A DNA stretch of 64,000 bases. Source: Macrostomum hystrix. Taxonomy: Eukaryota; Animalia; Platyhelminthes. Below the pieces are notes generated by a model that saw nothing but the letters and a program-made list of their open reading frames with translations, did no database searches and had not been told where the DNA came from. This document shows positions 1-64,000 of this stretch, in pieces. Positions within the stretch are counted from its first letter, which is position 1; the number at the start of each line of letters is the position of its first letter. The stretch covers positions 9,300,001 to 9,364,000 of the forward strand of contig CATNEN010000001.1 of assembly GCA_950097015.1 (NCBI GenBank), in the 5' to 3' direction. The translations under genes and the position numbers were made by a program.

Positions 1-1651
1 AATTGGTGTGACGCATTTGAAATCGCATCCTTAATTAGTGTGACGCATTTGAAATCGCATCCTTAATTAGTTAGGCGCACTTGAAATCTCATCCTTAATT
101 AGTGTGACGCACTTGAAATCTCATCCTTAATTAGTGTGACGCACTTGAAATCTCATCCTTAATTAGTGTGACGCACTTGAAATCTCATCCTTAATTAGTG
201 TGACGCACTTGAAATCTCATCCTTAATTAGTGTGACGCACTTGAAATCTCATCCTTAATTAGTGTGGCGCATTTGAAATCTCATCCTTAATTAGTGTGAC
301 GCATTTGAAATCTCATCCTTAATTAGTGTGACGCATTTGAAATCGCATCCTTAATTAGTGTGACGCACTTGAAATCTCATCCTTAATTAGTGTGGCGCAT
401 TTGAAATCTCATCCTTAATTAGTGTGACGCATTTTAAATCTCATCCTTAATTAGTGTGACGCATTTTAAATCTCATCCTTAATTAGTGTGACGCATTTGA
501 AATCTCATCCTTAATTAGTGTGGCGCATTTGAAATCTCATCCTTAATTAGTGTGACGCATTTGAAATCTCATCCTTAATTAGTGTGACGCATTTGAAATC
601 TCATCCTTAATTAGTGTGACGCATTTGAAATCTCATCCTTAATTAGTGTGACGCATTTGAAATCTCATCCTTAATTAGTGTGACGCATTTGAAATCTCAT
701 CCTTAATTAGTGTGACGCATTTGAAATCTCATCCTTAATTAGTGTGACGCATTTGAAATCTCATCCTTAATTAGTGTGACGCATTTGAAATCTCATCCTT
801 AATTAGTGTGACGCATTTGAAATCTCATCCTTAATTAGTGTGGCGCACTTGAAATCTCATCCTTAATTAGTGTGACGCATTTGAAATCTCATCCTTAATT
901 AGTGTGACGCATTTGAAATCGCATCCTTAATTAGTGTGACGCATTTGAAATCTCATCCTTAATTAGTGTGGCGCACTTGAAATCTCATCCTTAATTAGTG
1001 TGACGCATTTGAAATCTCGTCCTTAATTAGTTTGTCGCATTTGAAATCTCATCCTTAATTAGTGTGGCGCACTTGAAATCTCATCCTTAATTAGTTAGGC
1101 GCACTTGAAATCTCATCCTTAATTAGTGTGGCACACTTAAAATCTCATCCTTAATTAGTTAGGCGCACTTGAAATCTCATCCTTAATTAGTGTGACGCAT
1201 TTTAAATCTCATCCTTAATTAGTTAGGCGCACTTGAAATCTCATCCTTAATTAGTGTGGCACACTTGAAATCTCATCCTTAATTAGTTAGGCGCACTTGA
1301 AATCTCATCCTTAATTAGTGTGGCACACTTGAAATCTCATCCTTAATTAGTTAGGCGCATTTGAAATCTCATCCTTAATTAGTGTGACGCATTTGAAATC
1401 TCATCCTTAATTAGTGTGACGCATTTGAAATCTCATCCTTAATTAGTGTGACGCATTTGAAATCTCATCCTTAATTGGTGTGACGCACTTGAAATCTCAT
1501 CCTTAATTAGTGTGACGCACTTGAAATCTCATCCTTAATTAGTGTGACGCATTTGAAATCTCATCCTTAATTAGTGTGACGCATTTGAAATCTCATCCCT
1601 AATTAGTGTGACGCACTTGAAATCGCATCCTTAATTAGTGTGGCGCATTTG
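1..1651. repeat. 32-bp tandem minisatellite (AATTAGTGTGACGCATTTGAAATCTCATCCTT), ~51 copies, runs off the window start
   Basis: Unit recurs every 32 nt (positions 1, 33 ... 481, 961, 1441) with few variants. Confidence 0.97.
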
Positions 1652-1923
1652 TTAAATAATAATTAATATGTACTTAATTTGTTAGTGAGGCGTTTGTAAA
1701 ATTAACTTCCCTGTTATTCTCGCACATCTCAGTTTTCCTATGGAAAAACGTTGCTTTTCTATCAGTGTTACTCACACTAGTAGCATATAACGAATGCGAA
1801 TTGATGAATTCATTAGAAATGTCGCCATTATAATGTAACATTTACGCGCTGAACTAGATTCTCATTGATAATTGCTATTTTAAGAATAAAGGATCATAAG
1901 TGTGTCGAAATCACTTCATGCAG

Positions 1924-2023
1924 TCTTATATAAGCCGCTAATTTCAACATCTACCCTGAGTGATGTTGAACTTGAACTGGACATTCAAAACAGACTGCTG
2001 GATCACAAAATTGGAATTTTATG
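1924..2023 (+). CDS. Possible internal exon of an unidentified gene (LYKPLISTSTLSDVELELDIQNRLLDHKIGIL)
   Basis: Flanked by CAG (1921-1923) and GTAAG (2024), with an open frame in AT-rich DNA. No partner exons or homology recognised. Confidence 0.3.
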
Positions 2024-2568
2024 GTAAGACAATATGTTTTTGTGATCATTATTTAAATAAAAAATTGTAAAGCATTTTCCCCAACCTTTGATTTAATATC
2101 AGAGACTGTATCTCCTAAAATGGTTTTGAAATAGTATTTTAGGACATAACTTTAGAAAATCTATGGACCAGTATATTTTCATTTTGATTTAAAAAAATTT
2201 TGGATTAAAAAATGCGATAAAAATATTTTTTTCACAAGATAAGCACTGTGGAGAGAGATATTTACTTATAAAAAACATGAGATTTGCTTTCGTTTTTAAC
2301 GAACTGTAGAAAAAATGACGCATTTCGGAAAATAATATTTCCTAATTTATTTTTGCGAAAATAAAAGAGAAAATTGACTCGATGCTTTGTATTACAAGAA
2401 AGACAAAAAAAGCGACAATATGAAAAATACATAACTATTTTTGGAGGAGATAAATAGGATAGGATAATCTCCTACTGGGATAAATAGGAGGAGAAAAAAA
2501 GAGCGACAACGCTTTAGGACGACCTCGATGTCGTCATGTCGATTTGGTGCAGTGCTGAACGCCTCTAA

Positions 2569-4811
2569 TTAGAACGACAGTGAGTCGTCTAGGAAAGTGG
2601 TGGCAGCTCGCTCCCTTTTGTTCGGTGCGCGCTGCAGTTGGGCCAGCGACTGCGTATCAAAGCCAATGCACTGTACAACGAAGTGTTTCGTGTGCTTGAC
2701 CTTCCAACCAGCTCCGTCTGTCTCGCCGGAGACTTCAACTTGGGCTAGAAAGCGCTCCGCAATTGTCCACCAATCCGGCGCAGCAAAGGGGCGCAGATCG
2801 ATGGCAACTGGTTTCTACGAGTAGGAAATGGGAAACAGAAAACTAACTTCACCGTTTAACTTGTCTAAGAATATATATGTATATATTTATTTAACTTACG
2901 TTGTCAACTTCAATGTTTGTATCGAACAAAACCTTATTGTCATCGACACGCATCATGGTCACTTTGACATGACTTAGTTTTTCGCTGTCTGTGTTGCAAA
3001 TGATAGGAAATTAGAGTTGTTATTTTAACAATACAAGCACTTATGGGTTATTTCTCAATTATGCTCACCAAAGCCGAAGTCCAGCTTCAACAAGTGGTAG
3101 TCTTCAAGCTCGACATCGAACTGTTTCGGTGGCGACGGCTTGTCTGGAATTAAAAACTATAGCTAGTAAGAAACGATCGCGGAGCTCGATTCCGTGGCGA
3201 GGCCACATTCATTTGGTGAGCAGCCGCGGAGAGAAGGCTTGGGAACTTGTGACTGTGTGCCCGCGTACGGTATCTGTGTGCGTTTGTTCTCAGGAGTCAG
3301 TAAGAATGGGCAGAATTGCCTCCTCGCTGGGTGCAAGTCCAGTGTCGGCCCCCCTGAAATGATTATTAATATATTAAATATTTTATTACAAATCGTTTTG
3401 GAGTCCAATTCTGTCCAACGCCAATTGACACTGTCACGCATTTCGTCAGTCTGATAGCGACAGAGCATAGTCAGCTTTTGGGTCATTTGCTGTACAGTTG
3501 GCCAATCGCCCAACTTGGGACTCGCTGATAGGCCTTGCATAAAACATTAAATAATTCATGTTTAGATTGCTTTCAGACTGCAAAAAATATTTTGTGTTTT
3601 AAGTAGTACACCTAAAAAACAAAAAAACAGAAGCAGCATACACTCACCAGTATAGCCCATATCCATAAGAAGTTTGTAGAATCTTCCATAGTCAGTGAAG
3701 TCTCGCTGTTTAATTTCTACGAGATCAAAGCTTTTGGTGAAGCGTTTTCTGTAATAAGAAAAAAAGTTTTAACCTGAGCAATTTATATATATATTTCGCA
3801 GCTTCCTAGTAGAGCATGCAACTCACGTTTCACCTTCGATATTTTCGCCAATTTTGTCATTTGGCCTCCTATAGTTGATCATACAGAATAGATCATCAGC
3901 AGATGCCCCAATCAGACGATAACTAGAGAAACGCTGTGCCTTGGTGCCGCTTTCAATAAAGATATAGATTTCAGCATTGGCGACACTATTGTCCAATACA
4001 ACAGTCCAATTGAAGTCCAATTTTGATGGCATTTTTGAATTCGCGCCAAAGTAAAATTGTACTTTAAACTGAAAGGTAAATGAATACCAAATTTGAAGGC
4101 AACTGTAACTGGGAATAAAAACTAATAGTAAAACATAAAACAAACTACAATGAGCGAAAGAAGAAGCAACTTACATTAGCAAGCTTGACAATACTAATTG
4201 TCTTTGGTTTAGAGCCTTGAATTACTTGAATGTGGGATCTCTTGACCGGGAAGTTCGGCTGATCCACTTCCAATTCCTGTTGAAATCATAAAATAAAATA
4301 TAAATAAATATTAGTGCAAGAACAGACAACATTCGAAGGAGTCGAAATAAATGTATTCTATATGACTTTTATTTATACCAAGGTTCTGATTGCTAAAATC
4401 TGATTTAGTCTCATATGAACAACACAAATATATATAAGTACAAAAGAAGTTGAAAGTATTTTATAGTATGGCCACTCTTTTTAATATATTGTACAGTAAG
4501 AAGTATATATTGTATATGATGATTGTCTTTTAAAGAAGATGAAAGTAGAAAAATGCTGAAAGTAATCATCATTGTTGTGAAGTACTGGTCCACTTCATTC
4601 TTATCAGATGGATATAATTTATAAACTAGAGAAATTAGTGAAACAATAAATAACACACAAGTATTTAAATATGCATTTTTGCTATCCTTTGAGTAAGTGC
4701 ATTCTCTTATTACTAGTTTAATTGTAAGTGATAATATTATTTCATAAAAAATCAGAAACTTACTTGAGAAACCTCGCTAGCTTTGTTTCCTTCGAAAATT
4801 ACTTGATTCAT
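2569..4811 (-). CDS. Uncharacterised 8-exon protein-coding gene, 348 aa (MNQVIFEGNK...FLDDSLSF*)
   Basis: Exons 4811-4764, 4276-4175, 4068-3827, 3748-3648, 3533-3390, 3143-3069, 2988-2900, 2814-2569. All GT..AG with compatible phases, giving 1047 nt and no internal stop. No family recognised. Confidence 0.75.
3175..3358 (+). mobile_element. tRNA-derived SINE family B, partial copy (intronic)
   Basis: GAGCTCGATTCCG..GAGGCCACATT..GGAGAGAAGGCTT..CTCAGGAGTCAG..GGGCAGAATTGCCTCCTCGCTGG is shared with many other copies in the window. Confidence 0.8.
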
Positions 4812-5889
4812 TTTTATTTTAAAAAGTAAGATAGTACACTGGCAGCGTTTGAACTCTAAGAAGGTAAACGACAAAGTAAGTGTTAGACAGCTTTAAAAGG
4901 CGAAAGGTAAAGTTGAAAATTTTTTTAACTAAGAAGTTAAATTATTTACAAGGAACTATAAAACATCTGATGAAATATACAAGTTGTTAAAATGTAAGCA
5001 TATACTTCAGAGTATCACAGTTTTTGTTATGTAATAATTTGAAGCCTAAAGTTCAATAGGTTTATAGTATAACTGTCGTTCTGTAAGCTCGATTTATTTT
5101 ACTTATTTTCGAAAGCCGAAAAAAAATTAAAATCTAAATTACGTAATTATAAATTTTAACTTTACTACCCATTCTTACATGTTAGCCCTCACGATTTAGT
5201 TTTTGCTTGTGCTTTGAATTTATGTATCATACTTCAGCATGAAAAATACTTGCGCAGTTTGTGGTTGGTTTGTTATTTTGTTCGAAGTTTGTTTTTAAGA
5301 AAGGCTCCGCTTGACCATTTCGCTTACATAAAAATACATTAACATATTGCATTTTTATTAATTTTGAATTTTTTCTATGAATAAATACGAACAAAAAAGG
5401 CATCTATGCTGCGTTCAGAAATTTGCTCTTATAGCGGCTTCACTTCTAGCTGAACTGTCTTAATACGTTTTAGTATTATTAAAAGCGGAAAATTAATGGA
5501 AATGCAACGTACAAAAATATTTATGTCAATTTATGATATTAAGAAACTAAGATATTATCATAGTAACACTGTTCTAAGACTGAACTATTTATATTTTAAT
5601 ACGATTGTTACATTTATACAGTCGATGTGTACAAAAACTACATTTACATACTTATGCGGGAGATCCAAGCAAGCGTTTTGATAAACTGATTTATCACAAA
5701 AGCTTACATAACATTTTTAGTACGTCCAATCTGACAATAAATTTTAAGTATTTTTTTGTGATACAGCGTTTAATTTAGAGAATCAAAAATTAACTGACTA
5801 GCTAATAGAAATACGCATGTAGAGTAGGAAGCTAAAATATATAATGTAGACAATTTTGTTTCGATTGTCGCACGAATTCAAATTTTGAT

Positions 5890-6567
5890 TTACAGAGCCA
5901 ACGTGTCTTTTAAAATCTTTTTAACGGCTCCGCCCATCGTGGCCTGCACCGGATCATCGTTACAAGTTGAATAGTGCACCCGGAAATGGTGTGGTGTCAA
6001 CAACTGGCACTGCATGTCTAGAATCTGGTCGAAATCGCTAGTCCTGGCCAGTTTAGGCTTGTAGGTGTCCGGATTGACCATTGTCTCGTTAATGTAAAAT
6101 ATGGCATCGGTGACAGCTTGGGTCAGCTTCTCCCGGTGCGCACAGCGGGCGGTCTCGCTGTCGAAGGCTACCAGGGTGACGTGCACAATCCAGATCTCCC
6201 AGGGCACCGGGTCGCTGGCGAACACGCCCCATTTGGCTCGCTTCTGTTCGTGAAACTCCAGAGCCACACTGCCGGTGGCCCGGTCCGGGTTCTGGCCAGA
6301 TCGAAGCTGATTTACAAACGCTCTAATTGGCTGGTTCACCCTAGAGACTACTTCGTCGCAGGAGACTCGGGTGTACGTCACTTCGATGGATTCGCAGTCT
6401 TCGTCCGTGAAACCGGCGGCGCCCACTGTCCAGGTGTTGCCGCCCTCCTTAACTGAGATTTTGGCATAGCATCTGTGCAGGAGGACGGTGTGGAATACGG
6501 AGCGGATAACCTCCTCAACTTCCATGCCCTCCAAGTCGAATGAGAAAGTGTGCTTTTGAACGTTCAT
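5890..6567 (-). CDS. ATG101: Autophagy-related protein 101 (HORMA domain), single coding exon, 225 aa from MNVQKH
   Basis: VEEVIRSVFHTVLLHR, DCESIEVTYTRVS, LEFHEQKRAKW..PWEIW and C-terminal KILKDTLAL match animal ATG101 (HTVLLHR, PWEVW, IKDTLAL). The ATG at 6567 aligns with the known N-terminus. Confidence 0.95.
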   Translation of the reverse strand: MNVQKHTFSFDLEGMEVEEVIRSVFHTVLLHRCYAKISVKEGGNTWTVGAAGFTDEDCESIEVTYTRVSCDEVVSRVNQPIRAFVNQLRSGQNPDRATGSVALEFHEQKRAKWGVFASDPVPWEIWIVHVTLVAFDSETARCAHREKLTQAVTDAIFYINETMVNPDTYKPKLARTSDFDQILDMQCQLLTPHHFRVHYSTCNDDPVQATMGGAVKKILKDTLAL

Positions 6568-6769
6568 GCCGGCAATTGGCTGGAATGCGAAACGGAAAAC
6601 CTCGGGCTCATAGAATGGTAGCACAGATTCGCCAAGCAATTAAATCCAGCCTGATGTACTATCTAACATATGCCTCATCTCTCACCTGTCTTATCTCTAC
6701 AGCGTCTCGTCTACCATGTATCTAATCTCTACTGTGTCTAATATATTCTGTATCTAATCTCTCCCGGGT

Positions 6770-7085
6770 CTTGTCTACGCTGTATCCAATCTCTACCGTT
6801 TTTATCTAACCTGTATCTAATCTCTCCAGTGTCTTGTCTACCCTGTATCTAATCTCTCCAGTGTCTTGTCTACCCTGTCTCTAATCTCTCCCGTGTCTTG
6901 TCTACCCTGTATCTAATCTCTCCCGTGTCTTGTCTACCCTGTATCTAATCTCTCCCGTGTCTTGTCTACCCTGTATCTAATCTCTCCCGTGTCTTGTCTA
7001 CCCTGTATCTAATCTCTCCCGTGTCTTGTCTACCCTGTATCTAATCTCTCCCGTGTCTTGTCTACCCTGTATCTAATCTCTCCAG
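6770..7085. repeat. 32-bp minisatellite (TGTCTTGTCTACCCTGTATCTAATCTCTCCCG) between NAT10 and ATG101
   Basis: About 9 direct copies with degenerate edges. Confidence 0.9.
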
Positions 7086-7628
7086 TCTCTCATTTGCCCT
7101 GTATATAAACTCTCCTATGTCTGCCTTATCACAGATCTTATCTCTTGCGTTTCTCTTCTTTGCCCTATCTCATCTAATCAGTGTAACTCTTTAGTGTGTT
7201 ATATTTCATTTGTCTCAACCCTCCCGTGTAATTTCAGCCCTGTCTAATCTCTCCCGTGCAAATAGTAATAAGCTGAAACTAAAATGATCAGACTTCCAAG
7301 TAGAAAAAATCCATAAGTATAGTCTATTCAACTTACTAATATAAGAATTAACATAAGCAACGAATGCCTCGGAAAATAACTTGTCATAGCAAAACTGAAA
7401 ATAAACCAGACAAGACAACCAGGCCGTCATTGAAATCCACAACAGGACAAACTGCGAATGCAACACACTCAGTTAATTCTTCACAAATAGTTGTTAAACT
7501 TGTAGGAAAAAATGCTTCACAATAGTTTGCTGAGCTGCTTAACAAATGCCTTCTTACAGATAGGGATAACCATGATTAGCTACAGGCCTACAGCACAATG
7601 CAGCGAGTTAGTCTGTTCTGTTAGAAAT

Positions 7629-10600
7629 TCACTTGAACTTTGGCTTCTTTTTCTTGCCACCGAAACCTCCGCCGCCGCCGCCACCCTGTCGTTTTCCATT
7701 GCCAAACTGTTCCGACTTCTGCTGCTGCTGCTGCTGCTGCTGCCTGTGCTTGGCATTGACCCTGCTCAAAGTTGGCAGAGCAGATCCCGGCGCAGCATCA
7801 GCCGGTATGGCGAAGTCCTCGGCGCCTCCGTCGGCTAGCAGCAGCTCCTGGAGTCGGCGCCGATGCTCGGCTTCAACTTCGGCAGCTCCGGCTTCCAGTT
7901 CCTCGGCTAGGCCAGTCGACTGATGCTGCTGACCAACAAGCGGCGCCTCTGAGGGGCGGAGCTGAGGCAGCAGGCGCTCCGAGACGCCGGCTTCTTGCAG
8001 TTCGCGCAGGGTTCGCTCCGCTTTGCGAATGATGCGATTGAATAGGCCCAGCACCTGGGGGAGGGGGTGGGTGCATGCCACTGGACTCCGATTGGCTAGT
8101 AGAGTAGGGAGAGGTGCGGGAGTGAAGTTTATGAGGAAGAGACAGGGAAACAGTGGGATAAGGAGAGAGGGTGGGAAAATGAGATAGAAGGGGGAGAAAG
8201 GGAGAGAGAGTGGGAGACAGGGAGAGGGAGAGTGGGAGACAGGGAGAGAGAGTGGGAGACAGAGAGAGAGTGGGAGACAGGGAGAGAGAGTGGGAGACAG
8301 TGAGAGAGAGAGTGGGAGACAGGGAGAGAGAGTGGGAGACAGGGAGAGAGGGAGGGAGAGTGAGAGTGTGAGAGTGTGAGAGAGGGAGGGAGTGAGAGTG
8401 TGAGAGTGTGAGAGAGGGAGGGAGAGAGAGTGTGTGAGACGCAGAGGACTGGGTATTGGGAGTGCAAAGGTGCAGTACCAACCAAAGTGCTCAACACAGT
8501 CATGGCTAACCTGCGATGCCGGCATGTCCAAATCGGCGGCCACTGAGTCGGCAGTTTTCATCTGCAGTCCGCAGCCAAGCAGGATGGCCTGTTGAGTGGC
8601 CGTCAGGCCGCCCATCTCACCAAGATCGCCGGCGAAGTACAGTCGAGCCAAAGGGGTCAACAAGTCCGTGATGAGGTGATGATCGGCCTATAAAATGTGA
8701 GATCAAATGGCGTCATTCTTTACTTAAAAATCAATGACTAATTAATGAAAATAGTAACAGAATACACCTATGATCAATGGCAATGACGAATCTAGAATAC
8801 ACATCACCAATGACCAATGGTAATGAGCAATCTAGAATACACATCACCAATGACCAATGGTTATGACCCATGTAGAATACACATCACCAATGACCAATGG
8901 TAATGAACAATCTAGAATACACATCACCAATGACCAATGGTAATGACGAATGAAAAATACACATCACCTATGACCAATGGTAATGACGAATCTAGAATAC
9001 ACATCAGCTATGACCAATGGCAATGATCAATCTAAAATACACATCACCTATGACCAATGGTAATGACGAATGTAAAATACACATCACCTATGACCAATGG
9101 TAATGACGAATGTAAACTACACATCACCTATGACCAATGGTAATGACGAATGTAACATACACATCACCTATGACCAATGGTAATGACGAATGTAAAATAC
9201 ACATCACCTATGACCAATGGTAATGACGAATGTAAACTACACATCACCTATGACCAATGGTAATGACGAATGTAAAATACACATCACCTATGACCAATGG
9301 CGATGATCAATCTAGAATGCACATCAGCTATGACCAATGGTAATGATCAATCTAGAATGCACATCAGCTATGACCAATGGTAATGATCAATCTAGAATAC
9401 ACATCAGCTATGACCAATGGCGATGATCAATCTAGAATACACATTACCAATGACCAATGGTAATGACCCATGTAGAATACACATTAGCTATGACCAATGG
9501 TAATGACCCATGTAGAATACACATCAGCTATGACCAATGGTAATGACCCATGTAGAATACACATCAGCTATGACCAATGGTAATGACCCATGTAGAATAC
9601 ACATCAGCTATGACCAATGGTAATGACCCATGTAGAATACACATCAGCTATGACCAATGGTAATGACCAATCTAGAATACACATCAGCTATGACCAATGG
9701 TAATGACCCATGTAGAATACACATTAGCTATGACCAATGGTAATGACCCATGTAGAATACACATCAGCTATGACCAATGGTAATGACCCATGTAGAATAC
9801 ACATCAGCTATGACCAATGGTAATGACCCATGTAGAATACACATCAGCTATGACCAATGGTAATGACCCATGTAGAATACACATCAGCTATGACCAATGG
9901 TAATGACCAATCTAGAATACACATCAGCTATGACCAATGGTAATGACCAATCTAGAATACACATCAGCTATGACCAATGGTAATGACCAATCTAGAATAC
10001 ACATCAGCTATGACCAATGGTAATGACCCATGTAGAATACACATTAGCTATGACCAATGGTAATGACCCATGTAGAATACACATCAGCTATGACCAATGG
10101 TAATGACCCATGTAGAATACACATCAGCTATGACCAATGGTAATGACCCATGTAGAATACACATCAGCTATGACCAATGGTAATGACCCATGTAGAATAC
10201 ACATCAGCTATGACCAATGGTAATGACCAATCTAGAATACACATTGGGCATAGGTGTAATGACCCGAGCTCACCTGAGCAGCCGCATAGTCAGCCAGTCG
10301 GCGCAGGTCGTAGGCGCTAAAGGCTTGCTCAACCCTGGCGGCATTCAGGGCCGGAGGTCGGCGCGCCTGCAGCTGCCGATGCCTGACGAGCTCCAGCGCG
10401 AACGCCACCGGCAGTCTACGAAGCGACTCGCCAGCCAGCAGGTGCAAAAGGCGACGTCGGAAATCAACGAAATAGTCCAGCAGCCAGTCTGGATGGGGAG
10501 CGTCATTGGTTGCTAGGTGACGCAATAGTACAGCCGAGTGCTCGCCTGTGATTGGATTAGCCGTCTGGCGCAGGTACAGCGGAGCGAAGCCGGCTCGCTT

Positions 10601-13600
10601 CCAGAAGCGGGTCAGGTCGTGGGTCAGACCGAAGCTGACAGCCAAATAGTGGAGAGACTCAGGCTGGCGTTCGGTTAGGGCTGACAGCAGCGGCGGTAGT
10701 TGGGATCTGTTTTTTTAGAATGGGAAGCTTTTTCTAGTCTTAAACTTTTTCACAAAAAACAGAAAAAAACAGCGTGATTTAACTTGTGGTGGCCCTAAAA
10801 TGGGCCGTTTTCAACTTCCTTTCCGATACATAACTAATAAAAGCGCTCAAAAATATGATTACTTATTAATTTATTTTATAGTGGAGGATGTAAGGGGTAA
10901 GTTTGGTGGCCCTAAAATGGGCCGTTTTAATATTTTTTACCTCGACTTCGGCGTCAGAGTCTCCGATCTCAATCCGTTTGCCGTCTCCTCGTCTTCTTCT
11001 TCAGTGTTGGCACGATTTTTAACAACGGCTAGTGTTCCAGCAGCAGCAGCAGCGTCCCCTTCGCCAGGATCCGCCATAAGGCAAGGAAATTTTCCTTCGT
11101 AATAATCAGCCAATAGTTGCAAAGCCCTGGAGCCGTAGCCCATTCGCTGATAATCCGGATGGGTGGCCACGCGAACAACGCGAGCTCCTGATAGGCTGGG
11201 AAAATCCGCATCGGAGAACTGCTGCGACACTGTCCACGGTACCAGGTCGCCGGCCGGGCGGCGGCCCTGAGCCAGGGCTCGATGAACCGAATCGCGATTG
11301 ATGGCACCCTCCAGGCACACCTGGACGATGGGATTTTAATGAAATTTGTACCTGCTGATGGGTAGACTAGTGAGATCATTGGGATTAAAATGGATTATCA
11401 GGATAAATAGGATTATTCAGATAATTAAGGTTGTCGGGATATAGCTGAGATAATCGGGATTCGGGATAAATGTTATTATTGGGATAAATGGTATTATTGG
11501 GATAAATGGCATTATTGGGATAAATGGTATTATTGGGATAAATGGTATCATTGGGATAAATGGCATTATTGGGATAAATGGCATTATTGGGATAAATTGT
11601 ATTACTGGGATAAATGGTATCATTGGGATAAATGTTTTCATTGGGATAAATGGTATTATTGGGATAAATGGTATTATGGGGATAAATGGTATTATTGGGA
11701 TAAATGGTATTATTGGGATAAATGGTATCATTGGGATAAATGGTATTATTGGGATAAATGGTATTATTGGGATAAATGGCATTATTGGGATAAATTGTAT
11801 TATTGGGATAAATGGCATTATTGGGATAAATGGTATTACTGGGATAAATGGTATCATTGGGATAAATGGTATTATTGGGATAAATGGCATTATTGGGATA
11901 AATGTTATTATCGGGATAAATGGTATCATTGGGATAAATTGTATCATTGGGATAAATGGTATCATTGGGATAAATGGTATCATTGGGATAAATGGCATTA
12001 TTGGGATAAATGGCATTATTGGGATAAATGGCATTATTGGGATAAATGGCATTATTGGGATAAATGGTATCATTGGGATAAATTGTATTATTGGGATAAA
12101 TGTTATTATCGGGATAAATGGTATCATTGGGATAAATGGTATCATTGGGATAAATGGCATTATTGGGATAAATGGCATTATTGGGATAAATGGCATTATT
12201 GGGATAAATGGTATCATTGGGATAAATTGTATTATTGGGATAAATTGTATTATTGGGATAAATGGTATTATTGGGATAAATGGTATTATTGGTATAAATG
12301 GTATTACTGGGATAAATTGTATTATTGGGATGAATTGCATTATTGGGATAAATGGTATGATTAAGATAAACGGTATTATTTGGATAACTGAGATTGTTGA
12401 GATAATTAGGATTATTGATATAACTAAGATCATTTAAACAATCGGGATTGTAGTAAAAACCTGGTGCATTTTGAGCACATAATAGCAGCATTATCACCTG
12501 TAGAACAGTGAGAATCTCCGGCAATTGATTAGGTCCAGCATTCTTATCGAACGGGCCCAACAGTACAAAGATATGATGAGCCGGCGCGTCTGATAGCATC
12601 TGCAGATCGTTAGGCGAGTTCTTGTAATGACTTGAGACATACAATGACATCAGGCGGTGAAGAAATGCTTCCGTGAACTTGTGATAGGCGAATAAGGTGT
12701 CCCGATTCACGTAGTACAACTGGCACTGCGACGGACTGGGACAACCGGAATGCAGCACTGGCACCGAGGAGCAGTCCAGACAGAGCAGGTCGTTCAGCCA
12801 CGACTCTATAGGATCACCTGGGCCGTACCTGGATGTTCGAGGAATTAAACAGTCCTTGTTTAGTCGGATAAAAATGTCAGCTTCAGAAGGATGAGTTAGC
12901 ACTCGCTAGACTTTCAGATGGGAAATGTGAGATGAGATGTGCGTCATTCAATCTGATCTGCTTTCCCATCATTGGCAGATGAATTCATTATACAAAGGAA
13001 TGCGAAAAAAGAAGAAAATATTTTACAAAAACATATTTGTACTTATTTTATTATGTTACTTACAGTTTATTGTCCCTAGCTGTGTTAGTTTAAGCAAAGA
13101 AACGTATTTAACCATTCTCTCTCCTTGCTTAACTCCAGTCAATCCGGTCATTCCTTCCAGTCTATGGGTCATTCCTTCCAGTCTATGGGTCATTCCTTTC
13201 AGTCTATGGGTCATTCCTTTCAGTCTATGGGTCATTCCTTCCAGTCTATGGGTCATTCCTTCCAGTCTATGGGTCATTCCTTCCAGTCTATGGGTCATTC
13301 CTTTCAGTCTATGGGTCATTCCTTCCAGTCTATGGGTCATTTCTTTCAGTCTCTGCGGTCATTCCTTCCTCAGTGCCACCAGTCAAGAACACAGAGTGTA
13401 CATCCCTTTACGGGGCTGAGATTTGAACCACCGACCTTTCAATCAGAAGTTTGAAGCTCTAGCTACGTACTAATCTACAAACTCTAAACGGCCAACAAAG
13501 AAAAAGACGTACTCACCGGATAGACTCATCCAGGGTGATCTCCTTTAACTGGCTGGAAGCATCCTGCCTGAGTTGGGCAATCAGTTTCAAAGACAGCGAC

Positions 13601-16600
13601 CTGCCAGTACCCTCGTAGCCGTTTACAGTGGAAGACAGAAAGCACAGATGGGGGCCCAGCATAGAGCGCACAGTGGCCAACGGTATGGCGGCGGCTTCGT
13701 CGATAACCAGCAGTTCAGCGGCATCAGGCTTGGATGTCGGCGAAGGTGGCACGTAGGCGATGCTGTAGCGATGCTGTTGAATCCTCAGGCAGATTCTAAT
13801 GATGCATTTGGCACTGTCCGGATCGGAGCTTTCAACCACAGTGAAATCTGTGTGCTGCTCCCAGCCCATCGCCTGTAGGCCTTTCACCGCGAACTGCATC
13901 AGCGTGGCTATGTTCTCCGGCCCCGGCGAGGTTACGTACACATTAGCAACGCCCTTAGCAACGGCTGCGGCGATGGCCAGGCCAAGGGCGGCGGATTTTC
14001 CGCGACCTCTGGAGGCTGTTAGGGCGGCAACGCGCATCTGCTGCTGCTGGGCGGTTGCTGCGGCAATTTTGAGGATGGGATATTTGGCAATGTCATGAGA
14101 ATGGGATAATTAGAATAATGGGACAAATTGGGTTAGCTCGATATTAATGATGATACATGTGAATGGAAAAATACATTACTACCTATATAAGCGACGGGAT
14201 AATGAGAATGGGATAATTCGTGACTCATAATGAGACTTGAGAATGGGATAATTCTTAACTCATAATGAGACGTGAGAATTGGATAATTCGTGACTCATAA
14301 TGAGACTGAGAATGGGATAATTCGCGACTCATAATGAGACATTAGAATGGGATAATTCGTGACTCATAATGAGACTGAGAATGGGATAATTCTTGACTCA
14401 AAATGAGACATTAGAATGGGATAATTCGTGACTCATAATGAGACGTGAGAATTGGATAATTCTTGACTCATAATGAGACTGAGAATGGGATAATTCGTGA
14501 CTCATAATGAGACTGAGAATGGGATAATTCGTGACTCATAATGAGACGTGAGAATTGGATAATTCTTGACTCATAATGAGACTGAGAATGGGATAATTCG
14601 TGACTCATAATGAGACTGAGAATGGGATAATTCGTGACTCATAATGAGACATTAGAATGGGATAATTCGTGACTCATAATGAGACATTAGAATGGGATAA
14701 TTCGTGACTCATAATGAGACATTAGAATGGGATAATTCGTGACTCATAATGAGACATTAGAATGGGATAATTCGCGACTCAAATTGAGACATTAGAATGG
14801 GATAATTCGTGACTCATAATGAGACTGAGAATGGGATAATTCGTGACTCATAATGAGACTGAGAATTGGATAATTCGTGACTCATAATGAGACTGAGAAT
14901 GGGATAATTCGTGACTCATAATGAGACTGAGAATGGGATAATTCGTGACTCATAATGAGACTGAGAATGGGATAATTCGTGACTCATAATGAGACATGAG
15001 AATTGGATAATTCGTGACTCATAATGAGACATTAGAATGGGATAATTCGCGACTCAAATTGAGACATTAGAATGGGATAATTCGCGACTCAAATTGAGAC
15101 ATTAGAATGGGATAATTCGTGACTCATAATGAGACTGAGAATGGGATAATTCGTGACTCATAATGAGACTGAGAATTGGATAATTCGTGACTCATAATGA
15201 GACTGAGAATGGGATAATTCGTGACTCATAATGAGACTGAGAATGGGATAATTCGTGACTCATAATGAGACTGAGAATGGGATAATTCGTGACTCATAAT
15301 GAGACATGAGAATTGGATAATTCGTGACTCATAATGAGACATTAGAATGGGATAATTCGCGACTCAAATTGAGACATTAGAATGGGATAATTCGCGACTC
15401 ATAATGAGACATTAGAATGGGATAGTTCGTGATTCATAATGAGACTGAGAATGGGATAATTCGTGACTCATAATGAGACTGAGAATGGGATAATTCGTGA
15501 CTCATAATGAGACATTAGAATGGGATAATTCGTGACTCATAATGAGACTGAGAATGGGATAATTCGTGACTCATAATGAGACTGAGAATTGGATAATTCG
15601 TGACTCATAATGAGACTGAGAATTGGATAATTCGTGACTCATAATGAGACTGAGAATGGGATAATTCGTGACTCATAATGAGACATGAGAATTGGATAAT
15701 TCGTGACTCATAATGAGACATTAGAATGGGATAATTCGCGACTCAAATTGAGACATTAGAATGGGATAATTCCTGACTCATAATGAGACTGAGAATGGGA
15801 TAATTCGTGACTCATAATGAGACTGAGAATGGGATAATTCGTGACTCATAATGAGACTGAGAATGGGATAATTCGTGACTCATAATGAGACTGAGAATGG
15901 GATAATTCGTGACTCATAATGAGACATGAGAATTGGATAATTCGTGACTCAAAGTGAGACATTAGAATGGGATAATTCGCGACTCAAATTGAGACATTAG
16001 AATGGGATAATTCGTGACTCAAATTGAGACATTAGAATGGGATAATTCGTGACTCATAATGAGACGTATATCAACTATATCAACTGCAGCAATCGACGAA
16101 GCAAACTCCAACACTCACCAGCAGATTTATTATAGTCGCTGAGTAAGTCTAGAAAAGCCATGAGTGCCCTGGCCTGGTCCAGGGTCCGACAGAGAGCTAC
16201 TAGCCTAGCGAATCGCTGGTCACTCTCCGGATCAGTTAGCATCGACTCTTGCAGCTCCTTCAGCTGGCGACCATTAGCCGATAGGCCATCCAGATTAGCA
16301 ACAGTTGACACGGGCTTAATGCCGGCTAGCGTGCTCTCGGACAGGGGTAGGACGTTGAATCGATCGTCTAGCACTAGGCAGCGACGACAGGTGGCCAAGG
16401 ACAGCAGGAAGCGTTCGTTGAACCGACCGACCACATCCTGATGAGATTCGGTGCGGTATCTGTGGGGAGAATATTGGATTATGGGATTCGATTTTCATCA
16501 GGAAGTTAAATTTAAATTTCATAAATAAGATCTTAAGAATCTCAAAAGACAAAGGTTAGACTTGCAAGAAAAGAGCAGTAGAAGATGAGGGAAATAATAG

Positions 16601-18476
16601 AGTGTATTTAGGGAAGACGATGGGAGATTAGAGGAAGATGAGGGGAAATTAGAGGAAGATGATGGGAGATTAGAAGAAGATGAGAGGAGATTAAAGGAAG
16701 ATCAGGGGATATTTTAGGAAGATCAGGGGAGATTAGAGGAAGATGAGGGGGGATTAGAGGAAGATGAGGGGGGATTAGAGGAAGATGAGGGGGGATTAGA
16801 GGAAGATGATGGGAGTTAGAGGAAGATTAGAGGAAGATGATGGGAGATTAGAGGAAGATGAGGGGAGATTAGAGGAAGATTAGAGGAAGATGAGGGGAGA
16901 TTAGAGGAATATTAGAGGAAGATGAGGGGATATTAGAGGAAGATTAGAGGAAGATGAGGGGAGATTAGAGGAATATTAGAGGAAGATGAGGGGAGATTAG
17001 AGGAATATTAGAGGAAGATGAGGGGAGATTAGAGGAAGATTAGAGGAAGATGATGGGAGATTAGAGGAAGATGAGGGGAGATTAGAGGAAGATGATGGGA
17101 GATTAGAGGAAAATGAGGGGAGATTAGAGGAAGATGATGTGAGATTAGAGGAAGATGATGGGAGATTAGAGGAAGATTATGGGAGATTAGAGGAAGATGA
17201 TATGAGATTAGAAGAATATGAGAGGAGATTAAAGGAAGATTATGGGAGATTAAAGGAAGATCGATGAGAGGAGATTAGAGGAAGATTATGGGAGATTAGA
17301 GGAAGATGAGGGGAGATTAGAACGATAATATCAAGGTGAGGGGATTTAAAGGGGATTTGATTACGGGACGTAAGGATCTAATCACAGGTGAGAAAGATAA
17401 AAAAACAGACCTGGCGTGCACATCCATAGCCATAGTGGAGAGCTGCCGCAGAGAGTCCATGCTATGCAGCAGTAGAACTACCAGGCCTCCGCCTTCCACA
17501 GTCTCAATAGTTCTAGCCAGGGTGTTGGGTGTCAGAGCTTCAAAGTCCTGCAGAACGCACGCGCCGAATGTGTTGCCAAGGATTTTGTGGGTCTCATTGT
17601 AGTAGCACCAGCGAATCTCGGTGGCGCAAACGAATAGCTCGAATGGATTATCTTCGTTGACATCGAGCTTGCCGGATTTCTGCTTCTTCCTGTCGGATTA
17701 TCGGAGTATTTGGAAATGACAGCGTCACGTGACGTTCCGTGTACTTTAAAGCTAACTTGCCCTATTCTTGAGTTAAGTGACACTCTCTGAACTGCTAGTC
17801 TTTGAATGTCATGTGATTAAATTCTACTCTCTGAAGGTCACGTGACCAACTGCCACTCCTTGAAGGCCACGCGACTAACTGCTAGTTCTTGAAGGTCACG
17901 TGACCAATTGCTAACTCCTTGAAGGTCACGTGACCAACTGCTCACTCCTTGAATGTCGCGTGACCAACTGCTACTCCTTCAAGGTCACGTGACCAACTGC
18001 TAATCTTTAAAGGGCACGTGACCAACTGCTACTTTTGAAAGTCACGTGACCAACTGTTACGCTTTGAAAGTCACGTGACAAACTGCTAAGCTTTGAAAGT
18101 CACGTGACAAACTGCTAAGCTTTGAAAGTCACGTGACCCCGACTATAAAGTCGCAAAAATTACGCTCTAACCATTAGGATACAAACCGTTAGAAGCATAA
18201 ATGTTTTCGTACTTAAGGTCACCCGAGTACTCACTGCAACTGTCTCATCAGCTTCTTTCGATGAGTAGAGAAGCCCAATTCTTTCTTGTAGCACCAAAGC
18301 ACCGATGGGCGAGCCTTGACCACAGCCTTGGACAGCAGGTGATGCAATATTGGCACCTGATCGCGACCCTTGTCGCCAACAATCACAAACAGGCTCCGAT
18401 GATGATCCCGAATGCCATTCTCAATTAGGGATTTGATGCGCGGATCGAGCTTCTTCCATTTAGTCTTTTTGTCCAT
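7629..18476 (-). CDS. NAT10: RNA cytidine acetyltransferase NAT10/Kre33, 9 coding exons
   Basis: Exons 18476-18235, 17689-17411, 16459-16119, 14057-13517, 12828-12498, 11320-10941, 10706-10274, 8687-8511, 8054-7629. Motifs: LIENG..HRSLFVIVGDKGRDQV, TIETVEGGG, Walker A ASRGRGKS, DEAAAIP, GYEGTGR, SHYKNSPNDLQMLSDAPAH, RVATHPDYQRMGYGS, and a basic C-terminal NLS-like tail. Confidence 0.97.
8140..8440. repeat. GA-rich ~20-bp repeat (GGGAGACAGGGAGAGAGAGT), NAT10 intron 8
   Basis: Direct tandem copies inside the intron 8055-8510. Confidence 0.9.
8790..10245. repeat. 40-bp minisatellite (TAGAATACACATCAGCTATGACCAATGGTAATGACCCATG), NAT10 intron 7
   Basis: About 36 copies with 40-nt period. Confidence 0.96.
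11460..12360. repeat. 18-bp minisatellite (GGGATAAATGGTATTATT), NAT10 intron 5
   Basis: About 50 copies; source of the YPNNTI, IPIIPF, YYWDKW and GINGII ORFs. Confidence 0.96.
13146..13370. repeat. 21-bp minisatellite (GGTCATTCCTTCCAGTCTATG), NAT10 intron 4, next to a reverse tRNA-like SINE head (~13405-13465)
   Basis: About 10 copies, followed by GATTTGAACC..GACCTT..CTCTAGCTAC (reverse-strand B/A-box-like). Confidence 0.88.
14200..16066. repeat. 34-36-bp minisatellite (GAGAATGGGATAATTCGTGACTCATAATGAGACT), NAT10 intron 3
   Basis: More than 50 copies; most carry TGACTCA and the CTCAT-A-ATGAG inverted repeat. Confidence 0.96.
16600..17320. repeat. Purine-rich ~21-bp repeat (GATTAGAGGAAGATGAGGGGA), NAT10 intron 2
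   Basis: Degenerate tandem copies. Confidence 0.92.
17830..18180 (-). repeat. ~29-bp GTCACGTGAC-containing minisatellite plus tRNA-like head, NAT10 intron 1
   Basis: About 10 copies of GAAGGTCACGTGACCAACTGCTACTCCTT, the reverse complement of the array at 23430-24010. TGGTTAGAGCG A-box-like sequence on the minus strand at ~18163-18173. Confidence 0.9.
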
Positions 18477-18589
18477 TGCTTTTTTGGCTTAGCTTCACTC
18501 TGTTAGTTAAAGACCTGCAAGAGGTAGAGATTAACGACATCTACAACTAACAACATAATGTTGTATATTATCAATGGCTAATCATGGAG

Positions 18590-20210
18590 TCTAAATTGTT
18601 TATAGCTAATCATGGAATCTAAATTGTCTATGGATAATCATGGAGTCTAAATTGTCTATGGATAATCATGGAGTCTAAATTGTCTGTGGCTAATCATGGA
18701 GTCTAAATTGTCTGTGGCTAATCATGGAGTCTAAATTGTCTATGGATAATCATGGAGTCTAAATTGTCTATGGATAATCATGGAGTCTAAATTGTCTGTG
18801 GCTAATCATGGAGTCTAAATTGTCTGTGGCTAATCATGGAGTCTAAATTGTCTGTGGCTAATCATGGAGTCTAAATTGTCTGTGGCTAATCATGGAGTCT
18901 AAATTGTCTATGGATAATCATGGAGTCTAAATTGTCTATGGATAATCATGGAGTCTAAATTGTCTGTGGCTAATCATGGAGTCTAAATTGTCTATGGCTA
19001 ATCATGGAGTCTAAACTGTCTATGGATAATCATGGAGTCTAAATTGTCTATGGCTAATCATGGAGTCTAAATTGTCTGTGGCTAATCATGGAGTCTAAAC
19101 TGTCTATGGATAATCATGGAGTCTAAATTGTCTATGGCTAATCATGGAGTCTAAATTGTCTGTGGCTAATCATGGAGTCTAAATTGTCTGTGGCTAATCA
19201 TGGAGTCTAAACTGTCTATGGATAATCATGGAATCTAAATTGTCTATGGATAATCATGGAGTCTAAATTGTCTATGGATAATCATGGAGTCTAAATTGTC
19301 TGTGGATAATCATGGAGTCTAAATTGTCTGTGGCTAATCATGGAGTCTAAATTGTCTGTGGCTAATCATGGAGTCTAAATTGTCTGTGGCTAATCATGGA
19401 GTCTAAATTGTCTATGGATAATCATGGAGTCTAAATTGTCTATGGATAATCATGGAGTCTAAATTGTCTGTGGCTAATCATGGAGTCTAAATTGTCTATG
19501 GATAATCATGGAGTCTAAATTGTCTATGGATAATCATGGAGTCTAAATTGTCTGTGGCTAATCATGGAGTCTAAATTGTCTGTGGCTAATCATGGAGTCT
19601 AAATTGTCTATGGATAATCATGGAGTCTAAATTGTCTATGGATAATCATGGAGTCTAAATTGTCTGTGGCTAATCATGGAGTCTAAATTGTCTGTGGCTA
19701 ATCATGGAGTCTAAATTGTCTGTGGCTAATCATGGAGTCTAAATTGTCTGTGGCTAATCATGGAGTCTAAACTGTCTATGGATAATCATGGAGTCTAAAT
19801 TGTCTATGGCTAATCATGGAGTCTAAATTGTCTATGGCTAATCATGGAGTCTAAATTGTCTGTGGCTAATCATGGAGTCTAAATTGTCTATGGATAATCA
19901 TGGAGTCTAAATTGTCTATGGCTAATCATGGAGTCTAAACTGTCTATGGCTAATCATGGAGTCTAAACTGTCTATGGATAATCATGGAGTCTAAATTGTC
20001 TATGGCTAATCATGGAGTCTAAATTGTCTATGGCTAATCATGGAGTCTAAATTGTCTGTGGCTAATCATGGAGTCTAAATTGTCTGTGGATAATCATGGA
20101 GTCTAAATTGTCTATGGATAATCATGGAGTCTAAATTGTCTATGGATAATCATGGAGTCTAAATTGTCTATGGCTAATCATGGAGTCTAAATTGCCTGTG
20201 GCTAATCATG
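18590..20210. repeat. 28-bp minisatellite (TAATCATGGAGTCTAAATTGTCTATGGA) upstream of the NAT10 start
   Basis: About 58 copies; lies just upstream of a minus-strand acceptor (CTCTTGCAG, ~18514) that is 38 nt before the ATG. Confidence 0.96.
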
Positions 20211-21199
20211 GGTTGTTCATTTTCTATATATCCCTATGGTTTGTCAATAACCTATGATTACCAGCCGGTTTTGTGTTAACACACATACTAAAACAAAAAT
20301 AAATAAAAAAACTGATTCCAGCAGTAAAAAAGTTGAAAATACTGATAAATAGTTTTCTAATCAAACAAACAACACTTGTGCGTTTAAATCGTCGCTTGTT
20401 ATTATCATTTGATATCCATATTTATTTGGCCAGTATAATTATCAGAAATTTAAAAACAAAAAAGCAACACAAACGAAAAACCAATAGAGCCTTTTTAAGT
20501 TCTGTTTAAACAAAACAATCAATAAGCAATTATGTCAGAATAATTAATAGGCATTGATACGTGACCATAAAATAAGATATCATTGAATAGGGTCAAATAA
20601 AACGATATTTTGCCTATTCTCTACAATTAATAAGCAAAGACGGTGCTAAAAATTGGATGTCTATTTAATTACATACAAGTAAATATAATTTTTTTGACGA
20701 TCAGAGGCTGTCAATCAGTCAATTGGCTAAACTAAGCACAGCCAAAAATAAAAAATAAATTTTCTACAATCATATCTTCGATAGACTACTGTCCCTTTGG
20801 GGCGAGAGTAGATAGCAAAGAATGAGAAAATAAAATACTAGTCACTAGAATTAGATTTTTTATATGTTTAAGTCGGCGCAAGCAGATTAAGCAAAAGAAG
20901 GCCTGTTTGTGGAAAATCTAAACTAGTCTATCTTGGAAGTGTGTTGCAGGACTGAGAATAAAAAAACTGAATTTTACTACTTAAAATAGAATCATTTATA
21001 GAACACACGTTGAATTATTCGATAAGGGATCAGTCAAAGAAAAATTTTCTTTTATATTTCATTGTGGTTCTGAAGAGAAGCATTTGGCAATTATTGAAAA
21101 ATAACTGACTATTGCAAAAAATGAATCATGTAATTTTAATTTTATAAAACTGAATCTTTAAACTTGAAACCTCTTGTTTTCTACGATCTTAAGGAAGGA

Positions 21200-21655
21200 T
21201 AATGACTAACTAAATGACTGGTCATAGTTAAGGTTGATGAGTAACTAAATGACCGGTCACAAACTCAATGGTCAATCGGAAGGTCAATGACTCACCAAGT
21301 TATCGGTCATAGGGAAGGTTGATGACTAATTAAATGACCGGTCATAGACAAGGTTGATAACTTACCAAATGACCGGTCATAAGGAAGGTTGATGACCAAC
21401 TAAATAAACGGTCATAGGGAAGATTGATGACCAACTAAATAACCGGTCATAGTGAAGGTTGATGACTAACCAAATGACCAGTCATAGTGAAGGTTGATGA
21501 CAAACTAAATAACCGGTCATAGGGAAGGTTGATGACTAACCAAATGACCGGTCAGAGGGAAGGTTGATGACTTACCAAATGACCGGTCATAGGGAAGGTT
21601 GATGACTAATTAAATGACCGGTCATAGTGAAGGTTGATAACAAACCAAACGACCA
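21200..21655. repeat. 35-bp minisatellite with the palindrome ATGACCGGTCAT, downstream of the EXOC6 stop
   Basis: About 12 degenerate copies of AAATGACCGGTCATAGGGAAGGTTGATGACTAATT. Confidence 0.9.
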
Positions 21656-21747
21656 ACTCAGTGACAATTTTCGTAAGTTTATAAAGAAAACAACTTCAGA
21701 CTTCTAGACATGACTCAGTCAGTTAGTTGCTAGGCTCAATAGAACTG

Positions 21748-24700
21748 TTAATGCGCCCCTCCGCCTGGCACAAGGGTGCGCAATTGTTTGAGCACAACTT
21801 CCGTCTCTTTCCTCTGCTTGCTGCGAATATTAGCCAGAAAGCTGCCCTTGCGGCGGTCAAATTCGCGAACTTTCTCCAACAGTTGAACAGCCTTGGACAC
21901 GGTCACTCTATCGTAGCGGGACCTCTGGCCCGTCTGGCACTCGCGCAAGAAGGTCTGCCAATCGCCGGACACAACCAGCCGCAACAGTTGGCTTAGCTCT
22001 TCGAATGCCATGCAGAGCGTCTCGGGTTCGAGTCCCGGTACGGGAGAATTTGTGGCGAAGTTTTTACAACAAGCAACATCGGCTGTTAGTTGCAATAGGA
22101 CAGAGTGACCGATGGACCGGACTTGGGGATCCATCACCAGGGCCAGTAGCTCCTCGTGAACATGCTTGCAGGAGATCAGACAGGCTGTTTGAGCCACCTG
22201 AGGTACCAAATTTCAGACTACGAGTAGGTTGGAAAATAGAATTCTAGAATTCCAAATCCCATATTCCCTAACTGAAAATTTGAGGAAGCCGAAATCACAC
22301 TTTTACTACCAAAATAGTCCCGAATACCAAATCAAACCGACCAGAGTAGCCCTAAATTCTACCTTACTTAATAGAATAGTCCTAAATCCCATATCACCTA
22401 CTAGAATAGTCCTAAATCCCATCTCACCTACTAGAATAGTCCTAAATCCCATCTCACCTACTGCAATAGTCCTAAATCCCATCTCACCTACTAGAATAGT
22501 CCTAAATCCCATCTCACCTACTAGAATAGTCCTAAATCCCATCTCACCTACTAGAATAGTCCTAAATCCCATCTCACCTACTGGAATAGTCCTAAATCCC
22601 ATCTCACCTACTGGAATAGTCCTAAATCCCATCTCACCTACTAGAATAGTCCTAAATCCCATCTCACCTACTAGAATAGTCCTAAATCCCATCTCACCTA
22701 CTGGAATAGTCCTAAATCCCATCTCACCTACTAGAATAGTCCTAAATCCCATCTCACCTACTAGAATAGTCCTAAATCCCATCTCACCTACTGGAATAGT
22801 CCTAAATCCCATCTCACCTACTGGAATAGTCCTAAATCCCATCTCACCTACTGGAATAGTCCTAAATCCCATCTGACCTACTGGAATAGTCCTAAATCCC
22901 ATCTCACCTACTGGAATAGCCCTAAATCCCATCTCACCTACTAGAATAGTCCTAAATCCCATCTCACCTACTGGAATAGTCCTAAATCCCATCTCACCTA
23001 CTGCAATAGTCCTAAATCCCATCTCACCTACCAGAAATAACTCAATTAAAAATAACAGTAAGCACTGGCTGACCTTAGGTGGCAAGTTGGTAAACGCTGT
23101 GAAAGTGGAGTGCAAGTAGGCCATCAGATCCGTGACCCAGGGAGAAGCTGGTGGCAGCTGCTGCTGCTGATTCGGTTGCGGAGCAGTTGAACTGCCCTGT
23201 GCAGCTTCATTAGGATCGAATTCCCAATCGTATTCGGCTAGGGAAATCATCTTGTTCACCTGAACGAGATGAACGGTGGTTTTAGATTAGTGGTTAGAGC
23301 GTCAGACTTACAAATAAAAAGGTCAGTGGTTCGATTCCCGACTTTATCGGAAAAGTTTTTGTCCTTTGGCAAGGCACTTTAATCTGCATTTTTCAGCTCA
23401 CCCAGCTGTTAAATGGGTACCAGCATTATGAAAGAGTAGCAGTTGTTCACGTGACCTTTAAAGAGTAGCAGTTGGTCACGTGACCTTTAAAGAGTAGCAG
23501 TTGGTCACGTGACATTCAAAGAGTAGCAGTTAATCACGTGACCTTTAAAAAGTAGCAGTTGGTCACGTGACCTTTAAAGAGTAGCAGTTGGTCACGTGAC
23601 ATTCAAAGAGTAGCAGTTGGTCACGTGACCTTTAAAGAGTAGCAGTTGTTCACGTGACCTTTAAAGAGTAGCAGTTAATCACGTGACCTTTAAAAAGTAG
23701 CAGTTGGTCACGTGACCTTTAAAGAGTAGCAGTTGGTCACGTGACATTCAAAGAGTAGCAGTTGGTCACGTGACCTTTAAAGAGTAGCAGTTGTTCACGT
23801 GACCTTTAAAGAGTAGCAGTTGGTCACGTGACCTTTAAAGAGTAGCAGTTAATCACGTGACCTTTAAAGAGTAGCAGTTGGTCACGTGACATTCAAAGAG
23901 TAGCAGTTGGTCACGTGACATTCAAAGAGTAGCAGTTGGTCACGTGACCTTTAAAGAGTAGCAGTTGGTCACGTGACATTCAAAGAGTAGCAGTTGGTCA
24001 CGTGACATTCAAAATTCGTATCAATTTCACTGGGCTATCATCTTTATTATGACTAATATGTTTTATATTAAAATAAAGACAGACCTGTTCTTTCATTTTC
24101 TCGTAGGCAAACGACTCGCACTCCGCTTGGCAATCTTTGAATACGGCTTTGCCGTGCAGTTTAACACCGCCGCTATCTAGGCATTGCATTGTGTAGGCTT
24201 CTAAACGATCGCAGACTTCTTCAAGGGCTTCGACATTGACGATCATCTGGATGAGCTCTGGTAGGTGCAATTCTCGCAGACGCTCTTTGAAGCAATCCCT
24301 AACAGTGTAAGCTAGAAGATCGTTGATAGCTTTGCTTAGGCTGTCCTCTAATTCCGCGCTAGAGGTGCCGCCAGCGTCAGCTAAGGCGCTGTCGTGAAAG
24401 CAGAGGCATTCGTCAACAAACTGGGCACAGGTGGAGTACAGTAGTGGCACCATCTGGCTGAAGCTGGTCCGCTTAGGATAGGGCAGCGAGTCGAATTCGG
24501 CCGAGCTGAACGGATAGAGATCGAGCACTTGGGCCTGGGGATGTTGTCCAGCGAGTAACAGACAATGTACATTTAGGTGTAGAAATTTAATAGAGATTTA
24601 TCGACCATGGATGTAAACTAGAGGGGTAGAGATTAATTGACTATGGATGCACACAAGAGGTAGAGAATTATTTACATTGAATTGTAATTTAAGGGGGTAG

Positions 24701-27700
24701 AGATTTATCGAAGATGAATGTACTTAAGAGATAGAGATTTATCTACCATGAATGTACACGAGGGATAGAGATTTATTGACCATGGATGTACATAACAGGT
24801 AGAGAATTCTTTACCTTGAATGTACTTTAGAGGGGTAGAGATTTATCGACGATGAATGTACACGAGGGGTAGAGATTTATCGACGATGAATGTACACAAA
24901 GGGTACAGAATTTTCGAAAACGAATGTACATAATGTGGAGAGATTTATTGACCATGCGTATAGAGGTACAAATTACAAGTTACACAAGAGGTAGAGAATT
25001 ATCAACATTGAATGAACTTTAGAGGGGCATATTTTAATGCACATAAGATCAAAGTTAATAAATGACGCCTAGCACATTGTAGACGAAAATTTTAAATTAT
25101 TATATTTTTTCTGTAAAAATGCATATGTCCTCACCTTGTAGTCATCCGGGCTCTGCAGCAGCATAGCCGTATAATTATCGTCGGCAAAAATGTGCTGAAA
25201 TTGTGGCCTATAGTTGTCTTGCAGGACGCGGAAATATTTCACCTGCATCTCTTTGATTAGATCGGCTACTAGAGCCACCTTGTAGCCGTAGGATCTCATA
25301 GCGATCAGCAGCAGTTGGATGTACTTTTTAAAGTCTAGCAGAGCCTCAGTGTTCTCCAATTTGTCGGCTAATCTAGCGTGCACTAGTCTAGTTAGAATTT
25401 CTAGAGCATTCTGCCAGAGCTCGTTGAGAAACTCTCTAGTAACCATCTCCGGCATTGAATGATGCAGGTTATCTTCGACAACAAAGAATCCAACAAATTG
25501 AGCAAAGAATTCTGCATAGTTCACTCGACTACCGCCTAGCGGTGACATCTGCAGCATAGAGGTGCACTGATAGCTGCGCTGGTTGCGATAATACTGTTGA
25601 AATCTAGCCTTCTCGCCTAGGACAGTGTGAATGTTTAAGCAGCGATAGACCGGAGAGAAATCTAATAGATCATCAATGCTGCTGCTGTCATCTTCGGGAT
25701 TGGCTGCCGAGGCTGGCGAACCTGACGACGAAGATTCAATAACAGTGCCGACTGGCTGCATTGAGAAGGCCAAACCGGCCTGTTGAGCTACCAGACGCAG
25801 GGCGATGGCTCCAACTAATCTACTGCGATCACCCCGCACTCCAACTAGATAATCTTTGAGCTCATTCTCGCTAGCCTCTCTGATTTGTTCGCGCAGGCGC
25901 GGCAATTCTCGGCGAATAGCTTCAGTGAAGGCGTAGGGCGGCAGCAGCGGCAGTAGACTATGCTCCAAGCGTTCCAATGTTTTCAAAGCATGATAAGGCT
26001 GACGGCGCTGCATCTGAGCTCGCAGTCGACTGTAGGCGTCCAGAACTGGAAGGCAGAGCTGCAGACTCTCCCTAAATGATATTTTGGCAATTAAGTTTCT
26101 TCAGCTTAGGAGATATGGTAAAAATAGTAATTATAATAATGGAGTGCTGCGGACAATGGCTCATCATTTGGTGACACTGGACCCGCAGCCAGCGGGGAGG
26201 CAATTCTGCCCATTTCGCTGACTCCTGAGCACACACGCACAGATACTGTACGCAGGCATACGCTCACACAGGTGTGTACATCTGACTTGACTTTCTCATC
26301 GTCAGGCAGTGTACAGTCCCACTGTGCCTTGGAGGTTGGCCCTCAAGGGCGTAAATTTCGCGACAAGTCCCCAAGCCTTCTCTCCGCGGCTGCGGAATCG
26401 AACTCAGTGACCTTGGTGCGAGAGGCAAACGCGATAACCGCTCTGCCACTCACCCCATTTAACAGTACAACATAACTATATCTTTGTTTTCTTTGTTCTT
26501 GACAACTGATGTGGATAATTAGCAAGATGAGGGGAAAATGGACCACTCTTTGTGGGTCAACTTTTCTAGAGGGGGATATTGTGCATCCCGAGGGATCTTC
26601 AATCATGAAAGGAGGAAAAATTTTCTCAGTGCGGGGGGATAATATCTCAACTTATTGGGATAAGTAACCAACTGGAGTGGGATAATTTTACACATGGGAG
26701 GATAATTATATTTTAACTTTAAAAACATTTATTTGAAACTGAAGAAAATTCGTCTGCTTCGAAATAATTTAGCAGATTTATAAGCCCTGAATACAAAGGT
26801 ACAAAAGTTTCATAGACCAACAAAACCACCAAACCTAGCTGTATCCAGATTGTGCATAGTCTGTCCGGATTGCATCAGGTCTACGCATAGGGTATTAAGG
26901 CGAGCGCAGACTTCGTTGACCCGACTAGCCACGTCGGCTACGCGATGTTGCAACTGAGAAGCCTCTGCTTTTACCTGCAATTTAGGAGAGTTATTAACAT
27001 CCTTTTAAGTTTCCTAAGGAATCTAGAAGGCTAGTTAATCACACCTGAGGATCTAGAAGGCTAGTTAATCACACCTGAGGATCTAGAAGGCTAGTTAATC
27101 ACACCTGAGGATCTAGAAGGTTAGTTAATCACACCTGAGGATCTAGAAGGCTAGTTAATCACACCTGAGGATCTAGAAGGCTAGTTAATCACACCTGAGG
27201 ATCTTGAAGGCTAGTTAATCACACCTGAAGATCTAGAAGGCTAGTTAATCACACCTGAGGATCTAGAAGGCTAGTTAATCACACCTGAGGATCTAGAAGG
27301 CTAGTTAATACACCTGAGGATCTAGAAGGCTAGTTAATCACACCTGAGGATCTAGAAGGCTAGTTAATGACACCTGAGGATCTAGAAGGCTAGTTAATGA
27401 CACCTGAGGATCTAGAAGGCTAGTTAATCACACCTGAGGATCTAGAAGGCTAGTTAATCACACCTGAGGATCTAGAAGGCTAGTTAATACACCTGAAGAT
27501 CTAGAAGGCTAGTTAATCACACCTGAGGATCTAGAAGGCTAGTTAATACACCTGAGGATCTAGAAGGCTAGTTAATCACACCTGAGGATCTAGAAGGCTA
27601 GTTAATCACACCTGAGGATCTAGAAGGCTAGTTAATACACCTGAGGATCTAGAAGGCTAGTTAATCACACCTGAGGATCTAGAAGGCTAGTTAATCACAC

Positions 27701-29591
27701 CTGAGGATCTAGAAGGCTAGTTAATGACACCTGAGGATCTAGAAGGCTAGTTAATCACACCTGAGGATCTAGAAGGCTAGTTAATCACACCTGAGGATCT
27801 AGAAGGTTAGTTAATCACACCTGAGGATCTAGAAGGCTAGTTAATCACACCTGAGGATCTAGAAGGCTAGTTAATGACACCTGAGGATCTAGAAGGCTAG
27901 TTAATCACACCTGAGGATCTAGAAGGCTAGTTAATACACCTGAGGATCTAGAAGGCTAGTTAATCACACCTGAGGATCTAGAAGGCTAGTTAATCACACC
28001 TGAGGATCTAGAAGGCTAGTTAATGACACCTGAGGATCTAGAAGGCTAGTTAATCACACCTGAGGATCTAGAAGGCTAGTTAATACACCTGAGGATCTAG
28101 AAGGCTAGTTAATCACACCTGAGGATCTAGAAGGCTAGTTAATCACACCTGAGGATCTAGAAGGCTAGTTAATCACACCTGAGGATCTAGAAGGCTAGTT
28201 AATCACACCTGAGGATCAAGAAGGCTGGTTAATCACACCTGAGGATCTAGAAGGCTAGTTAATCACACCTGAGGATCTAGAAGGCTAGTTAATGACACCT
28301 GAGGATCTAGAAGGCTAGTTAATCACACCTGAGGATCTAGAAGGCTAGTTAATACACCTGAGGATCTAGAAGGCTAGTTAATCACACCTGAGGATCTAGA
28401 AGGCTAGTTAATCACACCTGAGGATCTAGAAGGCTAGTTAATACACCTGAGGATCTAGAAGGCTAGTTAATCACACCTGAGGATCTAGAAGGCTAGTTAA
28501 TCACACCTGAGGATCTAGAAGGCTAGTTAATGACACCTGAGGATCTAGAAGGCTAGTTAATCACACCTGAGGATCTAGAAGGTTAGTTAATCACACCTGA
28601 GGATCTAGAAGGCTAGTTAATCACACCTGAGGATCTAGAAGGCTAGTTAATGACACCTGAGGATCTAGAAGGCTAGTTAATCACACCTGAGGATCTAGAA
28701 GGCTAGTTAATACACCTGAGGATCTAGAAGGCTAGTTAATCACACCTGAGGATCTAGAAGGCTAGTTAATCACACCTGAGGATCTAGAAGGCTAGTTAAT
28801 GACACCTGAGGATCTAGAAGGCTAGTTAATCACACCTGAGGATCTAGAAGGTTAGTTAATCACACCTGAGGATCTAGAAGGCTAGTTAATCACACCTGAG
28901 GATCTAGAAGGCTAGTTAATCACACCTGAGGATCTAGAAGGCTAGTTAATCACACCTGAGGATCTAGAAGGCTAGTTAATCACACCTGAGGATCAAGAAG
29001 GCTGGTTAATCACACCTGAGGATCTAGAAGGCTAGTTAATCACCTGAGGATCTAGAAGGTTAGTTAATCACACCTGAGGATCTAGAAGGCTAGTTAATAC
29101 ACCTGAGGATCTAGAAGGCTAGTTAATCACACCTGAGGATCTAGAAGGCTAGTTAATCACACCTGAGGATCTAGAAGGCTAGTTAATACACCTGAGGATC
29201 TAGAAGGCTAGTTAATCACACCTGAGGATCTAGAAGGTTAGTTAATCAAACCAGATTATGTTCGTATCGTCACCTGCAACAACTGGCCGATGCTTTCAAC
29301 GAATCCCTCATAGTGCAGGCTGCACAGAGATTCAATATGCTGATTGTGCTCTTGGACACGCGCGCGCAATTGTTCAGCAAACTCGTTCAACTTGTTCAAA
29401 CTTTCAAGCTGTAGAACTACATTGGCCGAGTTTGCTCCTGCAGAAGTACTAGACTCTACCTCTTTCACTAATAGGCTTAGCCGGGAGGTCTGCTGCTGCA
29501 ACTGCTGCTGCTGTTGCAGCAAAGCGGCCGACGATGCAGCGGCATCAATGGCGCTGTTTGATGATCCAGATGATGTTGCTAGTGCAGACAT
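21748..29591 (-). CDS. EXOC6: Exocyst complex component 6 (Sec15), 6 coding exons
   Basis: Exons 29591-29274, 26974-26835, 26071-25135, 24534-24085, 23259-23074, 22197-21748. Motifs: IESLCSLHYEGFVESI, LCLPVL, ALKTLERLEH, DFSPVYRCLNIHTVLG, GFFVVED, LAEYDW, AQTACLISCKH, FEELSQLLRL..DW..Y.RV. Confidence 0.95.
22370..23035. repeat. 30-bp minisatellite (CCTAAATCCCATCTCACCTACTAGAATAGT), EXOC6 intron 5
   Basis: About 22 near-perfect copies. Confidence 0.96.
23275..23430 (+). mobile_element. tRNA-derived SINE family A with a CORE-like central domain
   Basis: A box (AGTGGTTAGAGCG) and B box (GGTTCGATTCC), then GTCCTTTGGCAAGGCACTT..CCCAGCTGTTAAATGGGTACC, which resembles the MIR/CORE-SINE domain. Confidence 0.75.
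23430..24012. repeat. 29-bp minisatellite (AAAGAGTAGCAGTTGGTCACGTGACCTTT), EXOC6 intron 4
   Basis: About 20 copies, each with the TCACGTGA E-box palindrome. Confidence 0.96.
24575..25030. repeat. Degenerate ~35-70-bp repeat (GTAGAGATTTATCGAC..ATGTACAC), EXOC6 intron 3
   Basis: Recurrent GTAGAGATTTAT and GAATGTAC motifs. Confidence 0.75.
26140..26456 (-). mobile_element. SINE family B, near full-length copy (~315 bp), EXOC6 intron 2
   Basis: Minus strand begins GGGGTGAGTGGCAGAGCGGTT (A box) and GAGTTCGATTCC (B box), and ends in an ATT-rich tail. Confidence 0.85.
27020..29248. repeat. 30-bp minisatellite (CTAGTTAATCACACCTGAGGATCTAGAAGG), EXOC6 intron 1
   Basis: About 74 near-identical copies filling almost the whole intron. 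Confidence 0.97.
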
Positions 29592-29677
29592 TGTCAGAGA
29601 CAAAACATTAATCAATCAATCAAGAAATCAGGTATTTTAATCAATATTAAGACAGTGATGCAATCGACAGAATCAAT

Positions 29678-32600
29678 TCACTGCTTCAGATTGCCAGCAA
29701 TGCTTTGTACGCGCTGTTCGGCACTTCTCAACTGCCCGATCAGGCGATCGAGAGCAGCGGCGTCTAATCTCAGTGTGACCAATTTCTGCAAATTAGGTTT
29801 TGTTTGTAAAATTATATAACCATTATCATACTCTGGACTCAAGTTTTTCTTGAAGCAAATAACCAAATAAGCAAATACATTTGGAGCAAGCTGTATTTAA
29901 TATATTAAATATGCTGATCAATGATTCATTATTACAAAACATAATTGAATTCTGGGATATAGTGTTACCTTAGCCTTAATGTATTGATTACTGAAATATT
30001 CGAAATCTAACAACTACTGCTTTTAATTTGTTGCATACCACACTTTGCCAAATAACTAGAAATTGGCATTTAAATGGCTAAAATTAATATCAGTTGAGTT
30101 AGCATATGCTAGAAACTTTCATTTCTGATTTCTATATGATCTAGTTGCCATGTATTTAGTTTTTTTCCTAACTCAAAAGGTACTAAAGGTTATGCAAGGT
30201 TGCAAGGTGTGATGCAAGGGAACAAAAAGTCCTACTTGTCAAATGTCAGCAAGCTAAAGTATCTTGCAGATAATCACCCTGATCAATGCTTACAATAGAG
30301 ATAAGAAGCAAATGATTTTAAAAAGAGGCTAATATGAAACTATAGGTTACAGGGAAATAGGGGAAGTTTGTTTGATAATGGATATAGAAAGGCTATAGCT
30401 ACAATAAATTATTTGAGGTCTAGTCATGCTAGGGAGGGGCCTTGTCACTATAAATATAATTCAGCAATATGTTATCACAATATATTAAAATGTATACTAG
30501 CTAGGTAGATTTGTTATTGTTTTCATTTTGAAAATTAACAAAAATTCTAGTCCCCTGGATTAATCAATATACCAACTTGTATACCAGAAAATTCTAGCAT
30601 ACACACACCCATTATCTACAATATGGACCCTAGCCTAAAAAGATTCAGAATTTAGTTTAAAAAACAAGGCAAACTAGAGTTCCTGTAACGATATAGTTTT
30701 TTTTACTTTTTTTTCAAATAAAGATTAGTATTTTTTAACTGCATAAAACTTTTCTGACTTGGAAAAACCAAACAGAAAACCAAGCTCAAATGCATATAAA
30801 TTACAAGTTAGCATTACAAGAATTGACTCTAAAATTGATATAATTTTTTACTAAATACACATAAAACCAATACTGGAGCATTTCTCATCAATTTCCTAAT
30901 GTTGAAAACTTTAATTCTGACTGATTTTCAGACCACATTGCTAGCTAAGAAAAAGGCAGTAAAATCATTTTATTAAATAATCTTTGATTGCACATGACAG
31001 CATAGCTGCAGCTAATGCACAGTGCATCTGAAGGCTGCATACAGCTGTTCAGTCCATGGACTGGAGGGATGCCATACCCACCTTCAATTATCCCAGCTGA
31101 TGCTGGTACCTATTTGTGTCTAGCAAGTGTCTTGCTAAAGGACACAAATTGTTACTGTGGAGTTAGGAATCAAACCCCTGACCTTCAAGTCATGACTCCA
31201 ACAGCCTAACCACTAGGCTACAATGGTCCCAGGTCATTTCGGTGATAAGACATTTCGGTGACAGTCATTTCGGTGACAGAATTGGTCAGTTTGGTGACAA
31301 CTATTTTTGCACCTAAATATGCTGAGAAAACAGCCTTCCACAATCCAGCAGCTGCTTAAAGCCTACACTCGCCTTGTCAATCCAAAACTCGAAAAATGAT
31401 CATTATAGGCCCTACACATTTAATTAGGAACGAATAACTATTGAAACTATTGACTACTCATTAAATAATTTAATAATTTAACTCATTTAAAGTAAAACCC
31501 AGACTTAAACAGAGCAATGCAGCTTCTTATTAATACTTTTAGCATTATTTAGTTAATATTTTATAGGCAGTTGTTATTCGTCCGGTTAACCGAGGTTGTA
31601 GGGGTTGTATAGCGCTACCACGAGAACCTTTATCATTTGTAAGATAAAATAATTAACAAGCTGCAAAAGGACAGTCATTCAGATTTGAAGTTTGTGTCTC
31701 AAATTATTTTCGTTTATCAACTAATTAAAAAAAATTAAAACCTTTTCCAGAAATTTGGTTGTTTCAGGGACTAACTTAGTTCAAGGGTATAGTTTGGTCT
31801 TTGTGAGGTCAAAGACTCAAGATGGCTATTAGCAGGGCAAGAGTGGTCTTTGGGAGGATTGTTGCTCCTGCTCATTGAAAGGGGAGAAATTAAGTCCTTG
31901 GGTGGTTAACCAGTTAACCGGACGAATAATCAAATGGCTATTTGTCCGGTTAACTGGACAAATAACAACTAGGCTACCTATTTTATATGTGTGCATAGTT
32001 AAAATGGAAGGCAGTTTTTTAGCATATTTAGGTGCAAAAATAGTTGTCACCAATCTGACCAATTGTATCACCAAAATGACTGTCACCAAAATGTCTTGTC
32101 ACCAAAATGACATGGGACCGGCTACAACCTAAGCTACTGCCTTACTTAATAAGTCGTACAATCAGTCAGATAGTCAGAAATCAATGGGCAACACTTCAGG
32201 AAGATTTAAAGAATAAAATGTATTAAGAAAATTGTAAATTTAGTTTTGATTTTCTTGTTTTGCTTTTTATGTTTTTCTGATTTAAATATGTACACATTTA
32301 AACTTGCCTTTTAGTTCAATCTTTTCTGTGTTAGAAAATGTTTATGCAGTCAGTAGGCCATATTTTCAAAACATCCTATAGATCTTAGTGATAGTTTTCT
32401 ATGATGGAACTCATAGATTTGGCCACTAGCTAGGTAGTGTTACAGTGTGCTATGGGTCGGGTGGGTGGATAGTAAAATTAAATAGAGAAAACTCAAAATC
32501 AACATTTCAAAGACTTAAAATGTTGATTTTGAGTTTTCTCTATTTAATTTTTGTCAAGCGACATGGATGGTATAATAGTAAAATTATTTTTTATATTAAC

Positions 32601-32719
32601 AGACTGCTAATATTTACCTTGCTGTCAGGCTGCAGAGTGAGAAGTAGCGATGATGCCTCTTTTGAGGTAATGTCTGCTTTAAGAACGTTCCAGCGATACT
32701 TCGATGTGTTGTTTTCCAT
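29678..32719 (-). CDS. Small COMM-domain-only (COMMD-like) protein, 2 exons, 69 aa
   Basis: Exons 32719-32618 (MENNTSKYRWNVLKADITSKEASSLLLTLQPDSK, donor GTAAAT) and 29785-29678 (acceptor TTTGCAG; KLVTLRLDAAALDRLIGQLRSAEQRVQSIAGNLKQ*), phase 0. The W-x-V..LLLxL..VxLxL..LxxLIxxL pattern fits a COMM domain. Confidence 0.65.
31030..31224 (-). mobile_element. SINE family A copy, interrupted at its head by a MITE
   Basis: GCTGGTACC..GTGTCTTGCTAAAGGACAC..GGAATCAAACC..CTAACCACTAGGCTAC, the reverse of the tRNA head plus CORE-like part. Confidence 0.7.
31225..32119. mobile_element. Non-autonomous TIR DNA transposon (895 bp; Mutator/Merlin/hAT-like target duplication)
   Basis: ~115-bp imperfect TIRs (GGTCCC..CATTTCGGTGA.. 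/ ..TCACCAAAATG..GGGACC). Flanks are GGCTACAAT (31216-31224) and GGCTACAAC (32120-32128). Confidence 0.85.
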
Positions 32720-33242
32720 TCTTTAGAGAGAGAAAAGCATGAGCATTTTCTATTATAGAAGATGATTGATATATACTTTTATAAAAGTTTTATATTGAAG
32801 CTTTCTAGATAGTAGAATTTATAAATTTCTTTAGTTGTACTAAGCGAACTGTATGATATTCTTGGACTGTGTCAGCTTTCCTTGATAGGGAAGACAACAA
32901 GTAAATGCTGATTTTTCTAAGAAAAAACTTGTGACTTTATTTTACAAAATTTAACAAAAGTTTTGTTAAAATTAATTCCATATTTTTATTTACATGTCAA
33001 TTAGTTACAGTATTATAGTATATATTGCAAGAAACTATTTAAACTGCTTACTTTGTTCCTACTTGTTCTGTATTTTGTTTTCACTTACTACGATTTGCAT
33101 TCCAAAGAAATAAAATGAGATGAAATTCCTTTAGCTGATTACAACTCTAATCGCCATTAAATAAATATTATATTTAACATACGTTTTTATACAGTTACTA
33201 TTTAGAACATTTTTCCTCTGCTTTGAGCTAAACACTCACCGA
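32720..33242. promoter_or_regulatory. Putative bidirectional promoter between the COMMD-like gene and TEX9
   Basis: 523-bp AT-rich gap between divergent ATGs (32719 on minus, 33243 on plus). Confidence 0.55.
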
Positions 33243-35932
<2,690 letters not shown>

Positions 35933-36519
35933 TCTTGGGATTGGCTCAAGTTTTTGTACAGTTTTTATTATTTGTCTAAATAGGACCGTCCTCTGCTACT
36001 CACGGAATGTCTATGGTCCAAGCTCTTAACTATAACATTTATATACGAGCTAGAATTGATAAATTCAATTTTACTTTTTTGAATATTAACTTTAGCCTTC
36101 AGTTGTACATCAAAGTGTACCATCCTTAACTTTAGTTATTTGCCTCTTGTTTTTCTCAAAATATTGCTTTAATTCGCCGCAGTAGTCATTGCGGCACATT
36201 GCGAAATATATTGTATGAAATTTCTGCTTACGTGCCATAACTTTAAGCACTTTGAGTCAATGCCTTCATATCCTGTCACCGTCATCCTATTTTTAATAGA
36301 CAGCTTTTGTCTGCTTGAAGTTCTGATAAATCTAAAAAAAATAACACGGAGCCAGAATTTTTTAGTGAATCAGGACGGTAGATTTTCTGAGAGGAAACAT
36401 TTTATTCTATTAATTAGTCATTCACGCAATTCGTCATGCCGTAACACTCGTGTTCACTTAATCACTAAAAATAATTGCTTAATTTATAATTGGTTAAACC
36501 TACCCCATTTTGGGCCAGA

Positions 36520-36650
36520 TGTGCAGCCGACAGCACAGTCGCAACAACACCCACCCTCAATTACCCCAGATAATGCTGGTACCCATTTAACAGCTGGGTA
36601 AACTGAAGAAATGCAGAGTTAAAGTGTCTTGTCTTGCTAAAGGACACAGT
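36520..36650 (-). mobile_element. SINE family A fragment (CORE-like part)
   Basis: GCTGGTACCCATTTAACAGCTGGG..TGCAGAGTTAAAGTGTC..CTAAAGGACAC, the reverse of 23360-23425. Confidence 0.75.
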
Positions 36651-37009
36651 TTTGCAGCAGAAACTTTCACATGCTTTTTGACATGTGATGCTTAATGTTA
36701 GTTTGGAGGATAAAACTGGTTGATTTCCGTTCCATTTCGCTTTCAACTCACAGCTAACGTTAAGCCACACAAGTAAACACTGGCTGCAAACCCGGTCAGT
36801 TTAGTAGCCAAGTCAAATAAAAATATGATTTACCAACCATCAATCAAACAGTTTTTAGGGAGCGAAAAAAACAGCAGTCTATCACGTTTCAAAGAAAAAA
36901 CTATTTTAAGCAACAATGCTTTCTCACAAAATCACAGATTTTGGCGTGAGACGTCAGAGCGTGAGATCATCCAGGTTTAAAAAAAATCAGTTTTTAGCTA
37001 CTTTTTATC

Positions 37010-39829
37010 ATGAGAAACGAAATCAAGTACATTCTATTCACCATGTTGATGCTTACTACGTCACATCTGTGCGATGGAAGAAGTAAGTAAACTTGAGTAT
37101 GAAGCAGTGAGTATAAATATTTTACACGTAATAATGTTCTTGAAATCCTTCAGGTCCCTGTCTGGCGACTAGATATGTCAGGCACGATGGCCCTGCCATC
37201 AAACTGGACCCCACAGTCAGCAGTGATGTCATCAATGTTAGCAACTTAGTCAACTTAGTTCCAAGTTGTCTAATGCAGTGCCGACTCCACAGGTGTGCTA
37301 TAATTGTTGCTATGGAGATGAGCTCCTCCTGTCAACTTGTGATCGTGAGAAACGCCTCAGTGACTCCGGGACCTCCAGAGAGTCACGTGAGGCGACTTGT
37401 TGGCGCTGAGGTCGGAGCAAAGGTTTGGAAGGCCGAGAGCCTGGATGAAATGCTCAAATTTCGAGCAATCAACATTGCGCAAGGGTTTAAAAGTACGCAG
37501 CTTTAAAATCAAGCTTTGTATATTAGATTGAGACAATGTAGGAGTAATTATTGATCCACTTTCCATTACATGAATTTGTAGACAGCTCCACAGGAAGGCG
37601 AGGAGCAATTCGCAATGCTTTGATCAGTGTGACCGGCTGCTACCGTATTGACGTGGCCGGTGCCAAAGGTGGCAACTATCAGGCCACAAACTGGAACATA
37701 ATAGGTGGATTTGGCGCGCTCATCGCTGGAAGGTTCAATCTGACAGCTGGCAGCGAGCTGACAGCTGTCGTCGGACAAGCGGGTAGCACTTCTACCCCTC
37801 TGAGCTTTAAATACAGAAGGGTCAAAGATTGCGGCGGCAGCGGCGGCGGTGGCGGTGGAGGCAGCTTTGTGTACCGCACTGCGGACAAGTATCTGCTGAT
37901 TGCAGCTGGCGGTGGAGGGGGCGCATCTTGTTTGACCACAGGTAAAAAAGATATTTTGCCTGAGAATAAAAGTTCTTCATTCCGTAATGCGTGACAGCAG
38001 TCAAACAGTCTGTAGTAGCTCTTAAGGTCTCTCTGATTGAAGCAGTCGGTGTGTCTGTAGTCTCTCTGATTGAAGCAGTCGGTGTGTCTGTAGTCTCTCT
38101 GATTGAAGCAGTCGGTGTGTCTGTAGTCTCTCTGGTTGGAGCAGTCGGTGTGTCTGTAGTCTCTCTGATTGAAGCAGTCGGTGTGTCTGTAGTCTCTCTG
38201 ATTGAAGCAGTCGGTGTGTCTGTAGTCTCTCTGATTGAAGCAGTCGGTGTGTCTGTAGTCTCTCTGATTGAAGCAGTCGGTGTGTCTGTAGTCTCTCTGA
38301 TTGGAGCAGTCGGTGTGTCTGTAGTCTCTCTGGTTGGAGCAGTCGGTGTGTCTGTAGTCTCTCTGATTGAAGCAGTCGGTGTGTCTGTAGTCTCTCTGAT
38401 TGAAGCAGTCGGTGTGTCTGTAGTCTCTCTGATTGGAGCAGTCGGTGTGGCTGTAGTCTCTCTGATTGAAGCAGTCGGTGTGTCTGTAGTCTCTCTGATT
38501 GAAGCAGTCGGTGTGTCTGTAGTCTCTCTGATTGAAGCAGTCGGTGTGTCTGTAGTCTCCCTGATTGAAGCAGTCGGTGTGTCTGTAGTCTCTCTGATTG
38601 GAGCAGTCGGTGTGTCTGTAGTCTCTCTGGTTGGAGCAGTCGGTGTGTCTGTAGTCTCTCTGATTGAAGCAGTCGGTGTGTCTGTAGTCTCTCTGATTGG
38701 AGCAGTCGGTGTGTCTGTAGTCTCTCTGATTGAAGCAGTCGGTGTGTCTGTAGTCTCTCTGATTGAAGCAGTCGGTGTGTCTGTAGTCTCTCTGATTGGA
38801 GCAGTCGGTGTGTCTGTAGTCTCTCTGGTTGGAGCAGTCGGTGTGTCTGTAGTCTCTCTGATTGAAGCAGTCGGTGTGTCTGTAGTCTCTCTGATTGAAG
38901 CAGTCGGTGTGTCTGTAGTCTCTCTGATTGGAGCAGTCGGTGTGTCTGTAGTCTCTCTGATTGAAGCAGTCGGTGTGTCTGTAGTCTCTCTGATTGGAGC
39001 AGTCGGTGTGTCTGTAGTCTCTCTGGTTGGAGCAGTCGGTGTGTCTGTAGTCTCTCTGATTGAAGCAGTCGGTGTGTCTGTAGTCTCTCTGATTGGAGCA
39101 GTCGGTGTGTCTGTAGTCTCTCTGGTTGGAGCAGTCGGTGTGTCTGTAGTCTCTCTGATTGGAGCAGTCGGTGTGTCTGTAGTCTCTATGGTTGGGTCAG
39201 TCGGTGTGTCTGTAGTCTCTATGGTTGGGTCAGTCGGTGTGTCTGTAGTCTCTATGGTTGGGTCAGTCGGTGTGTCTGCAGCCTCTCCGATTGAGAAGTG
39301 TATAATGTCTACTAGTAGATAAAGTCTCTAATAAAATACAGGTCTCAATGGCACAGCCGGCGTCAACGGTAGTAATTCAATCGGCGGCAATGAAATCACC
39401 AAAGGATTTGGCGGCATAAATGGTCAGCCTGGTAAAAACGAGGCGACCAATTATAACCAAAACGCTGGCGGCTGCGGTGCCGGATGGCTTGGGAGGGCTG
39501 TCAATGCGCCGGATAATTCTTACCATGGCGAACGTGGTGGTGGCTTGAGCGAGGAGTGGTTGGGCGGCAACGCCGGAAGAGAAAGCCTTGGCGACGGTGG
39601 CTTCGGTGGTGGCGGCGGCGGAGCTTCTGGTGGCACTGGCGGTGCTGGCGGAGGCTTCAGCGGCGGCGGCGCTGGAGCTGACAGCGATCACGCTGGAGGC
39701 GGCGGTGGGTCTTTCTGCAATGGCGTTGGTTGCTCTGGTCAAGCTGGCGGAAACTGGAACAGCGAGCACGGCAGAGTCACGCTGCGACTGCTGGCTCCAT
39801 TTGCTGATAACTGCCTAGACACGGCCTAG
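37010..39829 (+). CDS. Secreted PAN/apple-like + ALK/LTK glycine-rich-domain protein, copy 1
   Basis: Exons 37010-37082 (signal peptide MRNEIKYILFTMLMLTTSHLCDG), 37154-37492 (CLMQCRLHRC..CQL), 37582-37941 and 39342-39829, all introns phase 1. YRIDVAGAKGG, FNLTAG..VVGQAG, GGGGGSFVY, LLIAAGGGGG, GAGW, GGFGGGGGG, GGGFSGG, GGSF and HGRV follow the ALK/LTK GRD motif order. Confidence 0.85.
38025..39290. repeat. 33-bp minisatellite (GATTGAAGCAGTCGGTGTGTCTGTAGTCTCTCT), intron 3 of copy 1
   Basis: About 38 copies; source of the spurious 443-aa ORF. Confidence 0.96.
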
Positions 39830-40890
39830 ATACTGCATAGATACTGCATAGATACTGCATAGATACTGCATAGATACTGCATGGATTCTGCATAGATACT
39901 GCATAGATACTGCATAGATTCTGCATAGATACTGCATAGATACTGCATAGATACTGCATAGATACTGCATGGATTCTGCATAGATACTGCATAGATACTG
40001 CATAGATTCTGCATAGATACTGCATAGATACTGCATAGATACTGCATAGATACTGCATGGATTCTGCATAGATACTGCATAGATACTGCATAGATACTGC
40101 ATAGATACTGCATAGATACTGCATAGATACTGCACGGATTCTGCATAGATACTGCATAGATACTGCATAGATACTGCATAGTTACTGCATGGATTCTGCA
40201 TAGATACTGCATAGATACTGCATAGATACTGCATAGTTACTGCATGGATTCTGCATAGATACTGCATAGATACTGCATAGATACTGCATAGATACTGCAT
40301 GGATTCTGCATAGATACTGCATAGATACTGCATAGATACTGCATAGATACTGCATGGATTCTGCATAGATACTGCATAGATACTGCATAGATTCTGCATA
40401 GATACTGCATAGATACTGCATAGATACTGCATAGTTACTGCATGGATTCTGCATAGATACTGCATAGATACTGCATAGATACTGCATAGATACTGCATAG
40501 ATTCTGCATAGATTCTACATAGATACGGCATAGATTCTGCATAGATTCTGCATAGATTCTGCATAGATACTGCATAGATACTGCATAGATACTGCATAGA
40601 TACTGCATAGATACTGCATAGATTCTGCATAGATTCTACATAGATACGGCATAGATTCTGCATAGATTCTGCATAGATACTGCATAGATTCTGCATAGAT
40701 TCTACATAGATACGGCATAGATTCTGCATAGATTCTGCATAGATTCTGCATAGATTCTGCATAGATACTGCATAGATACTGCATAGATACTGCATAGATA
40801 CTGCATAGATTCTGCATAGATTCTACATAGATACGGCATAGATTCTGCATAGATTCTGCATAGATTCTGCATAGATACTGCAAAGATTCT
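39810..40890. repeat. 11-bp tandem repeat (TAGATACTGCA) beginning in the last codons of copy 1
   Basis: About 96 copies with TAGATTCTGCA and TGGATTCTGCA variants. Confidence 0.96.
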
Positions 40891-41194
40891 GAACATTGAT
40901 TTACTACTTTAATGATTAAAAAAGTATGTGAACCAAAGAAGTCGCTGTCTTTTATCTAAAGAATCGAAATGTCGCAGCTTGATTGCCAGCCTACGATAAT
41001 ATTGTTTTCTAATTTATGCTCGCATATTTAGGTCCTAAAAAACTGTTTACGCAGTGATTTTTGTTCAGAAGTTGAGGTGAAACAGTAAAATATGATGTCC
41101 CTGAAAATATTCTCTGAAAAAAGCAAAATTATTTATGATGCTGATAAAAAAACCACAGCGAAATTCATTATCAGAGTTGCATTGCCCGTCAATT

Positions 41195-41320
41195 GCATGA
41201 CGAGCCCCGCAAGCCTTCTCTACGCGGCTACGCCTAAAACAAATGTGGCCTCGCCGAAGATTCGAGCTCAGGGACCTTCGCGCGAGTAGAAACGCTTTAG
41301 ACCGCTGTGCCACTGACCCT
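41195..41320 (-). mobile_element. SINE family B 5' fragment
   Basis: AAGCCTTCTC..CGCGGCT..ATGTGGCCTCGCC..TCGAGCTCAGGGACC..ACCGCTGTGCCACT. Confidence 0.75.
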
Positions 41321-42149
41321 CAACTATGGCTCTAAATATATGTACTCTTACGTTAACCGTTTTCTAGTGTTCAAATTTTTAGTCTATTGTCTCTGCTGTT
41401 TCTCATTTGGTTGCAACAGGAGAAAGCTGTCACACAGATCTGCAGGCGGCAAAAATGAGCAAAAAATGAGATGCGCGTTGAACAATAGCGACTACCAGTT
41501 TGGGTGGCAATACAGGTTCCACAATTCCAGCGGTATTTGGTCATATGTACAGCAGCATTATACTAGTAAGGGACTTGTAGCACACTAAAAGTGGGGAACG
41601 AACCTCGCGCTGGCAGACCGAGACCGGTTTCTGGCTTGTTTGCCTTCGTCAGTCAGCCATAGCCACACGCCATCCTCTCCCACCACTCTCAGTGTGCACA
41701 GAAGTCTCTTTTAAGCTTGCCATTTTTATGCCGCTATTTTTTAGTGTTATGTGAGAGTTTTGCAGCCAAGTCTTTGCTTTTCTACTGTTGTCAGTAGTCT
41801 GAATTGTATCTCTCTCAGGGCTGTTGTCACGAAGTGCAATTACCAGTATCCCATATTATTTGCCCGTGGCAATAGTCAATATTTTACATCCTTCTCTGAA
41901 TACCTTGTGGGCCCAATAATCTTCACAGGAGATTAGTTCAAACAACATCAAAGACAAAAAAAGCTTTTTGCCTTTGTAATCATAGTCAAAGGTGTATTTT
42001 TTGTTTTGTATCTCATGTTTTAGACAGGTCTTATTATAGTGTGTGCTGACAAGTCTCAAAGCTAGCTAGCAAAGCACTACTCCGATTGCAATAAGGCTCA
42101 TTGTCGTTTTGATTATTAATTCTTCAAACTAAAATAAAAACATTCATTG

Positions 42150-43896
42150 ATGTGGAAAATTATATTACTACTTACTGTCTGGATCCACCTGACAAGCCTC
42201 AGTGGTGCGCGTTCATTTTCTTATCGAAAAATGTACTTGTGGCTGTACATTTCCAAATGTACCATGGAAACTACCAGCAACTGTCAGCTCGGGATAGTTA
42301 GGGACGCTTCTGTCCTTCCGGGAACTCCGGGAAGTCACGTGTTTAGATTGGTCGGTTCTGAGGTCGGAGCCAAAGTGTGGAAGGTCGACAATATGAGTGA
42401 ACAGCTAAAGCTTCGTGGTTTCTACTTTCATTTGATTTTTTCAAGTAAGAGATAATTTTTACTTTCTTTGGTTTGCTCGATGACTCATCGCTACTTTTAT
42501 CTAACGGTTCTGTCTATGGCTTTGAGGGCAAGAATGATCTGAATACGAGTTCAGCAACGCCACAGGCGTCTATTGTCTCGTGAATTCAAGGGCGCCCACC
42601 TAGCATGAACCATAGACGAAGCTAGCGGGCTCAGAATGCATTCCTGCCCATAAAATCTCGGGACAACGATCATTGTTTCTAGTTTTTAAGCAAGCAACGA
42701 CTTCTAGCTTTGCGTCCTACCATAGACATCGGACTCTTGTTAAACGATTAATCCTTCTTTTGTGATTGCCAAATCGCAATTTTTCTGGATCCCATTTTCG
42801 TCTATGGACTATATATAGGTTACGACCGTAAAAATTCTAGCCAATTGAGCCAACCAAAAGTCAGCAGTGCCTGGCAACCGTTTTTTGCGAGCGCTGAAAA
42901 ACTGGACTTCGTTAAATTTCTTTGAAACTGCAACAGGACCTCTTCAATGGCGCTCTAATAAGTCTTTGTGATGCTCTGAGGCTGCTGACTATTTATTCAA
43001 TGCTTTAAATATGTTTTACAGACTTTACAACAGGCAAGAATGGGTCTATCCAGTTTGCTCGCATCAAAAAAACTGGCTGCTACCGCATAGAGGTAGCCGG
43101 TGCTAACGGCGGACAAAATCCCATCACTAGTGAGACTGGCGGTCGAGGAGCTCGAATATCTGGCCATTTCAACCTGACGGCTGGAACCCACCTGACAGTG
43201 ATTGTCGGGCAGGCTGGCGGCTGGGCAAATTCTAATATCAGTGGAGCTGGCGGAGGCGGAGGCAGCTTTGTCTACAGGACTGCGGACGACTTTCTACTGA
43301 TTGCGGCGGGCGGTGGTGGCGGCTCTTCACACAGTAGCGCGGGTCAGTCAGCGAGTATAACTTTGCGCCTGTACACCAATAAGATGATTTTTTTCTCTCG
43401 GCGCTTTCATTCTTAAGGTCGACCCGGTGAGATGGGCATCGACGGAAGCGACTCTACTGGTGGCCTAGCACGGAACACTGGCTTCGGCGGCAAGAGCGGA
43501 CAGCCGGGACAGAACGATGCGCGCCCTGGTGACAAGCAGGCCGCTGGCTGCGGTACTAGATGGCTGGGCAAGGCCGCAAACGAAAGAGGCAACGCTAATC
43601 AAGGTGAGGAAGGCGTCGGTCTTGTCGACGGCTGGGTCGGTGGCAGCGCCGGCGATGGAAGCACTGGCAACGGCGGCTTCGGTGGTGGCGGCGGCGGAGC
43701 CTCATCGGGCACTGGCGGCGCTGGCGGAGGCTTCAGCGGTGGCGGCGGGGGAACCGGTTCCAATCATGCTGGAGGCGGCGGTGGTTCCTTCTGCCGGGGC
43801 AGCGGCTGCACATCAATCACTGGAGGCAACTCAGGCGGTGAGCACGGTCAAGTGGCCGTGAGGTTTCTCGTTCCGTTTGCTGACAGCTGCGTATGA
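42150..43896 (+). CDS. Secreted ALK/LTK-GRD protein, copy 2, with partly deleted PAN domain
   Basis: Signal peptide MWKIILLLTVWIHLTSLSG reads in frame into METTSNCQL..GAKVWKV (to 42444). Exons 43022-43342 and 43418-43896 are intact. Confidence 0.7.
42510..42830. mobile_element. Non-coding element related to the flank of the tyrosine-recombinase remnant, in an intron of copy 2
   Basis: TTCAAGGGCGCC..AGCATGA.CCA.AGACGAA..TAGCGGGC.C.GAATGCATTCCTGCCC is shared with 56727-56800. GTCTATGG and CCATAGAC motifs recur. Confidence 0.6.
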
Positions 43897-43959
43897 AGAA
43901 CTGAAAAATCAGAATTTATTAACAAACAAAAAAATGTATGAATAATAGTTTTAAAAGGA

Positions 43960-44185
43960 GGACTGTGAGCAACTGAACATCGTTGGGTGACACTAGATCC
44001 CCAGCGAGCGGGGGGCAATTCTGCCCATTCCACTGACTCCTCAGCACACACGCACGCATGTGTGTACATCTTCCTAGATCTATGCCCTTAAAAGCCAACC
44101 ATCAAGACAAGCAAGCCATCTCTACGCGGCTGCGCTCCAAATAAATCTACCTCGCCACGGATTCGAGCTCAGGGACCTCTCAGTT
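43960..44185 (-). mobile_element. SINE family B, degenerate copy
   Basis: GGCAATTCTGCCCATT..CTGACTCCT..TCGAGCTCAGGGACC. Confidence 0.75.
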
Positions 44186-44575
44186 AAAAGTTCATAGCAC
44201 GTGCATAAAATGTTTCTTTAGCTTAAACTGATCGTTAACTGTCTCTTCTATAATTAAAAAGTTGCACGATTTCAAATTCGTAGACTTAAATCGCTTACTG
44301 AGCTCACACGATGCTTTATCACTGAAAGCCTGTAATATGCCCGTATTCCTATGATAAAAAGTGAAACCCATTTTGTTTGTCATTTCCGCCATTAAATCTA
44401 GATTGTCTATAATTCCGATCGATTTTAGTGTCGGTGTTGGTGTTGACAGAGACGCTATAGCAAGTTTCTTCACTTAAAACCTTTTAAATACAGTGACTTA
44501 TTACTGGCATTTCTAGTTTTGCTCCCAGAACAGATATTACTCCAACATTAACTACAACCATTGCCCAAAGTCGCG

Positions 44576-46881
44576 ATGCATAGAGCCTCAAAGGGCCTAA
44601 CATTTCTGGTGTCGATGCTTGCAATCAGCAACATCTCGGCTACTTCGGGTGAGTGATGAAAGATTTTAACTTATTGAGAACTTGTTCTGAAAAATATGTA
44701 CAGGTTGATGAGAAATTTGTGCGTGCATTCTAGATTTATGTCAGAGCGTTAGATACGTCTGTCACCAAGGCCCTGCCATCGAGCTGGAGCCCACTGTTAG
44801 CAGTGATGTCATCAATATCAGCTCTGACGCCTCTGTACTCAGCTGTCTCATACTGTGTCGCCTTCGCCAATGCGCTGTGGCTGTTGTCATAGAGACGAAG
44901 AGTCTCTGCCAACTCGTTATCGTCAGGAACTCATCCACGGCGCTAGGACCTCCAGCAAGTCACATTAGAAGAATCGTCGAGTCGGGTAAAGGATCGAATG
45001 TTTGGAAGGTGAAAGACCTGAGTGAACTTCTGAAGTGCCGAGCTTTCAGAGTGGTTCTTTCGTTTAACAGTAAGAAATCACCTCCGAGTCTATTTTTGAA
45101 TCAATTAAGACAGTTATATTAACTAACATATATTACATATTATCTTGCAGATGTTTCTACTGGCATGTCTGGATCAATCCAGTCTGCATTCATCAACTTT
45201 ACTGGCTGTTACCGAATCAGAATCTCTGGTGCCAGTGGCGGAGACAACACTTGGGCCAACACGAGCGGAGGCTTCGGTGCTTTCGCAGCTGCCCTGTTCA
45301 ACCTGACTGCTGGCTCAGTGCTGTCTGTTGTCGTCGGTCAAGGCGGCGGATCAGCTGGTTCAAATTCGAGCGGAGCCGGTGGCGGCGGCGGCAGTTTCGT
45401 GTGGAATTCTGCCGGACAACTGCTGATCGCAGCGGGCGGAGGCGGAGGCGCCTCGCGTACCAACAATGGTGAGCTCGTGATCGCCTACTTCAAGATTTAT
45501 TGCGACAAAGCATTAATAATATTATCTGCAGGAGGGCTGCGTGCCATGGCACACCATTCGGTGGCACTATAGACTCGCAGCCAGCGAAGAAGAAATTCTG
45601 CATATTTTGCTGACTCCTGAGCACACACTCACACAGTTGTGTTCATCTGCCCTGACGTTCTCATCGTCTGACAGTGTTCTGTGCCTTGGAGGTTGGCCCA
45701 CAAGGGGCGTTTATAGAACAATAACCACCAAAGCCTTCTCTCCGCGGCTGCACCCAAAATACAAGCAATGCGGCCTCACCGCGGAATCGCTCATATACCT
45801 TGGTGCGAAAGGCGAACGCATTAACCGATCTGCCACTCGCCCCATTGCGCCAATTTTACTTAATATTGTAATATATAATATAATATTAATAAGGCTAACT
45901 TTAATTAATACTGTGCAGCCTCGTCCCGTTTCAGAGTCTCAAAGTTCAGACCTCCCTATCCGGTTCTCCAGCCGCTAATCCGCACCTCTATGATTGGTTG
46001 AGGCCCCTCGCCCTTTCGCGACTCTGCGTTGCCTTTCCCTACCCACCCTCAGCCCTGAACTTGCCCCCGATCCACATTCGTCACAACCCAGTTCTGCGTG
46101 GCCGGGTCGGCGCCTGATTGGTCAGCCTAGACCCGCAGTCAGCCTCACCCCACCTTTCTCTCTGCCCCGGCGCCCACCCTCCCCCGATTCGTGCCATCCT
46201 CTCATGGGGCGGCGTTTCAATTCTGTTTACGGGATCCTTGTCAATTATTTCCCCTACACACAATAGAGCACACACCTGCATTATTTGTATTGAATGTATC
46301 AAATGTGTGCTAATCAAATTCTCTATAGTTCAACTGAATTTCGAATCGAATCACTTTAGCCATCCCCTGTCACCGGTTTAACAGGTGAGCCCGGCCAAAC
46401 TGGTTCCAATGGGACCGATTCTTCTGGGGGTAACCCTGATTACAGCGGTATTGGTGGCACCAACGGACAACCTGGAGCTAGCTATTGCCATTCATCAGCC
46501 AATCATCAGGCTGGTGGAAGCGGAGCTGGCTGGCTAGGCACGCCCGTGAAGGCAAAGTCGAACTCAGCACAGGGCGACAGAGGCGGTGGACTGACTGAAA
46601 ATTGGGTTGGCGGCGTCGCTGGGAACGGAAGCATTGGCCACGGCGGCTTCGGCGGAGGAGGCGGCGGGGCATCCTCCGGCGCAGGCGGCGCAGGCGGCGG
46701 CTTCAGTGGTGGCGGAGCTGGTTGCGGAAAAAGGCACGCTGGTGGCGGCGGAGGTTCCTTCTGTGGCGGTAGCGGCTGTTTACACGTCAACGAAGGCTTC
46801 CGCGAGGGCAAACACGGTCAGGTGGTACTGCAGCTGATGGCGCCTTTTGTCAATAGCTGTGAGGATGTTGTCACAGATTAA
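44576..46881 (+). CDS. Secreted PAN-like + ALK/LTK-GRD protein, copy 3
   Basis: Exons 44576-44648 (MHRASKGLTFLVSMLAISNISATS), 44734-45070, 45151-45468 and 46385-46881. Phase-1 introns and an open frame. Confidence 0.8.
45530..45845 (-). mobile_element. SINE family B, near full-length, intron 3 of copy 3
   Basis: Collinear with 26140-26456. Confidence 0.8.
45919..46383 (+). mobile_element. LTR-like insertion (5'-truncated solo LTR?) at the exon 4 acceptor of copy 3
   Basis: C-rich segment absent from the paralogues, ending in ..TTTAACA directly before exon 4. Confidence 0.45.
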
Positions 46882-47304
46882 TCAAAAAAATTACGGCACT
46901 ACAGAACTAGACATTTCAAAGAGCTTTAAAAAATGGTCATTGGCTTTACAATGGATGTATTGTCAACCTCTTAAAACTGTTGCTGCATCGTTCTAAATTA
47001 TTTTTGTTTCCTATTTTTCAAACTAGTCTACTTGTACAGGGAATAATAATCTGTCCTTATTCATCGTAAAGTAATAGGAACTTAATTATGCTCTACTGCA
47101 CTGAACTCTGGACTGATTCACGTAAAAGAGTCTGACGCAACATCTACATGATCTAACATGACTTCATGGCACGTATTGCACTTCTGCTTTCAAACGAATA
47201 AACGCTAAACTAATGCTAAAGTTAAACGCCATTAGCGAAAGTGCAAATTTTGGAAAACAGGGGGTTTTTTATTAGGATCAAATAAGAAGAATAATAATTT
47301 CAGG

Positions 47305-47540
47305 AGAGTTGCGGGCTATGGCACGTTATTTGGTGACACTAGACCCGCAGCCAGCGAGGAGGCAATTCTGCCCATTTCACTGACTCCTGAGCACACACGC
47401 ACACAAATACCGTACGCAGGCATACGCTCACACAGGTGTGTACATCTGCCCTGACTTTCTCATTGTCAGGCAGGTACATTTCGCGGCTGTGTCCCGTATG
47501 AATTAAACAAATGAGGCAAACACGTTAACTGCTCTGCCAC
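47305..47540 (-). mobile_element. SINE family B, internally deleted copy
   Basis: TTTGGTGACACTAGACCCGCAGCCAGCGAGGAGGCAATTCTGCCC..GTGTACATCTGCCCTGAC..GCTCTGCCAC. Confidence 0.8.
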
Positions 47541-48041
47541 CGATCAGTTCAACCAAGATGTAGAGAATAAATGAAAAAGCGGTCAATGACACGCTGTATA
47601 TTTACTTTTTTCTTTTTTAATCTAGAAGCTAAGCTGTACGGTTCAGTCCATAAAAATACTAGAGATATTCCTCGTATATTTCAGAACCGCATTTGAAGTG
47701 AGGCGTGAAGTGAGACCTTCTTGAAACTGTCAGAAATTGTCAGTGTCTGACAATAGATAACAGCTCTTAGCTAGCTCATATCAATGAGTTGATTGTCTTC
47801 CCGGAGAGGAGTTATAAAGAAGTCCTTCAATTATTCATTAAGATGCAGAAACAAGGACTGTTAGCAAACAGTCAGTCCAATCATGCCAAAGAGGCTAATA
47901 TTGAACTGAAGAGGCTAGCTATTTCATAGCAGCATCGATTTCATTCAATGAACTGCAACGAAGAGAAGAGCATAAATTAAGATACTGTATCGTGGATTTT
48001 CAAATTCGCCCCTGAAATTTCGTTCTAAAAACGTTGAAATT

Positions 48042-49489
48042 ATGATGGTAATCGTATTTTGCACAACGTTACTGCTACTGAAGCTAACGATTTGTTTAAG
48101 TACAATCGAAGCCGTTGGTAAGTTTTACAGCATTCTTTAAAGAAAGAGTTACTCAAATCTATCAGTTTAAAAATTATTTCAGAGCCCTGCCGCATCCGGT
48201 ACACCAGTCATGCAGGACCAGCCATCGAGCTGCAGCCCACAGTTAGTAGTCACGTCATGAATTTCAGCACGGTCACCACCGTGCCTGGCTGTCTCATTCT
48301 GTGCCGCTTTCACCGATGCGCCGTGGCTGTAGTCACAAGGGCACGCAGTCTGTGTCAGCTCGTCGTGTTGAATGACGCCGCAGCCACTCCGGGACCTCCA
48401 GGAAGTCACGTGAGGCGGATAATCGGCTCGGAAGTCGGAGCGAGCGTCTGGAAGCTGGACAACCTTAGCGAGTTACTGGAGTATTATTCGTTCAACAAGA
48501 CCTGGTTGTTTAGCAGTAAGCGAATGTTCTTGAAGGTAAACCATTTTGTAAACGCAAAAGTGTCTAACACTCCGTTCGACTAAATAAAATCTCTACTGCA
48601 GACACTTCCACCGGCAGGAACGGATCTTTCCAGTACTTGACGATCAGCACGCCTGGCTGTTACCGCATCCAAGTCGCTGGAGCGAAAGGTGGAGACAATT
48701 TAGCCGTAGAAAAGTTTGGCGGCCGTGGTGCTTCGGTAGCTAGCAGCTTCAGGCTAGCAACTGGCACCGAGCTCACCATTGTGGTCGGTCAGGCGGGTGG
48801 GCATGGCATTTCAAACTCCTCCTTAACTGGCGGGGGTGGCGGCGGCGGCGGCGGCGGCGGCAGCTTCGTGTATCGAACTGCCAATAAATCCCTTCTGATG
48901 GCTGCCGCTGGTGGTGGGGGAGCCTCATTTTTTAATAATGGTGAGCCAATTGGTTTTCAGAGTAATAGCAATGCATTCGCTAGAACCGTTAAATGTTTCA
49001 TTTCCACTGCATATGGCAGCTAATCCCGGCGAGGGTGGAGTCAACGGAAGCAATTCAGCTTTTGGCGCCGAAAGCAACAGAGGCTTCGGTGGAGTCAACG
49101 GACAACCCGGAAGCAATGATGCGAGAAATAATGCGGGAGGCTGCGGTGCAGGCTGGCTGGGCAAACCCGTTCGACCAAGGAGCAACACGCAGCAGGGCGA
49201 CAGAGGCGGCAGTCTGGCCGACGGTTGGGTCGGCGGCAGCGCTGGAGATGGCAACACTGGCGACGGTGGCTTCGGAGGGGGCGGCGGCGGAGCTTCAGCT
49301 GGCACTGGCGGAGGCGGCGGCGGCTTCAGCGGAGGTGGCGCCGGAGTTGGACGCCAACACGCTGGAGGCGGCGGCGGCTCATTCTGCGGCGGCAGCACCT
49401 GCACGGCCGCTTCTGGTGGCAACCCAGATGGAGAGCAAGGTCGAGTTTCTCTGCGGCTGCTCGCTCCGTACGCAGTCAGCTGTCCGTGA
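48042..49489 (+). CDS. Secreted PAN-like + ALK/LTK-GRD protein, copy 4 (compact introns)
   Basis: Exons 48042-48117 (MMVIVFCTTLLLLKLTICLSTIEA), 48183-48515, 48602-48940 and 49020-49489. Phase-1 introns and an open frame. Confidence 0.85.
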
Positions 49490-49789
49490 CGTTAGTCGTG
49501 ACAGTTTTTTTAACGCATTCCTCTTGCAGGAATTGCTTTATTTCTACAAATTGAGAGGACTTAGACAGCACTGACTTGGTGAAAAGTGAAAACTGGACGA
49601 TAAAAATCGTGCAGTCATATCATTGCAGTCATATCATTGCACAACCTGTCGGCATACGATCATTTCATTTATTTTATTCTACAGTACGAGCTAATCTTTT
49701 CCAGTTGTGATTGTTTCATAAGAAATATTGTAATATTTCTAAGAAGTAATGGGTGCAGGAAACTCTGCTCATTTCGCTGAATCATGATG

Positions 49790-50040
49790 AGCACACACAC
49801 ACACATGTAGCTGACACGTACTCGAGATCTCCCGCCGCCCATTCCCGCTAGCCCCTCGCGAAGACAGGCAGGGGGGTCCGGTGATGCTGGCGTCCATAGC
49901 GCAGTCCTTTTCCGCAAGTGTCCTGGAGGTGAAGAGCTTGCTCGCGCGATGGCCCTTGTACGAGGTATCGAACGAGCTGGCAGTTATTCTCAGGCCTGGA
50001 AACATCGCTGAGGTCTGGGATTAGGTCGAGGTGAGCCTGT
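49790..50040 (-). mobile_element. Non-LTR retrotransposon 3' end with (TG)n tail
   Basis: The reverse complement matches 50810-50960 (TTCCAGGCCTGAGAA..GGACGCCAGCATCACCGGACCCCCCTGC). Confidence 0.75.
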
Positions 50041-50384
50041 ACTCAGTAAAAGATGGGGAGCCTCAAATGGGGGACTCTGTTACAAGTCCAAGCAGAGCTT
50101 GGAGGAGGGCAGGGTTCAGATCCATCTGCCCTTGTGCTTGGGTGATAACCACTAGTTAATCCGAGAGTTACTCAGGTGGAGACCACAGGCAGAAGGCCAA
50201 AAAGCGATCCAGTCGAAGACTTTCGGGCAGTTCGTTACCAAGGTGATTCACCTTCGGGATACCTTGTTAGATGGGACGGCACACATGGGCTGAATAAGTT
50301 GTACCACAAGCCTCTACAACTTCTATCCACGGTGGCGCCCGAAATAAATGTGGCCTCGCCGCCGATTAAGCTCAGGGACGCCGG

Positions 50385-50965
50385 TGCGTAAATGGCCACC
50401 CCGTAAACGAATTGGCCGACAGCCTTGCAAGGGCGATTCGACAGGTTCGCTTTTTGGCCCCCTGTCTGTGGTCTCCACCCCTATCGCCATCGTCTAAATT
50501 TGGATTAACCAGTGGGTGGCCTCGAAGCACAAGGACAGGTGGATCAACACCGCCGATTGTCGGCAGTCTCGCGCTGCTGTTCCTTGTCCCTCCACTGCCC
50601 TTCGCAAAAGCCCTGCTCGGACTAAACCGCAGGGACATCAGGGCAGTCACAATGGCCCTCTCTGGCCACGGCTTTTTCGCCAGGCACCGCTTCCTGCAAG
50701 GCAAAATCCACAGTGAGGAGTGCCCTTTCTGCCTCTCCTACGTTGAGGATGCAGATCATTTTATTTGCGACTGCCCCACCTTCACTCAGGACAGGCTCAC
50801 CTATCTCGGCCCAAACCCAGATCTCTCCGACGTTTTCAGGCCTGAGAACATCTGCCAGCTCATCCGTTACTTTAGGGCCACCGGGCGAGCGACTCTCCAC
50901 CTCCTGGACTCTCCAGAGAAGACCGCGCTGCGGACGCCGGCATCACCGGACCCCCCTGCGCGAGA
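50385..50965 (+). mobile_element. Non-LTR retrotransposon fragment (end of RNase H + CCHC finger; LOA/R1/I-group-like), degenerate
   Basis: NELADSLAR, W....[23 protein letters not shown]...EDADHFICDCP, with frameshifts. Confidence 0.8.
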
Positions 50966-51490
50966 CCGCAGTTGTCTGTGGTCAAGTATAGCTTTTGCAA
51001 TTCAATCTCAGCGTTTTGTCATTTATTCTCAGCCCCATAGAATTAATCCAGCCAGTTGGCGCCGTTTGGCCCATAGACTATCACTCTGTGCCATTCAATC
51101 TCGGGTTTTGTCATTCAAACTCAGGCTTTAATGTGGATAAGGAATGAACAGATTATTATTCCTCAGCTCGGCTCATGTCACAAAGGACCGAAAAACAGAC
51201 TTGTTAAACATGTTAAACAATCCAGTTCATGCACTATAACATGTAGAACACCTCTAGCATCATAGTGAGGAACATACTGGTTTGAACGGAATTATTAAAC
51301 TCTTGGATCAGAAAAGTGACTCAGAGAAAAGGAATTTGCATAATGCACCGTGGATACAGTGGATAAGTCAAATCGGTGCGTAATTAAATCTTTCACGCTT
51401 TGGGAAAGGATTCAGGCATGCCATACTGACCCTATAGAATCCCTATTTTTTCATTTTTTTTGCAAAAATGAATGCACGCATTGTAGTATA

Positions 51491-51966
51491 GGTTTTTCCG
51501 GTCAAGTAGCAGACTAGATTACTCAAGTGCAAATAACGCAGTTCAAGTGCGACATATTCAAGTCAAGTGGCAACAAGCCAAATCAAGTTGCAAATTGTCT
51601 ATTCAGAGTTACCAAAAGAGCAAGTCAAGTGCAACATAGTCAATTCAAGAAGCAACTCATTCGTTTCTATGTGCATTTCAAATGAATCCTCGCAATTCTC
51701 GCTCAAATGATTCTATCAGTCGCTGCTTGTCCCCAGCGGGTATTCTGGCTTCTGCGGCAGCCATTTGCTGTTGAGTTGGCTTTGTCGCACTTGGTTTGGC
51801 CTTTTCTCTCTGTCGTCGTCATCGCGCAACAGTGGGGGGTATATAGAGAAGCGCTCTGATTGGCTAATTTGCACTTGAACTGGCGTTTGCACTTGACTTG
51901 GCAGATAAACTGACTTTCATGCACTTGAGATGACTATGTGGCACTTGCTACTTGACCGGAAAAACC
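51491..51966. mobile_element. MITE, 476 bp, perfect 21-bp TIRs (GGTTTTTCCGGTCAAGTAGCA), flanked by TATA
   Basis: TIRs at 51491-51511 and 51946-51966; subterminal CAAGTGC/GCACTTG repeats. Confidence 0.88.
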
Positions 51967-51977
51967 TATAAAACTAT

Positions 51978-53257
51978 CTCTCTCTATCTATCTATTTGCA
52001 GGGGGGCCCGGGGCACTTGTCGCACAAGCGAGGGAGCGGCACGCCCCCAGACCGGCGAACTAGGCGCTTTTGCGCCCATCGCGCCGCCTCCCCTGAGCAG
52101 GCACCACACACAGCAGCACAGACCAGCCGGGGAGGGCAGGAGGCACCCAGAATAGGCAGCAGTGTCCCCCACCCCAGCCCCACACGCACATAGCAGACCA
52201 AGCCGGGGCGGGGCGGAAGGCTGATAAGAAATCAGTCCTCAGGGGGGGGCCGGGTGATGAGTGTACACTTATCCAATCGCGCTGACGGAAGTCCAGAAAG
52301 CGCGCGGCGGTGTACACCCGCCCTCCAGCCAGAACACAACGCAGAACAGGCACACAGAAAGGTAGGAGCGAAGTGAAATGGTTAGTCATGGAGAAGATCA
52401 TCCTGACATGGTTTGGGCGTTTTGCAACCGCTGACCTGCCCTCATGAGAGATGATCCCTAGAGGCGGGCGACATAGTCGATTAAATATCCGCCTAGCTAC
52501 TCGCGAGATGCCGCGGAGAGAGAGAGGAGATGAAGGGAGAGATGAGGAGGTTCAGTAGATGCAGGGAGTGGTCCTATCGGCCTCAGGCTGGCCAGTCCCA
52601 CTCGTCCCATAGGCCACAGGCATGACCGCCGTGCCTACCCCAAGCAATGCTCTAAACCGGCTGAAAGTCTAAAAAGAGAGGCGTCGGACTATCCGGAATC
52701 GGACAGGACAGGGCTAGACAGCCTACTGTCGTCAGTAGTACGTGCGCAACTGACTCCTAACCTTGGTAGCGGTGGTCGAAACGGCCTAGGCTCTTGTCAC
52801 AGAACTGCGGAACGGCTATCGGCAAAGCGGAATTATGACCTAAACTAGCTCATACAATAAAGTTATGGCCCGCGATCAGTCATTCCTATAGGGGGCTAGA
52901 ACAGATCCAGGGAGAGGGGATTCGACGGCTACTTAATTCACCGCCGCCCCAAACCCGGCCCTAAGATTAATGATCTTGCTTTGCGGCCAGCTGCTAGGTG
53001 GGTCGCGATTATTAACTGCCTAAAATTTGAAAATTTCTGCTGGCTCACATTCCCACTCGATTCCCGTAGCACACTCCACATCAGAAGCTATTATTTCAAG
53101 CTTTAATTGCACGAAATATGGTGCACCTCCGCCGGTCGCTACTGTCCAAACCTCCCAACAAGCCCCGAAATTAATCATGACTTGAAGGGTGAATCGAACT
53201 AGCGTCCTTTGGAGTGCGAGGCAGCGACGCTAGCCGCTGACCCACTCGCCCCCCTAG
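51978..53257 (-). mobile_element. Long (1.28 kb) tRNA-headed non-autonomous retroposon
   Basis: Minus-strand head GGGGGCGAGTGGGTCAGCGG..GTTCGATTC; 3' end CCCCCCTGC plus (ATAG/AG)n; 9-bp direct repeats TAAAACTAT at 51969-51977 and 53258-53266. Confidence 0.7.
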
Positions 53258-53424
53258 TAAAACTATATTCTTGTCTTTTATTTTTAGATAAGTACACAAA
53301 AATTACATGCAATAGTTCTGATCCTGTGTATTGCCGACAGCTTCAAAAGCCGACTTTCGGTTTCTTTATCAATTTAACAAAAGCCCTAGTGGAAATATCC
53401 CTGAAAACCAAAAGAAATGTATAA

Positions 53425-53550
53425 ATCCAAGGCACAGGTAGAGTGTACGAGTACACTGTCTGACGATGAGAAAGTCAAGGAAGATGTACACACCTGTGTG
53501 AGTGTGCTCCTGCGTACGGTATAGGTGTGGTGTGTTCAAATGTCAGCGGT
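53425..53550 (+). mobile_element. SINE family B internal fragment
   Basis: CCAAGGCACAG..GTACACTGTCTGACGATGAGAAAGTCA..GATGTACACACCTGTG. Confidence 0.75.
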
Positions 53551-53847
53551 ATGCCATCAGAATTAATAAGACTTTTGTGTGCATCCCAGCGGTTTTTTAC
53601 GGATAGAATTCTTGCAATAACATTTCAGATAAGTTTGACATTCTCCATCGATTTGTGTCTATAATCCCAACTTGAAATATCTATACGCTCTTGTGACTTA
53701 CTGTATTTGTTTATTTTTAAAAGGACCGTAATAAATGAAACAATATTACGCGGATCTCTGTAGACGCTCTACAAGGTCTTTGTAGAAATTGTGTCTCTGT
53801 TACAAATTAACTTTGTTGCGTTAACAACTTGGAGGCGGGCAATTCTC

Positions 53848-56249
53848 TCAAATTAGCAGCATCTCAATCTCTTGCATGGAATAGTAGTAACCGTAGAAGT
53901 AGTTCCACATGATGCCCATAGCGTAAGGTCCATTTATAGCTTCAGAGAAGGTCTTGTAGGGTCCGTTCGGATGCGCATCGAAGCAGTTGCCGAACCACCA
54001 GGCTCCATTGTATTTTATGGCGCAGTTCTCAGGATCTATGTCGTTGTCAGCGTCCAGTGTCGAAAACATTTGTCCATTGCTTCTCGAGCTAAGCGAATCA
54101 CCGACACCAGGACTGGCTGAAAAGCCGGAAACATTGAGCCTGTACTTGTCAGCCTCAGCACCCACGGAGAAACGGAAGTAGTCGGCCCAGCTCTCTGCGT
54201 TGCTCCACAGCTTCATCAGGAACCTCAGCTTCCGGCTACCAGATGATGTAATCTCATGTAGAGCGTTTAGTCCTAATTGTTTTTAGGAACAAGTTAGTTA
54301 TTAAATGACAAGTGAAGCAGCAACAACCGACTTGAAATACTAACGAATTAACATCTTAAAGTTTCGAACTCGCAACCTATCCAATAGTTTTTATCCGGTC
54401 CCTCGCCAAACTCGCTGAGGTATTGCGTCCAGTTGCGGTAGAAACTGACCGAACCGGATACCCTATGCTGCACAGTGATCCAGCATTCATCGTTGGTTGC
54501 CTGAAAGTTTAGAAATTAAATATTGTTTTTAGATTTCGGGCAAATTTCCTTATCATCTAGACTCATCTACACTTACCCAAACCAGTTGACTACCTCGATT
54601 CACATTGCGACATTTCCGGCAGTGGCTAAGGCCCAAGCGACATCGGTAGTGAGTGCAAATGCCGGAGCTAGTGTTGAAGGCTACCAACTGCAGGCTTGGG
54701 TCCTGCATAGCAGAAGAGATGCATTGCATCAAAGAACCAGAGGTCAGTCAGAGGTCAGGATTCTGCAGCAGCTTGGCATCATCGAGCCTGTGGAGGGTCC
54801 TGTGAGCAACGCTTCTCCGGTCGTCTGGATCAAGAAGAAGGACGGGACGTTGCGCATGTGCGCCGATTACAAGGTCCATGTGAACGACAAAATAAAGCCA
54901 GAGTCATACCCTATTCCAAGCATCGAGCACCTCTTTGGCAAGTTAAAGAATGCCAAGAAGTTTGCCAAGATTGATCTGAGGTCGGCTTACTGGCAGATCG
55001 AGCTGGACGAATCCGCCCAAGGCATCTCTATCATCAATACCTCGCGAGGCCTATACCGTGTCAAACGCCTTCAGATGGGCATGAAAAACGCTTCATTCAT
55101 TTTTCAACGCACAATGGAGAGCATCCTCTCCGACTTGAAGGGACTACTGATCTATCAAGACGACATCATGGTCTATGCTGAGAACGTTGAAGCACTCCAG
55201 AAGCGTCTGAAAGCAGTCAAAACGCGCCTGGCCGAAAAAAAGGTAACGGTCAATGAAGACAAATGTACAGGCATTTGCGATTCGATTTCATTCCTTGGAT
55301 TCGAAATTTCTGCCGCTGGAATTCGGCCCGATGATAAGCTCGTGGACAAAGTTCGCCACATCTCGACACCGAAGACCAAGAAGGAGATCGAGCAATTTCT
55401 CGGTCTGGTGAATTTCTTCGGCCGCTTGATTCCTGACTATTCCGCCAAGGTCGCCCCATTGAACGAACTGCGCAAGGCATCCACGCCGTTTGTCTGGTCT
55501 GAAGCATGTGCTCGCGCTTTCGAGAATCTCAAGAAGGAGATCTCATCACGACCAATAGTACAACCGTACAGCCTGGAGAAGGAGGTGACCCTCACAACAG
55601 ATGCCTCTAAAGGAGCGTTGGCAGGCGTTGTTACCCAGGAAGGACGCCCTGTAATCTTTATCTCTAGGACACTGTCCAAGGCCGAGACTAACTATTCCAA
55701 CATTGAACGGGAAGCACTCGCCATCTTCTGGGCCGTCTGTCGCCTGAAACACTACCTCCAAGGCCGACGATTTACGGTACAGACGGATCATCAGCCTCTT
55801 CTACGGCTTTTCGGTGGCAGCATACCAATGAGTTCATCGGCAAGAATCAGTCGCTGGGCCCTTTACCTGATGCAATTTGACTTTAGCGTGGTCTACGTTC
55901 CCGGATCGCGCATTCCGCATGCCGATGCGCTTTCTCGTCTGCCGTTTGATAATGACAGTCAAGACCCGGCCGACGCATTCGAGGCAATCAACTCAGTTGC
56001 CTTTGAATCCCCTACTATCAATCCTCGACGGATCGCTAGCGAACTTGATTCTGATCCACTGCTACAGCGCATCATACGTCGCGTACGCAATGGCGACTGG
56101 CATAACTGCACAACACTCGCCACCTCATAGTCTGAGAGATTCTCTCGACTAGGCCCCCACAGCTGCACGCTTGACGCGGCTTTAGATGTTGGATGCTTGG
56201 TTACAGCCAGCAAAAGCAGAACAAGTCGCAGAGTGTTGGTTAAATTCAT
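53848..56249 (-). pseudogene. Secreted PAN-like + fibrinogen C-terminal (FReD/ficolin-like) gene, disrupted in exon 1
   Basis: Exon 1a 56249-~56108 (MNLTNTLRLVLLLLAV..VASVVQ), exon 1b ~54664-54577 (GICTHYRCRLGLSHCRKC..LVW), exon 2 54500-54377 ([25 protein letters not shown]), exon 3 54272-53848 (LNALHEIT..FSTLDADND..CA..GAWWFGNC..NG.Y..GIMW..EML). Confidence 0.8.
54665..56107 (+). mobile_element. Ty3/Gypsy LTR-retrotransposon pol fragment (RT + RNase H; no gag, protease, integrase or LTRs seen)
   Basis: SPVVWIKKKDGTLRMCADY, KIDLRSAYWQI, MGMKNAS..FQR, YQDD, FLGLVNFF, TDAS, NYSNIEREALAI, TDHQPL, ADALSR. Confidence 0.93.
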
Positions 56250-56826
56250 AGTCGAACGATGACGAACTTTTGTATTGGTCGTTTAGTCAGCGGCCTTCCC
56301 ACGGCGATGCGATCATTTGAATTCAAGGTGGAAAAATGTAATATTTTACTAACGCGTTGCGGGAACAGCTGCTTTTCAGTGAACTGACAGTATTTGTCCC
56401 ATCAAAAAATATCTTACGTAGGGCTGACAAGGGGATCGATAGTCAAACAATGGGAACAATAGTCTGCTGACTTCAGAAAGTCAAGGGCTTCTTCGCTTCT
56501 ACGCCTTAAAAAAGATAAAAACTTTCATAACCAAAGCTCTCGCAGTTTTTTTGGACTAATATTTAGCAACGTAGAAAAAAAGAATGAAAAAAACAGAGAG
56601 CGTTTTGAGGAGGAACTTGACAATCAAAGGAGGTTGGCCTGGGTTTTTTCGTCTGTAAAAAAAGGGATATTTTGCAAAGGGATTTAATAAAGGGACTCGA
56701 AAATCCTTAGACAGAGCTGTGTTGTCTCATAATTTCAAGGGCGCCACAAGCATGATCCACAGACGAAAGTAGCGGGCACGGAATGCATTCCTGCCCGCGT
56801 CTAAATCATTCGTGCCCGGCACTTTA

Positions 56827-58278
56827 GTCTATGGAAAACTGAGATTTTACTCTATTTTTTTAAGAAGCCGAGAGAATTCGGAGGGGGAGAATATAATTCA
56901 GGAGCGTTAACCTGAAAATTATTAACTTGAAAAGAATTGCCACTGCAGCGATATTAGTGGCTTGGATAGTGCTGAATTGGATTTCATGTCCAAATTGTCC
57001 AAGTGCGCCGAGGCGACGATCGATCAGTGGTCGGGACTGCTAATCCTGGACCTCAATGAGGTGGAGACATTTCTGACGGATCTACGGGATCCGGAAGTTT
57101 CGTATCGTGACTTGGAGGTGCAAGAGCTAGAAGGCATCAAACGGCTTGAACAATCGTCCAAGTCACCATCCACCGTAGCGCTACTAAGAATCACGTTGAT
57201 CGGTTCAAGAAATTTCTTCGAGAGAAAAACCTGCCTTACTTAGACGGCTATCTTCGCCTATGGTATGTTAGTCTGCGAGCGAATCCTGCGCTTGGAACGA
57301 AGACCTATGCACCGGATACGATTCGTGGCTTTCGGGCAAGCATTCACCGATTTGTAAAGGAGACACGCGCCATTGATGTCATTGGCAACGAAGTATTCCA
57401 GTTGAGCAACGAAACCTATAAGCGATCAACGTTGAAGGGATCAAACTGTATCTTTCGAAGCTTCCATCTGAGAACGGCTCTCTGTTTCCCAGGCCTGCCG
57501 TCAAGTGGCAGAATGGAGCATGGTATTACCCAAAGGATGTATTGGGCAAGAACACATTGGCCAGCATGATGAAGACGATCTCGAAAGCGGCCAGCGGATC
57601 TCTCGCGGGACTACACCAACCATTCGATCCGCGCAACAACCATAACAAACCTGTCCTCTGCTGGATTCAGTGCCGAAGCGATTCAAACCGTCTCTGGGCA
57701 CAAAAAGGTGGATAGTGTTGTCCGTTATGCAAAGCGGACAACGGTGGCCCAGAAGCGCGCATTGTCTTCGGCTATCACAGATAGTCTACATGCCTCTACG
57801 TCGAGCGTGGTCAGTCATCAAGCACAAGCACTCCAGCGTTCCAACTGCCGTCACAACTATTGGCCAGCCTGATAAATCCGGCCCGACCGTCTTGGAGAAG
57901 AACGGGGCTAAATGTTACGTTTTGTGAGTGCAAAAAGGTCGCTTTGCGAAATTAGACTTTGGCTCTGGACTCTAACTGCTTTGTTTGATGTTTTGTTTAT
58001 TTTGTTGAAATACGTTGAAATACAAAAAAATAATCCATTATCGGCCCAACTTTTCGGGCCAAAATGACATCGTCTATGGCAATAATCGAATATCAGCCCG
58101 CCCGATAGCCACGTAGTCATGGTACAATGGCCGTGCGGCCCGCGAAATCATGGCACAACAGCAGAGGGCGGGCTGCCGTTTGTTTCAGCCTCGTTTTCAC
58201 ACGCGTAGGCTAACTACAATATGGACATGCAATTAAATAATCGATGGCAAAGTCAGTTGAGTTTCTTATTGTCTATGG
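56827..58278 (+). mobile_element. Decayed Crypton-like tyrosine-recombinase element (DUF3504/ZMYM-QRICH1-KCTD1 type)
   Basis: Frameshifted coding ~57243-57790: LDGYLRLWYVSLR..Y..DTIRGFRASIHRF..F..SN, KLYLSKLP, WY....LGKNTL..MMK.IS, YTNHSIRAT, VSGHK...SVVRY. GTCTATGG at 56827, 58072 and 58271; element limits are uncertain. Confidence 0.8.
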
Positions 58279-58799
58279 TCGAAGCCATGACTATTCCCGC
58301 AACCAAATAAATAAAGTGAACACTAAAATAAAGATCTGAAAAATTTACAGGTTCAGGAGGAGGCAGTTTTTATTAAAAATATATCTAGAAAATTCAGAAT
58401 AACTAACTAATCAGGAGACTGTCTTTCTTTCATCTTCTATCTTTCAAGCTGATTGTCAACTATTGTTCCGAAAAATTCATCTACACTACTGCAGCAATAA
58501 TCTACATAAATGACAGAATGTCATTCAATTTACTGATCTTGTAGGGGGCATAATGATTAGAGAATAGCAAGTCAAGGCTTGCTTCAAGATTAAATACATT
58601 CCGGCTGTCAATAAACGCGACAAAAAAGAATTGTCTTTTAAATGATTGAAAGCCAAACGTAAAGTTAAGTGTTGTCTTGTAGTTTGTAAGAATTTGAGTT
58701 CTATTTAGAAAGCTTTTTCTATCATTTCTTTTGGTTTGTTTCGCAATATTGCAGACGCAGTTCTTGTTTTTTATACCAATATGATTGTTTTTCTAAGAA

Positions 58800-59110
58800 T
58801 CTAGCTCTTCTAATCTTCACTGATGAGCCAGATACAATCAATGCGAGTGTAAGCAGTGAAATAATTAGCAAGGCGAGCACACCTACTGAGATCATGTGAG
58901 CTCACCAGTGCCTTAGACTTGACTGCCTTCTAGCGCCATGGATGCCATCAACGCGAGCTTGCCAGCTTCTGCTGGTGAGGGCCGCGTAAGCAGAACTCGG
59001 ACTGCCAGAACGCCATGTCAGAAGGGTCCTGGGCACTGAACCCGGAGCTAGGATCTGGAAAGTCTCAAAATTCAGCGAACGCGTCAAGCGTCGTGCGATT
59101 AATGATATGC
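58800..59110 (+). pseudogene. Decayed PAN-like exon of the GRD family (copy 5)
   Basis: ..VSSEII..EIM*AHQCLRLDC..RACQLLLVRAA*AELGLPERHVRRVLGTEPGARIWKV is homologous to exon 2 with two in-frame stops; no GRD exons follow. Confidence 0.75.
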
Positions 59111-59149
59111 TTAGGCTAACGAATTTGCGTCTCACAGAAAGGTTCTTCT

Positions 59150-59458
59150 TGAGCTCGATTCCACGGCGAGGCCACATGCATTTGGGCCGCAGCCGCAGAC
59201 AGAAAGCTTAGGGGCATGTGCAATTTACGCCCTTAAGGGCCAACCTCCAAGGCAAAATGAGAGTGTACACTGCCTGACGATGAGAAAGTAAGGGCAGATG
59301 TACACACCTGTGTGAGCGTATGCCTGCGTACGGTATTTGTGTGCGTGTGTGCTCAGGAGTCAGTGAAATGGGCAGAATTGCCTCCTCGCTGGCTGCGGGT
59401 CTAGTGTCACCAAATGATGTACCATTGCCTGCAGCCCTCCTGTAATTATTATTAATAT
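59150..59458 (+). mobile_element. SINE family B copy
   Basis: GAGCTCGATTCC through ..CAGCCCTCCTGTAATTATTATT. Confidence 0.85.
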
Positions 59459-60346
59459 ATTTCCGCGGGGGGTTTGGGCGCGGAGGTTAAGCCCAAAGGA
59501 GGACGGGCCGGATCGACCCTTGTGTCCTAGCAGCAAAAATGGAGAGCTGCCGGACTCCCTCTGCCTGGATCCACGCATGTCACGAACCTCTAAACCGATC
59601 GACCTCTGCAATAGAAGTACGATAAAGGGGGCTTCGAGTAAGAACCACATTGCCGACCGAAATAAACCGTCCGACAATGGAGGGTCCTTGGGCATACCGT
59701 CCTTCCACTGGGAAGGTGACCCAGTATGCGGTTTTAACCGCCGGAAATAAAGGTATTTACTAGGCGTCGTCCAGTAGGACACCACCTCGGCTTTATACTT
59801 GGAGTTGCCTAATTAATGAACAATTAATTGTGAAGTACCTGCAGGTTTCCATCAAGTAATCAATTTGTGAAGTTCGAAAAAATGAAGAAACGTCTCTAGC
59901 AGATTGGTTTACCCAGCTTCCTATGGTATAGTATGCAGGAATCGATTTATTGACCACAACAGTCTCAGAAACCACTCAGGTACCACCATTGTGACTACTA
60001 CAGTTTCATAGTTCCCTGCAGCATTGATTACTTTACAGAACAGAACAGAACTGCGACTCAAGACAGATGTCAAATAGACTCTCGTCGTGTTGCGAAGACA
60101 CGATGTCTACACGCATGAATGCAACTGGGGGGAGAATCGTAAGTTAAGACTTTCGTTTTTATCGATTAAATGCTTCTTTTCGTTTGTCCACAACAGAAAA
60201 TGTAATGTCTCTGAATCAACAAAATGGTTAGCAAGCTGCGTGACTTGAGTCAAATATTACCTGTGAGAAGAAAATCTTTGACCAATCTCTTATTCTAAGG
60301 TATATAAACAAGATGAATTGCAGCATAGAATCGTCAATGGACCATC

Positions 60347-63016
60347 ATGAAGCTAAACTCAATTGAAATTTTATTCCTAATCGGACTCATCTCCGGTCTC
60401 GCTTGGGTCACTGTGGATGCCCAGGATGGTAAGCCGGTCATTGTGAGACTATTATTTTATCTCGTGGACCATGCTCAAGGAGTTGCAGTGCGGACTAACT
60501 TGTTAGACTCGCGCACCAAGGTCCCTGAGCTCGATTCCGTGGTGAGGCCACATTCCTTCGGGGCGCAGCCGCGGAGAGAAGGCTTTGGCGGGGGCTTGTT
60601 CTGCAGTTGGGCACAGTGGAAGACACTGCGTGACGATTGATACTAACAATAATAATTGAAGGAGGACAGCGGGCAATGAATGGCACATCATCGAGTGACA
60701 GTACACCCGCAGTCAGCGAGGAGGCAATGCTCTAGAGTATGACTCTTGAGCACACACGCACAGATACTGGAGGCAGGCATACACTCACTCAGCAGTGTAC
60801 ATCTGCCCTGACTTTTTCATCGTCTGGCAGTCTACACTGTCACTGTGCATTGAGTAGAAGGCGTAAATTGCATGACAAGCCACCGAGCCTTTTCTCCGCG
60901 GCTAGCAGATACTGTCACCAAATGATGTGCGTGTGCCCAAAGCCCTCGTGCAAAAAATAAATAATCTAATTATTATTATAGAAAATATCTTAGCAAATAC
61001 AAGCGTTTTATTTACTATTAACACGTTTTAATCCTTCCGCTTCAGCCCTTTGTCCTTTGATGCGTCTAGACAAGGCGCGCCACTTTGTCGAGTCCACTGC
61101 ACCAGTGATTGTGAATAACAATATTAAATCTGACGTCGTCAATGAGACCAACGTGCTGACCATTGTCGAATGCTTGGCCCTGTGCCAGACAAGATTCTGC
61201 GCTGCGATAGTTTTCATCTTGAGCAGTCGAATCTGTCGCATCGTGGTATTATTTGACACTCTGCTGACCGCCAGCCCGCCTGGAAGCCACATGCGGAGAG
61301 TTCTGGGCAATGAGTCTGGCGCCAAAGTGTGGGTTGTTAGGGACTTCTCAATGCTACTGGATGCTTGCCCGGGCCTCATATTCTCAAGTGAGTTCTCAAC
61401 TGCCATTAAAATTAATTACATGAGCTTATAGTTAGAGCGTAGGACTCATAAGATTCAACTGGAACTACTTGTGTCCTTTAGCACGACACATAACTCGACA
61501 TCGCTTCAGTCGACCCAGCTGTAAACTTAAGTTCGATTATTTCAGTCAGCGGCAACACCAGCTTCGGTATTGTCGGAGATACATCCATCAACGTGACTGG
61601 CTGCTATCGTATCGAAGCTTCCGGTGCAAGAGGCGGAAACAACAGCTTCGCGAACAAATTCGGCGGCAGAGGCGCCTACGTCGGTGCGAACTTCAATCTG
61701 ACATCGGGCACTAAGCTGTTTATCGTTGTTGGACAGACTGGTGGCCCGGCCAGCTTGGCAAAGTCTGGAGCAGCTGGCGGCGGTGGTGGCAGTTTCGTCT
61801 ACGTTGGAGCCAGCAATCTACTGATGGCGGCCGGCGGCGGAGGCGGAGCTTCAAACGAGTCCGATGGTGACGTCTAGACGCTTGTTAAAATTGCACTTCT
61901 CAAAAACGCTGCGTCAAGAGAACTTCTCTGCAATTTAACCGCTTCGTTCTGGGGTTGAGCGGTCTAACGCGTTTGCCTTTCGCACCAAGGTCCCTGAGCT
62001 CGATTCCGCGGCGAGGCCACATTCATGTGGGGCGCGACTTCGGAGAGAAGGCTTGGGGCCTTTCGCGCAATTTACGCCCTAGAGGTCCACTTTGAACACT
62101 TTGTATACACTGCTTGAGGATAAAAATTTAAAACTGCCGATTCTAAAAATCCTTTTTTTTCTTAGATTTTTTCCTGTCGAATATTACCATTTTAACCGTC
62201 AACTCTTAGAGTAGCAGCTTGGGGGTGAGTGGCAGAGCGGTTAACGATTCCGCGGTGAGGCCACATTAAATTTAGGCGCCCTTAAGAACCAACCTCCAAG
62301 GCACAGTGAGAGTGTACACTGGCTGACGATGATAAAGTAAGGGCAGATGTACAAACTTGTGTGTGTGTGCCTGCGTACGGTATCTGTGTGCGTGTGTGCT
62401 CAGGAGTCAGCGGAATGGGCAGAATTGCCTACTCGCTGGCTGCGGGTCAAGTGGCACCAAATGACGTGTGATTGTCTACGGCCCTCCTGTACAATTAATT
62501 TTTATTATTAACCGATTCGGTCCAGGTGCCCCGGGCCAGGCTGGAGTGAACGGAACTGACTCGACTGGTGCGATGGACTCGAACCGCGGCTACGGTGGCA
62601 GCAACGGCATGGCCGGCTTGAACAATCCGAACTCCACCCAGGTCGGTAGTAGTCACGGCGGCTGCGGGGCTGGCTGGCTGGGCAAGGCCTTAAATGCGAG
62701 GCGAAGCTCGAATGACGGCGAGAGAGGCGGCGGTCTGGCCGACAATTGGCTCGGTGGCGTCGCCGGCGAAGGCGGTATTGGCGATGGCGGCTTCGGCGGC
62801 GGCGGCGGTGGTGGCAGCGGGACAACGACCCAGTTTGGAGCAGCCGGAGCCGGCGGCGGCTACAGCGGAGGAGGCGCGGGGTTGAGTTTCAACCACGCCG
62901 GCGGCGGTGGCGGTTCGTTCTGCGGCGGCGGCGGCTGCATTGCGAGTACCGGTGGAAACGTCGATAGCGACCAAGGCCTTGTGTTCTTTCGCCTGTTGGC
63001 TCCATCTAGCTGCTAG
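60347..63016 (+). CDS. Secreted PAN-like + ALK/LTK-GRD protein, copy 6
   Basis: TATATAAA at 60301. Exons 60347-60428 (MKLNSIEILFLIGLISGLAWVTVDA), 61046-61387, 61546-61867 and 62526-63016, phase-1 introns. Confidence 0.85.
60505..60930. mobile_element. Two SINE family B fragments in opposite orientation, intron 1 of copy 6
   Basis: Plus copy ~60505-60620; minus copy ~60700-60905. Confidence 0.75.
61950..62500 (+). mobile_element. Two tandem SINE family B copies, intron 3 of copy 6
   Basis: Heads at ~61950 and 62221 (GGGGGTGAGTGGCAGAGCGGTTAAC). Confidence 0.82.
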
Positions 63017-63429
63017 TCCGTCTAGGAAAGATTCGGCCTCATAAAAAACAACTATTTTATAACAGTTGATATTTTATAATTAATATTTTGAATTTTCTGA
63101 AAAACTAGTGGAATAGTCAAAAGTTCCCAAATCGAGTTTAAGCATAAAAAGCAACTGATTAGAAAAAGTTTTCTTGTTTTTCAACTCTGTTTTATCTTTC
63201 CAACAACGCGATGGAGCTCTTGGTGATAATATATTGATTATTTTATAGCTGCAGTCACTGCAATTACAGCTACTTCATGTAGCTGAAGTAGAAATCATGT
63301 ACTAGCTTTTGAGATGGTGTTGGTCCGCTACGAGTAAAGAAACATTTAGCCGACCAAAGGGTACAAAAACCTTTTTTAATACGCGGGTCAAAGAAAGAGT
63401 TCAAAGGGCGACAGCTGGCCGCATGGAAG

Positions 63430-63640
63430 ACGCGGGACACGGGACACGGGAGAGATGAGTCACGGGAGAGATGAGTCACGGGAGAGATGAGTCACGGGAG
63501 AGATGAGTCACGGGAGAGATGAGTCACGGGAGAGATGAGTCACGGGAGAGATAGGATTACGGAAGAGAGAAGATACGGAAGAGATGAGACACAGGAGAGA
63601 TGAGACACGGGAGATATGAGACGAGATAGATGGGACACCA
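63430..63640. repeat. 16-bp minisatellite (CACGGGAGAGATGAGT)
   Basis: About 6 perfect copies plus degenerate ones. Confidence 0.9.
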
Positions 63641-64000
63641 GAGATTCGGTAAGTTTAATCGCTGCTTGAGGTATACACAAACTAAATTCAGTTGGTGGAG
63701 AACAATTAATGAACTTCAGTACGCCCTCACCGTTCCGATGGGAATGCACGCATGATAGAACATCAGTTTTGCTTTGTCTGCCATGTCATGTTAGTGCCTG
63801 ATTGAATGACTAAAAGTATACTTAACTCTGTTTGCCCTCTCAATTCTATAAAACCCAGCACTTTCCAACAACATCTGCGCGACACTCACCTTTGTTAGCT
63901 CCGTCAACGCTCAAGCACTTCCCTAACCTGGTTGTCTAGTACCGAACAGGCTTGAAATTTCTGAGATAACTGTTAGATACACAAGAGCTGTATTGTCTAG

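What the first reader, a model, noticed from the sequence alone, without database searches (positions are those of the whole stretch)
37010..63016. Tandem family of secreted, kinase-less ALK/LTK glycine-rich-domain proteins with an N-terminal PAN-like module
Seen: five open 3-4-exon genes and one remnant, all on the plus strand. Each has a signal peptide, a CxxxCxxxxC..C domain and a Gly-rich domain that ends at the stop codon, with no TM helix or kinase. Known: this motif order matches the ligand-binding glycine-rich domain of the ALK/LTK receptors, a beta-sandwich fused to a polyglycine-II helix bundle. Inference: a lineage-expanded family of soluble GRD proteins acting as ligand decoys, mucus/adhesive components or recognition molecules. 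I do not know of a functional description of this architecture.
Basis: partly seen in the sequence, partly recalled or inferred. Interest (0 to 1): 0.85.

Follow-up and report, generated by a model that had tools for sequence, protein, structure and literature searches.

The report
Secreted kinase-less ALK-type glycine-rich genes
A flatworm gene cluster holds five intact genes and one wreck for secreted proteins that join a small PAN/apple head to the ligand-binding module of the ALK/LTK receptors, with no membrane anchor or kinase. It is one more locus of a family of over 100 genes that sits in databases but has no described function.

Summary
Window 37010-63016 (+) carries five complete genes of 364-419 aa, with 3-4 exons and only GT-AG, phase-1 introns, plus one dead head exon.

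- **Build.** Each protein has an N-terminal hydrophobic leader and a PAN/apple-fold head with four invariant Cys, cut short in one gene. The full ALK/LTK TNF-like plus glycine-rich module follows, and the protein ends where ALK's EGF-like domain would begin.
- **Fold evidence.** A close M. lignano homologue modelled onto LTK/ALK gives Z 29, rmsd about 2 Å and 32-36% identity.
- **No receptor parts.** There is no TM segment. The nearest tyrosine-kinase domain on this contig is about 570 kb away.
- **Selection.** The copies are old (synonymous sites saturated) and under purifying selection (pN about 0.3, pS 0.5-0.75).
- **Family size.** The genome holds at least 109 GRD and at least 135 head exons.
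- **No ALK found.** I found no ALK-like receptor gene, and a published table lists ALK as absent from schistosome kinomes, so a decoy role is unlikely.
- **Not lineage-restricted.** Stony corals have head-first PAN-GRD proteins, and choanoflagellates and bacteria carry GRDs on surface proteins.
- **Most likely role (inferred).** Soluble extracellular binding or recognition proteins.

Expression could not be tested because no RNA run was listed. This scan had already met the family on other DNA of this genome (s1-846605, s1-332718, s1-344297, s1-339213).

The parts
37010..39829 (+). Gene g1, 419 aa. Exons 37010-37082 (leader), 37154-37492 (PAN-like head), 37582-37941 (GRD first half), 39342-39829 (GRD second half plus stop).
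   Evidence: Complete ORF with GT-AG phase-1 introns of 71, 89 and 1400 nt. PF12810 scores 42.7 bits on exon 3. Intron 3 holds a 33-bp minisatellite.
42150..43896 (+). Gene g2, 364 aa. Exons 42150-42444 (leader fused in frame to the second half of the head only), 43022-43342 (GRD first half), 43418-43896 (GRD second half plus stop).
   Evidence: Complete ORF. tblastn finds only head residues from about 57 onward. It lacks most of the invariant Cys motif, so it is open but head-truncated.
44576..46881 (+). Gene g3, 407 aa. Exons 44576-44648, 44734-45069, 45151-45468, 46385-46881.
   Evidence: Complete ORF with GT-AG phase-1 introns of 85, 81 and 916 nt. PF12810 scores 28.8 bits on exon 3.
48042..49489 (+). 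Gene g4, 405 aa. Exons 48042-48117, 48183-48515, 48602-48940, 49020-49489.
   Evidence: Complete ORF with introns of 65, 86 and 79 nt. PF12810 scores 43.3 bits. The head, folded alone, gives pLDDT 87 and a PAN/apple fold.
58828..59112 (+). Remnant: a head exon with two in-frame stops. No GRD exons follow it, and a dispersed repeat abuts it at 59156-59462.
   Evidence: tblastn with the g3, g4 and g6 heads gives 28-32% identity with stops. It is also listed with 1 TGA and 1 TAA.
60347..63016 (+). Gene g6, 411 aa. Exons 60347-60428, 61046-61387, 61546-61866, 62526-63016. It is the most divergent copy.
   Evidence: Complete ORF with introns of 617, 158 and 659 nt. PF12810 scores 40 bits. PAN_1 E 0.009, below the cut-off.

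Best explanation
**What it is (shown).** These are real protein-coding genes of a large Macrostomum family. Each encodes a small secreted, probably N-glycosylated protein made of two parts:
- a PAN/apple-fold head;
- the complete TNF-like plus polyglycine-II ('TG') module that forms the ligand-binding region of ALK/LTK receptors.

The protein stops right after that module. It has no EGF-like domain, membrane anchor or kinase, so it cannot signal by itself.

**What it does (inferred).** The proteins most likely act outside the cell as soluble binding proteins.
- The rigid TG module would be the main binding face.
- The head would offer a second, conserved site (invariant His, Arg and Trp next to the disulfide core) for a glycan or a common partner.
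- The many old, diverged but conserved paralogues would give a repertoire of specificities for recognition or bridging.
For: **Gene models**
- All five are complete, with canonical phase-1 introns.
- Exon junction residues and the C-terminal end align without gaps to independently predicted M. lignano and coral proteins.

**Selection**
- pN is 0.23-0.39 against pS 0.50-0.75 in head and GRD alike.
- Nucleotide similarity between copies is confined to exons.

**GRD identity**
- Pfam PF12810 passes its cut-off.
- The family profile hits ALK, LTK and SCD-2 chains at E 1e-13 to 1e-10.
- The model of homologue P0151 (pLDDT 78) superposes on LTK/ALK TG at Z 29, rmsd 1.9-2.4 Å, 221-232 residues and 32-36% identity. 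It covers ALK 678-986 and ends there.

**Head**
- The g4 head model has pLDDT 87.
- Its best hits are nearly all PAN/apple modules: HGF N domain and plasminogen Z 6.5, then MANEC, FXI, MIC4 and SML-2.
- 14 of 29 heads hit PAN_1 below threshold.
- The nearest Atlas clusters are PAN proteins.
- Invariant residues are C36, C40, C45, C57, H75, R78 and W89.

**Other**
- 5-10 N-x-S/T sequons per protein and no second hydrophobic segment.
- No kinase domain in the window; the nearest on the contig is about 570 kb away.
- Related GRDs sit on bacterial surface proteins and phage fibre tips, which are binding structures.
Against: - No expression evidence.
- Secretion rests on hydrophobic leaders, not on a signal-peptide predictor.
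- No ligand is known or predicted for either module in any invertebrate stand-alone GRD protein.
- The binding role is inferred only from what the two folds do elsewhere.
- g2 lacks half its head and may be decaying.
- The fold evidence for the GRD comes from a 43-49% identical M. lignano homologue.
Confidence: 0.6

Rival explanations
1. Structural or material role. The proteins would be bulk components of a secreted matrix, such as mucus, rhabdite or adhesive-gland secretion, or eggshell. The polyglycine-II block would give a stiff building unit and the PAN head would cross-link.
For: - About 21-25% Gly, many N-glycosylation sequons and a secretory leader.
- A large copy number could serve dosage.
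- PAN domains occur in apical matrix proteins (general knowledge).
- An earlier scan note reports a family member with a mucin-like stalk (s1-339213; not checked here).
Against: - The copies are 45-56% identical and old, which fits diversified specificity better than dosage.
- The Gly-rich part is a compact globular domain, not a fibre-forming repeat.
- The window copies have no low-complexity stalk.
Confidence: 0.2
2. Ligand decoys. Soluble copies of the ALK ligand-binding region would trap an ALK ligand and damp receptor signalling.
For: The module is the complete ALK/LTK ligand-binding TG region by fold. Soluble ectodomain decoys exist for other receptor families (general knowledge).
Against: - None of the 109 GRD exon hits lies beside a tyrosine-kinase domain in one gene. 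The only near pair (C38:10.78 Mb) is a family member followed by an ING-like gene and a separate ACK-like kinase gene.
- ALK is listed as absent from schistosome kinomes (PMC4669435).
- ALKAL ligands are vertebrate-only (PMC10605310).
- More than 100 diverged decoys for one pathway is implausible.
- The EGF-like domain needed for ALK activation geometry is missing.
Confidence: 0.07
3. A decaying, silent array. The genes would be unexpressed relics of an old expansion.
For: - One dead head exon and one head-truncated gene in the window.
- Earlier notes report many broken copies in other clusters (s1-846605, s1-344297).
- No RNA evidence was obtained.
Against: - Four complete and one open gene remain despite saturated synonymous divergence.
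- pN is well below pS in all domains.
- All 14 splice sites are canonical.
- Most genome-wide exon hits have no internal stop.
Confidence: 0.08
4. Exons of a longer receptor gene. The stop codons would be skipped by splicing on to TM and kinase exons elsewhere.
For: None beyond the resemblance to the ALK ectodomain.
Against: - Each last exon runs to the final beta-strand of the TG fold and then a stop.
- The M. lignano and coral proteins end at the same place.
- The next gene starts 1-3 kb downstream, and there is no kinase hit within about 570 kb.
Confidence: 0.03

Closest known systems
Ligand-binding TG region (TNF-like plus glycine-rich subdomains) of the ALK and LTK receptor tyrosine kinases (PDB 7NX0, 7NX1, 7N00, 7LS0, 7MZY; C. 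elegans SCD-2, 7LIR)
   Same: - Same fold and module limits: Z 28-29, rmsd about 2 Å, about 225 residues, 32-36% identity, covering ALK 678-986.
- SCD-2 gives Z 20.9.
- Profile-to-sequence E 1e-13.
- Pfam PF12810 passes its cut-off.
   Different: - No EGF-like domain, TM helix or kinase, and no MAM or LDLa domains.
- A PAN/apple head in front.
- More than 100 copies instead of one or two.
- Soluble.
Cnidarian PAN-GRD and EGF-GRD predicted proteins (Stylophora pistillata AWC38_SpisGene21703, Porites harrisoni ABFA07_017308, Pocillopora 'lysozyme-like', Nematostella and Acropora 'loricrin-like')
   Same: - Leader, N-terminal PAN, then GRD, with the protein ending just after the last GRD strand.
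- 36-40% identity to the window genes.
- The residue at the head/GRD junction (Asn of an N-x-T sequon) is conserved.
- The GRD starts at or near a phase-1-compatible exon boundary.
   Different: - Corals have an extra Cys-containing segment of about 60-80 residues, or EGF domains, between PAN and GRD.
- Their PAN passes Pfam's cut-off.
- Their whole GRD is one exon.
- Head-to-head homology is not demonstrable (hhalign E 0.18).
- Equally uncharacterised.
Macrostomum lignano UniProt predictions (A0A1I8HRN4 'Apple domain-containing protein', A0A1I8GEH1, A0A1I8GL89 'receptor protein-tyrosine kinase')
   Same: Same family and architecture, 43-62% identical.
   Different: A different species. The entries are unreviewed, machine-named, often truncated or fused to neighbouring genes (for example P0001, 2348 aa). 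None is closer to the window genes than the window genes are to each other.
Stand-alone GRDs on bacterial and choanoflagellate surface proteins, and polyglycine-rich phage fibre tips (Monosiga XP_001748072; T9SS-sorted Bacteroidota proteins; Bxb1 tail tip 9D93; cyanophage Pam3 fibre 7YPX)
   Same: A GRD module used without a kinase on extracellular or surface binding proteins. 40-48% identity over the first GRD half for the cellular proteins.
   Different: Other partner domains and often several GRDs per chain. The phage proteins match only at Z 8-9.
PAN/apple modules (HGF N domain 3HMS, plasminogen, factor XI apple, HAI-1 MANEC, Toxoplasma MIC4, Sarcocystis SML-2)
   Same: Same fold for the head (Z 4-6.5, 66-93 aligned residues) and the same C-x3-C-x4-5-C...C core.
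   Different: Sequence is below Pfam's cut-off. The family has its own G-P-x-x-S-H-V-x-R...V-W motif and a C-terminal helix.

Membership tests
ALK/LTK receptor tyrosine kinases | Extracellular TNF-like plus glycine-rich (TG) ligand-binding module | tested here: met
   PF12810 passes its cut-off. PDB profile E 1e-13. Z 29 to LTK/ALK TG for the homologue model.
ALK/LTK receptor tyrosine kinases | Membrane-proximal EGF-like domain after the TG module | tested here: not met
   The structural alignment ends at ALK residue 986. The proteins stop 3-12 residues after the last strand.
ALK/LTK receptor tyrosine kinases | Single transmembrane helix | tested here: not met
   No hydrophobic 19-mer lies beyond the leader, apart from a buried head strand. 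DeepTMHMM was not available.
ALK/LTK receptor tyrosine kinases | Intracellular tyrosine-kinase domain | tested here: not met
   No PF07714 hit in the window; the nearest on the contig is about 570 kb away. No RTK catalytic motif in any of 374 fetched relatives.
Pfam PF12810 ALK_LTK_GRD domain family | HMM score over the gathering cut-off (24.5 bits) | tested here: met
   The first GRD exon scores 42.7 bits in g1, 28.8 in g3, 43.3 in g4 and 40.0 in g6. Only a partial piece of g2's exon was tested, and it gave nothing. The second-half exons alone do not score.
PAN/apple domain (Pfam PF00024 and clan) | HMM score over the gathering cut-off (21.4 bits) | tested here: not met
   The best window score is 16.2 bits (g6). 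14 of 29 genome heads match at E<=0.1, best 5.9e-4.
PAN/apple domain (Pfam PF00024 and clan) | PAN fold: a central helix packed on a beta-sheet, pinned by a conserved disulfide core | tested here: met
   The g4 head model has pLDDT 87. The top VIA and Foldseek hits are nearly all PAN/apple modules, Z up to 6.5. Four Cys are invariant.
Cnidarian PAN-GRD proteins | Same domain order and same protein end, with demonstrable homology over both domains | tested here: inconclusive
   The order, the end and GRD homology are met. Head homology is not significant (hhalign E 0.18). Corals carry an extra linker module.

The most novel reading that the evidence does not exclude
Soluble PAN-TG proteins would be an ancient eumetazoan family, shared by cnidarians and flatworms, built from a mobile phase-1 GRD exon module.

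Macrostomum, in a genome where I found no ALK-type receptor gene, would have expanded this family into a long-lived extracellular recognition repertoire of over 100 genes, for example for microbes or mating partners.

On this reading, ALK's ligand-binding region is one receptor-tethered offshoot of a much wider family of soluble binders.
Probability: 0.2. Interest if true: 0.65.

Novelty: new variant of a known kind. Interest (0 to 1): 0.45.

Why it matters
- The TNF-like plus polyglycine-II module has been studied only as the ligand-binding region of the ALK/LTK cancer receptors.
- Here it appears as a free, secreted, greatly multiplied protein, in a genome where I found no ALK-type receptor gene and in a phylum whose schistosomes are reported to lack ALK.
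- Look-alike proteins occur in corals. The module therefore has a kinase-independent job that nobody has described.
- I know Macrostomum as a laboratory model that supports RNAi, in situ hybridisation and transgenesis (my own knowledge, not checked here). That would make the job testable, and it bears on where the ALK ectodomain came from.
- As a finding of this scan it is not new: the family was already met on other stretches of this genome.

Tried and rejected
- **Expression.** The look-up of sequencing runs (RNA) on 44000-49600 listed no run. Expression and splice junctions stay unverified by reads.
- **True ALK gene.** I looked for a GRD exon near a kinase domain. The only pair, at C38:10.78-10.80 Mb, is an ordinary family member ending in a stop, then an ING-like gene, then a separate ACK-like kinase with an SH3 domain. 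Rejected.
- **Intronless paralogues.** Paralogues with long ORFs at C1:4.93 Mb looked like intronless copies usable as a full-length reference. They are copies whose short introns happen to stay open in frame. Rejected.
- **Longer relatives.** A search with region 186-560 of P0001 gave only fused M. lignano models and bacterial multi-GRD proteins. No ALK sequence came back, so no tree including ALK could be built.
- **Head homology.** hhalign of flatworm heads against coral PAN-GRD proteins was not significant. The head profile against PDB sequences gave nothing.
- **Literature.** Searches for Macrostomum with glycine-rich, ALK, PAN, PF12810 or ALK_LTK_GRD found nothing relevant.
- **Joined models.** The spliced models were searched exon by exon, by reference. 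The joined proteins were built only inside scripts, for ORF checks, alignment and pN/pS. They were not sent to any search, folding or complex tool.


Full report
**Setting.** The window is G000:C1:9300001-9364000 of a 220-Mb, 42-contig assembly. Earlier notes of this scan call it a Macrostomum-type flatworm. My searches agree: every close database relative is from Macrostomum lignano, at only 43-62% identity. Upstream, on the minus strand, lie ordinary genes (ATG101, NAT10, EXOC6/Sec15). The finding occupies the last 27 kb.

**Observation.** Stop-to-stop frames on the plus strand show five sets of three homologous coding blocks, plus one isolated broken block. Splice sites were placed from three things: conservation among the copies, canonical dinucleotides and phase. 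Assembled inside a script, all five models are complete ORFs with GT-AG introns, and every intron is in phase 1.

| Gene | Span | Exons | Length |
|---|---|---|---|
| g1 | 37010-39829 | 4 | 419 aa |
| g2 | 42150-43896 | 3 | 364 aa |
| g3 | 44576-46881 | 4 | 407 aa |
| g4 | 48042-49489 | 4 | 405 aa |
| g6 | 60347-63016 | 4 | 411 aa |

- The donors after the head exon are all A|GT(A/G)xG.
- The junction codon gives Asn in four genes, and that Asn starts an N-x-S/T sequon.
- The same junction residues and the same protein end are seen in independently predicted M. lignano and coral proteins, with no gaps at the junctions.
- The remnant (58828-59112) is a head exon with two stops and nothing behind it.
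- g2 is open, but its leader is fused to the second half of the head, so it lacks most of the Cys motif.
- Each protein has a hydrophobic leader, 7-13 Cys, 21-25% Gly and 5-10 N-glycosylation sequons. None has a second TM-like segment.

The joined models were never sent to a search or folding tool. Searches were done exon by exon, by reference.

**What the Gly-rich part is.**
- Pfam ALK_LTK_GRD passes its cut-off on the first GRD exon of g1, g3, g4 and g6.
- A 75-row family alignment hits human ALK, LTK and nematode SCD-2 chains at E 1e-13 to 1e-10, and hits nothing else in the PDB.
- The M. lignano homologue P0151, 43-49% identical to the window genes, was modelled with that alignment (pLDDT 78, pTM 0.70).
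- Its top Foldseek hits are all ALK/LTK (E 6e-12).
- With VIA-align it superposes on the LTK and ALK TG region at Z 28-29, rmsd 1.9-2.4 Å over 221-232 residues, with 32-36% identity. The match covers ALK 678-986.
- SCD-2 scores Z 20.9. The next class, phage tail-tip and fibre proteins, scores only Z 8-9.

The proteins thus hold the whole TNF-like plus polyglycine-II module. They end where ALK's EGF-like domain begins.

**What the head is.**
- An alignment of 29 heads from this genome has invariant C36, C40, C45, C57, H75, R78 and W89.
- Sequence evidence for PAN is only sub-threshold: 14 of 29 heads at E<=0.1, with the window best at 16.2 bits against a cut-off of 21.4.
- The g4 head folds confidently (pLDDT 87).
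- Its best structural matches are almost all PAN/apple modules. HGF N domain and plasminogen give Z 6.5, followed by HAI-1 MANEC, leech antiplatelet protein, SML-2, factor XI/kallikrein apple, Eimeria PAN and MIC4.
- The protein-atlas neighbours are PAN-domain clusters.

I accept a PAN/apple fold. I do not file the head as a Pfam PAN_1 member.

**No receptor parts.**
- No PF07714 hit lies in the window, and the nearest on the contig is about 570 kb away.
- Across the genome, none of the 109 GRD exon hits sits next to a kinase domain in one gene.
- The single suspicious pair (C38:10.78 Mb) is a family member with its own stop, then an ING-like gene, then a separate ACK-like kinase.
- A published table lists TK/ALK among the families absent from the Schistosoma haematobium and S. 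mansoni kinomes (PMC4669435).
- The known ALK ligands are vertebrate-only ALKALs, or the LDLa proteins Jeb and HEN-1 (PMC10605310).

All this makes the decoy idea weak. Absence of ALK from this genome is not proven, because only the best kinase candidates were scored.

**Family size and age.**
- The genome has at least 109 GRD-exon hits and at least 135 head-exon hits, mostly without stops.
- 71 of the 109 GRD hits lie on contig C1, and another copy starts just past the window end.
- Within the window the copies are 45-56% identical in protein.
- pS is 0.50-0.75, near saturation, while pN is 0.23-0.39 in the head and in both GRD halves.
- DNA similarity between copies is confined to exons.

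These are old duplicates kept by purifying selection, not a recent burst and not a pseudogene field. Birth and death still go on, as the remnant and g2 show.

**Distribution.**
- The first GRD exon finds 1474 cluster representatives at E<=1e-3.
- They include M. lignano entries machine-named 'Apple domain-containing protein' or 'receptor protein-tyrosine kinase'.
- Stony-coral proteins of about 450 aa have PAN_1 (over the cut-off) in front of the GRD. Cnidarians also have EGF-GRD proteins.
- Monosiga brevicollis has a protein with five GRDs.
- Many bacterial surface proteins carry GRDs.
- In 24 metagenome contigs that encode close relatives (70-83% identity) of the Stylophora coral protein, most matches run in one uninterrupted segment from about residue 163 to the C-terminus. 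In the seven contigs I inspected, an AG compatible with a phase-1 acceptor lies one to five codons before the conserved F-T-T motif, near the flatworm head/GRD intron.
- Head-to-head homology between flatworm and coral is not shown.

The architecture is therefore not unique to Macrostomum. Whether it is inherited or was assembled twice by exon shuffling remains open.

**How it most likely works.**
- *Shown:* intact genes for two-module proteins, each with a leader and without TM or kinase, under selection.
- *Inferred:* they are secreted and act as soluble binding proteins. Both folds are binding modules wherever they have been studied: TG binds cytokines in ALK/LTK, related polyglycine domains tip phage fibres, and PAN/apple binds proteins or glycans.
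- The invariant His/Arg/Trp patch on an otherwise fast-diverging head suggests a common head ligand. The many old paralogues suggest a spread of specificities.
- A matrix or adhesive role is the main rival.

**Novelty.** No paper in the searchable library describes the family. The sequences are, however, in public databases, and this scan had already reported the family from other stretches of this genome, including the coral parallel (s1-846605, s1-332718, s1-344297, s1-339213). My copy counts and the coral result agree with those notes. This locus adds:
- five well-defined models;
- the selection test;
- the genome-wide GRD-versus-kinase check;
- the link to a published table listing ALK as absent from schistosome kinomes (PMC4669435).

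I rate it a new variant of a known kind, of moderate interest.

Noticed in passing
window 38027-39294: A 33-bp minisatellite of 38 copies at 96% match fills intron 3 of g1. It reads as a long false ORF in one frame.
   Followed up: no
window 39810-40891: An 11-bp unit (ACTGCATAGAT) is repeated about 98 times. The array starts 17 nt before the g1 stop codon, so the last codons and the stop of g1 lie in its first units.
   Followed up: partly
window 26119-26459, 35389-35547, 45512-45846, 47280-47478, 59156-59462, 60634-60903, 62268-62514: A dispersed repeat of about 160-350 bp occurs in both orientations at 67-94% identity. It sits in introns of g3 and g6, upstream of g4, and right behind the dead head exon. 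It is probably a SINE- or MITE-like element.
   Followed up: no
window 53848-54216 (-) and 54523-56130 (+): Between g4 and the remnant lie a fibrinogen C-terminal domain exon on the minus strand (PF00147, E 2e-24) and an LTR-retrotransposon pol fragment with RVT_1 and RNase H.
   Followed up: partly
window 1-30000: The upstream minus-strand genes (ATG101, NAT10, EXOC6/Sec15) are interleaved with many 1-2-kb minisatellite arrays. Examples are 1-1651, 8732-10244, 11371-12449, 14094-16065, 18564-20227, 22306-23036 and 27013-29255.
   Followed up: no
G000:C1:9365211-9365468 (about 1.2 kb past the window end): Another GRD first-half exon on the plus strand, so the array continues beyond the window. 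Further clusters lie at C1:9.13-9.15, 9.44-9.45, 9.50 and 9.58 Mb.
   Followed up: no
L001-L003 (G000:C38:10779492-10782104): A family member gave the best PF12810 hit in the genome. It lies 11-13 kb upstream of an ACK-like kinase gene on the same strand, with an ING-like gene between them. It mimics a GRD-plus-kinase receptor but is not one.
   Followed up: yes
L009:919-2010 (-), L012:1015-1953 (-): Two paralogues at C1:4.93 Mb have a short head/GRD intron that stays open in frame. This produces ORFs of over 300 aa that look intronless.
   Followed up: partly
L035-L058 (metagenome contigs): Close relatives (70-83% identity) of the Stylophora coral PAN-GRD protein match mostly from about query residue 163 to the C-terminus in one segment. 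In the seven contigs inspected, an AG compatible with a phase-1 acceptor lies just before the F-T-T motif.
   Followed up: partly
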